A stretch of 24,930 bases of DNA from Clostridiales bacterium (lineage in GTDB: Bacteria > Bacillota > Clostridia > Monoglobales > Firm-18): positions 1 through 24,930 of the forward strand of contig JAIRSR010000077.1 of NCBI GenBank assembly GCA_031255355.1. The letters run 5' to 3'. The notes beneath the pieces were generated by a model. It was given only the letters and a program-made list of their open reading frames with translations. It was not told the origin of the DNA and made no database searches. The number at the start of each line of letters is the position of its first letter. Positions within the stretch are counted from its first letter, which is position 1. This document shows, in pieces, positions 1 through 24,930 of the stretch. The translations under genes were made by a program, and so were the position numbers.

Positions 1-74
1 GAAAATCTGCTATGCCGCATGAGCGCGACATAAACCAGCGCGACGGCAAGCGCGGCGACAGCGGAAATCAGCAT
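1..74 (-). CDS. Partial CDS (5' end only): membrane or secreted protein with a hydrophobic N-terminus, function unknown
   Basis: GGAGGT RBS (81-86), ATG at 74. Reads MLISAVAALAVALVYVALMRHSRF and runs off the window edge. Not in the ORF track. A consensus promoter lies directly upstream. Confidence 0.75.
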   Translation of the reverse strand, partial: MLISAVAALAVALVYVALMRHSRF

Positions 75-121
75 AATTGCACCTCCTGTTCCGTAGGACC
101 TACGTAATCGTTAGTATGAAT

Positions 122-150
122 ATTATAACATGCGGGTTGCTATTTGTCAA
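122..150 (-). promoter_or_regulatory. Perfect-consensus sigmaA/sigma70 promoter with extended -10
   Basis: Minus strand reads TTGACA (150-145), 17-bp spacer, TATAAT (127-122), with TG-N directly before the -10 (TGTTATAAT). It points at the gene starting at 74. Confidence 0.9.
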
Positions 151-159
151 AATAATCCT

Positions 160-996
160 TTACGTCGCGGTAATAGCGGCGCGTTCTGCGGCGAATATAA
201 AATCACGGCATCGCCGGCTGCCCTCCGCGACGTCGGCGGTGTTTTCGTACTCAAACAACACGGGAAGATCGCGCCCCCGCAACGCGTGCAGAATCGGCTT
301 CCAATCCATTTGCCCCTCGCCGCACGCGGCGGGAAGCAGTCTGCCGCTTGGCAACGGTACGAAGTCCTTAAAGTGCGCCGCCGCGACGCGCTCCCCAAGT
401 ACGCCGAGCAGCGCGGAGGGGTCGCTGTGTCCCGCCGCCCAAAGGTTTGCGGGGTCGTACAGGAACATGATATTTTCCGGGATTTCCGCAAGCATCCGCG
501 CCAACGTTTCCTCCGTGGTCGTGACGCTGTGGAAGTGCGTCACGCCGTCGTCATACGCGGTAACGCCGCCGTGTGTTTCCACCACAAGCGTCACTTTCCC
601 CCGCGCGTATTCGCCCACCGCGCGAAGCGCGGCAATCATCGCGTCCCAACGCGCTCCCACCACCTCGCCGACCGGGGAAAATCCCGCGAATATCCGCAAA
701 TACCGCGCCCGAAGCCCGACGCAAATGTCAATCACCCGCTTCACCCGCTCCGCTTCCGCAACGGGGTCGCCTATCGTGAAATCATTGCCCGCGCAAGCGC
801 AATCCAACGCGATACCGTACCGCTCGTACAGCCCGCGCGTGAACGCGAGCCGCGCCTCGTCCGCATCCAGCGGAACGCCGCCCTCCGCGTTCGCGACGTC
901 AAGTTCCAACAGCGGCAGATTCATCTCCCGCGTGAGTTCCAATTGCTTCTCGAGGGGTGTTTCACGAAACCCCCACGCCGCGTTACCGTATCGCAT
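160..996 (-). CDS. Sugar phosphate isomerase/epimerase family TIM-barrel protein (xylose-isomerase-like/AP_endonuc_2; YcjR/IolE/ketose 3-epimerase-like)
   Basis: Start reassigned from 1095 to the ATG at 996 (GGAG RBS; 1 bp after the upstream stop), giving 278 aa. The E/D/H/E metal-ligand pattern is present: VETHGG, YDPAN, AHFKD, FEYE. Confidence 0.85.
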   Translation of the reverse strand: MRYGNAAWGFRETPLEKQLELTREMNLPLLELDVANAEGGVPLDADEARLAFTRGLYERYGIALDCACAGNDFTIGDPVAEAERVKRVIDICVGLRARYLRIFAGFSPVGEVVGARWDAMIAALRAVGEYARGKVTLVVETHGGVTAYDDGVTHFHSVTTTEETLARMLAEIPENIMFLYDPANLWAAGHSDPSALLGVLGERVAAAHFKDFVPLPSGRLLPAACGEGQMDWKPILHALRGRDLPVLFEYENTADVAEGSRRCRDFIFAAERAAITAT

Positions 997-997
997 G

Positions 998-2035
998 TTA
1001 AGCACTCCAATCAAACAAAATTTTGAACACGTCCCCGCCCTTTTCCTCTTTGTACCGAAACGCCTCGGCCGCCTCCGACGCGCCCCATACCTCAACGGGC
1101 AAGTGAGAGGTATCGAATTTCCCCTCGGAAATCCACTGCAAAACCTGCTCCTTGCACCCCGCCGCGAGAGCGCAGGTCATGGAAATATTCACGTTTTTCA
1201 CAAACCAACGGTGGTAATGGTCAAAAATGATTCTGTCGGGATAATCGCCCTGCAAATGCAAACGCGCGGGGGCGTCGTCACTGCCCCAGCCGCCGTCCTT
1301 GAGGTATTTGTGTATATCGCCCACTGCGGCGGGATTGCCCGAACATTCCGCCGCGAGGTCTGCCATTTTGCCGCCCGTAAGGTCCTTTAAGCCGCGTACC
1401 GCCTGTTCCGGCGAGAACACGTAATCGGCGTAATGTTCGGCAATCGACCGCCGAAACGCGTTCTCCTCCACGCTGACGACGGTAAGCGCGGGGTACAGAA
1501 TTTTCAGTATCTGTATAAAACTAACGCCCACCATACCCGCGCCGACCACCAACGCCGTTTCGCCGTCCCGCGCCGCCAGACGCTTCACGCCTTTCAGCGC
1601 GACACACGCCAAGTACGCCAAAACCGCCTGTTGCTCCGTCACGTTATCGGGGATTTTCACCATATAGTCAAACGGACTGTCGGCGGTGAAACTGTCTTTA
1701 ACGGTATATTCCGAATTGCCGCCCCACGCGGCGCAAACGTCGCCGAATTTGCGGCATTCGTTAATCATGACGCGGTCGCCGACGCGCAAATCACCGCCGT
1801 CCGGTGCGCGTTCCACTACCCCCGCCGTTTCATAGCCCGGCACCAACGGATACCAGCACTGTTCCGGGTGCTGCATTCCCCGGTACGTTTTCATGTCCGT
1901 CCCGCTCGAAATCGCGCTGAACGCCGTCCGCGCCAAATACGCGCCCTCGCGCGGTTCGGTCAGTTGAATCTCCCGAAACGCCGCGTGGTACGGACGCTCG
2001 ATCACGATCGCCCGCGAATGTGTCGGATATTGCAT
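998..2035 (-). CDS. Medium-chain (MDR) NAD-dependent dehydrogenase, BchC/YcjQ-like subfamily; probable sugar/glycoside dehydrogenase
   Basis: Start reassigned to the ATG at 2035 (GGAG RBS), giving 345 aa. GroES-like N-domain with AISSGTD and YPLVPGYE; Rossmann motif VVGAGMVG followed by an acidic VEE. Confidence 0.8.
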   Translation of the reverse strand: MQYPTHSRAIVIERPYHAAFREIQLTEPREGAYLARTAFSAISSGTDMKTYRGMQHPEQCWYPLVPGYETAGVVERAPDGGDLRVGDRVMINECRKFGDVCAAWGGNSEYTVKDSFTADSPFDYMVKIPDNVTEQQAVLAYLACVALKGVKRLAARDGETALVVGAGMVGVSFIQILKILYPALTVVSVEENAFRRSIAEHYADYVFSPEQAVRGLKDLTGGKMADLAAECSGNPAAVGDIHKYLKDGGWGSDDAPARLHLQGDYPDRIIFDHYHRWFVKNVNISMTCALAAGCKEQVLQWISEGKFDTSHLPVEVWGASEAAEAFRYKEEKGGDVFKILFDWSA

Positions 2036-2056
2036 AACAACCACTCCTACCTTGAT

Positions 2057-4237
2057 TCAATTTTTTTCAAATTCCGATTCAATTTTTTCAAAAACCATAA
2101 CTTCCCCCGCGTACTCATACGCCTCTAACGCAATACCAATGCCCGCCCGCGCAAGCGCCGCCCCGCTGTACACCTTGCCGTTACAGCGGTAGGACGCGCT
2201 CGGGGAAAGTCCCTTTAGGAACACGCGCCGCGACTCGCCGTTCAAAGCGGTTTGCGTCTGATAAGTAAACAGCACCGCCTGCTTGCCGTCCGCGCTTACG
2301 AACTCCCACGCCGCGCCGCCGTCAAAAGGACTTTCCAAACGGTAAAAATCCCCGAACTGCACAGTTTGCCTTAGATGCTTGTATCGCGCGGCAATCTCCG
2401 CCGCCTGCCGCCGTTCCGCCGCGGATAGCCGCGTCAAGTCCATTTCAAAGCCGAAATTCCCCGCCATCGCGACGCGGGCGCAAACGTCCATGAACGCGTT
2501 GCGGCAATCGCGCCCGGTATCAATACTGCCGATATGCGCCGCCATTGTGATTGGCGGGTAAACCACCGAAGTGCCGTGCTGGATTTTCAGCCGCGCGATC
2601 GGGTTGGTGTTATCGCTCGTCCACGTTTGCGGCATATAATACAACATGCCCGGGTCGAACCTCCCGCCGCCGCCGCCGCAACCCTCGAACAGCACGTTGG
2701 GGAAGCGTTCGGCAAGCGTTTCCAACACGCGGTACAGCCCTAACATATACTTATGCGGTTGGGTTTGGTCCGCCGTTTCGGTTAGGTTGCGGTTGCAATC
2801 CCACTTGACATACTCGATGTTGGCGGAGCGGAGTACTTCCGACACCGCGCCGATGATGTATTCGCACACTTCCTCCCGCGACAGGTCCAGCACAAGTTGA
2901 TAGCGGTTTTCCGTGCGTTTGCGTCCCTCGGCGAATACGCACCAATCGGGGTGCGCCCGATAGAGCAGACTATCCGGCGACACCATTTCCGGCTCGAACC
3001 ACAGCCCGAACTTCATACCCATACCGTTCACCGCATCCGCGACGCCGCGCAAGCCGTTGGGAAGTTTCGCGGAGTTGACGTGCCAATCGCCGAGGGAACA
3101 AGTATCGCCGCCGCGCGCACCGAACCAACCGTCGTCCAGCACGAAAAGTTCCAAGCCGATTTCCGCGCCGACTTTCGCGATGTCAAGCAACTTTTTTTCG
3201 TCAAAGTCAAACCCGGTCCCCTCCCAATTGTTAATCACCATCGGGCGGGGCGCGTCGCGGTACTTCCCCCGGCAAAGCCGCTCACGGTACATACGGTGGT
3301 ACACGCGGCTCATGCCGCCGATTCCCTCGCCCGAATGGACCATAACCACCTCGGGCGTTTGGAACACGTCCCCCGGGGCAAGCGGCCAGTCGAAGCCGAA
3401 AGGATTCAAGCCCGCGGTTACGCGTGTGCCGCCGCAGGAATCCCCCTCCGCCGACATACTGAAATTGCCGCTGTACACAAGGGAAAAGCCGTACACCTCG
3501 CCGCTGTTCTCGTCCGCGTTTTTCGCCGTAAGCGCGATAAACGGATTGTGCGCGTGCCCGCTCATGCCGCGCTTGGAGTCAATTGTGACGATCCCGCGCC
3601 CTACGGATAATACCTCCGGGTACCGCTCCCGCGCCCAATCGCCCCGCAAATGCAGCAGGTTGTACTCCTTGCCGTAAAAATCCACACACGCGGACTGCGC
3701 CGAAAGCAGTGCGATTTCCCCCGCGCCCGCGTTTTCATAGCGGATATTGCGCGTAATCACGTCGTACTCCTCAAAAACGCTGTAACAAAGGACGGCTTTC
3801 AGCCCGGTCAGCGCGTCGCGCAAGGTAACTTCCAGCGTTTGCGCTTCGGCGGCGTTTTCGGCGTAGGTAGCGGGCAAGCCGCGCAACTTCTTTTTGCCCC
3901 GGTAGATTTGATACCCCCCGTAGGCGAACTCCGACACCGTAGAGCCGTCGCCGTACCGCGCGTGGAATGCCGGTACGCGGTAATCCCCGCCGCCCACCAC
4001 TGAAAATTCCAACTTCAAATCGCTAAGGAACACGCGGTTTTCGCTGTCAAGCGGCACGTGGAACGCGTTCGCGCGGGAAAATATAAATTCCTCCGGCAAA
4101 TAGGTCAAATCTACGCCGTGTTCCAACCGCGCACCCCAATACAAGTGCGTTAAATACAGCCCCCGGTATACGGAAAAAATATAACTCACGCGCTTCGTTT
4201 GCAGATGAAATTGGCCGTTGTGATATTTGATACTCAT
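2057..4237 (-). CDS. Alpha-galactosidase, glycoside hydrolase family 36 (cytoplasmic)
   Basis: 726 aa with GH36 motifs NNWEG, FVLDDGWFG, FGLWFEPEMVSPDS, YVKWDCNR, GGGGGRFD and WTSDNT. No signal peptide. Confidence 0.95.
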   Translation of the reverse strand: MSIKYHNGQFHLQTKRVSYIFSVYRGLYLTHLYWGARLEHGVDLTYLPEEFIFSRANAFHVPLDSENRVFLSDLKLEFSVVGGGDYRVPAFHARYGDGSTVSEFAYGGYQIYRGKKKLRGLPATYAENAAEAQTLEVTLRDALTGLKAVLCYSVFEEYDVITRNIRYENAGAGEIALLSAQSACVDFYGKEYNLLHLRGDWARERYPEVLSVGRGIVTIDSKRGMSGHAHNPFIALTAKNADENSGEVYGFSLVYSGNFSMSAEGDSCGGTRVTAGLNPFGFDWPLAPGDVFQTPEVVMVHSGEGIGGMSRVYHRMYRERLCRGKYRDAPRPMVINNWEGTGFDFDEKKLLDIAKVGAEIGLELFVLDDGWFGARGGDTCSLGDWHVNSAKLPNGLRGVADAVNGMGMKFGLWFEPEMVSPDSLLYRAHPDWCVFAEGRKRTENRYQLVLDLSREEVCEYIIGAVSEVLRSANIEYVKWDCNRNLTETADQTQPHKYMLGLYRVLETLAERFPNVLFEGCGGGGGRFDPGMLYYMPQTWTSDNTNPIARLKIQHGTSVVYPPITMAAHIGSIDTGRDCRNAFMDVCARVAMAGNFGFEMDLTRLSAAERRQAAEIAARYKHLRQTVQFGDFYRLESPFDGGAAWEFVSADGKQAVLFTYQTQTALNGESRRVFLKGLSPSASYRCNGKVYSGAALARAGIGIALEAYEYAGEVMVFEKIESEFEKN

Positions 4238-4260
4238 ACTCTATCCCCTTTAGAATCTAT

Positions 4261-7143
4261 CTAAAAATTATACAAAATATACTGTCTGCCGCCGCCGTGC
4301 GCGGGAATCCAAAGGACGCGGCTGGCGTGTTGTTCGCCGTATTGATACATACCCTTAAAATCACTGATGGTCGCGTTGCGCACCTGCGGCTTTGCGCCGA
4401 CCGTAGCGTCATACACGATCGCGCCGCCCATCTGCCAATAATAGTTCGTGTTCATATGCCCCGTTACGTGGATTTTGCGCCGTCCGTCCGCGCCGTACCT
4501 GCCTGTATCGATTACCAAGCCGCTTTGCGAATCCACGTAGTACACAACCCCCGCGTACAGGCTGCGGATACTGCCGCCGTCCGTCAGCGCGTCGAAGTCC
4601 AAATCGGGGAAGGTCTTTGCCGTAATCGGGATATTGTAATAGGTATGCCGCCGATACGATGATACCACATCATTCCCCCGCGTGTAAAGTTGAATCAAAT
4701 CGCCCGCTTCCAAGCCGTCAAACGTGTGTTCGTCCCGCCCGATATACTCTTTCATGACAACGCCCGTCGCCACCTCGACCGCGCCGACCGCCGCGCCGTC
4801 CTTGTCCAATTTTTTGAACACGCGGCTGACCATGACGGGGAACGCGAAGCGCGTGGTGATAATTTCCTGCTCCGCACCGCCCGCGTCGGCGTAAATGAGG
4901 GCAATTTGCGGACGCATATCAAAGCCGCAATCGTAAAGTTCGATGGAATACGGCCGCGCGTTGGCGGGCGCTTGCACGCTGTAATCCTCGTCGTGAAACG
5001 TTTCCGGCGAGGGAACAAAAAAGTATTTGTTCGGCTTGTGATAGCCCGTATCGTCTGCGGCGCGGAGGAGTCTGCCGCTCGTATCCTCCACCAGATTGTA
5101 CTCGTCGATCGGCACACTGCGCTGTAAATGCGCCGACTCCACCAAGCCGTTTTGATTGATTAGATCCTCCGGCAAGCAAGTTTCCAATTCGGCGAGCATA
5201 CCGTCGGCGGTCAGGCGGTAGCGAATCATCTGTGAAATCCCGAACCCGCCGCGCAACATTCCCGCCACGCGCTTCAAAAGGGTCAACGCCTCGTCTTTGC
5301 TAAGGGAATCGCCGTTGACGTTCGTCTTTCGCTCTGTCGTAACAACGATAATCTCACCGTCGTCCGTCATGATTTTCAGTTGCAAAGTATCGGAAAGCGC
5401 ACCCCGCGCGGAGCCGGCGTTGATGAGGTACCCGTACCGCAACGCGTCCGTCGCGCCGCTTTCTTTGAACGCAACGATTTCCCCCGAAAAGTCAAGATAA
5501 AACAACCCTGTTTTCCCCAACGTCAACGCGCCGTCAAGTTCGTTAAAATAATTGCTCGGCGAACTTTTGAACGTCTTGCCGCCGATTTCCACATTCCCCT
5601 CGCCGTCAATCGCTTCTATGGTACCCTCGATTTTCCGCGTAGAAATAACAAACCGCGTGTAAACCGCGTCCCCGGCGGGAAGCAAATGCCCGCGCTGTTC
5701 CTCGTACTTATCGGCAAACGCGCTGAGTACGCAATCGGCGGGAATCCGCGAAACATCTATCGTCTTTGCCGGCTTGCCGTCCTTGCCGAACACGCCGGGA
5801 ACGTCTGCATAATATTCAACCTCCGTGCCGTCGGCGTTGGCGAACTCCAAAATCGTGTCCCCGCTCATACGCGCCGTAATCGGCAAAAGGCTGTACTGCG
5901 GTGTGAGCGTGATTGTATGTCCGCCGTCCGCCGAAGCCCGTTGCAGCAAAAGATTCTCGTAGCGGTTGACGCACACCAAATCGTAAATATCGTCGTCATA
6001 ATTGGAAACCAGCGTAATACTGCCCTGTTGGATTTCCAACGCCGCCCCCAAACTCGGAACCGCCGCCGCCGTGCCGTTGATTAGCACCGTAGGCGCGTCG
6101 CTCAACACCGCCGTCAGTACGCGGCGGCCGTCGTCCTCCGTATAACGAATCGTTTTCGCGGACGGCGTATAGTTCACATAATCCTCCGCGTCGATTTCAA
6201 TTTCCGCGACCTTTCTGTGGTCGATGAGGTAAATCACCGTATACGCGCCGTCGTCATCACGGTAAAAGAACTGTGTCCGATACCCCAAACGCGCCGCGCC
6301 CGCCTTTTGGTCAAGGGCGTATACGTCCTCATCTATTTTCACCGTACCGCGCTTCACCGCGCCGCCCGATAAGCCGCCTGCACGGGTCGCCGTGACAATG
6401 CCGTCCCCCTCGTAAACCTCGTGCCGTTCGGAAAGAAACGTTTCCTCCGTATTCACCGCGTAGGTGTTCCGCTCCCCCGCGCGGTTTTTTTGCAAGGGAT
6501 GGCTTCGTAACATGTTATAGATAAACTCCGCGAACACGCCGCGCGTCATGCCGTCCGCGCTTCGGAACGATACCCCCGCCCGCCGCGCCGCCGCGAAGTA
6601 CCCCTCGGGATAGCCGCCGCTGACCCGCGCGAACTCCTCATACCCCATGACGCGCGTCAACAGCACCACCGCCTCGGTATAGGTAAGCCGCGTGTTGACG
6701 TTGACGGTATTATCCGCGTTGCCTTTCAAAATTCCGTATGCCGCCAACGCCTGCACCGCCGAAAAATACGGCGAATCCCTGTCTACGTCATAAAACGTGC
6801 CGATCGGCGCGTCCGCGAACGCCGCGGTATCGATCCCTGCGGCGGCGGCGGTAATCACACACGCATCCCCTTTTAATACAGGCGCGTCGGGTCGAAATGT
6901 GCCGTCGTCAAAGCCCCGCATAACGCCAAGCGTATCTAAAAACCCCGCGTACAACTTCAACGAACCCTCCCGCGCGTCGGAAAAGGCGGGCGCCTGTTCC
7001 CCCGGGGCAGATTCCACCGCTTCGGCAACGTCGATATTGTCATACTCATGCCCCGCGCCGCTTAAATCGTCCGCGCTTAGCGAAACACAGCGGGTAAGGA
7101 TAATCAGCAGCGCGGCGGCGGTCGCGGTAAAGCGTCTTTTCAT
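4261..7143 (-). CDS. Secreted SLH-domain (S-layer-like) protein, 960 aa (P6)
   Basis: AAAGGAGG RBS; signal peptide MKRRFTATAAALLII...SLSA. N-terminal SLH repeats (LGVMRGFDDGTFRPD; YGILKGNADNT..LTYTE; TRGVFAEFIYNML) at about 6505-6983, then ~740 aa of beta-rich sequence with no recognisable catalytic motif. Confidence 0.85.
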   Translation of the reverse strand: MKRRFTATAAALLIILTRCVSLSADDLSGAGHEYDNIDVAEAVESAPGEQAPAFSDAREGSLKLYAGFLDTLGVMRGFDDGTFRPDAPVLKGDACVITAAAAGIDTAAFADAPIGTFYDVDRDSPYFSAVQALAAYGILKGNADNTVNVNTRLTYTEAVVLLTRVMGYEEFARVSGGYPEGYFAAARRAGVSFRSADGMTRGVFAEFIYNMLRSHPLQKNRAGERNTYAVNTEETFLSERHEVYEGDGIVTATRAGGLSGGAVKRGTVKIDEDVYALDQKAGAARLGYRTQFFYRDDDGAYTVIYLIDHRKVAEIEIDAEDYVNYTPSAKTIRYTEDDGRRVLTAVLSDAPTVLINGTAAAVPSLGAALEIQQGSITLVSNYDDDIYDLVCVNRYENLLLQRASADGGHTITLTPQYSLLPITARMSGDTILEFANADGTEVEYYADVPGVFGKDGKPAKTIDVSRIPADCVLSAFADKYEEQRGHLLPAGDAVYTRFVISTRKIEGTIEAIDGEGNVEIGGKTFKSSPSNYFNELDGALTLGKTGLFYLDFSGEIVAFKESGATDALRYGYLINAGSARGALSDTLQLKIMTDDGEIIVVTTERKTNVNGDSLSKDEALTLLKRVAGMLRGGFGISQMIRYRLTADGMLAELETCLPEDLINQNGLVESAHLQRSVPIDEYNLVEDTSGRLLRAADDTGYHKPNKYFFVPSPETFHDEDYSVQAPANARPYSIELYDCGFDMRPQIALIYADAGGAEQEIITTRFAFPVMVSRVFKKLDKDGAAVGAVEVATGVVMKEYIGRDEHTFDGLEAGDLIQLYTRGNDVVSSYRRHTYYNIPITAKTFPDLDFDALTDGGSIRSLYAGVVYYVDSQSGLVIDTGRYGADGRRKIHVTGHMNTNYYWQMGGAIVYDATVGAKPQVRNATISDFKGMYQYGEQHASRVLWIPAHGGGRQYILYNF

Positions 7144-7181
7144 TACGGATTCCTCCTTTGCCTTGAAAGATTACTCCCGGG

Positions 7182-9437
7182 TTAGCGGGCAGCATTGTAT
7201 AGCCGATACAGGATAGACGCGGCTTCGGCGCGTGTCGCCGCCTCATTTGTCCGTGGGTATCCGTTTTCGTACAGCCGCGCGAACAGTCCGTAGGCGATTG
7301 CCGTCAAAACGTCCTCCCGCGCCCACGCGGAAACACCCGATAAATCCTTAATGCCAAGCGCGTCAACCGATAGACCGCCCTGCCGCGCAACACCCCCGCG
7401 CAAACGGTACGCGCGGTTCGCGGCGGCGGCGATTTCCTCCGCCGTCACTTGGTCGTCAGGCGCGAAAACCGCTTCCCGCTTGCCTTTCAAAACGCCCTTG
7501 TAAAAAAGTCCGTCCGCGCCGTCCGCGTACCACGCGCCGTCAGGTACGTCAGTGAAATGCTTCGGATAGCCCCCGCCAAGCCCCAGCACCCGCGCCAGCA
7601 TCACCGCAAATTCCGCGCGTGTCACGGGTTCATAGGGCGCGAACACCGTCGCCGTCTTGCCTTGAATAAAGCCCAAATCGGTCATTTTCGCGATTTCATT
7701 CCGCGCCCAACAGCCGTCTATGTCGGCGAACGCCGTTTCAACGGGCGCGTCCTCCCGTTCGCCGCCCGCCTGCCCGCCCAAGCCCGCGATTTCCGCCGCC
7801 GTTTCAAGGGTCAGCACCGCCAAACTCTTGTTCGGCATATGATAATTCTTGAAATTCGCGGTGTTCCGCTCCGTCGTCACCGCCGTCACAATATCCGCTT
7901 CTTTCGCGCTGTAAATAAAGGATTGCGTGTTCGGCGCGGTGAACACCGTTTCGCTTTTCAGCGTGTAATCATGCTTCAAATCAAAGGCGATATTGAAGTC
8001 AAGGTCTTCCCGCATATTTACCAGAATAATTTTCAAACGGTTCCCGCCCTCCGCCGTCACCAACGCGCTCATTCGGAGGTTGTCGTCCGTTTCGTCCGTC
8101 ACCGGGTCGTCAGAGGTCAAAACGCTCCGCACCACGCGGTCGCCCAGACCGCCGGCATAGACGTGGTACATCTGCCCAACGGGTGATTGGTATAACGTGC
8201 CGCCGACGTACTGCGCCAAGCCCCACCAGCGGCTTTCCTCCCCGCCGTCAAAAAAGGAGTGATACGTCGCGCCGCCCATATCGCCGCGCTTCATCATGAC
8301 GTTAAAGAACTGCGCCGTACTCAGCGCGGAAAATAAATTGATTCTGCCCGCGTCGTCCAAGCCCTCGTCCGCGAAACGCGCGTGTTCCGTCAATAAAAAC
8401 TTCACGCCGTGCCCCGCGCCCAAAACACGCTCCAACGCGTCCGACATATCGTCGAACAAGCCGCTCATGTACGCCGTGGACATGCCGTCATAATAGGGGT
8501 GGAACGCGAGGTAGTCGCAATCCGCGCCAATCGCCCGCGCAACCCCCTCCGTCCATTTGATATGCGATTCCGCTTCGCTCCAAGGCGCGGTTTTGCCGCA
8601 CATGACAAACTTCGCCTCCGGCGCGGCGGCGCGAATCGCCGCGATATGCTTCGGCGCGATTTCAGAGTACCATTCCAACTTCGACTGTGAAAACGCCCAC
8701 ACATTATCCTGTTCCGGCTCGTTCAGCGCGGAGTCGATTTCATTCCCCAACTCAAAAGCGAACACGTTCACCGGCTCCGTCATGCCGTACATGGCGCGGA
8801 GTGCCCCCCACTCGGACTGCCCCGCCTCATGCGTCAAAAACGCGGCGAGGTTGGCGTTGTCCTCCGGCGTGGCGTGTGTGACGGAAATTGTGCATAAATA
8901 CTGACCGTTCGGGTTGATGGACCGCATCAGTTTGACGAACTCCAACGGCCCCATGTTGGTCGCCACGCGTCCCTCACTGCCAAGCGGCGAGACGTCCCGC
9001 GTGTACTTGTTGCCGTCCACCCGCGCACTGCCGGAGCGGGTATTCATTTGCCCGATATTCAAAATCAAATTCGTTTCCTCAATCGCCGCGCCGCCGTACC
9101 GAAACAGCGGAAAGTCAAACACACGCGGCGCGAACGCTTGAAATTCGGGCGCGAAGTCCGTTCCCTCCAGGATATGTCTGTGGCTGCTCTCGTACTGCAC
9201 TCCCAGCATTTCCATCACCGTCGCGTGGAGAGGGTCGTCCTCGTCCACTGTCAAAACAGCGTCCGCCGTCGCGGTTGCGGTCACACTTTCCCGCAATCGC
9301 GCCTGTTCGCTGTCATTCAACGCCGCGTACGCGGGAAGCGAAAGGGTACACGCCGTCAGCAGTAACAGCGCGATACATTTTTCATACCTTCGGTTATACC
9401 TTCGGTTATACCTGCGGTTATACACGCGGTTATACAC
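7182..9437 (-). CDS. Secreted, SLH-anchored clan GH-A glycoside hydrolase, GH51-like and divergent (P5)
   Basis: Likely GTG start at 9437, 8 nt after GGAGG (the ORF track uses 9446). Signal peptide, then W..LR.MYG..EP, FELGNE (acid/base), DYLAFHPYY, LLTEH (candidate nucleophile) and a C-terminal beta-sandwich. Three SLH repeats at about 7190-7730 (TRAE, TAEE, TRAE). Confidence 0.8.
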   Translation of the reverse strand: MYNRVYNRRYNRRYNRRYEKCIALLLLTACTLSLPAYAALNDSEQARLRESVTATATADAVLTVDEDDPLHATVMEMLGVQYESSHRHILEGTDFAPEFQAFAPRVFDFPLFRYGGAAIEETNLILNIGQMNTRSGSARVDGNKYTRDVSPLGSEGRVATNMGPLEFVKLMRSINPNGQYLCTISVTHATPEDNANLAAFLTHEAGQSEWGALRAMYGMTEPVNVFAFELGNEIDSALNEPEQDNVWAFSQSKLEWYSEIAPKHIAAIRAAAPEAKFVMCGKTAPWSEAESHIKWTEGVARAIGADCDYLAFHPYYDGMSTAYMSGLFDDMSDALERVLGAGHGVKFLLTEHARFADEGLDDAGRINLFSALSTAQFFNVMMKRGDMGGATYHSFFDGGEESRWWGLAQYVGGTLYQSPVGQMYHVYAGGLGDRVVRSVLTSDDPVTDETDDNLRMSALVTAEGGNRLKIILVNMREDLDFNIAFDLKHDYTLKSETVFTAPNTQSFIYSAKEADIVTAVTTERNTANFKNYHMPNKSLAVLTLETAAEIAGLGGQAGGEREDAPVETAFADIDGCWARNEIAKMTDLGFIQGKTATVFAPYEPVTRAEFAVMLARVLGLGGGYPKHFTDVPDGAWYADGADGLFYKGVLKGKREAVFAPDDQVTAEEIAAAANRAYRLRGGVARQGGLSVDALGIKDLSGVSAWAREDVLTAIAYGLFARLYENGYPRTNEAATRAEAASILYRLYNAAR

Positions 9438-9440
9438 GCG
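9381..9440 (-). repeat. Five-copy 12-bp imperfect tandem repeat spanning the P4 stop and P5 start
   Basis: Minus-strand units: CGCGTGTATAAC, CGCGTGTATAAC, CGCAGGTATAAC, CGAAGGTATAAC, CGAAGGTATGAA. They encode (R)VYN RVYN RRYN RRYN RRYE in P5. Confidence 0.95.
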
Positions 9441-12210
9441 GCGCACCTCCTTTCAAGCCCGAAAGATAAATCATCTTGGCGGTTTCGGCGCGTGTCGCCG
9501 TTTCGTTCGGCGCGAACGCGCCGTTTCCCCGCCCGGAAACGATCCCCGCGAGTTGCAGTTGCGTCACCGAATCGAACGCCCACTCCGCAATATCGCCGTA
9601 ATCACTGAACCATGCCGTTGTTTCGGTAATCGGCAAGGAAAGCCCCTTGTTCCCCAACGCGCGTACCACAAGAACGGCAATCTCCTGCCGCGTGATTTCA
9701 CGCTCGGGGTGAAAACGGTTCGCGCCGTCGCCGTAGACGATTCCCGCTTCCACACCCGCCTTGACGTAGCCGTAATACCACGCCGCAACGGAAACGTCCT
9801 CAAATAGCAGCGGTTCGGATTCCCGTTCTGTTTCCGGCGCACCCTCGCCGAACGCGGTCAGAACGATTTTCAAAAATTCCGCGCGGGTAATCGCGCCGTC
9901 GGGACGGAACAAGCCGTCCTCATAGCCGCCCACCGCGCCAAGCGCGGTCAGATAGCGGGTCGCCTCGTAACTCCAATGGTCGATCGGGACATCATTGTAA
10001 AGCAGTGTTTTGCCCACCGCCGTACCGTCTGACGGCACAACCGGCGCGGGGGGCGGGGGGTCTAAGGTAAAGCCGCCTCCCCCTCCTCCGCCGCCGCCTT
10101 TTCCTCCTGTGGAGGACGGCTTGACCGGGGGTGTTTCCGGCGTGAAGCCGTCAATAAAGTCCTTGAGATCCTCTATGGTTTGCAGGGTATCCTTTTGTTG
10201 CAGCAACCCTGTATAAAACGCGCGGTTGCCGGCGGTATCCAAGTGTAAGGCGGAAAGCCGCGCCGCGTCATACCCGATCACGCCGCTGAAATCCGTCGTG
10301 ATTTGCCGCATATACTGATAGGTGTCACAGATGCCGAACGCGGTCAGCAGCAACGCCTCATCAAAGCGTTTCGCCACGTCCGCAACGTTTTTGAACTGAA
10401 CGTTTGTCAAACGCGACAGCACCGCCGCTTCCCGCCCGTCATAGTACTGCCCGCCCAGCGTCAAGCCGAACACGGCGTTATGTTCCCGCAACGCCGCCAG
10501 CACCTCCTCCGGCGCGGATAAGCCGTTCAAGCCGCCGACCGCGATTTCGTCCGCGAGGACGCGCTCCAAATACCGCAAATCCTCAAGCCCCGCGCAGGAG
10601 AACGCGGGATAGGTAGCAACACGCTCCAAATAATCCGCGTAAGCGGCGGGGTTCGTCTGTTTCAACGCCGCCGCCGGGGATGCGTCGATTATATCGATCC
10701 GTTGCAGGCTCAAATCGCCGCTTCCCGTGATGATTCCGTCCATCGCGGCAAAATCCTTGGCGGCGACGGCGGCGTTGAGCGCGTCGGTAATCAGCCGCTT
10801 TTGCGCGAAATACCGCGCCGTTTCGCCGCGTTCCGCCGCGTAGGTGTACTCACTGACGACCCGCGCCTTAACCGTAAGCGTTTCCGCGCCGCGTGACGCG
10901 GTAATTTGCGTATCGCCCTCACGGATTCCGTACAACGCGCCGCCGCGCATTTCCGCGACGTCCGGTCGCCGTACGCTCCACGCTATGCCTGTTTCGAGCG
11001 CACCGCCGATTCGCGCCCGCAACGCCAACGGATTCCGCAAAAACGCGATAATTTCCCCCGCCGGCGCGGACGCGCCCGAACGCTCCTTGCCGTACACGTG
11101 GATAAAATCCACTTGCAGGTGGTCGTCGTTCACGGACGAACGGTTTACGCCGAGTTGCAGCAGCATATCGTCCGTGCCGCGCCGCATCAGCCCGCCCGCG
11201 TCAGTCAACGTCAATACCGCGCTCATGGCGGCGTTTCCGCTGTTGCGCACGTCCGCTTTTACGGTGTTTTCCGCCCTGTCCAGCGTGATTTCCATATCAT
11301 ACCAAGCGGTATAGGCAAAATTATCATTGCCGTTGACATAATCCACCGTTGCGCCGTCCACTACCTTGCGGATATACGGACGGTAGGACATCGGCTGCGG
11401 GAACAGCGTATCGCCGTTCCCGAGGATTCCCGCCTCGTAATACGTCCTCTCGTCCTCGCTGACGCAAAAACGCACCGACGCGCGAACACCGTTATACCGC
11501 GCGAATTTCATCGTAACGCGGCTGAGGTCGCGCTCTGACGCGGCGGGGACGTGCAAATTCACAAAGCCGTCATGCGTTCCGCTCTGTTCCGCGACTTGCA
11601 TGGTCGCGTCCGTGCGAATGTACAGCATCACACCTCTGTGCGGGTTGTTGATGTAGCCGACCGATACATCAGAACGCTGCCAATAGCCCTCGCCGTTCGC
11701 CGCGACTACCGTACCGCCGTCCCCGGGTAAATCGTCCCCGCGTACCGCGTTCGCCCTGTCGTAGCGGGAATTCGCGGCATTGTACGTCGTGAACGCGTCA
11801 CTGAACACACGCGTTTCGGCGGCGGAAGCGGTGTTCTCGTACCGCGCGTCTATCCGCGTAAAGACCGAAACCGCCGCCGCGTCCACCTCTTGCGGGAACA
11901 CAATGCCGGAATACGCCGCGTCCGCGTCTTGGTTCAAAAACAGCCCGCCCGCGTCAAAAAAAGCGGAAACTGTTTGCGGCTCCGCGCCCGTAAACTCCAG
12001 CGTTACGGTACGCCCCGCCAACGGCGGGTAAGCAACCAAAGCGACTGCCGTTGGCGTTTCAAAGGTAACGGTGCTTCCCACGGCAAAAACAGCGGTTTCT
12101 TGATACATAGCGGAATTTTCCGCCGACGCGTACGCCCCGCCGTGAGCGGCGCATAGGGCAAGCGCGGCAAACAACGCCAAAATCCTGCTTTTTTGTATCT
12201 TTAACATCAT
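9430..12210 (-). CDS. Secreted multidomain SLH protein, 926 aa, no recognisable catalytic motif; candidate scaffold or glycan binder (P4)
   Basis: GGAGG RBS and signal peptide. Domains: ~240-aa beta-rich domain shared with P1 (11089-11808); Ig-like domain (IAWSVRRPDVAEM..GDTQITAS); alpha-helical repeat region (about 10147-10812); Pro/Gly linker (TPETPPVKP..GGKGGGGGGGG..PPPP); three canonical SLH repeats (TRAE, TRQE, TRAE). Confidence 0.85.
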   Translation of the reverse strand: MMLKIQKSRILALFAALALCAAHGGAYASAENSAMYQETAVFAVGSTVTFETPTAVALVAYPPLAGRTVTLEFTGAEPQTVSAFFDAGGLFLNQDADAAYSGIVFPQEVDAAAVSVFTRIDARYENTASAAETRVFSDAFTTYNAANSRYDRANAVRGDDLPGDGGTVVAANGEGYWQRSDVSVGYINNPHRGVMLYIRTDATMQVAEQSGTHDGFVNLHVPAASERDLSRVTMKFARYNGVRASVRFCVSEDERTYYEAGILGNGDTLFPQPMSYRPYIRKVVDGATVDYVNGNDNFAYTAWYDMEITLDRAENTVKADVRNSGNAAMSAVLTLTDAGGLMRRGTDDMLLQLGVNRSSVNDDHLQVDFIHVYGKERSGASAPAGEIIAFLRNPLALRARIGGALETGIAWSVRRPDVAEMRGGALYGIREGDTQITASRGAETLTVKARVVSEYTYAAERGETARYFAQKRLITDALNAAVAAKDFAAMDGIITGSGDLSLQRIDIIDASPAAALKQTNPAAYADYLERVATYPAFSCAGLEDLRYLERVLADEIAVGGLNGLSAPEEVLAALREHNAVFGLTLGGQYYDGREAAVLSRLTNVQFKNVADVAKRFDEALLLTAFGICDTYQYMRQITTDFSGVIGYDAARLSALHLDTAGNRAFYTGLLQQKDTLQTIEDLKDFIDGFTPETPPVKPSSTGGKGGGGGGGGGFTLDPPPPAPVVPSDGTAVGKTLLYNDVPIDHWSYEATRYLTALGAVGGYEDGLFRPDGAITRAEFLKIVLTAFGEGAPETERESEPLLFEDVSVAAWYYGYVKAGVEAGIVYGDGANRFHPEREITRQEIAVLVVRALGNKGLSLPITETTAWFSDYGDIAEWAFDSVTQLQLAGIVSGRGNGAFAPNETATRAETAKMIYLSGLKGGAPRV

Positions 12211-13364
12211 CGCGATTCCTCCGTTTCCGCGTTTCGGGGTAACAGCCCTGTGAAGAAACGCGCGGCATTTGTAAATACAAACGTCTTGACTTCCGGCGCG
12301 TTTACGTAAAAGGGTACGGTGACTTTCGGGGTCGAAACGGTCAGAGTACTCCCGGGCGCAACGCTTGCCGTCCCCGTGTACAGGCGCGATAGCCGCCCGC
12401 CGTCCGACAACGCCGCCGCCAAAAGGATTTCCGCCGCAGTATCGGTGTGATTCGTAACGTCTACGGAGTAAACGCCGTCCCGCTCGACCGCCGTGGAAAT
12501 ATCAATCCCGCCGTAGGGACGGAACGTAACGCCGAACGTACAACGCGCACCGAAAAAGTCCGCTTCCAGCGTAACCGTGCCGACAGACGCGCCGAGGTAG
12601 ACCAAATTGCCGTCCTCGATCCGTCCGTCACCCGCCGTCACGCGGTAACGCACCAAATCCGCCGCCTCAATCACTTCCCTCACGCCGTCCGAATCGATCC
12701 CCACGGGACGCGCCGCGCCAAGCGGCATAACGGCGCCGCGCCAATCCCCGCCCTTTATGTCAAGGCCGACGGGTGCTGAATGAATGGATAAATCGTCAAT
12801 ATAAATTTTATCATAAGTGTTATCCGACGCGCTCTGACGATTGATGTTAATCATGAAATCGACAAAATTATGCGCGTCATACCGCGCGAACGGAAACGAA
12901 CCGTACACCTTGTACCAGCCCCCGCCCGCCGCTTCCGCGCGAAAGGAAGCGTCCGCCGCCGCGTCGCCGCCCGAACCGCCGCGCATGACCACCAACGGCG
13001 CGACGCGGTCAGACATTCCTCCGTACACACCCTTGATATAGTACGAAAAGTATAACGCCCTACGGCGAATCGTATCGGTAATCACGCCGGACGGCACCGA
13101 ATAGGACAGCGCGGAAAGTCCCGTGCCGCTCCTGTAACTGATTTCCAGGGAACGCTTGCCGCTGTAACGCTCCGCTTCGGTATGCGCGGCGGCAAAGCCC
13201 GCGTCGTTGTGAAAATAATAATTATGGGTGCGGTCACTTTCCATATTCGCGGCGCCGTATTGACTGACGACCGCGCCGTACAGCCTGCGCTCATACGCCG
13301 CCCCCGCGCGGGGAAACAGCAAAATCACCACGGCAAGCGCGGTAAAAACGCGCGTTCGTGTCAC
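12207..13364 (-). CDS. Secreted non-catalytic protein: CBM4/9-like beta-sandwich, Ig-like domain and shared C-terminal domain (P3)
   Basis: Likely GTG start at 13364, 8 nt after AAGGAG (the ORF track uses 13373). Signal peptide ending RAGA-AY. CBM-like pattern YSGKRSLEI..FSYYIKG..GWYKV..IYIDDLSI. No SLH. Confidence 0.75.
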   Translation of the reverse strand: MTRTRVFTALAVVILLFPRAGAAYERRLYGAVVSQYGAANMESDRTHNYYFHNDAGFAAAHTEAERYSGKRSLEISYRSGTGLSALSYSVPSGVITDTIRRRALYFSYYIKGVYGGMSDRVAPLVVMRGGSGGDAAADASFRAEAAGGGWYKVYGSFPFARYDAHNFVDFMININRQSASDNTYDKIYIDDLSIHSAPVGLDIKGGDWRGAVMPLGAARPVGIDSDGVREVIEAADLVRYRVTAGDGRIEDGNLVYLGASVGTVTLEADFFGARCTFGVTFRPYGGIDISTAVERDGVYSVDVTNHTDTAAEILLAAALSDGGRLSRLYTGTASVAPGSTLTVSTPKVTVPFYVNAPEVKTFVFTNAARFFTGLLPRNAETEESR

Positions 13365-13369
13365 GCCGA

Positions 13370-15973
13370 TCACTCCTTTATTAAATATACGTCGGTCAGC
13401 GGACGGAGGGAATTGTCCTCCAAGATCAACGCCCGCGCCAACGCCGCGCCGATTACCGTCGGCGTTCGTACCAAGGGGGAAATTTCCCCGCCCGCCGCAA
13501 CGCCCTCCGCTTCACTTACCGCAACGGCGGTGAGGTTGCCCGCGCCGTCATAAAACGCCAAATACACTTGTACGGAAGCAATCGCCGCGTCCCCGAGGTT
13601 TTGTAAGCCGATAGCCGCCGTCCGCTCCTCCGTCAGCATCCCTAAGGTCAGCCGCGCCCCGTCCTCCGTCCGCAAAGGCGCAATCACGCGCACGGCTTCC
13701 CCCGGTTTGACAAAATCAAGTTCCGTTTCAAACACATCATGCTCCGTTGTGATGCGCAAACGGTACGCGCCCGATACCGCGTCACGCGGGAAAAGCAGTT
13801 CATACCGCTGTGCCGCGCCGAATTTGGTTCCCGCCCCGGCGTAGCGGAGTTCTCCGTCAGCCGCGCTTGTCAGCGTCACGCCAAAGCGTTCGCCGTCCCG
13901 CGTCCGCGCGTCGTTCCAATAGATATGGAACGCCGTTTCATAATCGCCGTTCGGTTGCGAGAGCGGTTCCAACCGCGTCACCGCGCCGCTCGCCCGATAG
14001 TCCAGCCGCACCGTCTTTTGCGCCGCGCCCGCGCCGACGCGCAGGAAATATTCGCCGTTCGGCAACCCGGGCGGCAGCAACGCCTCAAAATAGCCCCTGT
14101 TCCGCGCGATTCCGTCCGCTTGCGCCATGTAAATCACGCCGTCCGGCGTAAGTTCGGGCGATGCGGGATCGGACGCGAACAATACGGCGGTCAGTTCTGA
14201 AACGCCGTTTAACGCGCCGTTTTCAAACAGGGAAAATTCCACCCGCACCCGCTCCGCCGTCACAACCGGCGCGGTATAGGTATCGGCGGGTACGCCGTTC
14301 ACCCGCAGGGAAACCGCGTCATTCGCGGTGTATTGCCGCTCCGTCGGCACAAGGTAATATGCCGTGATGGTCTTTGCGCCGATTGTCTGTGCGGGAACGT
14401 CCGCCGCGTGGATTCGCTCTGCCTTTGCGACCATCGCGTCAGGCGCGGTAATGTCGGTCAGCGGGCCGTTATCCGAGGCGTCGCTTGCTGCGGTGAGGGT
14501 CACGCGTTTTTCCAGTTTATAGTTGTTTTGCGTGGAAAAATCCAACGTATGCGCGGCGTTGGAGGCGTTTACGGCAAGGAGGTTCAACCCGCCCTCCGCT
14601 GTCGTATGCGCCGATACCGTCAAGGTATGCGCCGTGGTTCTCATGTTGTCGCCCGTGACCCGCACCGAATCCACCCCGAACGCGTCAGACGCTAATTTGA
14701 AAAACTCACCCACGCCGGAAAGCGCGAAGCCGAAATCGGGGAACGCCCGCATCAAGCCCCACACCCCGCCGCCGAACGCGTCAGCCGCCGAGGGATAGTC
14801 CATTGTCGTGTGATACACCGCAATCGGCGCGTCAGGGGACTTAATCAAGCGGTTCACCATGTCCGCCGTGGATAGCGTCCCCGCGCGGCCTGTCGCGATG
14901 GTGCGCGAGGCGGTGTTGTAATGTTCCACCCCGCCGAACACCGCGTGTTCCGACAAAAACGGCGCGGGCATCTTTTCTGCGGGAAGTCCGTCCGTACAAA
15001 TGCCGTATCCGTCCCATGTCCAACGGCTGTCCGCATTGAAATACCGATACATACTGCCTGTGTTGTGATAATAGCAATGCACAACGATATAATCCAGCCT
15101 GTCGCTCAATTCCTTTAACAGCAGGTTGATTTTCGTGTTAAACACCGAATATTTTGTTTGGGACTCATGCGGCGTAGTGCAGGACTGCACCGCCAGCGGC
15201 ACGTTCGGGTTGACTTCCCGCAATGCGGGGACGATCGCGCGGCACCACGCGGCGTACATGTCCCCCGCTTCGCCGTAAATCCGATCGTAAATCGCCTGTT
15301 TCTGCGCCGAAGTCCGCGCCGCCGCGAGTTCCGCCCGCACCGCGTCCGTTTCCAATATTTGATTGAAATAAAACCAATCCGTTTCGTTGCCCAACTCTAA
15401 CGCCGCCAAGTTGACCGGCTCCGCAATGCCCGCCTCTACGCGGCGGGAAGCCCAGTTCACGCCGTCCGCGCCAATCGCGGCGGGGTCGCTCGGCATCAAA
15501 GTCAAAAACCGTACCAAATCACGCAAATTGTCCAAATCGTCCTCCACCCGAATGGTAAAGGCAAAGGCGGCGTTCGGCGTGAGGTTCGCGCGGGCGCGAA
15601 TCCATTCCGCAAGCCCGAATGTGTACACCTGCGAAAAATCGTTCACCCCGCGCGATTCCAACGCGCCGACGGTTTCTTTCCAATTAAGGGTGTGCAAAAA
15701 GGCGCGGGCAATCGGGAAGCCGACGCCTGTTTTTTGAAACGCCTCCGCGAAGTCGTTTCGTACCGCCGCGGACGAACCGTTTGCCGCAGAGCCGAAAAAG
15801 CCTATATCGTCATTCAAACCCAGTACCCTTCGGTCTGACGGACGAAGCGCGGCGTTTTCCTCTACCGTAATCGTATATGCCGCCGAAGCCGCGCGGGGAA
15901 GCGAAACGCAAGCGATACTCGCGGCAATCAACGCTACGGCGGTGCGCCGCGCGGTGTGGTTCACCCTCCTCAT
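13370..15973 (-). CDS. Secreted clan GH-A glycoside hydrolase, GH51-like and divergent, with two Ig-like domains and the shared C-terminal domain; no SLH (P2)
   Basis: AAAGGAGGT RBS and signal peptide. Motifs W..RR..AG..EP, LELGNE, DYIVVHCYY, FLSEH. Paralogue of P5. Confidence 0.8.
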   Translation of the reverse strand: MRRVNHTARRTAVALIAASIACVSLPRAASAAYTITVEENAALRPSDRRVLGLNDDIGFFGSAANGSSAAVRNDFAEAFQKTGVGFPIARAFLHTLNWKETVGALESRGVNDFSQVYTFGLAEWIRARANLTPNAAFAFTIRVEDDLDNLRDLVRFLTLMPSDPAAIGADGVNWASRRVEAGIAEPVNLAALELGNETDWFYFNQILETDAVRAELAAARTSAQKQAIYDRIYGEAGDMYAAWCRAIVPALREVNPNVPLAVQSCTTPHESQTKYSVFNTKINLLLKELSDRLDYIVVHCYYHNTGSMYRYFNADSRWTWDGYGICTDGLPAEKMPAPFLSEHAVFGGVEHYNTASRTIATGRAGTLSTADMVNRLIKSPDAPIAVYHTTMDYPSAADAFGGGVWGLMRAFPDFGFALSGVGEFFKLASDAFGVDSVRVTGDNMRTTAHTLTVSAHTTAEGGLNLLAVNASNAAHTLDFSTQNNYKLEKRVTLTAASDASDNGPLTDITAPDAMVAKAERIHAADVPAQTIGAKTITAYYLVPTERQYTANDAVSLRVNGVPADTYTAPVVTAERVRVEFSLFENGALNGVSELTAVLFASDPASPELTPDGVIYMAQADGIARNRGYFEALLPPGLPNGEYFLRVGAGAAQKTVRLDYRASGAVTRLEPLSQPNGDYETAFHIYWNDARTRDGERFGVTLTSAADGELRYAGAGTKFGAAQRYELLFPRDAVSGAYRLRITTEHDVFETELDFVKPGEAVRVIAPLRTEDGARLTLGMLTEERTAAIGLQNLGDAAIASVQVYLAFYDGAGNLTAVAVSEAEGVAAGGEISPLVRTPTVIGAALARALILEDNSLRPLTDVYLIKE

Positions 15974-16003
15974 GTGCTTCTACCTCCTTTCGCGCGGACG
16001 CGC

Positions 16004-17887
16004 TTAATCAAGATTGATTGTGGGGCATAAGGGCGAGAGCAGAGCAAAGCCGTCCTCCGCCCAAAGGAATAGCCTGTGCGCACTGCCGACCTCCTCCGAA
16101 AGATTCAGCGTAACCGGCGCGGCAATACTTTCCGCCGGAACCTTTTCAAAATCGAAGCCAATCAGCCTGTTGCCGCTGTAACTTGCGGCAAGCACGGTAA
16201 TATATTCCGTAACCTTGGACGCGTAAGCGGCGGGGATGCTCACCGTAACCGTGCCGCCGTCCACTTCCCAATGCAACCGCCCCGCTACGCCGGAAACACT
16301 GACGGCAGCAAACTGATTGAAGTCGTTTTCGTTTGCGGATTTTGAGCCGGCTTGGAAAATAACGTCATCCGTCCCACGGTTCAAAAACGCGCCGTCGTCC
16401 GTCAAGGTAACGCTCCACGCGTTGTTCCCCGCGTCATATTCCTGCTCCTTGCTTCCTCTGAACGTAATCCCGCCGGAAGCCGCGTCTATCGTAATCACCG
16501 CGTTCATCCAAGAGGTTCCCCCCGCCGTGGCGGAGGTTGCCGCCGCGTAAGCCGTCTGTATGCCGTTGACCACTTTGCGGAGGTACGGACGCGCCCCGCC
16601 GCTCTCGTGAATGCCCGCCTCGTAAAAACTTTGCTCATCACTGCTCACGTTAAAGCGCATGACCGTCTGTACACCGTTGTACTTCGCGAATACAACGGCG
16701 ATTTTCGTCACGTCATACGCCGCCGCGCCGGGGGAATGCAGGTTAATCAAACCGTACTCTATATCACTTTGCCCGGAAATATTAAGCGATCCGTTGATAA
16801 ACGCGCGAACGCCGTCGTAACCGCCGGCAACGTACCCCTTGAACACGTTGGAACGTTTCCAATAACCGTTGACGTTCGGCCGGGCGTCGCCCACCACCGT
16901 CGCGCCGCCGGAATCCGCCGTCGTGCCGCGCACCGCCGTCCCCGCCGTCGTTTTCGCGTTGTTCGCGTTGTATGCGGAGAAATCATCATAGAAGATATTG
17001 ACCTCTCTGTTCGGCGTGCCGTAAATATCCACATAATCTACCGAAACCCGGTTATTTTCATTGCGGGGACGAAGCCACGCGCCGCCGATTTGGAACACCA
17101 TATTGCCTATGCCTCTTTCGAGGAATTCCCCCTGTTCCGTGTATACACCGCTGTACAGCACTGTGTTATCGTTGCCGTTTTTCAGGGTATATGAAATTGT
17201 TTTCGCGTCCTTGTCAATGTCCACTTCAGAGATAAACCATGAAGTACCGCCGTGTGTTTGCGTATCCGCTGCCACAAGTTCCGTCCCATGTCCGTTTACC
17301 ACCTTGCGGATATAGGCGTAGCCCGTTTTGCCGCTGCCCGCTATCGTTTCCTCATTTGCTCTCAATCCGCTAAGCCCTACCTCGTAAAAGGACTTCTCAT
17401 CCGCGCTGACGTTAAACCGCTGGATTGCCCGCGCGTCGTTATACCGCGCGTATCTTACCTCAAACTTCGTCAAACTGTAATCCACGGCGCGGTCGGAGTA
17501 CAAATTCACCATAGACTGTTCCCATGTGCTGTGTCCCGCAATTTCAAGGGTGTCATCGCCCTCGATAAACGTTTGTATGCCATACGCGCCGATGTCCGTG
17601 TTAATCCACCCCGTACCCGTTTCGCTTACGTTAGAACGCTTCCAATAGCCGCCCAACGCCGCGCGGTCGTCCGCTACCACCGTCGCGCCGCCGGAATCCG
17701 CCGTCACGCCGCGCACCGCGTTTGCCTCGCCCCTTTTGGCGTTGGCGTCGGTGTAGGTATCAAACTCGTCATGGAATATGAGCGCACCCTCAGCCGAAGC
17801 GGTAACCGGCGCGATTCCCGCCAACATACCGCACAGCAGCGCGAACGCCGCCAAAACCGAAATCCCTCTTTTGATGACCTTTAACAT
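16004..17887 (-). CDS. Secreted protein with two tandem copies of an unrecognised ~240-aa beta-rich domain and the shared C-terminal domain; no SLH (P1)
   Basis: AAGGGGG RBS; signal peptide ending ASA-E. Internal duplication 17018-17779 versus 16289-16996. Confidence 0.85.
   Translation of the reverse strand: MLKVIKRGISVLAAFALLCGMLAGIAPVTASAEGALIFHDEFDTYTDANAKRGEANAVRGVTADSGGATVVADDRAALGGYWKRSNVSETGTGWINTDIGAYGIQTFIEGDDTLEIAGHSTWEQSMVNLYSDRAVDYSLTKFEVRYARYNDARAIQRFNVSADEKSFYEVGLSGLRANEETIAGSGKTGYAYIRKVVNGHGTELVAADTQTHGGTSWFISEVDIDKDAKTISYTLKNGNDNTVLYSGVYTEQGEFLERGIGNMVFQIGGAWLRPRNENNRVSVDYVDIYGTPNREVNIFYDDFSAYNANNAKTTAGTAVRGTTADSGGATVVGDARPNVNGYWKRSNVFKGYVAGGYDGVRAFINGSLNISGQSDIEYGLINLHSPGAAAYDVTKIAVVFAKYNGVQTVMRFNVSSDEQSFYEAGIHESGGARPYLRKVVNGIQTAYAAATSATAGGTSWMNAVITIDAASGGITFRGSKEQEYDAGNNAWSVTLTDDGAFLNRGTDDVIFQAGSKSANENDFNQFAAVSVSGVAGRLHWEVDGGTVTVSIPAAYASKVTEYITVLAASYSGNRLIGFDFEKVPAESIAAPVTLNLSEEVGSAHRLFLWAEDGFALLSPLCPTINLD
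16289..17779 (-). repeat. Intragenic tandem domain duplication in P1 (third copy in P4 at 11089-11808)
   Basis: Both copies share IF.D.F..Y..NAK, AVRG.TADSGGATVV, GYWKRSNV, A.YN, RFNVS.DE.SFYE.G, Y.RKVVNG, GGTSW and RG...FQ.G. Confidence 0.9.
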
Positions 17888-17923
17888 AATTTTAACCCCC
17901 TTGCTTCAAAATAAATTCTCACG

Positions 17924-18775
17924 TCACTCTTTCACCGCACCCGCCGCCAAGCCGGATACGAAGTACTTGCCGGCACAGGCATACGCCGCCACCACGGGAA
18001 TCAGCGCGATTGCGGAACCCGCCAGCATGAGGTTCCACGACGAAGCCGCGCCGCCTCCGCTTTTCAACGCCATCAGCCCTACAATCAGCGTCTGCTGTTT
18101 TGGATTTGTCATGGTAAAAATCGTCGGCATGATGTAATCGTTCCAACTCCACTGAAATGTCAAAATCGCCACCGTCGCTAAAATAGGCTTCAGCATAGGC
18201 AGAATCACGCGGCAATAGATGCCGAAAAAGTCACAGCCGTCGATTTTCGCCGCCTCGTCCACCGCACGCGGAATCGTGGACACATAGCCGCGCACCAGGT
18301 ACACGTTCACAATCGGCACGCCGAACACGTTCAGCAAAATCAGCGCGGGAAGCGAACGGTCCAGCCGCAGAAGCCCCAGCACTTGAAACGTGGCGTAAAT
18401 CCCGATATTCCCCACCTTGATGAACATCAGCGATATAAAACAGCCGAAAATCAGCCGCTTGAAAGGGAACCGCCCCCGCGCGAACACGTACCCGCCCATA
18501 GAAGCCGTCACCACCGCGATCAGCACGTTTGCCAAGGTGTAATACAGGCTGTTCAGCCCCATAAGCCCCGCGTTAAAAGCGGGGTCCGTCCACACGGTGA
18601 CGTAATTTTCCAGCGTGGGCGCGGCGGGGAACACCCGCGCCGGCTCCGCCATAATCTCCATGTTGGTCTTAAAGGACGACGCGACCGTGTACACCAACGG
18701 AAACGCGGTAATGACAAAGATCACGCCCAAAAACAAGTAAATGAAAATATTTTCAATGAGCAAGCGTTTTTTCAT
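17924..18775 (-). CDS. Carbohydrate ABC transporter permease (CUT1, MalG-like)
   Basis: Multiple transmembrane segments; EAA loop VDEAAKIDG; WSWNDY motif. Confidence 0.95.
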   Translation of the reverse strand: MKKRLLIENIFIYLFLGVIFVITAFPLVYTVASSFKTNMEIMAEPARVFPAAPTLENYVTVWTDPAFNAGLMGLNSLYYTLANVLIAVVTASMGGYVFARGRFPFKRLIFGCFISLMFIKVGNIGIYATFQVLGLLRLDRSLPALILLNVFGVPIVNVYLVRGYVSTIPRAVDEAAKIDGCDFFGIYCRVILPMLKPILATVAILTFQWSWNDYIMPTIFTMTNPKQQTLIVGLMALKSGGGAASSWNLMLAGSAIALIPVVAAYACAGKYFVSGLAAGAVKE

Positions 18776-18810
18776 CAGGCGATCCCCCTTAGACCGAAGT
18801 CGAATATTCC

Positions 18811-19755
18811 TTATACTGACGGCATTTTTTTGCTTACCTTGTCATAGGCGAGGGCGACTACCGCGAAAATCACCGTCGTAACGACGGACATCGCGCAGCC
18901 GTACCCCAAGCGCGGCTTCGCCCCCGCCGCCATAAAGCCCGGCACGAATTGACGCGTCAGATACGCCATGACGGAAAGTGTCTGCCCGCCCGGTGCGCCG
19001 TTGGTGGAAGTGAGGATAAACTCATTCACCCCCAGCGTCCCCACCAACGACAGCAATAAGATGATTTGCAGCACCGGCGCGATCATCGGCACCGTTATTT
19101 TGCGGAACGCCGTAAAGCCTGACGCGCCGTCCAACCGCGCGGATTCGTAAATATCCTCTGAAATCCCCGCGAGCGCCGCCATAAAATACATGACGTTGAT
19201 TCCGAAAGTGCTCCACACGCCGCCCGTGACCAACACGGCGAACGCCGTCCCCCTCCCGGCGAACCAATCAACGCCCTCACGCACCGCGCCGATTTTTAAC
19301 AGCGTACCGTTCACCCAGCCGAAGTACCCGAACATATTGGTAAAAATCAAGCCGACTACCGCCACACTGATAATGTTAGGCAGATAGAACACCGCGCGGA
19401 AGAAGTGCGACCCGCGCAGCCGCCTGTTCAGCATCAGCGCAAGAATCATGGCAAGGCATAATTCTATAGGGATTTTCAACGCCGCGTACAAAAGCGTATT
19501 CGCCCAGGTACGCCAATACGTCAGGTCTACGGTGAACATACTGATGAAGTTTTGCAAACCGATAAAGCGCGTGTTCGCGGCAATGCCGTCATAGGCGTAA
19601 AACGCCCAGCGAAACGTCCAGATGATAGGGTATACCGATAATACCAAAAACCCGATAATCTGTGTGCCGATCATGAGGAAGCACTGCAACGCCTCTTTGT
19701 GTTTCTCGCGTTGGATCGAGGCGGGCGACCCTCCCTGCCTTGTTGTATTTTTCAA
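18811..19755 (-). CDS. Carbohydrate ABC transporter permease (CUT1, MalF-like)
   Basis: TTG start with AGGGGG RBS; FIGLQNF motif; EAA loop IYESARLDGAS. Confidence 0.95.
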   Translation of the reverse strand: MKNTTRQGGSPASIQREKHKEALQCFLMIGTQIIGFLVLSVYPIIWTFRWAFYAYDGIAANTRFIGLQNFISMFTVDLTYWRTWANTLLYAALKIPIELCLAMILALMLNRRLRGSHFFRAVFYLPNIISVAVVGLIFTNMFGYFGWVNGTLLKIGAVREGVDWFAGRGTAFAVLVTGGVWSTFGINVMYFMAALAGISEDIYESARLDGASGFTAFRKITVPMIAPVLQIILLLSLVGTLGVNEFILTSTNGAPGGQTLSVMAYLTRQFVPGFMAAGAKPRLGYGCAMSVVTTVIFAVVALAYDKVSKKMPSV

Positions 19756-19784
19756 CGATTTGTCCCCCCTAAGAGCCTTTCACA

Positions 19785-21167
19785 TTACCGCACGGGGTTC
19801 CAACCGGGAATGTCCCGCGCTTTTGGGTCGCGATCCGGGTGCGTCGCGTAATACCGCTGTTTCGCGTCGTTTTTTAAGTCGGTATACTTCACTAACGCGT
19901 CCTTGACCGGCGTTTTGCCCGTCCACACTTCCGAAAGGAAGTATTCGTAAAATTCGGGCTGTCCCCCCAATACAGAGGAAATATTCGGCTCCCACGAGGT
20001 GCGGACGCTAATCTCCGTCAACGCGCAAAACTCTTTCCAGCCCTTTGGCGCACCGTCCAAAGATACGTCCTTGACCGTTTGCCAATTGTAAGGGATTTCC
20101 ACCCCCGCTTGGTAAGTGGAAGTAACAAAATCGTCGCTTGTGAAAAATTTAAGCACTTCCATGATTACATCGCCGCCCGCATCGGAAAGTGCCTTGCGCG
20201 TGACGTAAAACGTAGAGCCGAACTCCATACGCTGTAAGTATTTTTCCGCGCCGTCTACCGTGGGATACGGCGCGACGCCCCAATCAAACTGCGCGGGGAA
20301 CTGGTCGTTGTACACGCCTACGTCAAAGGAATACGCCATTTTCATTCCGATTTTCCCAAGCGCGAACTGTGCCCGCGCGGGGTCGTTATCCAAGCCCTCC
20401 GCGCCGGGGTAGATGCTGCCGTCCTCTTTCATGCCCAAATACGCGCTCATAATCGGCTCTAACGGCGTGTAATCATAAATTCCGGTACCGGGATTGTACC
20501 CCTCGTGCCCCGCGCTGCTCAGCAGCGGGTGCAGAAATTCGCTCCCGAAAAACCCGCCCCATTTCAGCGGCAAAATAAAGCCGTACTCCCGCTTGTCCGG
20601 GTTGGTCAGCCGTTTCGCGTATTCGCGGAGTTCCGCGTAACTTTTCGGCGGCGTAGGCTCGCCGTTCGCGTCCACGATTCCCGCCGCGCGGAACATTTCC
20701 TTGTTATACACCATGCCCTGTGTCGCCGCGCCGTAGGGCAGGGAATAGTACTTGTCGCCGATATAATTCCGCTCTACCCGCGCTTCGTCCTTGTACTTGT
20801 CAATCAGCGCGTTGCCGCCCGGCAACTCATTATACGGCGCGATGAAGTCCGATTCCACCATTTTTTCCACGTCAACGCCCGCGATAAATAAATCCGGCGC
20901 TTGCCCGCTTTGCAGCGCGAGTTCGATCTGTTGGGTCAGCGCGCTGCCCTCCTTTACGACGTAATCTATCATGACGCCCTTTTTCGCGCCCGCATCCTGG
21001 TTCCACGCGTTAATCAGCCTGTCATAAATCGCTTTGCTGCCGGTGCTGTCCGACCAAATGACGACCTTTTTTACCCCGCCGTCCGTCTGTCCTCCCCCGC
21101 AGCCCGCAAGCAAGCCTGTGAGCGCGGTCAAGATGAGTGCCGCCGCCAACTTTCGCTTACCAATCAT
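19785..21167 (-). CDS. Carbohydrate ABC transporter substrate-binding lipoprotein (SBP family 1)
   Basis: GGGAGG RBS; lipobox LLAG-C23; typical SBP1 segments SGQAPDLF, YSLPY, MVYNKEMF, DWGVAPYP. Confidence 0.95.
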   Translation of the reverse strand: MIGKRKLAAALILTALTGLLAGCGGGQTDGGVKKVVIWSDSTGSKAIYDRLINAWNQDAGAKKGVMIDYVVKEGSALTQQIELALQSGQAPDLFIAGVDVEKMVESDFIAPYNELPGGNALIDKYKDEARVERNYIGDKYYSLPYGAATQGMVYNKEMFRAAGIVDANGEPTPPKSYAELREYAKRLTNPDKREYGFILPLKWGGFFGSEFLHPLLSSAGHEGYNPGTGIYDYTPLEPIMSAYLGMKEDGSIYPGAEGLDNDPARAQFALGKIGMKMAYSFDVGVYNDQFPAQFDWGVAPYPTVDGAEKYLQRMEFGSTFYVTRKALSDAGGDVIMEVLKFFTSDDFVTSTYQAGVEIPYNWQTVKDVSLDGAPKGWKEFCALTEISVRTSWEPNISSVLGGQPEFYEYFLSEVWTGKTPVKDALVKYTDLKNDAKQRYYATHPDRDPKARDIPGWNPVR

Positions 21168-21187
21168 GAAAATTCCTCCCTCATATC

Positions 21188-21248
21188 ATTATAAGAACCT
21201 GTCTAAGGATTTCATTTTCATTATGACATAGAATGGAGGATAAGTGAA
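21188..21248 (-). promoter_or_regulatory. Two candidate sigmaA promoters for the SBP-led operon
   Basis: Distal: TTCACT (21248-21243), 17 bp, TG-N-CATAAT (21225-21220). Proximal: TATAAT (21193-21188) with a poor -35, as would be expected for an activator-dependent promoter. Confidence 0.5.
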
Positions 21249-21285
21249 GTAACAGTTTTTGTATACGGCGGCGCAAAACGCGTCA

Positions 21286-21309
21286 ACGGCGGGGATTTCT
21301 CCCCGCCGT
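21286..21309 (-). terminator. Stem-loop, probable intrinsic terminator of the oxidoreductase pair
   Basis: Perfect 10-bp stem ACGGCGGGGA/TCCCCGCCGT with a GAAA loop on the minus strand, ~65 bp after the 21375 stop. The U-tract is weak (TGACGCGTTTT). Confidence 0.65.
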
Positions 21310-21374
21310 GCCGTATCAGTATAAATTGAAATATTTGGATATTACGCAAGATTTTATTTTTTATGACAAATTTT

Positions 21375-22208
21375 TTACGCTTCGACATTCACCCAAGTGA
21401 AAGGTGTTTCCAACGCGCGTTGCCCCGCGTGACGCGCCGCCATGATTGCCAGCGTCCGCGCGTGCGGTACGGGGATTTCGCCTGTTTCAAAAAATTGCAG
21501 CATTTCCGCGATAAACCGCTCGAACAGGTCGGATTTCACCTCGACGGATTGCGAATGACCGTCCGCGTACCCGATTTGCGCGGAAAATCCCGCGTTCGCG
21601 AAATGCGCCGTCCGCGCGGTACGTCCGTCGGCAAACGCAAAGACCAACGCGGGGTGACGCGCCGTTCCCACGGACATCACCCGCTTTACAACGCCGTCCG
21701 TCAAATAGATGATTGGTTCGATTTGGTGGATGGAATAGATAGCAAAACTGCCCGGGCCGACGGTTTGCACCGTTTCGATCCCCGCGCGTTCCACGCGGCT
21801 GTATTCCTCCACAAATCCCAGCGCGGAACAGGAATAGCACGGTGTGCCGTGCGCGTCAGCCAAGTCAAACATACGCTTCGCCGCCGCGAGGTCCGGCGCG
21901 AAAGTCTTATCCACATACACAGGCTTACCGCTCCTGAGCGGCAAATCCACCAACGTTTCATGCTGTTCCGGGTTGTCCGGCGAAAGTACCACAATACAAT
22001 CGCTGTGTTCCACAACTTCCTCTATCGTTTGCGCGAGGGGGATTCCCGTGCGCCGCGACCATTCGGCGTTGGTCACGCCGCCCGGCTTGTCACACTTCGC
22101 CCACGCGGAAGCGACTTGAAACGCGCCGCCGTGCTTTTTGATAAAGCCGGGGTAATTGTCGGCGTGCCATTCGTCCAGATAATAATCAATAAATCCTATT
22201 TTTTTCAC
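21375..22208 (-). CDS. Atypical Gfo/Idh/MocA-like oxidoreductase (Rossmann fold)
   Basis: GTG start with GGAGG RBS, GTGA overlap with the upstream gene. DCIVVLSPD..H..L...L..GKPVYVDK pattern. 277 aa; lacks the canonical GxGxxG and EKP motifs. Confidence 0.75.
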   Translation of the reverse strand: MKKIGFIDYYLDEWHADNYPGFIKKHGGAFQVASAWAKCDKPGGVTNAEWSRRTGIPLAQTIEEVVEHSDCIVVLSPDNPEQHETLVDLPLRSGKPVYVDKTFAPDLAAAKRMFDLADAHGTPCYSCSALGFVEEYSRVERAGIETVQTVGPGSFAIYSIHQIEPIIYLTDGVVKRVMSVGTARHPALVFAFADGRTARTAHFANAGFSAQIGYADGHSQSVEVKSDLFERFIAEMLQFFETGEIPVPHARTLAIMAARHAGQRALETPFTWVNVEA

Positions 22209-23275
22209 AGTGTAACCTCCTCTTGTTTTTCCGCAGAACGGTAAATCGCGTCGAGAAGCCGCGCCGTAACAAGCACCGTGTCGATATGGGACGGCAATTT
22301 CTCCCCTGTTTCCGTACAGCGCAAAAACGCGTCGATCTCGTTTTGGAACGCACCGCCGAACATACCGCCCGCGCCAAGCGTGTAGCCTGTTTTGGTGAGC
22401 ATACCGTCCGCCGCGCCGTATTGGACGAAATCCGCGCCGTAGTTCAGACGAATCCCCGCCTTGGTACCCATAAAGTCAATGAACATCTCGTTTTCGCCGA
22501 TATTTTGCGCCCACGCGCCGTTGAACGTAATCACGGGACCGGACGTGCGGACCACGCCCGTCACCGCGTCGTCCACATCGCAGACGCCGTGCGGGTTCGG
22601 CGGCCCCGCCCACATATCGGTGTAGGTGTAATCGCCAATCGGGTTGCCTAACTTGCAAAACGCCGCGCCGCTCACCGTGCGCGGTAAAGGGTCGCCGCAG
22701 CAGTACATCACAATGTCGAGGAAGTGTACCCCCCAATCGATCAGCACCCCGCCGCCGGAGACCGCCTTGGTGGTAAACGCGCCGCCCAGCCCGGGAATCG
22801 CGCGGTGAGAGCGGAAACTGACATACACGCTGTAGACCTCCCCCAACCCGCCGCCGTCGATAATCGCCTTAACGCGGTTCACCGCGTCGTTAAAGCGGTT
22901 GACTACGCCGATGTTAAGGATTTTCCCCGTTTCGCCGCATACGCGCTGCATTTCCAACGCCTCGGTCAAAGTCCGCGCCGCAGGCTTTTCGCAAAGCGTG
23001 TGCTTGCCCGCGTTCAGCGCGTCTACCGCGATCAAGCCGTGCGCGTCGTTGGGCGTGCAGACCGATACCGCGTCCACCGACGCGTCCGCGAGTACTTCCT
23101 TGTAGTCAGTCACCGCCTTGCCGCAACCGTATTTTTCTACCGCCGCCCGCGCCCGCTCCGGCAAAATATCGCAAAAATACGCGATTTCCGCGCTGTCGTT
23201 CGCCAAATACGACGGTATATGCGCCGCGTTCGCGATACTGCCGCAGCCAATGATACCTATTTTGTGCTTGGACAT
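22205..23275 (-). CDS. Gfo/Idh/MocA family NAD-dependent oxidoreductase (YcjS-like glycoside 3-dehydrogenase candidate)
   Basis: Motifs KIGIIGCGSIA, VSVCTPN..H, CEKP and GGGVLIDWGVHFLD. Confidence 0.9.
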   Translation of the reverse strand: MSKHKIGIIGCGSIANAAHIPSYLANDSAEIAYFCDILPERARAAVEKYGCGKAVTDYKEVLADASVDAVSVCTPNDAHGLIAVDALNAGKHTLCEKPAARTLTEALEMQRVCGETGKILNIGVVNRFNDAVNRVKAIIDGGGLGEVYSVYVSFRSHRAIPGLGGAFTTKAVSGGGVLIDWGVHFLDIVMYCCGDPLPRTVSGAAFCKLGNPIGDYTYTDMWAGPPNPHGVCDVDDAVTGVVRTSGPVITFNGAWAQNIGENEMFIDFMGTKAGIRLNYGADFVQYGAADGMLTKTGYTLGAGGMFGGAFQNEIDAFLRCTETGEKLPSHIDTVLVTARLLDAIYRSAEKQEEVTL

Positions 23276-23325
23276 AAAAACACTCCTCCCTGTTTTGATT
23301 GATTTTTTGGATGGATTTTAATATC

Positions 23326-23354
23326 ATTATCGCAAAAAATCACAAAACAGACAA
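23326..23354 (-). promoter_or_regulatory. Candidate sigmaA promoter for the oxidoreductase pair
   Basis: TTGTCT (23354-23349), 17 bp, GATAAT (23331-23326), with extended TG-N. Confidence 0.6.
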
Positions 23355-23368
23355 GAGCGGTATGTGTT

Positions 23369-24256
23369 TTATACAGTATCCTTATCTGTGTTGCGGTATG
23401 CGGACGGCGTACAGCCGCGCTCTTTTTTGAACGCCCGCGCGAAACTTTGCGGGGAGTCAAAGCCCAGAACCGCGGCGATTTCCCGCACCGTATGCTTTCC
23501 CTCGCGCAGCAGCGCAGCCGCTTCCTCCGCTTTTTTCGCGCGGATATAGCCTTGCAGTGTCACGCCAACCTTTGCTTTGAACATATGGGATAAATAATTT
23601 TCGGTAAATGAAAGGGCGTTCGCGATTTCCCGCACACTTTTGACGGCGCGGATATTCGCGTCCACGTACTGCAAAACGCCGTACGCCGTCGCGCCGCTGC
23701 GCGGGCAACCGTCCGGCATCGGCAACGGCGCGGCTGACCCGCCGCGAAACCCACGGGCAACAAGAATCAAGATCTGCCGCACGGACAGCGCGATCATTTG
23801 GTCGCGGTACGGATTTTCCGCGAAAAATTCCCGCACCAACCCGCCGAACAGGTACCGCAAATCCTCCCGCGCCTGAAAAACGCGCGGCGGCGGCGCGGCG
23901 TAAAACGCGGGCAAATCGTCCTCCCCGCCGTCAGACGCGCCGCGAAACTCAAAACCTACACAAATGTACCGCATATTCCGCGCCCGCCCCGCCGTGATTC
24001 TGTGGGTCTGCCCCCGCGCCGTCACGTGAACGTCGCCCTGCCGCACCGCGATTGCCGCGCCGTCGGTGTAAAACGTCCCCTCGCCCGAAACGATATAACT
24101 GATTTCATGGCACACCTGCCGGTGCGCCGGCACCTCCGCGCCCGCCGCGAGCATCAGTTCGCATATTTGAAATAAATCAATACGGTCATAAGTCTGACGC
24201 GTATCAAAAAACTCCCGGTTGTACTCGAACAGTCTGCCGTACTTGTCCAACGTCAT
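23369..24256 (-). CDS. AraC-family transcriptional regulator with N-terminal cupin sensor domain
   Basis: Start reassigned to the ATG at 24256 (GGGGGAG RBS), giving 295 aa. Cupin motif PAHRQVCHEISYIVSGEG; two HTH motifs (VREIANALSFTENYLSHMFK; IAAVLGFDSPQSFARAFKK). Confidence 0.95.
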   Translation of the reverse strand: MTLDKYGRLFEYNREFFDTRQTYDRIDLFQICELMLAAGAEVPAHRQVCHEISYIVSGEGTFYTDGAAIAVRQGDVHVTARGQTHRITAGRARNMRYICVGFEFRGASDGGEDDLPAFYAAPPPRVFQAREDLRYLFGGLVREFFAENPYRDQMIALSVRQILILVARGFRGGSAAPLPMPDGCPRSGATAYGVLQYVDANIRAVKSVREIANALSFTENYLSHMFKAKVGVTLQGYIRAKKAEEAAALLREGKHTVREIAAVLGFDSPQSFARAFKKERGCTPSAYRNTDKDTV

Positions 24257-24301
24257 ACATACTCCCCCATGTTTATAATTCAGACGGGCTCTGATAAAAA
24301 A

Positions 24302-24331
24302 ATTATACCGCATTGAAATCGATTTTGTCAA
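24302..24331 (-). promoter_or_regulatory. Consensus sigmaA promoter for the araC-like gene
   Basis: TTGACA (24331-24326), 18 bp, TATAAT (24307-24302). Confidence 0.8.
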
Positions 24332-24333
24332 TA

Positions 24334-24362
24334 CACACGCGGAAGATGTGCGGCATATGCTA
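24334..24362 (+). promoter_or_regulatory. Candidate sigmaK (late mother-cell sporulation) promoter
   Basis: CACA (24334-24337), 16 bp, CATATGCTA (24354-24362). This matches the mACm-N16-CATAnnnTA consensus and lies upstream of an exosporium-like gene. Confidence 0.6.
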
Positions 24363-24421
24363 CACTAACGGTACATTTGTAACACAAAAATACAAAAAAA
24401 TACAATAGGAGGCATATCTGA

Positions 24422-24930
24422 ATGAATACAATCTCTTTACAAGCGGAACGCGCCGTCGGCGGCATTGCGGAAGCGGGCGCGAACGTCGTTTGGGACGCGG
24501 TTTTAAGCGAATCGGGCGGTATCGGCTACGACGCGGATACAGGCGTCGTCACACTGCAAGAACCGGGCAGGTATGAATTTCATTGGTGGGTCGCGACGCA
24601 AGCCGCGAACGCCGCGAACGGAATCGTTTTCACGCTGACGTCCTCGCAAGGGGATACCGTGATAGGCAATTCCCCCGCAAAAACAGGAGAAGTCACCGGG
24701 ACGGCGGTGCTTGAAATCCCCTCCGCGCCTGTTTCCGTAACGCTGAAAAATGAGAGCGGCGGCGCGGTGTTCTACTCCGCCGTCGTCCCCGCAAAGGCCG
24801 CGCTAACCGTCGTCGGCGATACAGCGGCGGTTCCGTCCTACGGCGCGTTTCGCCACGATCCGTCGGAGGGCGGGGGATATATTGAGGAAAATACCAACAT
24901 CATTTTCAATCAAGTCATCGGCGAATACGC
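24422..24930 (+). CDS. Partial CDS (runs off the window): exosporium/collagen-like-protein family protein with BclA-C/C1q-like domain(s)
   Basis: AGGAGG RBS, ATG at 24422, open to the window end (absent from the ORF track). MNTISLQAER..NVVWD..YDADTGVVTLQEPGRYEFHWWVATQ..SSQGD..GNSPAKTGEV resembles, from memory, the N-terminal domain of clostridial collagen-like spore proteins. A second similar domain appears to begin at SYGAF..NIIFNQV. Confidence 0.7.
   Translation, partial: MNTISLQAERAVGGIAEAGANVVWDAVLSESGGIGYDADTGVVTLQEPGRYEFHWWVATQAANAANGIVFTLTSSQGDTVIGNSPAKTGEVTGTAVLEIPSAPVSVTLKNESGGAVFYSAVVPAKAALTVVGDTAAVPSYGAFRHDPSEGGGYIEENTNIIFNQVIGEY

Follow-up and report, generated by a model that had tools for sequence, protein, structure and literature searches.

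This locus is probably a mosaic, a single co-directional glycan-utilisation string of three modules, each of which is passed on separately in other genomes. The window, by which we mean the whole 24.9-kb stretch analysed, is an entire contig; the MAG to which it belongs is that of a termite-gut member of the Clostridia and is 55% complete. All 15 of its genes lie on the minus strand, in the order AraC regulator, Gfo/Idh/MocA oxidoreductase (Gfo), a short Gfo (sGfo), CUT1 transporter, six secreted/SLH proteins, GH36, MDR dehydrogenase (MDR) and TIM barrel (TIM). Gene content and domain matches bear out every gene named in the original prediction, at its coordinates and on the minus strand. That prediction also rightly saw no sugar kinase or galKTE among the window's genes, though this holds for the contig only; since the window is the whole contig, genes absent from it say little about the genome. 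The end of the operon is marked, 3' of TIM, by a consensus promoter for the next transcription unit (122-150, minus strand; TTGACA-17-TATAAT with TG), followed by an unrelated membrane ORF.

The synteny of 160 related loci, 80 collected with Gfo and 80 with MDR, was compared, together with that of 40 relatives, and two independent modules emerge. The first, found in gut Clostridia, is AraC-Gfo-sGfo, after which another TIM barrel and a third Gfo often come (in its fuller form, Gfo-sGfo-TIM6-Gfo3). The second, MDR-TIM-GH57-like-radical SAM/SPASM, is found in Clostridia, Lentisphaerota, Verrucomicrobiota and Planctomycetota. TIM adjoins MDR in 74 of the 80 MDR loci, while MDR occurs in none of the 80 Gfo loci and a Gfo of any kind in just four of the MDR loci, each time at 22-38% identity. 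Six sampled genomes have both modules (G005, G016, G020, SVJZ01, JAZQIO01 and CAKVOK01), on different contigs every time. Gfo, TIM and MDR are thus not one co-inherited unit in the manner of YcjQRS, and no linkage of MDR-TIM to Gfo was seen in the 160 loci or the 40 relatives.

In this locus Gfo and MDR-TIM are likewise non-adjacent, 20 kb apart, and each is without its usual partners: TIM6 and Gfo3 do not stand beside Gfo-sGfo, and the GH57-like and radical SAM genes do not follow TIM, so that MDR and TIM alone represent the four-gene cassette. The two modules could for that reason complement each other here. They also form part of one co-directional string with no convincing terminator found between them, which makes co-regulation and a joint pathway possible. 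Elsewhere in the same 55%-complete genome a homologue of the radical SAM protein (37-44% identity) lies on contig C133, and a GH57-like gene was not found.

Gfo (22205-23275, minus strand; PF01408, PF22725, PF02894) is, as judged from its sequence, a member of the DgpA/YcjS clade. It matches DgpA (7xr9) over its full length at 192 bits and about 38% identity, followed in the PDB by DgpA1 at 168 bits and then by 3e18 (102), LgdA (82) and IolG (4hkt, 79), so that its full-length homology to this clade exceeds that to other Gfo/Idh/MocA subfamilies. Against YcjS it scores 138 bits, with 33% identity over 280 residues, and in a search of E. coli K-12 YcjS comes first at 134 bits, a factor of two above the next paralogue at 65. 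The motifs R..PG.G..FT.K...GGG.LID.G.H.LD and F.K.G, which the original prediction gave as common to Gfo and YcjS, are indeed present in the real E. coli sequence. The GxGxxG loop (G10-C-G12), D36, K97 (the lysine of the EKP motif), D180 and H184 are invariant among 32-59 family members; Lys97, Asp180 and His184 are the counterparts of DgpA K100, D182 and H186, which bind or position the sugar (PMC9939296). Gfo is predicted from these likenesses to be a cytoplasmic NAD(H)-dependent glycoside C3 oxidoreductase, a reasonable expectation because its resemblance is specifically to YcjS, and more strongly still to DgpA, rather than to IolG. Two other sugar-pocket residues of DgpA, R159 and W166, are not conserved, Ser/Ala156 and Leu163 being aligned with them, and the Gfo family carries R155 and R158 instead. 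The sugar-binding loop reads FR[SA]HR[SA]IPGLGG in the Gfo family, as against RR..P.W in DgpA and YcjS; with a loop so different, the substrate and even the regiochemistry are uncertain, and the specificity of Gfo may differ from that of DgpA.

The same comparisons bear on an inositol pathway, in which Gfo, MDR and TIM would act as IolG, IolM and IolE/IolO, as in Bacillus and Thermotoga, for instance on myo-inositol released from galactinol by GH36. All three folds are known from inositol pathways, and NCBIfam gives weak scores for IolG (117 bits), IolM (49) and IolE (18), but these lie far under the curated equivalog cut-offs of 355, 450 and 290. On its score an identification of Gfo with IolG is rejected. 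DgpA and YcjS match Gfo far better than does any inositol dehydrogenase, and none of the iolB, C, D, J or N-type genes is in the window. We regard an inositol route as highly improbable.

The stop codon of Gfo overlaps the start of sGfo (21375-22208, minus strand; GTGA), an arrangement of translational coupling. sGfo, of 277 amino acids, has by fold and sequence the complete two-domain Gfo/Idh/MocA architecture, with a degenerate cofactor loop, GFIDYYLDEWHA, in place of the GxGxxG dinucleotide loop and DKT where EKP is expected. It was counted on as the third of three dehydrogenases; the fold is as supposed, but the dinucleotide loop is missing, and we infer a non-catalytic or specificity subunit. 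sGfo adjoins Gfo in 43 of the 80 Gfo loci, and in about ten of these the tblastn matches directly adjoin or have an end coordinate in common. In the tree the Gfo of this locus falls inside the sGfo-associated part. The AraC-family regulator (23369-24331, minus strand; cupin sensor and HTH_18 by Pfam) adjoins Gfo in 25 of the 80 loci and, lying upstream of Gfo-sGfo, is a conserved companion of that pair. A sigma-70-like site with a 12/12 match (24331-24302) overlaps its listed start, and translation probably begins farther downstream than the TTG at 24331.

At the other end of the string MDR (998-2035, minus strand; ADH_N and ADH_zinc_N) is the first gene of a tightly coupled pair, the junction reading TAA-C-ATG, with TIM starting 1 nt after the MDR stop. 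MDR is BchC-like, BchC being its best NCBIfam match at 105 bits, under the cut-off of 291. GYE replaces GHE in it; it also carries a GAGMVG motif, and its invariant Glu190 suggests NAD as the cofactor. TIM (160-996, minus strand; PF01261) is a xylose-isomerase-like barrel whose Glu-Asp-His-Glu metal site is intact, E140, D181, H208 and E249/E251 being invariant.

This pair bears on the proposed three-step route of the YcjS/YcjR/YcjQ kind, in which Gfo, TIM and MDR would epimerise galacto- or gulo-glycosides to glucosides through 3-keto intermediates and so allow Leloir-independent use of alpha-galactosides. The proposal draws on the YcjS-like character of Gfo, on a set of Gfo, TIM barrel and MDR by a CUT1 transporter that mirrors ycjNOPQRS, on one locus of co-directional genes with GH36 adjacent, on a TIM metal site as complete as in epimerases, and on the absence of the classical GHE motif from both YcjQ and the window MDR. 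Yet MDR matches YcjQ by BLAST at only 35 bits over 190 residues, the profile alignment spans the cofactor half alone, and in the E. coli search the rspB region comes first at 47 bits and YcjQ second at 32. TIM gives 21.6 bits against YcjR by BLAST, 89% probability with 17% identity by hhalign, and no match in E. coli at E<=1. The NCBIfam fingerprints also differ: YcjQ matches Tdh/IolM at 77-80 bits and BchC at 33, as against BchC at 105 for MDR, and psicose 3-epimerase and IolO, at 115-117 bits with YcjR, give no match with TIM. MDR is accordingly not assigned as a YcjQ-type 3-dehydrogenase, nor TIM to the ketose-3-epimerase/IolO subgroup of the YcjR-type C4 epimerase. Of the YcjQ/R/S-like set, then, Gfo stands as specifically YcjS-like, while MDR and TIM resemble YcjQ and YcjR at the superfamily level only; together with the unlinked distribution of MDR-TIM and Gfo, this leaves such a route very unlikely. 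The related idea that three dehydrogenases and an epimerase turn galactosides into glucosides finds no support, MDR-TIM coming from a separate cassette, though the chemical premise, the identity of a 3-keto-guloside with a 3-keto-galactoside, is correct.

Against this background an oxidative cleavage deserves consideration, in which Gfo/sGfo would oxidise an imported glycoside at C3 and MDR would reduce the 3-keto sugar, in parallel with DgpA/DgpBC, LgdA/B1/B2/C and the Agrobacterium GlycDH/OGE/HYD/Gfo operon. Among characterised proteins DgpA stands nearest to Gfo, and published operons pair oxidoreductases with sugar-phosphate-isomerase-type TIM barrels (PMC10628242, PMC7676230). The best PDB sequence match of TIM, a weak one, is AtOGE (8BVK, 20.7 bits), but AtOGE is absent from its top 50 Foldseek matches. 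The predicted model of TIM (pLDDT 96.8) is nearest to Art22, with a Z of 29.7, all others lying on a flat plateau of 24-27.6 that includes AtHYD at 24.5, and the structure comparison favours eliminases or hydratases no more than epimerases, IolE or AsbF. In the known systems, moreover, the partners are a couple of TIM-barrel enzymes, or else DgpB/C, and a Gfo-type reductase rather than an MDR, and the independence of the modules counts against this joint pathway too. A DgpA-type oxidation and elimination, offered as an alternative in the original prediction, fits the closest homologue of Gfo better than did its main proposal, but with the modules unlinked elsewhere we judge the joint pathway unlikely.

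GH36 (2057-4237, minus strand), with Melibiase at 469 bits between GH36 N- and C-terminal domains, matches AgaB (4fnq) at 793 bits over residues 7-707; from this three-domain architecture and close full-length homology it is an ordinary cytoplasmic AgaA/AgaB-type alpha-galactosidase. Galactose would already be freed by this hydrolase, and the genome has galE and a galK fragment on another contig (C108), galT not having been found in the 55%-complete genome. With galK and galE encoded there, no Leloir bypass is needed, and the supposed Leloir-independent galactoside route falls away. Between GH36 and Gfo-sGfo lie the CUT1 genes, encoding a solute-binding lipoprotein (19785-21167, minus strand; SBP_bac_1, lipobox LAGC) and two permeases (18811-19755 and 17924-18775, minus strand; both BPD_transp_1), and six secreted or SLH-anchored proteins, U627, U867, U388, SLH926, SLH754 and SLH960 (4261-17887, minus strand), which provide the substrate context. 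U867 and SLH754 are distant GH51/GH39-like candidates of clan GH-A. In two related loci (L094 and L099) homologues of the binding protein (43-46% identity) stand beside the MDR cassette, as do permease homologues (49-60%); SLH754-SLH960 lies upstream of the cassette in two others (L105 and L107).

The mosaic that we prefer, made up of AraC-Gfo-sGfo, the uptake and surface genes, and GH36 with MDR-TIM, would work as follows. The six secreted or wall-anchored proteins and the CUT1 importer would release and take up oligosaccharides, from which GH36 would remove alpha-galactose, a Leloir route being possible through the galK-galE contig. Gfo, coupled to sGfo, would oxidise or reduce a glycoside at C3, as its clade suggests. 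MDR, presumably NAD-dependent, and the metal-binding TIM may oxidise and then isomerise, epimerise or eliminate on some sugar, the pair presumably working in other genomes with the GH57-like and radical SAM/SPASM enzymes and not with Gfo. The remaining interest of the locus lies in two widespread uncharacterised cassettes rather than in a YcjQRS analogue.

Among known systems DgpA, from the human gut strain PUE (PDB 7XR9/7XRE), is a glycoside 3''-oxidoreductase that binds NAD(H) tightly. It shares with Gfo an origin in gut Bacillota, the fold, GxGxxG, the EKP lysine and the sugar-binding D..H pair, but the DgpB and DgpC genes are not present in the window, and the partner of Gfo here is a degenerate Gfo-fold protein that is not mentioned in the DgpA papers cited. 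The E. coli locus of YcjS/YcjR/YcjQ, which convert D-gulosides to D-glucosides, likewise unites a Gfo with a TIM barrel, an MDR and CUT1 transport genes, whereas in the window Gfo and MDR-TIM are 20 kb apart and belong to separately inherited modules. The four-enzyme oxidation-elimination-hydration-reduction operons, consisting of a C3 oxidoreductase, xylose-isomerase-like TIM barrels and a reductase (PMC10628242), include GlycDH/AtOGE/AtHYD/Gfo of Agrobacterium, LgdA/B1/B2/C of Bacillus smithii and BT2156-2160 of Bacteroides. The window is alike in general logic, but with a single TIM barrel and with MDR as the candidate reductase, and the profile scores for LgdA, BT_2159 and BT_2158 are 109, 59 and 52 bits, far under the equivalog cut-offs of 650, 650 and 750. 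A further relative is the uncharacterised cassette LacI/GntR-MDR(GYE)-TIM-GH57-like-radical SAM/SPASM, of which MDR (57-73% identity) and TIM (38-56%) are orthologues with equally tight coupling; the window differs in lacking the GH57-like and radical SAM genes, and its pair is instead preceded by GH36 and followed by a new promoter.

By sequence, the analogy with E. coli YcjQRS, which had led to the prediction of a 3-keto-glycoside enzyme set, holds for a single enzyme and fails for the set. The ycj region of E. coli K-12 was fetched, and the window proteins were compared with the actual YcjQ, YcjR and YcjS and then with the whole K-12 chromosome. The Gfo/Idh/MocA oxidoreductase (Gfo; 22205-23275, minus strand) aligns with YcjS across 280 residues, scoring 138 bits at 33% identity, and YcjS is also its best match on the chromosome (134 bits, with the next paralogue at 65); the motif that had been proposed as common to the two is present in the real YcjS sequence and shared with Gfo. 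The dehydrogenase MDR (998-2035, minus) scores 35 bits over 190 residues against YcjQ, and on the chromosome its best match is the rspB region (47 bits), YcjQ coming second with 32 bits; in profile comparison the match of the MDR family to YcjQ is confined to the cofactor-binding half. The xylose-isomerase-like barrel (TIM; 160-996, minus) reaches 21.6 bits against YcjR (E 0.017) and has no match on the K-12 chromosome at E<=1, and the profile comparison of its family with YcjR (89% probability, 17% identity) is a fold-level match. Among NCBIfam models, YcjR hits psicose 3-epimerase and IolO with 115-117 bits and the window TIM hits neither; YcjQ scores 77-80 bits with Tdh and IolM and 33 with BchC, as against 105 bits with BchC for the window MDR. 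Gfo is thus a relative of YcjS, but the likeness of MDR to YcjQ and of TIM to YcjR is at the superfamily level only.

Comparison with all PDB sequences places Gfo closest by far to the DgpA from gut strain PUE, with 192 bits across residues 1-349 and about 38% identity by manual count; DgpA1 is next (168 bits), and scores then fall to 102 for 3e18, 82 for levoglucosan dehydrogenase and 79 for an inositol dehydrogenase. Clustering with the inositol-catabolic IolG, which would have spoken against the original prediction, was not seen: Gfo scores 117 bits with the curated IolG equivalog against a cut-off of 355, and likewise falls below the cut-offs for LgdA (109/650) and BT_2159 (59/650). DgpA, an oxidoreductase with bound NAD(H), oxidises glycosides at C3'' and passes the hydride to a 3-oxo-sugar (bioRxiv 10.1101/816074); its sugar pocket is formed by K100, R159, D182, H186 and W166 (PMC9939296). 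K97, D180 and H184 are invariant in Gfo and 59 relatives, whereas R159 and W166 of DgpA are replaced, the Gfo family having its own FR[SA]HR[SA]IPGLGG loop. The ranking by bit score, the reciprocal search in E. coli and a YcjS-rooted family tree place Gfo inside the DgpA/YcjS clade, where it is best regarded as a subfamily of its own, for which we infer C3 chemistry.

The 277-amino-acid protein sGfo (21375-22208, minus) had been counted as a third dehydrogenase. Its model (pLDDT 93.9) has the full two-domain Gfo/Idh/MocA fold, with a TM of about 0.8 and 11-16% identity to solved members, and it has no match to YcjS. Its glycine-rich loop reads GFIDYYLDEWHA, DKT stands in place of EKP, and the Asp four residues upstream of the conserved His is lost, all three features being invariant across 29 homologues. 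Gfo and sGfo overlap by GTGA, as read directly in the window; in about 10 of the 80 related loci in the Gfo set the tblastn matches of the two abut or share an end coordinate, which fits such an overlap. Since the motifs are degenerate yet invariant and the two genes appear translationally coupled, sGfo would be a non-canonical, perhaps non-catalytic, subunit rather than a third dehydrogenase. The papers on DgpA that were consulted make no mention of an sGfo-type partner.

The TIM model (pLDDT 96.8) carries the usual metal site in its invariant Glu140, Asp181, His208 and Glu249/251. Its nearest structure is the isomerase Art22 (Z 29.7; Foldseek, VIA-align), below which lies a flat plateau at Z 24-27.6 of ketose 3-epimerases, UlaE, IolE, AsbF, AtHYD and xylose isomerases; as the plateau mixes epimerases, isomerases, dehydratases and hydratases, the fold does not discriminate among chemistries. 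MDR has GYE for GHE and Ser for the zinc cysteine, and its GAGMVG motif and invariant Glu190 suggest NAD as the cofactor.

The 15 genes of the window all lie on the minus strand with intergenic gaps of -4 to 207 bp, and the gene annotation agrees with the coordinates and gene calls originally proposed. An AraC regulator (23369-24331) comes first in transcription order, then Gfo and sGfo, a CUT1 system made up of a solute-binding lipoprotein (19785-21167) and two permeases (18811-19755 and 17924-18775), the secreted proteins U627, U867 and U388, which are without Pfam domains, the SLH-anchored SLH926, SLH754 and SLH960, the GH36 (2057-4237), MDR and finally TIM. A sigma-70-like site (24302-24331, minus; 12/12) overlaps the TTG annotated as the start of AraC, and the true start codon probably lies further downstream. 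On the 3' side of TIM there is a consensus promoter (150-122, minus; TTGACA-17-TATAAT, 12/12, with an extended -10 TG), then, within positions 1-121, an AGGAGG ribosome-binding site and an ORF starting MLISAVAALAVALVYV, which encodes a membrane protein or signal peptide and runs past the contig end; the operon therefore ends at TIM, with a new transcription unit next. The final 159 bp contain no start of a GH57-like or radical SAM gene. Contig C192, which the window covers completely, belongs to a fragmented metagenome-assembled genome of 1.37 Mb in 281 contigs, 55% complete, and among public runs the sequence of the window occurs only in DNA runs from one termite-gut metagenome study.

Comparison with related loci (80 for Gfo, at 64-71% identity and nearly all from gut Clostridia, and 80 for MDR, at 57-73% identity) divides the enzymes of the window into two modules. 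sGfo adjoins Gfo in 43 of the 80 Gfo loci and AraC does so in 25, and in the family tree the window Gfo is placed among the sGfo-associated sequences. Across loci L002, L010, L014, L016, L067, L008, L025, L033 and L063 the module is seen in a fuller form, Gfo-sGfo-TIM6-Gfo3 in either order, or, in a derived clade of Acutalibacter and Neglectibacter, as Gfo-TIM6 with sGfo missing; TIM6 is a separate xylose-isomerase-like barrel and Gfo3 an IolG-like paralogue. A TIM6 orthologue (66-74% identity) lies on contig C151 of the window's own genome, and as a barrel partner for Gfo-sGfo, TIM6 is likelier than TIM. TIM, for its part, adjoins MDR in 74 of the 80 MDR loci, where the recurrent operon consists of a LacI or GntR regulator, MDR (with GYE), TIM, a 461-amino-acid GH57-like protein and a 326-amino-acid radical SAM/SPASM protein. 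Operons of this form come from Clostridia, Lentisphaerota, Verrucomicrobiota and Planctomycetota (L082-L161, e.g. L099:9971-14225 and L094:9980-14254), next to very varied glycosidases (GH78-like, GH3, GH63/MGH1, GH116, GH29 and GH31) and a heparinase-like lyase, and no description of the cassette was found in the searchable literature.

A joint pathway of Gfo, TIM and MDR is possible, the genes being co-directional with no clear terminators between them, but co-location is all that speaks for it. No MDR lies near Gfo in the 80 Gfo loci; a Gfo of any kind is found within 10 kb of MDR in just four of the 80 MDR loci, always at 22-38% identity; and in the six genomes that have both modules (SVJZ01, JAZQIO01 and CAKVOK01, plus G005, G016 and G020 among 40 relatives) these are always on separate contigs. 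L094 and L099 carry the closest relatives of the window's ABC transporter (43-60% identity) next to the MDR cassette, and SLH754-SLH960 precede this cassette in L105 and L107; AraC-Gfo-sGfo therefore looks like an added module, with the transporter, surface proteins and MDR-TIM going together.

The GH36 scores 793 bits with 4fnq and is an alpha-galactosidase of the AgaA/AgaB type. A divergent GH36-like gene lies between MDR and TIM in three loci (L083:4145-6268, L110:11038-13164 and L117:10550-12676; Melibiase 109 bits), and a recurring link of the MDR-TIM pair with GH36-type enzymes is hinted at. The GH57 family includes alpha-galactosidases. That GH36 is a non-orthologous replacement of the GH57-like protein was set aside as an idea only, the inserted GH36-like proteins being 24% identical to the window GH36 and the GH57-like protein having weak GH57/GH38 matches.

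Two of the window's six surface proteins (4261-17887, minus) are distant GH51/39-like candidates of clan GH-A, from which gum-arabic-type Gal-Ara side chains might, speculatively, be proposed as substrate. A domain of about 200-260 amino acids (34-37% identity) is present twice in U627 (16004-17887; residues 29-290 and 328-522) and once in SLH926 (9430-12210; residues 127-374). The window's own genome carries several versions of such loci. C58:1-13115 is a paralogous locus whose ABC transporter shares 46-60% identity with that of the window and which also has a TIM6-like barrel (25-28%) and SLH-type proteins, and SLH926/SLH754 paralogues occur on C254 and C46. A second, rearranged copy of the MDR-cassette system may be held on C133, where a radical SAM/SPASM homologue (1969-3234), 37-44% identical to the cassette's, comes right after the C-terminus of an SLH960-like protein.

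A Leloir-independent galactoside route, which would have been notable, had been suggested partly because the window carries no gal genes; it is unsupported and not needed here, because galK and galE are adjacent on another contig of the same genome (C108:2685-4120). Of galK the C-terminal part is present, truncated where the contig stops (138.6 bits, profile positions 246-386), and galE scores 450 bits, above the cut-off; galT gave no match with either TIGRFAM model, an absence that says little in a genome 55% complete. Some of the Leloir pathway, at least, is present in this organism.

In the working that we propose, the wall-anchored and secreted proteins would probably free oligosaccharides from a glycan of the hemicellulose type for uptake by the CUT1 system, and GH36 would strip alpha-galactose that galK and galE could process. 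MDR-TIM would carry out the NAD-dependent oxidation and then metal-dependent isomerisation, epimerisation or elimination of some sugar, a step presumably shared in other genomes with the GH57-like and radical SAM proteins, and Gfo-sGfo, with its own AraC regulator and possibly its own promoter, would oxidise or reduce C3 of a glycoside. A bolder reading, which as a whole we estimate to be improbable, is that Gfo pairs with sGfo in a hetero-oligomeric glycoside 3-dehydrogenase, the pseudo-dehydrogenase subunit setting specificity or regulation, and that in this termite-gut organism the two have recombined with an MDR-TIM pair freed from its usual GH57-like and radical SAM partners; the hybrid 3-keto route so formed would epimerise or cleave a sugar derived from an alpha-galactoside and out of reach of hydrolases.

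The points of interest are thus the DgpA/YcjS-clade dehydrogenase with its degenerate partner and the MDR-TIM-GH57-like-radical SAM cassette, and defining either of these widespread cassettes would annotate hundreds of gut genomes. NAD-dependent 3-keto-glycoside chemistry is an emerging second, non-hydrolytic bacterial route for glycosides (e.g. DgpABC, Lgd, AtOGE, BT2156-2160 and YcjQRS), and the locus shows that a large branch of the DgpA/YcjS clade exists in strict anaerobes from animal guts, the enzyme there being often coupled to a Gfo-fold partner degenerate in its cofactor loop. In its order of dehydrogenase, TIM barrel and dehydrogenase, the Gfo-sGfo-TIM6-Gfo3 module of the relatives comes formally closer to YcjS-YcjR-YcjQ than the genes of the window do.

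Follow-up and report, generated by a model that had tools for sequence, protein, structure and literature searches.

A conserved six-gene glycan-utilization locus of Clostridia with SLH-anchored proteins and a divergent FxLYD-like tail that may serve in surface retention

Background

In cellulosomes and amylosomes, enzymes are held at the cell surface by cohesin-dockerin pairs on scaffoldins that are themselves anchored through SLH repeats or by sortase. SLH-anchored glycoside hydrolases are also part of Gram-positive polysaccharide-utilization loci (PULs), as in Paenibacillus, Caldicellulosiruptor and Thermoanaerobacterium. A different solution is CBM37 of Ruminococcus albus, a module of ~100 aa, usually C-terminal. 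A genome has tens of copies of it, carried by many GH, CE and PL enzymes that are unrelated and by non-catalytic proteins too (PMC4081043). CBM37 is rarely accompanied by an alternative anchor, takes the place of the anchor in orthologues, and has been reported as unique to R. albus (PMC4081043); it attaches enzymes to the bacterial surface (Xu et al. 2004, Ezer et al. 2008, summarised in PMC4081043).

Here we describe a locus in a window of 24,930 nucleotides (the whole stretch analysed) from a Clostridiales metagenome-assembled genome (MAG), for which an original prediction had proposed a cell-surface complex built on a docking pair other than cohesin and dockerin. New in this analysis are the recurrence of the six-gene block, the ConA/legume-lectin fold of a shared 240-aa domain, and the FxLYD-like tail family with its distribution.

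Results

Organization of the locus

The window carries six consecutive ORFs, P1 to P6, all on the minus strand and each coding for a predicted exported protein (Table 1), the signal peptides being judged by eye from a basic n-region followed by hydrophobic residues and an A-x-A-like site. ORF and Pfam evidence agrees with the original prediction that the six lie in a row between the ABC permeases and the gene of a cytoplasmic enzyme, here a GH36. Given their common strand and short gaps, the genes of the locus are apparently co-transcribed. The tight P2-P3-P4-P5 linkage that had been described stands for the ATGA overlap of P3 and P4, while the figures for the other two junctions depend on the start codon: P2 and P3 are separated by 5 bp from the database start of P3 or overlap by 4 bp from an upstream GTG, and the 8-bp overlap of P4 and P5 is obtained with the GTG at 9437, which has a GGAGG 8 nt upstream. 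A terminator scan of the sequence found 32 candidates against 30.6 in shuffles, which is no excess, so that it is uninformative on operon ends. Regulator, ABC importer, extracellular GH/CBM proteins and cytoplasmic glycosidase stand together here, which is the composition that defines a Gram-positive PUL.

Table 1. Genes and tail domains of the locus, listed from high to low coordinates
Feature	Position	Strand	Length or extent	Content
AraC-family regulator	23369-24331	-		cupin and HTH_18; upstream of the locus
ABC sugar importer	17924-21167	-		SBP_bac_1 (19785-21167); BPD_transp_1 permeases (18811-19755 and 17924-18775)
P1	16004-17887	-	627 aa	signal peptide; two ConA/legume-lectin-like domains (aa 29-292, 293-527); C-terminal tail
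P1 tail	16007-16291	-	aa 533-627	FxLYD-like beta-sandwich; end motif W-x(n)-L-x-P-L
P2	13370-15973	-	867 aa	signal peptide; GH51-like clan GH-A domain (~aa 30-520); beta-rich middle; tail
P2 tail	13373-13666	-	aa 770-867	NCBIfam FxLYD_dom at 20.7 bits, below cut-off 23
P3	12207-13373	-	388 aa	signal peptide; weakly CBM22/CBM4_9-like N-terminal domain; Ig-like middle (by eye); tail variant
P3 tail	12249-12521	-	aa 285-375	without terminal L-x-P-L motif
P4	9430-12210	-	926 aa	signal peptide; ConA-like domain (aa 126-376); Ig-like region (by eye) and helical region (~aa 385-700); Gly/Pro linker; SLH triplet (aa 736-920)
P5	7182-9446	-	754 aa (751 with the GTG start at 9437)	signal peptide long and basic, built from a 12-bp repeat; GH51-like domain; SLH triplet (aa 570-750)
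P6	4261-7143	-	960 aa	signal peptide; N-terminal SLH repeats (~aa 54-213); small-beta-barrel chain
GH36 alpha-galactosidase, cytoplasmic	2057-4237	-		directly downstream of P6

The entire block is found again in three other MAGs (G034, G005 and SIG448), besides two short partial contigs. In G034 the locus comprises SBP, permeases, P1 to P6, a GH42 and a two-component regulator, and in G005 (Firm_18) and SIG448 the block is rearranged and complete or nearly so. P2 and P3 are adjacent in every recurrence, as are P4, P5 and P6, and the orthologous loci carry GH42, GH5-like or GH31 enzymes. Different families of the same order have kept the gene set, and the recurrence of the full set with an ABC transporter supports the view that the six genes form one functional unit. 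A P4-like protein with C-terminal SLH repeats and a P6-like protein with N-terminal ones are also found as a pair at three further places in related genomes. On contigs G038:C37, G038:C17 and G034:C7 there is a recurring cassette of a tail-bearing enzyme and two SLH proteins, namely a ~570-aa protein with C-terminal SLH, which shares P4 residues ~560-915, and a ~900-aa P6-like protein with N-terminal SLH. Contig G000:C58 has only the SLH pair; the tail genes are on C46, a contig not proven to be linked to C58.

Catalytic and lectin-like domains

BLASTP recovered both modules said to be shared between unanchored and anchored proteins. The 240-aa domain is common to P1, in two copies, and P4 (P1 29-290 and 295-522 against P4 127-374, E 7e-35 and 8e-40), and the GH51-like domain to P2 and P5 (P2 119-500 against P5 165-509, E 4e-10). 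At the sequence level the 240-aa domain had no match in PDB sequences (profile search) or Pfam. Its AF2 model (pLDDT 77, pTM 0.82) retrieved legume lectins by Foldseek (E ~1e-6, prob 1.0, TM 0.4-0.5), with 188 matches among PDB structures at E<=1e-3, the top ones being legume lectins and a lectin-like amylase inhibitor; the domain models as a ConA/legume-lectin jelly-roll fold. The GH51-like pair is divergent: P5 matched GH51 PDB chains (E 1e-7 over ~180 aa) and P2 matched none, NCBIfam ArfA gave partial matches of 21-36 bits against a cut-off of 625, and precomputed Pfam ASD1_dom matches were present on orthologs only, some of them weak or faint. P2 has the motifs LGNETD (E197) and SEHA (E342), both invariant in a four-ortholog alignment (A10), and P5 has LGNEID and LTEHA; acid/base and nucleophile roles for the Glu residues of GNE and EHA are assumed by analogy. 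The CBM22/CBM4_9-like match of the P3 N-terminal domain is weak, and word-index homolog searches with P1 and P3 returned only these proteins themselves.

SLH proteins and the search for cohesins and dockerins

Pfam confirmed the split of the block into three proteins with SLH repeats (P4, P5, P6) and three without (P1 to P3). The SLH model PF00395 detected three repeats in P4 (116 bits), three in P5 (74 bits) and two above threshold at the N terminus of P6 (51 bits), where a degenerate third was recognized by eye, and P4, P5 and P6 are predicted to be wall-anchored through these repeats. The body of P6 after the SLH region is a chain of small beta-barrels, like those of DUF5666 and of uncharacterised SLH proteins, and the P6 family has several paralogues per genome. 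Foldseek of this body against PDB gave only meaningless propeller matches (TM<0.1), and a word-index search with the P6 alignment gave matches driven by SLH only.

At E<=0.1 in Pfam the six proteins contain neither cohesin nor dockerin, as had been predicted: P1 to P3 matched neither Dockerin_1 nor any other family, and P4 to P6 matched SLH only. Elsewhere in the same genome there are a cohesin protein on contig C26 (50 bits) and a dockerin on C257, besides a weaker cohesin match on C44 (22 bits, below the cut-off) in one frame with SLH repeats.

A divergent FxLYD-like tail on P1, P2 and P3

P1 to P3 had been said to end in the same ~90-aa domain. In pairwise comparison this did not hold, for the three tails are no more similar to each other than shuffled sequences are (z -1.0, 0.7 and 1.5) and phmmer found no cross-matches among them; MAFFT on the three window tails alone gave a misalignment. 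A relation was recovered only with ortholog profiles in hhalign, between P1 and P2 tails (93%, P 2.5e-7) and between P2 and P3 tails (78%, P 1.9e-5), that of P1 with P3 tails being not significant. ESM-Atlas models are beta-sandwiches for all three; P2 and P3 tails have nearest clusters in common, the P1 tail shares one cluster with each, and the closest structural neighbours are sandwich domains of GH2 and GH42 enzymes. The tails are conserved inside each ortholog family and different between families, and a terminal motif W-[DE]-x(n)-L-x-P-L is kept in the P1 and P2 families and absent from P3-type tails. A sortase (LPXTG) role for L-x-P-L was rejected, given that the motif is followed by neither a hydrophobic segment nor a basic tail and that P3-type tails are without it.

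No Pfam model matches the tails of P1 to P3, a tail profile found nothing in PDB sequences, cluster look-ups for ten tail proteins returned no names, and tblastn of a tail against plasmids gave nothing relevant. In size and strand pattern (x-V-x-V-x-N ... A-x-Y-D-x-x-G-x-L) the tail resembles the FxLYD domain (NCBIfam NF038353) and CARDB-type E-set sandwiches. NF038353 matches 12 of 74 tail-bearing proteins at E<=0.01 and the P2 tail at E 2.8e-4, under its curated cut-off (Table 1), and does not match the P1 and P3 tails. We read the tail as related to FxLYD and lying outside the NF038353 model, the terminal W...L-x-P-L motif and the C-terminal bias being traits of the tail subfamily. The FxLYD entry describes no function, and a literature search found no paper naming FxLYD as a protein domain.

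Distribution of the tail

The tail is not specific to the six-gene block. The family comprises 864 clusters in metagenomes at E<=1e-3, and genomes of this lineage hold about 14-25 copies each, with 14-20 tail ORFs in relatives. In the half-complete source MAG itself there are ~24, of which 23 have the tail at the extreme C-terminus and none is in frame with SLH. Among the 146 best matches the tail ends within 10 residues of the C-terminus in 112, and SLH accompanies it in two. Carriers are diverse: 74 of them comprise 67 Pfam families, including LRR, Flg_new, GDSL, tyrosine phosphatase, cohesin and CBMs. Such a mostly extreme C-terminal domain, borne by unrelated exoproteins and mutually exclusive with SLH, looks like an address module. 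A P5 paralogue on contig C46 (43% identity) has the tail where P5 has SLH, which points to an equivalent role for the two. The tail is internal in around a quarter of the best matches, in a P3-lectin fusion of G005, where the tail of the P3 ortholog is followed by a lectin-like domain, and in the cohesin protein on C26, and one protein of 3754 aa has 14 matched tail stretches (12 by local scan).

About a quarter of the Clostridia genomes sampled (105 of 399) are tail-positive. SLH is present in all 105, against a base rate of 249 in 398, an association confounded by phylogeny; the tail-positive genomes fall into ~18 families, all SLH-positive.

Some of the counts speak against a docking of the tail onto P4 or P6. 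The P4 helical region is an improbable partner, as it is present in one copy each in G005 and G034, against 14-18 tails there, and was not found in G038 (98% complete) even though P2/P3-like tail proteins are present in that genome. P6-like proteins were detected in 69 of the 105 tail-positive genomes; the remaining 36 go some way against the original prediction, according to which the domain should not occur without P4/P6-like partners, although this number may be overcounted because only two candidates were scored per genome. Tail genes are near P6-like genes more often than by chance, since 7 of 22 P6-like loci in G034 and G038 have one within ~6 kb, where ~2 are expected, and this proximity fits docking as well as it fits shared loci.

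Discussion

We propose, with a probability of about 0.45, that the block supplies the extracellular proteins of a Gram-positive PUL and that the tail serves SLH-type Clostridia generally as a C-terminal tag for retention at the surface, the retention role being drawn from its position, distribution and domain swaps. The source is a gut or digester bacterium of an uncultured, SLH-rich lineage of Clostridia. P1 with its two lectin-like domains, the GH51-like enzyme P2 and the putative, weakly CBM22-like binder P3 are without SLH and each bear a divergent tail, which would keep such anchorless enzymes and lectins at the envelope beside their SLH-anchored paralogues and so bring the oligosaccharides set free there to the ABC transporter encoded alongside. 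A plant glycan that contains arabinose or galactose is the probable substrate, since GH51-like and GH36 enzymes are encoded here and GH42, GH5-like or GH31 enzymes in orthologous loci. The ligand of the tail is more likely to be a generic envelope component (wall polymer or S-layer) than a site on P4 or P6, with CBM37 of R. albus as the model. Several observations sit uneasily with a retention tag, namely the internal position of some tails, the phylogenetic confounding of the link with SLH, the frequent use of Ig-like domains as plain spacers, and the strong divergence of the three tails of the window, which could mean specific partners rather than a common ligand.

The tail could instead take no part in targeting and be an Ig-like cap or spacer of structural use, or bind the substrate as a CBM of low affinity, with P1 to P3 released and only P4 to P6 on the cell. 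We regard this as a serious if rather unlikely alternative: a generic E-set or CARDB-like beta-sandwich with its nearest structures in GH2 and GH42 enzymes, with an NCBIfam relative of no known function and with internal or tandem copies in some proteins, would suit such a part, but a plain spacer would not be expected so close to the C-terminus in 112 of 146 matches, or in 23 of 24 here, and LRR and internalin-like proteins, lipases and a phosphatase are not carriers on which one would look for a substrate CBM. Nor does it account for the confinement of the tail to SLH-bearing genomes, and the P5 paralogue, with a tail in place of the SLH triplet, speaks for an equivalent role. The docking of the original prediction, in which the tail is one half of a protein pair that fits into the P4 helical repeats and/or P6 to give a cellulosome-like complex free of cohesin and dockerin, seems to us doubtful. 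The joint maintenance of the six genes across MAGs, the recurring cassette of tail enzyme, ~570-aa SLH protein and P6-like SLH protein, the presence of P6-like proteins in most tail-positive genomes (69 of 105) and of SLH in all of them are what it would lead one to expect, and tails that are kept within ortholog families and unlike between them are what partner-specific docking would give; against it are the single-copy P4 helical region facing 14-18 tails and not found in G038, the 36 genomes without a detected P6-like protein, the many tail proteins unrelated to glycan loci, and the internal tail of the G005 P3 ortholog. Equally doubtful is its broader form, in which the FxLYD-like tail and the P4-like/P6-like SLH pair would be a third, cohesin-independent mode of enzyme assembly on the surface of Clostridia, with SLH receptors and tail-tagged enzymes and lectins particular to each glycan locus.

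It is very improbable, finally, that the tail serves as a signal for secretion, sorting or processing, recognized by a dedicated machinery that perhaps also cleaves it, as a Gram-positive counterpart of the T9SS C-terminal domain. Its extreme C-terminal place, its beta-sandwich of T9SS-CTD size, the end motif kept in the P1 and P2 families and one Atlas structural neighbour cluster that carries Por_Secre_tail would be in keeping with this, but the signal peptides of all six proteins are of the ordinary Sec type, the loci are not accompanied by a conserved gene that could code for such machinery, P3-type tails are without the end motif and some tails are internal.

Should the tail indeed hold proteins at the surface, gut, rumen and digester Clostridia would have in it a major display mechanism so far uncatalogued, with up to dozens of copies each in about a quarter of the sampled genomes. 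The reading of the secretomes of these mostly uncultured fibre degraders would change, as "anchorless" would cease to mean "released", and the tail would offer a new handle for surface display. The divergent GH51-like pair, the unannotated lectin-like domain family and the uncharacterised multi-copy SLH family are candidate CAZy or Pfam entries and, the docking claim aside, biochemists have a clean target in the conserved six-gene set.

Comparison with known systems

Like the tail, the T9SS C-terminal domain of Bacteroidota (Por_Secre_tail) is a beta-sandwich of ~80-100 aa at the extreme C-terminus of unrelated exoproteins, but it belongs to another phylum and machinery, and no homology was detected between the two. 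One tail carrier protein had a true Por_Secre_tail.

With cellulosomes and amylosomes the block would share the gathering of enzymes and binding modules at the surface of Clostridia, with SLH proteins bound to the wall, and one catalytic domain is likewise found with alternative targeting modules. It differs in that its proteins are without dockerin and cohesin and have no evident repeated receptor modules.

CBM37 resembles the tail in size, usual C-terminal place, number of copies, unrelated carriers and rarity with an alternative anchor. Membership in CBM37 was rejected on sequence, as two tail HMMs scored <=1.5 bits against the fn3-like C-terminal module of the GH11-CBM22-GH10 xylanase of R. 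albus 7, the one exemplar compared, identified as CBM37 from its architecture in Table 5 of PMC4081043. Whereas CBM37 is reported as unique to R. albus and its cell binding has been shown, the tail is present in about a quarter of the sampled Clostridia genomes and its retention role is deduced. Our reading is that the tail may act like CBM37 with no sequence relation to it.

In gene content the locus is like Gram-positive PULs, which also combine a regulator and a CUT1-type ABC importer with extracellular GHs, CBM proteins, a cytoplasmic exo-glycosidase and SLH-anchored enzymes; it is set apart from them by a conserved SLH trio, in which P4 and P6 are non-catalytic, and by a class of tail-bearing proteins.

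Conservation and layout of the six-gene block

The six consecutive genes P1 to P6 are well supported as the conserved extracellular apparatus of a Gram-positive polysaccharide-utilization locus. In G034, a genome of the same order from a different family, the genes run SBP, permeases, P1, P2, P3, P4, P5, P6 and GH42; in G005 (Clostridiales bacterium Firm_18) it is P1, P4, P5, P6, a GH5-like gene, P2 and a P3-lectin fusion; and in Oscillospiraceae bacterium SIG448 it is P4, P5, P5', P6, P2, P3, P2' and P3'. P2-P3 and P4-P5-P6 were kept together in every recurrence, and the C-terminal half of P2 was found in only 4 of 151 genomes of the order. A joint function of P2 and P3 is suggested by the tandem duplication of their gene pair in SIG448 (SVJZ01000009.1, 9977-17484), where P5 is duplicated as well.

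All relevant genes of the window, one whole 24.9-kb contig of a 1.37-Mb, 55% complete MAG, lie on the minus strand, the GH36 gene being followed in locus order by those for the Zn-dehydrogenase and the xylose-isomerase-like protein. Together with the oxidoreductase these recall, presumably, oxidative (3-keto) glycoside cleavage pathways. The tight junctions predicted among P2 to P5 were borne out, given alternative start codons; the likely start codon of P5 is GTG at 9437, which GGAGG precedes by 8 nt. Both the stop of P4 and the start of P5 fall within a run of tandem 12-bp units (GTGTATAACCGC / AGGTATAACCGA), and the unusually long basic n-region of P5 (YNR/YNRR repeats) comes from them.

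Features of the locus and neighboring ORFs
Feature	Position	Strand	Remark
AraC regulator	23369-24331	-	first in gene order, next to GFO/IDH/MocA oxidoreductase
GFO/IDH/MocA oxidoreductase, Zn-dependent dehydrogenase, xylose-isomerase-like TIM-barrel protein	160-2044 and 22205-23275		flanking enzymes
SBP	19785-21167	-	ABC importer
Two permeases	18811-19755, 17924-18775	-	between SBP and P1
P1	16004-17887	-	
P2	13370-15973	-	
P3	12207-13373	-	
P4	9430-12210	-	
12-bp tandem units	9380-9446	-	
P5	7182-9446	-	
P6	4261-7143	-	
GH36 alpha-galactosidase	2057-4237	-	after P6
Candidate 293-aa ORF	21363-22244	+	between SBP and oxidoreductase genes; overlapped by candidate 277-aa minus-strand ORF; no Pfam match
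ORF open at contig end	24422-24928	+	weak BclA_C match (exosporium collagen-like protein C-terminal domain), E 0.0075, under cut-off

Domain composition of P1 to P6

As predicted, all six proteins begin with a Sec-type signal sequence (judged by eye) and divide three and three, SLH repeats being detected by Pfam in P4 (three), P5 (three) and P6 (two, N-terminal), while no Pfam domain of any kind matched P1 to P3. The sharing of modules across this divide was likewise recovered by BLASTP, with two copies of the ~240-aa domain in P1 and one in P4 (E 1e-35 to 1e-40) and a ~400-aa GH domain common to P2 and P5 (E 4e-10). P5 matched GH51 arabinofuranosidase structures (E 1e-7), NCBIfam ArfA matched both proteins weakly, orthologs carry the precomputed Pfam ASD1_dom (GH51 catalytic domain), and the glutamates of GNE and SEHA are invariant among four aligned P2 orthologs. 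P2 and P5 are thus probably divergent GH51-like enzymes of clan GH-A, predicted to be active. The 240-aa domain is predicted to be ConA-like, and probably sugar-binding, because its model (built from 10 copies; pLDDT 77, pTM 0.82) resembles legume lectins and a lectin-like amylase inhibitor (Foldseek E ~1e-6, probability 1.0, TM 0.4-0.5). The P3 N-terminal profile weakly matched CBM22 of Paenibacillus Xyn10C (E 0.01). In the model of the P6 body (pLDDT 69), small beta-barrels follow one another in a chain; the AlphaFold DB entries that they look like are DUF5666 proteins and uncharacterized SLH or 'S-layer' proteins, and the PDB gave no match.

The C-terminal tails of P1 to P3

The original prediction had P1, P2 and P3 ending in the same ~90-aa domain, which could not be established from the window alone: their last ~100 residues were not significantly alike pairwise (z -1.0, 0.7 and 1.5 versus shuffles), and phmmer gave zero cross-matches among them. 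Ortholog tail profiles linked P1 to P2 (hhalign 93%, P 2.5e-7) and P2 to P3 (78%, P 1.9e-5), the comparison of P1 with P3 not being significant. ESM-Atlas models of all three tails show an Ig-like beta-sandwich; the P2 and P3 tails have their nearest clusters in common, and the P1 tail has one in common with each.

The tail is a genome-wide module rather than a feature specific to this locus. This MAG has 24 tail-matching ORFs, with the match at most 9 residues from the stop in 23 and SLH in the same frame in none, and each of three relatives has 14-20 matches. An exhaustive search with a 13-sequence profile matched 864 representative proteins at E<=1e-3; among the best 146 of these the tail lies at most 10 residues from the C-terminus in 112 and co-occurs with SLH in only 2. 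On 74 carriers there are 67 Pfam families, including cohesin, dockerin, Flg_new, LRR_5, GDSL lipases, Big_5, F5/8-C and CBM4_9. By sequence, no Pfam model or solved structure matched the tail; the uncharacterized NCBIfam FxLYD_dom matched 12 of the 74 carriers and scored just under cut-off on the P2 tail.

Paralogous loci and a recurring SLH pair

On contig C46 of the same MAG, a GH with 43% identity to P5 has a tail where P5 has its SLH repeats; a P4-like protein is encoded there too, as is a P1-like protein that likewise carries a tail. Contig C254 carries a P4-like and P5-like pair. Nearly identical lectin-domain sequence was observed at the end of an ORF running off the start of contig C58 and at the start of the ORF at the start of C46. 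C58 and C46 are probably a single paralogous locus split by this repeat. Its C58 part would encode an SLH protein and a P6-like one besides several further ORFs; in its C46 part, tails would be carried by a GH51-like enzyme and by a P1-like protein with three lectin domains, and a further product would be P4-like.

Other glycan loci (e.g. a GH10 xylan locus) contain a cassette that combines an enzyme carrying the tail with a ~900-aa P6-like protein and a ~570-aa protein; the latter has its SLH at the C-terminus and has residues ~560-915 of P4 in common. At three loci (G038:C37, G034:C7 and G038:C17) the ~570-aa gene directly precedes the ~900-aa, N-terminal-SLH P6-like gene, and enzymes with tails, GH10 or CE4 for example, often adjoin this pair.

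Possible retention or docking role of the tail

Several features suggest that the tail is an address or retention module: it is strictly biased to the C-terminus, sits on exoproteins unrelated to one another, is exclusive with SLH and takes the place of SLH in the P5-like GH, and occurs in SLH genomes alone. Among 399 Clostridia genomes sampled, each at least 90% complete, the tail occurred in 105 and SLH in 249, including all 105 tail genomes. A P6-like protein was detected in at least 81, a floor because only two candidates per genome were scored; on that scoring 69 genomes had both tail and P6-like protein, 36 the tail alone and 12 the P6-like protein alone. These associations are confounded by phylogeny, the ~18 tail-positive families all being SLH-positive.

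That the tails of P1 to P3 instead dock onto the SLH proteins P4 and/or P6 we consider unlikely. Tail genes do lie near P6-like genes beyond chance (7 of 22 loci within ~6 kb, ~2 expected by our own count), but P6-like proteins went undetected in 36 of the 105 tail genomes, with two candidates scored in each. The helical region of P4, of which G005 and G034 have just one copy each, went undetected in G038, although that genome has tails. The tail is, moreover, internal in one P3 ortholog, from G005. This protein (15788-17635 of its locus) carries a ConA-like lectin domain after the tail, joining features of P3 and P1.

Comparison with known systems

Elsewhere in this genome, a cohesin protein on contig C26 has an internal tail-like domain, a weak cohesin match on C44 (22 bits, under cut-off) shares its frame with SLH repeats, and a dockerin in a 358-aa frame on C257 lies upstream of a separate SLH-triplet frame. 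Going by these modules, the organism also has a small cohesin-dockerin system. The wall-binding modules in a review of Gram-positive surface display include no domain such as the tail (PMC5817068). Assignment of the tail to CBM37 was rejected by sequence comparison; its closest working analogue is the CBM37 of R. albus (PMC4081043).

Follow-up and report, generated by a model that had tools for sequence, protein, structure and literature searches.

GH51 is regarded as a well-understood family of arabinofuranosidases. Its solved bacterial alpha-L-arabinofuranosidases (Abfs), including those of Thermotoga maritima/petrophila (3UG3/3S2C), Geobacillus (AbfA, 1PZ3) and C. thermocellum (Araf51, 2C7F), are cytoplasmic hexamers with chains of about 500 aa. 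Each chain combines a catalytic barrel with a C-terminal 12-stranded jelly-roll joined by an N-terminal strand; the acid/base lies in a GNE motif, the nucleophile is a glutamate of beta-7, and Glu29 closes off the pocket that holds the terminal furanose. The GH79 beta-glucuronidases/heparanases (3VNY, 5BWI) likewise couple a clan GH-A barrel to a beta-sandwich. Nine active-site residues are conserved in GH51, namely Glu29, Arg69, Asn74, Asn174, Glu175, His244, Tyr246, Glu294, and Gln351 (PMC4666033). Additionally, CAZy keeps distant sequences known as GH51_dist inside the family, and one of them, WP_084555785.1 of Alkaliflexus, is active on lichenan (Helbert et al. 2019; PMC6442616), showing that specificities other than that of an Abf occur at such a distance.

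The window analysed here, a stretch of 24,930 nucleotides from a termite-gut Clostridia genome, encodes two further distant relatives of these enzymes, P0001 and P0002 (P5 and P2 of a preliminary description of the same DNA). They are probably catalytically competent retaining clan GH-A glycosidases of a deep-branching, biochemically uncharacterised branch of GH51, and not founders of a new family. The two genes and their parts are:

7182..9446, minus strand: P0001, 754 aa as listed, with a signal peptide, GH51-like barrel plus beta-sandwich, and three SLH repeats
7803..9275, minus strand: P0001 catalytic (beta/alpha)8 barrel and C-terminal beta-sandwich, residues about 58-548, located by AF2, Foldseek, and the canonical-GH51 HMM
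8739..8741, minus strand: P0001 Glu236, predicted acid/base (ELGNE, directly past the beta-4 strand), aligned with GH51 Glu175
8385..8387, minus strand: P0001 Glu354, predicted nucleophile (LTEH, end of the beta-7 strand), aligned with GH51 Glu294
7185..7730, minus strand: P0001 SLH triplet, cell-wall anchor, residues 573-754 (PF00395, E 6.6e-21, three stretches)
13370..15973, minus strand: P0002, 867 aa, with a signal peptide, GH51-like barrel plus beta-sandwich, and a tail of about 300 aa, no SLH
14339..15892, minus strand: P0002 catalytic barrel and beta-sandwich, residues 28-545, located by AF2 and Foldseek (superfamily profile match 14339-15889)
15383..15385, minus strand: P0002 Glu197, predicted acid/base (ELGNE), aligned with GH51 Glu175
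14948..14950, minus strand: P0002 Glu342, predicted nucleophile (LSEH), aligned with GH51 Glu294
13373..14296, minus strand: P0002 C-terminal region, residues 560-867, with sub-threshold Ig-like hints only

The likelier start of P0001 is the GTG at 9437, 8 nt past a GGAGG at 9450-9446, and P0002 starts at the ATG at 15973 with AAAGGAGG 9 nt ahead of it; both N-termini are signal-peptide-like. Unlike the solved bacterial GH51s, P0001 is secreted and SLH-anchored, and P0002 is secreted with a long C-terminal extension. The earlier view of a divergent paralogue pair, one anchored and one free, holds at the level of domains. In BLASTP the two share 25% identity over 412 columns (E 1e-13), and their family alignments match with E 1.4e-63 over 461 columns (hhalign), which places their similarity far above chance. 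Every shared motif previously quoted was found in the translations: WGALRAMYGMTEPVN, ELGNE, DYLAFHPYY, LTEH, LST, YH...WWGL, and TAEGGNRLKIILVN in P0001, and WASRRVEAGIAEPVN, ELGNE, DYIVVHCYY, LSEH, LST, YH...VWGL, and TAEGGLNLLAVN in P0002. P0002 carries a helical insertion directly past the acid/base that exceeds the corresponding stretch of its nearest homologues by about 30 residues (alignment A1). Its last 300 or so residues gave no significant domain match in Pfam or NCBIfam, only weak Ig-like hints, with DUF4469 (E 0.027) and FxLYD (20.7 bits vs a cut-off of 23) below threshold; an MG2 match occurs in the homologue P0044, and a weak resemblance links the last 90 or so residues to the C-terminal ends of P0004 and P0005 (alignment A5).

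The structural models agree with the reading of a clan GH-A barrel followed by a beta-sandwich and resembling GH51. The AF2 models of P0001 (pLDDT 88.3, pTM 0.90) and P0002 (pLDDT 90.6, pTM 0.92) both show the two-domain GH51 architecture of barrel and C-terminal jelly-roll. Their top Foldseek matches are GH51 structures, with TM 0.71-0.78 for P0001 and 0.65-0.75 for P0002, and the alignments span about 480-500 residues of the GH51 chains, C-terminal domain included. In all searches against PDB, AFDB clusters, and Swiss-Prot, GH51 came first and GH79 second (TM 0.57-0.70). The best-matching structures, those of GH51 alpha-L-arabinofuranosidases, are only 13-18% identical to P0001 and P0002. 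The clan GH-A arrangement is present in both models, with the acid/base glutamate of the N-E motif past beta-4 and the nucleophile glutamate at the end of beta-7. ELGNE comes directly after a strand, with a segment at model positions 189-194 and then G-N-E at 195-197 in P0001 (162-167 and 168-170 in P0002), and the strand at 310-317 (310-318 in P0002) ends in (T/S)EH. The roles already proposed for GNE and (T/S)EH are upheld, and their glutamates align with GH51 Glu175 and Glu294, respectively.

Profile comparisons extend the relation to full length. A superfamily profile of 81 sequences matched a Thermotoga GH51 with E 4e-43, covering profile positions 6-478 of 491 and chain residues 3-473 of 484. 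Conversely, an HMM derived from 12 canonical GH51 sequences matched P0001 nearly over its full length (E 2e-19, HMM positions 64-486 of 489, residues 112-548) and P0002 in fragments (E 1e-12). The superfamily and canonical GH51 aligned with E 9e-40 over 461 columns in hhalign, compared with E 3.9e-25 between two accepted canonical GH51 subtypes, figures that vary with alignment depth, the 660-aa subtype having only four close sequences. Against GH79 the same 81-sequence profile gave a much weaker and partial match (E 2e-7 to 4e-6, profile positions 170-427). Pfam models of GH39, GH30, GH44, and GH5 gave no match in P0001 or P0002 and sub-threshold scores of 12-18 bits in some superfamily members. 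Assignment to GH79, GH39, GH30, or GH44 was rejected, the matches being weaker or partial.

One rival explanation, which we consider unlikely, is that the clade is distinct enough to form a new family in clan GH-A whose glycone is not L-arabinofuranose. Caution about the GH51 reading is nevertheless warranted because Pfam GH51 thresholds are missed and P0002 lacks a single-sequence match to solved GH51s. The trimmed catalytic regions of both proteins had no Pfam match even at E<=10, and the ten superfamily members scanned remained below the GH51 thresholds, PF22848 reaching at most 19.5 bits against a cut-off of 22.2; NCBIfam yielded only partial ArfA matches far below cut-off. Single-sequence searches against solved GH51s gave E 6.5e-8 over half the barrel for P0001 and nothing significant for P0002. 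The identity of 13-18% applies to any solved or AFDB GH51. Moreover, as the preliminary description had noted, the N-terminal HLG motif is missing (EHLG becomes MLGVQYE in P0001 and VLGLNDD in P0002), RYPGGN is altered to RYGGAA in P0001 and deleted in P0002 (AR---AFL), and the DEW context of the nucleophile is replaced by TEH and SEH, respectively; AQLVN is likewise altered or lost. The loss of the R-Y-P-G-G-N loop in the P0002 clade, the Trp to His change past the nucleophile, and the loss of two sugar-contacting residues, the equivalents of Asn74 and Gln351, call for the same caution. The superfamily is also monophyletic, separated from canonical GH51 by a score gap of 245 vs 130 bits, and its members are named 'hypothetical protein' at NCBI. 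Against a new family stand the full-length profile matches and a similarity to GH51 that at least equals that between two accepted subtypes. Furthermore, stem lengths to canonical GH51 in the tree are comparable with those between canonical subclades, PF06964 (Alpha-L-AF_C) narrowly exceeds its cut-off in a single relative (28.2 vs 27 bits), precomputed PF22848 (ASD1_dom) matches exist in many members, and CAZy practice retains GH51_dist in the family (PMC6442616). Of the earlier proposal of a new GH family or subfamily, the subfamily part thus stands and the new family does not. The outcome that the same proposal had named against itself, placement in a GH51 clade that is already established and has the ordinary activity, was not what was found: each protein lies in an uncharacterised deep clade of its own, and both score below the Pfam GH51 thresholds.

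Those clades belong to one superfamily. Tree support is 97 for the P0001 clade (P1 clade), 98 for the P0002 clade (P2 clade), and 99 for the whole. The superfamily comprises roughly 200-400 clusters, with at least 215 clusters at 50% identity having E<=1e-30, and is spread over Clostridia, Lentisphaerae, Planctomycetota, Spirochaetes, and Opitutaceae. Relatives were collected with the SLH-free alignment A4, as alignment A2 had drawn mainly SLH matches; a word-indexed protein search with A4 returned four proteins, none informatively named. In published GH51-related work, including that on Victivallis, Lentisphaerae, and SLH, no characterised member of the clade was found. A recent local duplication is ruled out by the separate deep clades, each of which has orthologues in syntenic loci.

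The active site argues for retained catalysis. In the order of the nine GH51 residues given above, the equivalents are E86, R116, A121, N235, E236, H316, Y318, E354, and S397 in P0001, and D56, R90, F92, N196, E197, H299, Y301, E342, and T389 in P0002. Seven of nine signature residues are thus retained in P0001 and six in P0002, plus Asp for Glu29, neither protein having the full set. Both keep Arg69, Asn174, Glu175, His244, Tyr246, and Glu294; all of these are invariant in the 81 superfamily sequences except Asn174, which is nearly so. Since these sequences are diverse, the constancy of both glutamates and of the surrounding Arg, Asn, His, and Tyr points to selection on catalysis. The two lost positions (Asn74, now Ala in P0001 and Phe in P0002; Gln351, now Ser and Thr) vary in canonical GH51s as well, being Asn in 5 and Gln in 7 of the 12. 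As judged from the alignment, the loop loss in the P2 clade could change the -1 pocket.

A second rival concerns mode of action and holds that P0001 and P0002 are endo-acting glycanases, for example a beta-glucanase/lichenase or xylanase, instead of exo-furanosidases. The family does include endoglucanases and a bifunctional Abf/endo-xylanase (PMC4666033), and the lichenan-active GH51_dist enzyme, which brings endo activity among distant GH51s, is a reason for caution about an exo reading (PMC6442616). Both proteins are extracellular, which sets them apart from most canonical bacterial Abfs, and in P0002 the missing RYPGGN loop together with the long insertion past the acid/base could open the pocket. 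However, the Glu29 equivalent is retained in 11 of 12 members of the P1 clade, and the cytoplasmic partner enzymes belong to galactosidase types or GH31 and include neither beta-glucosidases nor xylosidases; endo action is held to be improbable. That one or both are non-catalytic, carbohydrate-binding pseudoenzymes tethering substrate at the surface, as their extreme divergence and several non-enzymatic, binding-type neighbours might suggest, is highly implausible and was rejected on account of the invariant catalytic residues.

The GH51-branch enzymes do not stand alone. The genes of their operon overlap or lie at most 38 nt apart, and the remaining members are:

17924..21167, minus strand: ABC sugar importer (SBP at 19785-21167 and two permeases), head of the operon
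21215-21188: best promoter-like site, upstream of the SBP gene
16004..17887, minus strand: P0005, secreted, 627 aa, in which a beta-rich domain occurs twice
12207..13373, minus strand: P0004, 388 aa secreted protein, cassette partner
9430..12210, minus strand: P0003, 926 aa SLH protein, upstream of the anchored GH in all syntenic loci
4261..7143, minus strand: P0006, 960 aa with N-terminal SLH, downstream of the anchored GH in all syntenic loci
2057..4237, minus strand: GH36 alpha-galactosidase (Melibiase, E 1.4e-140), no SLH, last glycosidase of the operon

With a 4-sequence alignment used to find related loci, a cassette of two units, SLH protein/anchored GH/SLH protein and free GH/small secreted protein, was seen to recur beside an ABC importer in at least six loci, and is conserved in G034, Firm_18, and three metagenome contigs. 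P0004 directly follows the free GH in five of the six loci and comes one gene further on in the sixth. The beta-rich domain of P0005 also occurs in the N-terminus of P0003; a ConA/LamG-like nature of this repeat is a lead only. The flanking cytoplasmic GH varies among syntenic loci, being GH42, GH31, or GH39. P0001 and P0002 are an old, co-inherited pair in a conserved multi-gene cassette and not a local duplication, a point missed by the preliminary description.

The analysis establishes homology, fold, catalytic-residue retention, clade structure, and synteny; exo-furanosidase activity, the substrate, and a division of labour are what we infer. In both enzymes the N-terminal strand joins the C-terminal jelly-roll and the (beta/alpha)8 barrel carries the predicted catalytic glutamate pair. 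At the cell surface, the anchored and free enzymes may act on one heteropolysaccharide, each removing its own set of glycosyl decorations or cleaving its own linkages. The glycone of superfamily members is a guess: the decorations would most probably be furanosyl, with alpha-L-Araf assumed by default; beta-D-Galf and a disaccharide based on Araf are the alternatives. Products would be taken up by the ABC transporter, and cytoplasmic enzymes, the GH36 alpha-galactosidase here and GH42, GH31, or GH39 in relatives, would complete the breakdown. The adjacent GH36 hints at alpha-galactosyl-decorated substrates. It also invites a speculative analogy with an extracellular clan GH-A enzyme acting on arabinogalactan-protein side chains, which reportedly frees alpha-galactosyl-arabinose, a disaccharide that the cell takes up and an intracellular galactosidase then cleaves. 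This likeness would be functional only, that enzyme belonging to a different GH family with homology at the level of the clan alone.

Being invisible to Pfam and named 'hypothetical protein' at NCBI, this branch of GH51 can readily escape notice or be assigned wrongly when metagenomes are surveyed for CAZymes. Should its members prove to be plain arabinofuranosidases, the gain would be improved annotation. The anchored and free enzymes with four surface proteins and an ABC importer form a concrete, testable operon, which could reveal a new specificity as well as the way in which SLH-bearing gut Clostridia without cellulosome parts harvest complex glycans. It is possible, though put forward tentatively, that each of the two clades, anchored and free, has a specificity new to GH51; a disaccharide-releasing glycosyl-arabinofuranosidase and a beta-D-galactofuranosidase would be examples. 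The two enzymes would then provide the catalysis in a conserved surface complex of some six proteins that is SLH-anchored, lacks cohesins, has the four other proteins at its core, and is directed at one heteropolysaccharide in gut and digester Clostridia. If true, this would mean a new GH51 subfamily, or perhaps even a new family, and with it a novel kind of apparatus by which Gram-positive bacteria harvest glycans.

The window holds a densely packed minus-strand operon in which neighbours overlap by 4-17 nt or are separated by gaps of at most 38 nt (gene table). The top promoter-like site (21215-21188) lies immediately upstream of the SBP gene, and the operon order from 5' to 3' is as follows.

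Operon genes of the window
19785-21167, minus strand: SBP of an ABC sugar importer
18811-19755, minus strand: permease of the ABC importer
17924-18775, minus strand: permease of the ABC importer
16004-17887, minus strand: P0005, 627 aa
13370-15973, minus strand: P0002, 867 aa, free GH (P2 of the preliminary description)
12207-13373, minus strand: P0004, 388 aa
9430-12210, minus strand: P0003, 926 aa, SLH at the C-terminus
7182-9446, minus strand: P0001, 754 aa, GH with three SLH repeats (P5 of the preliminary description)
4261-7143, minus strand: P0006, 960 aa, SLH at the N-terminus
2057-4237, minus strand: GH36 alpha-galactosidase (Melibiase, E 1.4e-140)

The window belongs to a MAG of 1.37 Mb that is 55% complete, and its DNA also occurs in a termite-gut metagenome run. 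The operon flanks (160-2044, 22205-24331) encode a xylose-isomerase-like TIM barrel protein, a Zn-dependent dehydrogenase, a GFO/IDH/MocA oxidoreductase and an AraC regulator; enzyme sets of this kind are known from oxidative (3-keto) sugar pathways. Additionally, an open-ended plus-strand ORF (24422-24928) shows a weak, sub-threshold match to the BclA C-terminal domain (E 0.0075).

The preliminary description of P0001 and P0002 as divergent paralogues, one anchored and one free, is confirmed far above chance. All the motifs it quoted occur in the two translations, which share 25% identity over 412 columns (BLASTP, E 1e-13), and their family alignments match over 461 columns (hhalign, E 1.4e-63). 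Three SLH repeats are found in P0001 and none in P0002. The nine GH51 signature residues (PMC4666033) were mapped through a 108-sequence L-INS-i alignment.

GH51 signature residues and their equivalents
Glu29: P0001 E86, P0002 D56
Arg69: P0001 R116, P0002 R90
Asn74: P0001 A121, P0002 F92
Asn174: P0001 N235, P0002 N196
Glu175 (acid/base): P0001 E236, P0002 E197
His244: P0001 H316, P0002 H299
Tyr246: P0001 Y318, P0002 Y301
Glu294 (nucleophile): P0001 E354, P0002 E342
Gln351: P0001 S397, P0002 T389

The glutamates of the GNE and (T/S)EH motifs thus align with the acid/base and the nucleophile of GH51. All 81 sequences of the superfamily (P0001, P0002 and their relatives) keep the Arg, the His, the Tyr and the two Glu, with Asn174 nearly invariant, and this conservation speaks for catalysis through the standard retaining mechanism. 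Unlike GH51, both proteins have lost the Asn74 and Gln351 equivalents, a conserved His of the YH motif directly preceding the latter position, and carry His instead of Trp after the nucleophile. The R-Y-P-G-G-N loop, already reported as missing from P0002, is deleted across the P2 clade. Moreover, the acid/base of P0002 is followed at once by a helical insertion that exceeds the one in its nearest homologues by about 30 residues. Owing to these losses, the Trp-to-His change, the loop deletion and the insertion, a changed glycone or subsite specificity is plausible.

For the identity of both proteins, profiles are far more informative than single sequences. No Pfam model matches either catalytic region, even at E<=10. 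As a single sequence, P0001 matches solved GH51 arabinofuranosidases weakly and over half of the barrel (E 6.5e-8), and P0002 gives nothing significant against solved structures. The family profiles reach GH51 structures at E 6e-26 (P0001) and 1.6e-13 (P0002), and the SLH-free 81-sequence superfamily profile at E 4e-43 (profile positions 6-478 of 491, chain residues 3-473 of 484), with GH79 at only 2e-7. AlphaFold models are confident for P0001 residues 40-570 (pLDDT 88.3, pTM 0.90) and P0002 residues 28-560 (pLDDT 90.6, pTM 0.92). Foldseek searches of PDB, AFDB clusters and Swiss-Prot always place GH51 on top (TM 0.65-0.78, 13-18% identity) and GH79 second.

Of the proposed new GH family or subfamily, the part that stands is a divergent subfamily: P0001 and P0002 are best classified in an uncharacterised GH51 subfamily that has diverged deeply. 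That the clade is a separate GH family appears unlikely, although it is clearly set apart: it is monophyletic in the ML tree (support 99), members score at least 245 bits on the superfamily profile versus at most 130 for canonical GH51 (151 genomes of the order), and NCBI names them 'hypothetical protein' versus 'alpha-L-arabinofuranosidase' in IMG. However, an HMM derived from 12 canonical GH51s that were taken from related genomes and all exceed 100 bits on PF06964 finds P0001 almost end to end (E 2e-19, HMM positions 64-486 of 489) and P0002 in fragments (E 1e-12). Of the 146 representatives of the superfamily it recovers 138, at a median of 76 bits. The superfamily aligns with canonical GH51 of about 500 aa at E 9e-40 over 461 columns (hhalign), whereas the accepted subtypes of about 500 and 660 aa align with each other at only 3.9e-25, a value to be read with caution as the alignment of the 660-aa subtype is shallow. 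Furthermore, the superfamily is connected to canonical GH51 by a stem whose length does not exceed that of the stems among canonical subclades, and PF06964 barely attains its cut-off in one relative (28.2 versus 27 bits). CAZy likewise keeps 'GH51_dist' sequences, one of which has lichenan activity, within GH51 (Helbert et al. 2019, PMC6442616).

The finding is real and has stronger support than the preliminary description could know, since conservation extends to the pair as well as to its cassette. P0001 and P0002 fall in different deep clades (support 97 and 98). Synteny, taken from BLASTP and gene tables, resolves two blocks: P3-like SLH protein, P1-like SLH GH and P6-like SLH protein (counterparts of P0003, P0001 and P0006); and P2-like free GH with P4-like protein (counterparts of P0002 and P0004). 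Both co-occur in six loci.

Loci carrying both blocks
The window
Relative genome G034, contig C14: collinear with the window, two permeases included
Clostridiales bacterium Firm_18, LVAX01000107
JGI metagenome 3300027796: two contigs
ENA contig ERZ16299678

In two relatives, G016 and G002, proteins of 1300-1800 aa with the same GH domain replace the free partner. As the flanking cytoplasmic enzymes vary from locus to locus (GH36 in the window, GH42 in G034, GH31 and a glycyl-radical enzyme in Firm_18, GH39 and a heparinase-like protein in G016), the GH36 gene, earlier taken as a hint to the substrate, is a weak clue. A galactose-containing substrate stays a reasonable guess because F5/8 type C domains occur in a P3-like partner at one locus. 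Two loci have a PFL-like glycyl-radical enzyme as neighbour of the cassette: in Firm_18 (L030, 14631-17521) a radical-SAM activase lies beside it, and in L050 (1-234) only its end is visible, at the locus edge.

Going beyond these facts, we infer that both enzymes would act extracellularly on one decorated heteropolysaccharide, P0001 being held at the wall by SLH and P0002 either free or docked via its C-terminal region. They may take off different furanosyl-type decorations or linkages, and the ABC importer would bring the products into the cell, where cytoplasmic glycosidases would complete their breakdown. The default activity is alpha-L-arabinofuranosidase, with beta-D-galactofuranosidase, endo-glycanase and, by analogy with the bifidobacterial GH39 GAfase (PMC10688797), a putative disaccharide-releasing enzyme as live alternatives.

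Across at least six loci, the secreted or SLH proteins P0003-P0006 accompany both GHs as conserved partners; SLH is the only Pfam family that they match. A repeated beta-rich domain is common to P0005 and the P0003 N-terminus, for which a ConA/LamG-like fold (Atlas feature search) is only a lead. No recognisable relative was found for P0006. Over its last ~90 aa, P0002 shows a weak resemblance to the C-terminal ends of P0004 and P0005. The likelier start of P0001 is GTG 9437 rather than the listed GTG 9446, because GGAGG (9450-9446) sits at 8-nt spacing. A 12-bp tandem repeat of ~4.3 copies (9384-9441) covers the P0003 stop and P0001 start and codes for an unusual basic N-region (YNRVYNRRYNRRYNRRYEK). 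In the public gene call the protein begins 42 residues further in and so lacks the signal peptide. Around 9383, an out-of-frame ATG is followed by five A; one extra A would yield MKKCIALLLL.

Searched exhaustively by HMM, the profile of the P0002 family gave 215 representatives (clustered at 50% identity) at E<=1e-30, 430 at E<=1e-10 and 1045 at E<=1e-3, the majority of them full-length. Where a relative lies in a named genome, that genome is a MAG, assigned to Clostridia, Victivallales/Lentisphaeria, Planctomycetota, Spirochaetes or Opitutaceae; a search of 151 genomes from the window's order recovered full-length members in 10. The half-complete MAG of the window holds four copies, two in the window and two on contigs C254 (L002) and C46 (L003). 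The latter are P1-like paralogues with 43-46% identity to P0001, on short contigs ending within or near their genes; the C254 copy comes immediately after a P3-like SLH protein. A striking local expansion is seen on G002 contig C9 (L035/L036, ~20.9-54.4 kb), where a tandem array of at least eight proteins of ~1070-1370 aa, each with a P1-like GH51-like domain at the N-terminus, starts directly behind two ABC permeases and is followed by a P3-P1-P6 block. As an uncharacterised branch of GH51, the superfamily is no surprise in kind and of moderate interest, and it represents a good target for enzyme discovery.

Follow-up and report, generated by a model that had tools for sequence, protein, structure and literature searches.

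The C-terminal tails of three secreted proteins, P1, P2 and P3, encoded in one block of an uncultured Clostridiales genome are almost certainly divergent copies of a single real domain family, which has expanded to tens of copies per genome in one uncultured gut Clostridia order. On paralogous cargo the tail occupies the C-terminal slot filled elsewhere by a triplet of SLH repeats, and we tentatively propose that it may act as a non-catalytic binding or retention module. These Clostridia are present in human and animal gut metagenomes, and a very large share of their ~2–3 Mb genome encodes proteins that are secreted or located at the surface: in the half genome analysed here we counted 53 SLH ORFs and at least 28 tail ORFs. 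As some 6,400 public clusters carry this uncatalogued domain, annotation gives no localisation for dozens of glycan-degrading enzymes in each genome.

The window, by which we mean the whole 24,930-nucleotide stretch of DNA analysed, is a sugar-utilisation locus encoding an ABC transporter, a GH36 enzyme and an AraC regulator. The three tails were found on the minus strand where an earlier note on this sequence had placed them. Their genes immediately precede three SLH genes that share their direction, all forming one block, with the GTG start of P3 overlapping the stop of P2. The relevant features are as follows:

16004..17887, minus strand: P1 gene, 627 aa, with a signal peptide, two ~240-aa beta-rich domains and the tail domain
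16007..16264, minus strand: P1 tail domain (P0001 residues 542–627), reaching the protein's final residue
13370..15973, minus strand: P2 gene, 867 aa, with a signal peptide, a catalytic domain (weak ArfA-model match), beta-sandwich domains and the tail domain
13373..13627, minus strand: P2 tail domain (P0002 residues 783–867)
12207..13373, minus strand: P3 gene, 388 aa, with a signal peptide, unassigned cargo, the tail domain and a 19-residue extension
12267..12479, minus strand: P3 tail domain (P0003 residues 299–369), degenerate, with the FxW/PL end of the motif lost
9430..12210, minus strand: P4, SLH-anchored, with three C-terminal SLH repeats and a P1-type cargo domain, no tail (context)
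7182..9446, minus strand: P5, SLH-anchored, with three SLH repeats, a paralogue of P2 and of a tail-bearing protein from contig C46 (context)
4261..7143, minus strand: P6, with N-terminal SLH repeats around residues 117–158, no tail (context)
19785–21167: secreted ABC solute-binding protein with neither tail nor SLH

The earlier note held that the tail marks exactly the secreted proteins that lack SLH repeats. The SLH proteins of the window are indeed without it, as P4, P5 and P6 gave no match to the tail HMM even at E ≤ 10, but the correspondence is not exact, given that the solute-binding protein has neither module. Both beta-rich domains of P1 are homologous to a domain of P4 (38% and 34% identity, E 2e-40 and 1e-35), and the P1 beta-rich domain has no family match in Pfam. 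The catalytic region of P2 showed a weak NCBIfam arabinofuranosidase (ArfA) match (E 9e-5) and is paralogous to P5 (25% identity, E 7e-11), while P3 matched no family in Pfam or NCBIfam.

The relationship between the three tails is visible at the level of profiles only. Pairwise BLASTP among them did not reach significance (E 0.15–3.7), a MAFFT alignment of the three alone was mis-registered, and a word-indexed homologue search with the P1 tail returned only the query itself. Adding paralogues from the same genome made the common domain visible, and an iterated HMM then collected 28 ORFs. Using an HMM trained with all sequences from the window's contig (C192) excluded, we recovered P1, P2 and P3 at E 9.8e-5, 3.1e-4 and 1.2e-3, each match being C-terminal; the three tails were the next-best matches in the genome, with the next non-member at 0.05. 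A second HMM, built from 168 domains of 134 foreign proteins, detected P3 at E 1.4e-8 (32.1 bits), P2 at 1.8e-6 and P1 at 4.6e-6. The resulting domain of ~85 residues has the consensus AxY..G.L ... KxFxW.....LxPL, in agreement with the motif that had been read off the three tails by eye, and the earlier claim of a shared domain is thus borne out. The tails are only about 20% identical to one another, and we recognised no conserved surface motif. The PL motif lies at a constant 7–8 residues from the stop, with neither a conserved terminal residue nor a cleavage motif at the tail ends.

AlphaFold2 predicts the P1 tail as an all-beta, eight-strand sandwich (pLDDT 93.7, pTM 0.83) and gives the P3 tail the same strand order, although the two models share one family alignment and are not independent of each other. 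P3 had been judged the weakest copy, and its model concurs: pLDDT is 82–92 in the core and falls to 53–58 over the last 17 residues, the final strand region that lacks the W/PL motif. In VIA-align, the tail model aligned with fibronectin type III (FN3) domains at Z 8–9.4, a range that VIA-align itself flags as common, and at an rmsd of 2.4–2.7 Å over 81–87 residues; Foldseek gave TM scores of 0.6–0.7 to monobodies and FN3 domains. The PDB entries that matched best were FN3 domains of a generic type and Ig-like domains from GH2 enzymes; in searches with Foldseek (against PDB and AFDB clusters), with VIA-align wide and of the ESM Atlas, the neighbours were generic FN3/Ig domains or else unnamed clusters from Bacillota. 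On the basis of these models, we confidently assign the tail a predicted FN3-type fold, a beta-sandwich of 7–8 strands. At the sequence level, Pfam fn3 (PF00041) matched none of the 28 tails even at E ≤ 1, and a PDB sequence-profile search yielded just a weak match to the N-domain of dextranase 3VMN (E 0.037).

The domain proved to be uncatalogued, in line with the earlier note, which named no assigned function for such tails. When the tails, the cargo pieces and the full set of 28 family members were searched against Pfam, no relevant family and no CBM family matched, the names of the public clusters carrying the tail were uninformative, and searches of the literature on FxLYD, on Christensenellales and SLH, and on C-terminal sorting domains of Firmicutes turned up no description of it. 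The sole curated family with any sequence match was NCBIfam FxLYD (NF038353), and this match was marginal and partial: the isolated P2 tail scored 23.8 bits against FxLYD_dom (cut-off 23 bits) over profile positions 10–50 of 71, the full-length P2 protein scored 20.7 bits, and only 3 of the 28 tails matched at E < 0.1, the other 25 giving none. The first half of the sandwich shows the pattern N.t...hhhh(Y/F)D..G.L in both families. However, profile–profile comparison with hhalign returned a probability of 16.7% over 49 columns and left the KxFxW...PL half of the tail unaligned, and FxLYD proper occurs in 8 of 151 genomes of the phylum with one or two matches each, and so is not a multi-copy terminal module. 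We therefore rejected membership of FxLYD.

Known docking and sorting modules fared no better. The earlier note had likened the tail to dockerins, cohesins and the C-terminal domains of the type IX secretion system (T9SS); none of these likenesses has sequence support, and the best structural matches are FN3 domains. Dockerins are Ca-binding helical modules. Type I dockerin (PF00404) resembles the tail as a promiscuous terminal module on diverse secreted cargo, but it gave no Pfam match, the tail model is an all-beta, FN3-like sandwich, and some proteins contain the tail alongside a dockerin or a cohesin. CBM_X2/cohesin (PF00963) likewise had no Pfam match, and neither PDB fold search listed a cohesin, dockerin or X2 entry among its 50 best rows. 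The T9SS C-terminal domain (Por_Secre_tail) is also a beta-sandwich, of ~80 residues, that forms the very end of many secreted proteins with differing cargo; it belongs to Bacteroidota, a different phylum with a different cell envelope, whereas the host of the tail groups with Clostridia. No NCBIfam or Pfam T9SS model matched the tail, which also occurs internally (18% of copies) and in tandem, with no sign of cleavage or dedicated machinery.

The family has many members. The window's own genome, a 1.37-Mb, 55%-complete metagenome-assembled genome (MAG), encodes at least 28 copies. Among 31 relatives the count ranged from 0 to 61 per genome, with the tail present in 24 and missing from 7, and two further Clostridia MAGs carried 31 and 26 copies. 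In a phylum-wide sample, by comparison, only 10 of 200 genomes had the tail, at 1–3 copies each. Public data yielded 6,373 representative clusters at E ≤ 1e-3. Zero copies were found in Bianquea renquensis, Acutalibacter caecimuris and a Ca. Fimadaptatus MAG, and no culturable carrier was identified among the named species tested.

We then examined where in its carriers the tail resides. It is the last domain in 26 of the 28 proteins of its own genome, ending 4–17 residues before the stop, in 122 of the 149 top foreign proteins and in 6/6 checked loci from other MAGs. The idea that it is always C-terminal holds as a strong bias and not as a rule: copies are internal in 27 of the 149 foreign proteins (18%), for example ahead of GDSL lipases, several copies occur in 34 of them (23%), and one copy in the window's own genome adjoins the N-terminus. 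Secretion of the carriers, also predicted earlier, is upheld, since visual inspection showed N-termini resembling signal peptides in all 20 N-complete carriers (19 by a crude rule). So is the prediction that the N-terminal cargo differs from case to case: across 27 carriers scanned, the Pfam families are almost all different. They include glycan-active cargo (PL8, heparinase II/III, GH42/DUF4832, glycosidases, esterases and CBM96 proteins) as well as BspA-type LRR, cadherin-like, cohesin, metallophosphatase and sortilin/BNR proteins, with the cohesin–tail protein encoded on contig C26. The tails are acidic (median pI 4.6), as is the rest of the proteome, and so offer no hint of wall binding.

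One clue to a role comes from exchange with SLH repeats. P5 is 44% identical over 517 aa to the tail-bearing protein from contig C46 (L002), and the alignment stops where the tail of L002 and the linker plus SLH triplet of P5 begin. The pairs P1/P4 and P2/P5 likewise share cargo and differ in carrying a tail or SLH repeats. The SLH triplet (PF00395) and the tail thus take up equivalent C-terminal positions on paralogous cargo and have both been strongly expanded in this genome (53 SLH ORFs versus at least 28 tail ORFs), but they are unrelated in fold and sequence. SLH repeats were detected in 31 of 31 relatives and are N-terminal in 18 of the 53 ORFs. The earlier suggestion that tail and SLH exclude one another stands in so far as their co-occurrence is rare; two proteins nevertheless combine a tail with a C-terminal SLH triplet, and within the genome the overlap was 1 against about 3 expected (Fisher p = 0.18, on a crude signal-peptide estimate of the secretome). 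We accordingly dropped within-genome exclusivity as a significant claim. In other proteins the tail is joined with a dockerin or with a cohesin, for which the genome has one and two matches, respectively.

Taken together with the module swap, these features are best accommodated, by analogy, by a non-catalytic module that serves in binding or retention, a possibility we favour while holding it at somewhat less than even confidence. The tail would hold an enzyme non-covalently on a component of the cell envelope, on the glycan substrate or on both. Architecturally it stands in for the C-terminal SLH triplet of sister proteins, an arrangement comparable to that of CBM37 in Ruminococcus albus. 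The tandem copies are as expected for avidity-type binding modules, and the cohesin–tail protein would make sense if the tail were an anchor. As to the earlier proposal of a docking or sorting module, a binding or retention role is thus the part we keep as a best guess, and a strict sorting tag, which is unlikely, does not agree with the internal copies, the multi-copy proteins and the two carriers that also have SLH repeats.

CBM37 provides the closest known parallel. In R. albus it occurs in 51–102 copies per genome on diverse cargo, sometimes in tandem and rarely with dockerins, and its attachment to the cell surface has been demonstrated (PMC4081043). Both modules are of a non-catalytic type and of similar size (~90–100 residues for CBM37, ~85 for the tail), lie mostly at the C-terminus of secreted proteins that are unrelated to one another, enzymatic or not, number from tens to about 100 per genome within a restricted lineage, and are rarely combined with the organism's other attachment module (PMC4081043). 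They differ in that binding is demonstrated for CBM37 and would be an extrapolation for the tail. The tail profile (A2) found no match at E ≤ 1 on R. albus 7 plasmid pRUMAL02. The GH11 xylanase gene of this plasmid is presumably that of the GH11-CBM22-GH10-CBM37 enzyme described in PMC4081043; pRUMAL01 was searched too and, having no GH11 gene, is uninformative on CBM37. As a stand-in for CBM37 we used the C-terminal ~90 residues of WP_013483737.1, assigned from the architecture in PMC4081043. This presumed CBM37 is FN3-like, matching Pfam fn3 at 25.8 bits, and hhalign gave a probability of 1.7% against the tail profile. Homology to CBM37 was rejected on these grounds, and with no detectable sequence homology the analogy is architectural only. 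Some observations count against a binding role: tails without detectable CBM37 homology, their acidic pI, conserved positions that look core-like, the non-significant exclusivity with SLH repeats in this genome, their co-occurrence in some proteins with SLH repeats, a dockerin or a downstream GDSL lipase, and, in P1, the lack of a preceding flexible linker.

A passive structural role is doubtful but deserves serious weight. Here, an FN3-like unit with no ligand of its own would stabilise, cap or help to fold secreted proteins and would have spread by domain shuffling within the lineage. No accessory fold is commoner in secreted enzymes than FN3, the PDB domains that match best are generic (Z 8–9.4), internal copies sit between other domains, as before GDSL lipases, and the P1 tail follows its neighbour without a linker. 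Going by the motif pattern only, the conserved positions resemble core residues for the most part, and no conserved surface site was identified. Yet for 82–93% of copies no further domain follows, leaving a pure spacer without anything to separate; cargo of unrelated folds argues against a fold-specific cap; and 20–61 copies per genome in one order, together with the clean swap for SLH, suggest a function of the tail's own. Even as a passive unit, the domain would merit a model of its own, as it now disrupts the annotation of thousands of proteins.

That the tail is solely a substrate-targeting CBM, binding a dietary or host glycan and not the cell, appears improbable. Many carriers are glycan-active enzymes, the window itself is a sugar-utilisation locus, the motif contains conserved aromatics (Y, F and W), and copies may be in tandem; against this, the LRR, cadherin-like, cohesin, metallophosphatase and sortilin/BNR carriers are hard to accommodate, enzymes for very different glycans would demand broad specificity of one module, and the tails match no Pfam CBM family by sequence.

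Distinctly improbable is the idea, raised in the earlier note, of dockerin-like docking, in which an SLH-anchored protein from a neighbouring gene would offer a dedicated receptor domain for the tail. The gene order of the window would suit such a scheme, tail and SLH genes are also adjacent on contigs C32 and C76, and contig C46 repeats the layout, a P4-like gene lying downstream of two tail genes. However, only 3 of the 28 tail genes abut an SLH gene (the contigs are short), and tails that are ~20% identical without a recognised conserved surface motif, in a fold whose best structural matches are FN3 domains with no dockerin or cohesin among the 50 best rows of the PDB searches, speak against it. 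The helical region of P4, put forward as the partner, is not supported by its distribution: queried with a single sequence, it was detected in just 3 of the 30 relatives and was missing from the most tail-rich genomes, those with 36–61 tails. A C-terminal secretion or sorting signal, recognised and removed by a dedicated machine in the manner of T9SS, merits very little credence, since an ~85-residue terminal sandwich on tens of cargo-diverse secreted proteins with a constant PL-to-stop distance is outweighed by a GH36 gene in the window that matches Clostridia genomes best, ordinary Sec signal peptides on N-complete carriers, internal, multi-copy and N-terminal placements, ends without a conserved residue or cleavage motif, unmatched NCBIfam T9SS-tail models and the lack of any known candidate machinery.

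Returning to the binding or retention reading, a more specific form would make the tail the address tag of a second, order-specific enzyme-display system independent of SLH and of cohesin–dockerin, in which an FN3-like module on 20–60 secreted proteins per genome binds a dedicated envelope receptor, whether polymer or protein; this form is speculative and on present indications unlikely. Should the tail prove to be a handle for retention or targeting, it would account for how enzymes in the SLH-less half of these sets remain associated with the cell, would represent a CBM37-like strategy outside R. albus and would offer a simple marker for predicting surface-associated enzymes in metagenomes.

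The window is a glycan-utilisation locus whose relevant genes all lie on the minus strand. Its features, in the direction of transcription, are as follows.

First, minus strand: AraC-type regulator and oxidoreductase
Next, minus strand: ABC sugar transporter (solute-binding protein and two permeases)
19785-21167, minus strand: solute-binding protein of this ABC transporter, exported, with neither SLH repeats nor tail
16004-17887, minus strand: P1, signal peptide, no SLH
13370-15973, minus strand: P2, signal peptide, no SLH
12207-13373, minus strand: P3, signal peptide, no SLH
9430-12210, minus strand: P4, three C-terminal SLH repeats
7182-9446, minus strand: P5, three C-terminal SLH repeats
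4261-7143, minus strand: P6, N-terminal SLH repeats
Last, minus strand: GH36 alpha-galactosidase, dehydrogenase and TIM-barrel enzyme

The MAG that contains the window as contig C192 spans 1.37 Mb (281 contigs, 55% complete). The closest matches of the window's GH36 gene come from uncultured Clostridia/Eubacteriales MAGs; Bianquea renquensis is also near. An unassigned beta-rich domain of ~240 residues, which matched no Pfam family, occurs twice in P1 and once in P4 (38% and 34% identity, E 2e-40 and 1e-35). P2 and P5, two divergent paralogues, have a catalytic domain in common. Their matches to the arabinofuranosidase (ArfA) NCBIfam model were only weak (E 9e-5 and 2.7e-9, respectively), and neither hit a glycoside-hydrolase family in Pfam; they may therefore belong to a glycosidase subfamily that is poorly catalogued.

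The C-terminal tail of P1, P2 and P3 belongs to a real, large and uncatalogued family of FN3-like domains. Direct comparison of the three tails revealed no significant similarity (BLASTP E 0.15-3.7), and a MAFFT alignment of these three alone was out of register. When each tail was searched with phmmer against the full ORF set of the genome, many weak matches appeared; nearly all lay at the very C-terminal ends of other long ORFs, where the motif described in the earlier note is visible. Aligning 12 such ends as a seed and iterating over the own-genome ORFs led to a converged set of 28 proteins with the consensus AxY..G.L ... KxFxW.....LxPL. Circularity was controlled in two ways. One model, from whose seed and iterations all C192 sequences were left out, recovered P1 (E 9.8e-5, 19.1 bits), P2 (3.1e-4, 20.1 bits) and P3 (1.2e-3, 16.7 bits) as its three best remaining matches, each C-terminal, with the next ORF at 0.05. 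Another, built solely from foreign sequences (168 domains, 134 proteins), scored P3 at E 1.4e-8, P2 at 1.8e-6 and P1 at 4.6e-6, and regained all 28 own copies together with about five further candidates. These scores, and the agreement between the 28-sequence consensus and that of the earlier note, confirm the shared tail. P3 was also rightly called the weakest copy: it is the most degenerate, having lost the FxW/PL end and carrying a 19-residue extension, and its AlphaFold2 model has a core pLDDT of 82-92, falling to 53-58 over the last 17 residues.

With the P1 tail as query on the 28-sequence alignment, AlphaFold2 predicted an eight-strand sandwich (pLDDT 93.7, pTM 0.83) whose structural neighbours are generic. 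Foldseek against the PDB returned FN3 domains and monobodies (TM 0.6-0.7, E about 1e-3), while VIA-align (48,161 chains) ranked FN3 domains first (Z 8-9.4, rmsd about 2.5 A, 82-87 residues), followed by Ig-like domains of GH2 enzymes; matches in AFDB clusters and the ESM Atlas were unnamed Bacillota clusters without Pfam families. None of the 28 tails matched a Pfam family, and the only NCBIfam match was FxLYD_dom, found in 3 of 28 tails at E < 0.1; the isolated P2 tail barely passed the cut-off (23.8 bits; cut-off 23), and over the first half of that model only. An FxLYD alignment built from nine genomic matches gave an hhalign probability of 16.7% over 49 columns against the tail alignment, and of 151 phylum genomes, 8 had FxLYD proper, at one or two matches per genome. 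We therefore rejected membership of FxLYD, which by profile comparison would be at best a distant neighbour.

Copy counts across four genome sets show that the tail is thinly scattered through the phylum and strongly expanded in the lineage of the window. It was found in 24 of 31 relatives of the same family or order (0-61 copies per genome, several at 36-61) and in both of two further uncultured Clostridia MAGs (31 and 26 copies). Bianquea renquensis, Acutalibacter caecimuris and a Ca. Fimadaptatus MAG (0/3) had no copies, and an even phylum-wide sample yielded 1-3 copies in 10 of 200 genomes. HMMER over 1.84 billion representative proteins identified 6,373 clusters at E <= 1e-3, including 126 at E <= 1e-10.

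The earlier note had placed the tail on exactly the three SLH-less secreted proteins; this holds within the six-gene enzyme block, but the exported solute-binding protein has neither module. With an SLH HMM derived from the repeats in the window, we identified 53 SLH ORFs (C-terminal in 31, N-terminal in 18) in the 1.37 Mb, 55% complete genome. The genome has 113 SLH repeat matches, and these ORFs together with at least 28 tail ORFs amount to an extreme investment in surface proteins. Overlap between the two modules is rare: 2 of 150 foreign tail proteins carry SLH, as does one tail protein among the 53 own SLH ORFs (L022 on contig C70, P0163), in which an internal, degenerate SLH-like pair (20.4 bits) precedes GH42/DUF4832 and a C-terminal tail. 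However, depletion within the genome is not proven (1 observed versus about 3 expected, Fisher p = 0.18, taking 212 long ORFs with signal-peptide-like starts as a crude universe).

Stronger evidence on this relation than the genome-wide count comes from paralogues. L002, a tail protein on contig C46, aligns with P5 at 44% identity over 517 residues (E 2e-132), and the alignment stops exactly where L002 enters its tail and P5 its linker and SLH triplet. C46 (L003 and L002; C46:4229-4684) repeats the window's block in paralogous form: L003, which by eye has an N-terminal sequence like the P1/P4 beta-rich domain and ends in a tail, is followed by L002 and, farther downstream, by a homologue of the P4 helical region, cut by the contig end. 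Given the cargo homology of L002/P5, P1/P4 and P2/P5, the tail and the SLH triplet can replace one another: both fill the same position on cargo of the same kinds.

In 26 of the 28 own copies, the tail ends 4-17 residues before the stop codon. The exceptions are a beta-helix protein with the tail after its signal peptide, and a protein on contig C26 (L005; P0162) consisting of signal peptide, cohesin, tail and 129 more residues. Eight own carriers are N-terminally cut by contig ends; all 20 others have Sec-type signal peptides by eye (19 of 20 by a crude rule). The Pfam content of the carriers is nearly wholly non-overlapping and includes PL8, BspA-LRR, esterase, cadherin-like, sortilin/BNR, CBM96, GDSL, Flg_new, F5/8-C, beta-helix, GH42/DUF4832, heparinase II/III, cohesin and metallophosphatase. 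Among the best 149 foreign proteins, the tail is the last domain in 122 (82%) and internal in 27, and 34 carry at least two copies. In two other MAGs, the stop lies 1-12 residues past the match at each of the six best loci. The PL motif typically lies 7-8 residues from the stop, with no particular last residue of the tail conserved. Some internal tails are followed by a GDSL lipase, some proteins also carry a dockerin or cohesin, and one CBM96 protein combines two tail copies with a C-terminal SLH triplet. Beyond the C26 cohesin, the own genome contains a second, weak cohesin match and just one dockerin match (contig C257), and thus a minimal cohesin-dockerin pair and no cellulosome. Separately, a 70 kb JGI metagenome contig (L090) encodes a protein (P0014) that carries the tail three times and weakly matches cohesin, flanked by a 9,357-residue giant ORF and a 383-residue cohesin and SLH protein.

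We infer that the tail would be a promiscuous module with a function of its own, and neither a spacer nor a fold-specific cap: it is mostly terminal, sits on diverse cargo, occurs in tandem, has expanded to tens of copies in this lineage and swaps with a wall anchor, and all complete carriers have signal peptides. A passive FN3 unit is a serious rival to this reading. The earlier note saw the family correctly and its docking or sorting proposal was plausible, but more specific than the evidence allows. Dockerin-style docking is weakened by the high divergence of the tails among themselves, by the small number of tail genes adjoining an SLH gene (3 of 28) and by the failure to detect the proposed receptor, the P4 helical region, in the most tail-rich relatives. 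That the tail is a cleaved sorting signal is unlikely, since it also occurs internally, in tandem and near the N-terminus, and its carriers have ordinary Sec signal peptides.

The best precedent for a functional module of this kind is, by analogy, CBM37 of Ruminococcus albus, which is present in 51-102 copies per genome on diverse cargo, sometimes in tandem and almost never together with dockerins, and has been shown to fix enzymes on the cell surface and bind polysaccharides (PMC4081043). The tail may work in a CBM37-like manner. Both are FN3-like, yet no relationship between them was detectable: the tail profile had no match on pRUMAL02, a plasmid of R. albus 7 with a GH11 xylanase gene that we took as the GH11-CBM22-GH10-CBM37 enzyme listed in PMC4081043, and hhalign of the tail against the C-terminus of this xylanase (WP_013483737.1) gave a probability of 1.7%. 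The tail was accordingly rejected as a CBM37 member. The same C-terminus (L083:1029-1430), a CBM37 by published architecture (PMC4081043), scored 25.8 bits against Pfam fn3, just over the gathering threshold of 25, suggesting that CBM37 is itself an FN3 derivative.

Follow-up and report, generated by a model that had tools for sequence, protein, structure and literature searches.

A predicted glycan-binding module family with a concanavalin-A-like fold at a Clostridiales cell-surface locus from the termite gut

The stretch of DNA analysed here (the window, 24,930 nucleotides of a Clostridiales bacterium from a termite-gut metagenome) encodes three copies of a domain of about 240 residues that, as judged from sequence searches, appears to form a previously unannotated family without a match in Pfam, NCBIfam or the PDB sequences. 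We propose, with a probability of about 0.6, that this is a new family of non-catalytic, predicted glycan-binding modules belonging to a glycan-harvesting system on the surface of Gram-positive cells. A sugar-binding module is most likely, rather than an enzyme, because the domain is always accompanied by a family of divergent arabinofuranosidase-like enzymes. The candidate ligand is possibly an arabinose- or galactose-decorated hemicellulose or arabinogalactan.

Three copies in two exported proteins

Two copies lie in the protein P1 and one in P4 (Table 1), and the N-termini of both proteins look by eye like typical signal peptides. A preliminary description of this DNA had reported three copies of about 240 residues across these two genes, and the coordinates that it gave turned out to be exact. 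The two P1 copies match each other with a BLASTP E-value of 2e-43 and are 41-44% identical, while the P4 copy matches each of them at E 1e-34 to 1e-39 and is 33-37% identical to them, a likeness far beyond chance. When the three copies are aligned with MAFFT, 54 columns are invariant and the identity to P1 copy 1 is 44% for copy 2 and 35% for the P4 copy. A search with a profile of the three copies found no fourth copy in the window. Across the family the length ranges from about 210 to 250 residues.

P1 lies directly downstream of two ABC permeases, and its architecture recurs in four relatives (P0003, P0008, P0017 and P0021). P4 consists of a signal peptide, an N-terminal segment of about 100 residues, one copy of the domain, a middle part of about 325 residues, a Gly/Pro linker and three SLH repeats, in this order; the combination of copy, middle part and SLH repeats is found again in locus L042 (in a protein of 909 aa) and on the contigs C254 and C46 of the same genome.

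Table 1. Coordinates of the domain copies and of the neighbouring genes in the window
Feature	Position	Strand	Remarks
P1 copy 1 of the new domain	17018..17779	-	P1 aa 37-290
P1 copy 2 of the new domain	16289..16996	-	P1 aa 298-533
P4 copy of the new domain	11089..11808	-	P4 aa 135-374
P1 (627 aa): signal peptide, two copies, C-terminal tail	16004..17887	-
P1 C-terminal tail (~94 aa), Ig/FN3-like beta-sandwich	16007..16288	-	AlphaFold2 pLDDT 87.6
P4 (926 aa)	9430..12210	-
P4 SLH cell-wall anchor, aa 736-926	9433..10005	-	PF00395, E 6.7e-34, 3 stretches
p754: GH51-like clan GH-A catalytic domain + SLH	7182..9446	-	NCBIfam ArfA, E 2.7e-9
p388: secreted, no family match	12207..13373	-
p867: further GH51-like paralogue, more divergent and lacking SLH	13370..15973	-
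Sugar ABC transporter of the CUT1 type (binding protein + two permeases), located upstream of the P1 gene	17924..21167	-
Second GFO-like frame	21375-22208
GFO/Idh/MocA oxidoreductase, full-length	22205-23275

The sequence blocks by which the copies had been described are only partly a property of the family. Over the 56 copies found in relatives, F.D.F..Y...N, W..S.V,.NL and W are family-wide, as are R..VS.DE..YYE.G and PY..KV.NG, whereas AVRG....GG.TVV, A(R/K)YN and RG...(F/L)Q.G are limited to the three copies of the window; the ending D(Y/F)...YG is indeed present in two of these three. In P1 numbering, the polar and aromatic residues kept family-wide are W82, S85, N128, R157, D163, E164, Y167, Y168, E169, K195 and W217, and the acidic or polar residues E164, E169, N128 and S85 are nearly invariant among them. 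Taking the conserved acids in the relatives' copies, E164 occurs in 51 of the 56, E169 in 42 and D163 in 36. The polar and aromatic residues kept throughout the family would make up a binding and/or Ca2+ site, and the best-conserved acids (E164, E169 and D163) could equally be catalytic.

No named family was found for the domain, as had been anticipated from the letters alone. The three copies have no match in Pfam (2025 copy) or NCBIfam (2026), the PDB sequences gave none with two profiles, and searching Pfam, NCBIfam and the PDB by sequence or profile with 31 members of the family also yielded no named family for the domain. Sequence similarity to the Pfam CBM models is likewise absent. Only 27 cluster representatives match the domain among 1.84 billion proteins, and a word-index search for homologues of P1 and of p388 retrieved nothing beyond the two queries. 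For p754, a search for related loci gave a single remote hit, in a genome outside this family.

Fold and structural neighbours

The AlphaFold2 model of P1 aa 33-293 (pLDDT 86.2, pTM 0.88, 17 strands) predicts a concanavalin-A-like beta-jelly-roll of the L-type-lectin kind, which agrees with the beta-rich, ConA-like sandwich suggested earlier. Foldseek matches the model to legume lectins at E 4e-7 with a TM of only 0.43-0.48, and the matches to AFDB clusters are weak (TM about 0.5). The VIA-align Z-scores include those of the ERGIC-53 carbohydrate-recognition domain 1r1z and thrombospondin 1ux6 (both 16.0), peanut lectin 1ciw (15.7), CBM66 4b1m (15.3, rmsd 2.6 over 160 residues), the DUF1080 structure 4jqt (14.5) and 2duo (14.2), and many GH16 structures follow at 12.6-13.9. 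No solved structure stands out in this series, as the VIA Z-scores run flat from 16 to 12.6 at 5-14% identity. In Foldseek and VIA, carbohydrate-recognition domains, CBMs and glycanases make up the overwhelming share of the nearest structures.

It is useful to compare the domain with the known groups that share its fold. The L-type lectins (legume, ERGIC-53 and VIP36 types) are the best structural matches, with Z 14.2-16.0 over about 194 of 261 residues, and they also lead the Foldseek list, and their recognition domains of about 230 residues are of similar size. However, the identity is 7-12% and the TM below 0.5, so the likeness is at the level of the fold only, and neither the three copies nor the 31 family members match Lectin_legB or Lectin_leg-like (PF00139 and PF03388) at E <= 1. 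Legume lectins have a loop-based site, whereas the conserved polar residues of the new family are mostly in strands, according to the secondary structure of the model. The beta-sandwich CBMs resemble the new domain in another respect, namely they occur in tandem and are fused to catalytic glycoside hydrolase or esterase domains, and CBM66 (4b1m) is also a ConA-like sandwich. Compared with such CBMs appended to glycosidases, the new domain is longer by about 60-80 residues, and it is found in stand-alone (P1-like) and SLH-anchored (P4-like) proteins as well. Its length speaks against a binding module, since it exceeds that of most CBMs and equals that of the GH16 and DUF1080 enzymes. In kind the new domain is no surprise: glycosidases commonly carry ConA-like binding modules.

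Relatives and genomic context

Relatives carry the domain in tandem, with two to five copies or more in each protein, and in six of these relatives the copies are fused to GH51-like or SGNH domains; in the window they are encoded beside the enzyme. Four relatives (P0005, P0006, P0010 and P0022) carry three to five or more tandem copies N-terminal to a GH51-like domain of the p754 type, and these catalytic parts are homologous to p754 (BLASTP 3e-49 to 2e-34). An SGNH esterase is preceded by four copies in P0004 and by two, one of them partial, in P0016, and P0011 is a p388 homologue fused to a single copy. A CBM is a discrete, non-catalytic fold that is contiguous with a carbohydrate-active catalytic module, and here the model predicts a discrete fold while the six relatives appear to place it next to such a module. 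Within the window the partner enzyme would be p754, as judged from its sequence; it has GH51 matches in the PDB, and the GNE acid/base motif of clan GH-A is aligned and kept.

The gene order tells a similar story. In L042 two permeases are followed by a protein with two copies and the tail, a protein with one copy, the middle part and SLH, a GH51-like protein with SLH, a p960-like protein and a p867-like protein. L045 has a protein with three copies and the tail, followed by p867-like and p388-like proteins, and in L018 an SBP and two permeases precede a protein in which four copies, a GH51-like domain and one further copy follow each other. The order permease, permease, tandem-copy protein is thus seen in L018 and L042, and also on contig C58 of the same genome. 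Homologues of p867 are conserved beside P1-like genes in L045, L019 and L042. Three further paralogous loci (C58, C46 and C254) are present in the genome from which the window comes.

The copies cluster by locus rather than by their position in the protein (support 0.998 for the three copies of the window, 0.95 for those of L042), which fits one shared ligand per locus and suggests that each system owes its substrate specificity to the domain.

According to the glycan-binding reading, the system would belong to Gram-positive, SLH-bearing bacteria of the Clostridia type, here in the termite gut. P4 would be tied to the cell wall by its SLH repeats and display one copy there, while P1 would be secreted and offer two copies together with its Ig/FN3-like tail. 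The two proteins may jointly capture a plant-type polysaccharide near the SLH-anchored p754 and the paralogous p867. Uptake of the products would go through the adjacent ABC transporter, and they would be finished in the cytoplasm by a GH36 enzyme, two GFO/Idh/MocA oxidoreductases, a xylose-isomerase-like TIM-barrel protein and a Zn-dependent alcohol dehydrogenase.

If binding is true, the domain would be a new CBM-type family and a marker of a conserved, so far undescribed system for harvesting glycans on the Gram-positive surface, whose parts are a tandem-lectin protein, an SLH-anchored lectin protein, two divergent GH51-like enzymes and an ABC importer. This system is present several times in the termite-gut genome, comparable to the multiplied PULs of Bacteroidota. 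If the domain also sets specificity, it would help to assign substrates to uncultured degraders of lignocellulose and would supply new glycan probes.

Comparison with enzymes of the same fold

The best of the alternatives, in our view an unlikely one, is that the domain itself is an enzyme in a ConA-like jelly roll at the cell surface, either a metal-dependent lyase or hydratase of the DUF1080 kind that acts on 3-keto-glycosides, or a GH16- or PL-like glycan cleaver. Its size and fold equal those of GH16 (Z about 13) and DUF1080, and the near-invariance of its four acidic or polar residues also speaks for such a role. PF06439-rich clusters are the commonest named neighbours in the Atlas (TM 0.58-0.64, rmsd 2.4-2.9), so the earlier remark that DUF1080-type proteins share the fold was correct. 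In addition, genes for two GFO/Idh/MocA oxidoreductases and one xylose-isomerase-like TIM-barrel protein lie in the window; such proteins are partner types of the 3-keto-glycoside pathways (bioRxiv 10.1101/2024.03.25.586180). A wider version, which we hold to be improbable, is that the lectin-type jelly roll houses a new family of metal-dependent enzymes that act on glycans outside the cell, with E164, E169 and N128 as the metal and catalytic site and a polymer as the substrate of the tandem copies; the family might be a Gram-positive surface counterpart of the DUF1080 lyase/hydratases or have another, non-Koshland activity.

The jelly-roll fold is shared with the DUF1080 (PF06439) lyase/hydratases of the BT2157 type, but no sequence or profile relation to them was seen, and the new domain differs from them in forming tandem arrays fused to other catalytic domains. 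Neither the three copies nor the 31 family members match PF06439 at E <= 1 in hmmscan. The family alignment (A2), compared by hhalign in local mode with an alignment of 14 PF06439 domains from genomes plus the protein P0023 (A3), gave a probability of 0.3%, and in global mode, with P0023 left out, 0.08%; the HMMs of A2 and of the 14 PF06439 sequences did not detect each other in reciprocal searches. Membership in DUF1080 was rejected on these grounds (hhalign probability <= 0.3%, HMMs without cross-detection). P0023 attains the PF06439 cut-off only when its scores are summed, none of the individual stretches being significant, and we treated it as ambiguous and not as a bridge between the families. 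The active-site and metal-binding set of BT2 (Glu103, Asn134, Glu164, Gln166, Tyr190, Lys245, Gln273 and His275; bioRxiv 10.1101/2024.03.25.586180) could not be aligned reliably onto the new family in local or global hhalign, and the C-terminal LQDH-type motif of PF06439 has no family-wide counterpart among the 56 copies. A true PF06439 domain is found elsewhere in the same genome, on contig C170. As for GH16, the fold is that of the same superfamily and the size is similar, but the new domain has no Pfam GH16 match and a regular-expression scan of P1 and P4 for the catalytic motif E-[ILV]-D-[IVAF]-[VILMF]0-1-E (ExDxxE) found none.

The location of the proteins also argues against the DUF1080 kind of enzyme. 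The full-length GFO/Idh/MocA oxidoreductase starts, by eye, without a signal peptide, whereas P1 and P4 are exported, which would put them in different compartments; the other cytoplasmic assignments at the locus were made by family type. In Bacteroides the oxidoreductase and the DUF1080 protein are together in the periplasm, and no DUF1080 protein was found in the Gram-positive operon of the same preprint (bioRxiv 10.1101/2024.03.25.586180). The preliminary description had proposed an enzymatic role as a lead, which has become less likely given this cytoplasmic location, the tandem multi-copy architecture and the fusion to bona fide catalytic domains; arrays of this kind on GH51-like and SGNH enzymes are the behaviour of a binding module and not of a catalytic one.

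Other readings

We also consider it improbable that the domain serves protein-protein contacts or assembly at the cell surface instead of binding substrate glycans, e.g. as a scaffold or an adhesion element by which tail-bearing enzymes are recruited or wall polymers bound. This would suit its presence in the SLH-anchored, scaffold-like P4 and in the secreted P1, whose sole other part is the Ig/FN3-like tail, and interacting partners, too, would co-evolve by locus as the copies do. However, the carbohydrate-related character of the nearest structures speaks against it, tandem arrays fused directly to glycosidase or esterase domains are typical of substrate targeting, and Pfam searches of the copies and the 31 family members revealed neither cohesins or dockerins nor any other assembly family. 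Least likely of all is that the domain belongs to an established CAZy CBM family, or to some recent DUF, without a model in the libraries searched (Pfam, NCBIfam and PDB), as hinted by weak, sub-threshold matches of two relatives, P0004 and P0014, to PF22847 (BT_3657-like N-terminal domain; E 1.3e-5 and 5.8e-4), given the empty searches, the flat structural scores and the few representatives described above, and the absence of PF22847 from the 200 genomes of the class that were searched.

Finally, the C-terminal tail of P1 was rejected as a dockerin or cohesin, as its Foldseek matches are only generic FN3/Ig ones (TM 0.5-0.6); it is conserved in P1-like proteins.

The repeated domain and its genes

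The repeat of about 240 residues that the preliminary description placed in three copies over two genes is real, at the coordinates given there: the copies align end to end (35-44% identity, 54 invariant columns), and BLASTP relates the two copies of P1 to each other at 2e-43 and the P1 copies to that of P4 at 1e-34 to 1e-39. A profile of the three found no fourth copy among the window proteins. All genes of the region are carried by the minus strand, and the signal peptides of the secreted proteins P1 and P4, read by eye, are typical and end in ASA, followed by E.

Features of the window (SLH, cell-wall anchor)
Feature	Position	Strand	Remarks
P1	16004-17887	-	627 aa, two copies
P1 copy 1	17018-17779	-	aa 37-290
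P1 copy 2	16289-16996	-	aa 298-533
P1 tail	16007-16288	-	aa 534-627, ~90 aa
P4	9430-12210	-	926 aa, one copy
P4 copy	11089-11808	-	aa 135-374
P4 linker	10005-10100	-	aa ~705-735; ~12 glycines, then proline-rich, just ahead of SLH repeats
p388	12207-13373	-	secreted; 4-base overlap with P4 start
p754	7182-9446	-	GH51-like + SLH
p754 N-terminus	9380-9446	-	repeated RRYN units (12-bp tandem repeat) preceding hydrophobic signal core
p867	13370-15973	-	GH51-like
Xylose-isomerase-like TIM-barrel protein	160-1095	-
Zn-dependent alcohol dehydrogenase	998-2044	-
GFO/Idh/MocA protein, full-length	22205-23275	-	starts without signal peptide
GFO/Idh/MocA protein, second	21375-22208	-	a plus-strand ORF of 293 aa, without family match, covers the whole frame
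Open-ended ORF	24422-24928	+	weak match to BclA C-terminal domain (E 0.0075)

P1-like proteins of other organisms have kept the tail of P1, which is predicted to form an Ig/FN3-like sandwich (pLDDT 87.6). Its structural matches are only generic, and a dockerin assignment was rejected. The C-terminal tails of p388 and p867 resemble that of P1 weakly, at 16-18% identity, and phmmer does not recover the similarity. No family match was found for the middle region or the N-terminal 100 residues of P4, nor for p388, whose homologues retain an N-terminal block ending in YIDD, a middle block and a tail.

Architectures and gene order

Architecture and gene context provide the strongest evidence. When the profile of A2, an alignment of 31 family sequences, and the other modules of the window were mapped on all matches, five recurring types emerged: (a) a signal peptide, two to three copies and the conserved ~90-residue tail (P1 and the relatives P0003, P0008, P0017 and P0021); (b) three to five or more tandem copies with a GH51-like clan GH-A catalytic domain (P0005, P0006, P0010, P0022); (c) copies with an SGNH esterase (P0004 with four, P0016 with two, one of them partial); (d) a whole p388-like protein joined to one copy (P0011); and (e) a copy, middle region and SLH (P4). 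The catalytic domains of type b are homologous to p754 (BLASTP 3e-49 to 2e-34), whose alignment with GH51 arabinofuranosidases spans the GNE acid/base motif; p867 is its paralogue. To occur in tandem arrays, fused with glycosidases and esterases or in genes next to theirs, is the behaviour of carbohydrate-binding modules, not of catalytic domains.

Unrelated metagenome contigs keep the gene order, and the organism's own MAG (55% complete) holds three or more additional paralogous forms of the system, a multiplication that is PUL-like.

Gene order in compared loci (perm, ABC permease; SBP, ABC transporter binding protein; mid, P4 middle region; one gene per bracket)
Locus	Order
L042	perm-perm-(2 copies + tail)-(copy + mid + SLH)-(GH51-like + SLH)-(p960-like SLH)-(p867-like)
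L045	(3 copies + tail)-(p867-like)-(p388-like); GH127, GFO/Idh/MocA, AraC genes nearby
L019	(GH51-like + SLH)-(p960-like)-(608-aa ORF)-(p867-like)-(p388-like + copy)
L018	SBP-perm-perm-(4 copies + GH51-like + copy)-(copy...)
L048, own contig C58	SBP-perm-perm-(2 copies)
L046, own contig C46	(copy)-(GH51-like + tail)-(copy + mid)
L047, own contig C254	(copy + mid + SLH)-(GH51-like)

Our preferred reading, with a probability of about 0.6, is that the domain is a new glycan-binding module for substrate targeting in a conserved Gram-positive surface system around divergent GH51-like enzymes. Plant glycans decorated with arabinose or galactose are candidate ligands, to judge from hints among the neighbours: the GH51-like enzymes, a GH36 weakly matching beta-L-arabinopyranosidase, and the GH127 of L045.

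In a FastTree tree of 61 copies the grouping follows locus, not position: the three copies of the window form one clade (support 0.998), and the same holds for the trio from the syntenic L042 block (0.95) and for the copies on C58 and C46 (0.992). Copies from separate genes of a locus are thus one another's nearest relatives, a pattern that fits a single ligand for each locus and an origin by repeated duplication or homogenisation. The blocks AVRG..GG.TVV, ARYN and RG...FQ.G, confined to the window's trio, may be a trace of this process.

Fold and conserved residues

An AlphaFold2 model on A2 (pLDDT 86.2, pTM 0.88) is all-beta with 17 strands. VIA-align against 48,161 PDB chains gave a flat top: ERGIC-53 CRD and the thrombospondin C-terminal domain (Z 16.0 each), peanut lectin (15.7), CBM66 (15.3), phage Dit CBM2 (15.1), the DUF1080 protein BT3469 (14.5) and many GH16 enzymes (12.6-13.9). 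Foldseek placed legume lectins on top in the PDB (E 4e-7, TM 0.43-0.48), AFDB clusters reached TM of about 0.5 at most, and the commonest named neighbours in the ESM Atlas were PF06439-rich clusters (TM 0.58-0.64, rmsd 2.4-2.9). On these results the fold places the domain in the ConA-like lectin/glucanase superfamily, where no solved structure or model comes close to it; the sandwich proposed earlier was the right one.

Among 56 copies (P1 numbering) the conserved residues include S85 (53), E164 (51), W82 and N128 (48 each), G171 (46), F42, Y45 and Y167 (44 each), E169 and Y168 (42 each), R157 (41), W217 (37, plus 17 Phe/Tyr) and K195 (35, plus nine Arg). Many lie in predicted strands, as would be expected if they lined a cleft on the face of a sheet, the arrangement of type-B CBMs, GH16 and DUF1080; a structural Ca2+ site formed by D/E/N residues is equally possible.

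Alternative explanations

An enzymatic role of the domain itself is unlikely, though the best placed of the alternatives. It is of interest to compare the domain with DUF1080 (PF06439), the 3-keto-glycoside lyase-hydratases, which act in the periplasm beside a TAT-exported GFO/Idh/MocA oxidoreductase and share a conserved channel set of Glu103, Asn134, Glu164, Gln166, Tyr190, Lys245, Gln273 and His275 (10.1101/2024.03.25.586180). Partner types of this pathway do occur in the window: the TIM-barrel, alcohol dehydrogenase and two GFO/Idh/MocA genes flank the operon and represent a cytoplasmic 3-keto-glycoside (non-Koshland) set of Gram-positive type, without a DUF1080 protein. The full-length GFO protein lacks a signal peptide, the other enzymes are taken as cytoplasmic from their family type, and P1 and P4 are exported; an oxidoreductase partnership across the membrane is unlikely. 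Against 14 true PF06439 domains from class genomes and the own genome, hhalign gave a probability of 0.3% (0.08% in global mode), and reciprocal HMM searches detected nothing either way. Membership of DUF1080 is therefore not supported; the fold is shared. The GH16 catalytic motif is absent from P1 and P4.

The own MAG carries a genuine PF06439 domain (C170:1479-1952, minus strand, locus L027; 47.8 bits, within a 475-aa open frame), so the organism has both families. P0023, a metagenome protein of 1130 aa that carries copies of the domain studied here, scores 34.7 bits against PF06439 and so attains its cut-off, but only by summation: none of its stretches is significant alone. It may be noise, or it may stand between the two families.

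A role in protein assembly ranks next and is likewise improbable, the copies being found with glycosidases and esterases. Least likely is a hidden member of an existing CAZy family: in Pfam no copy matches (the sole listing is a sub-threshold pectinesterase, E 0.017), NCBIfam has no match for any copy, two profiles (of 3 and 31 sequences) found nothing among PDB sequences, and the 31 members scanned singly gave scattered lone matches, all with E > 0.005. The preliminary description, too, had matched the domain to no named CBM, GH or PL family.

Distribution

The family is real, unannotated, rare and of known fold. It does not represent a new kind of biology, but it would repay CAZy-type characterisation. 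Searched exhaustively with HMMER, 1.84 billion cluster representatives yielded 27 proteins at E <= 1e-3, with only the window's own two below 1e-30, and P1 is a singleton within a collection of 5.8 billion clusters. The domain is present in 3 of 151 genomes of the same order and in 6 of 399 sampled from the class. Genomes that have it hold multiple copies, and the own MAG, from a termite-gut metagenome, has at least eight on C192, C58, C46 and C254.
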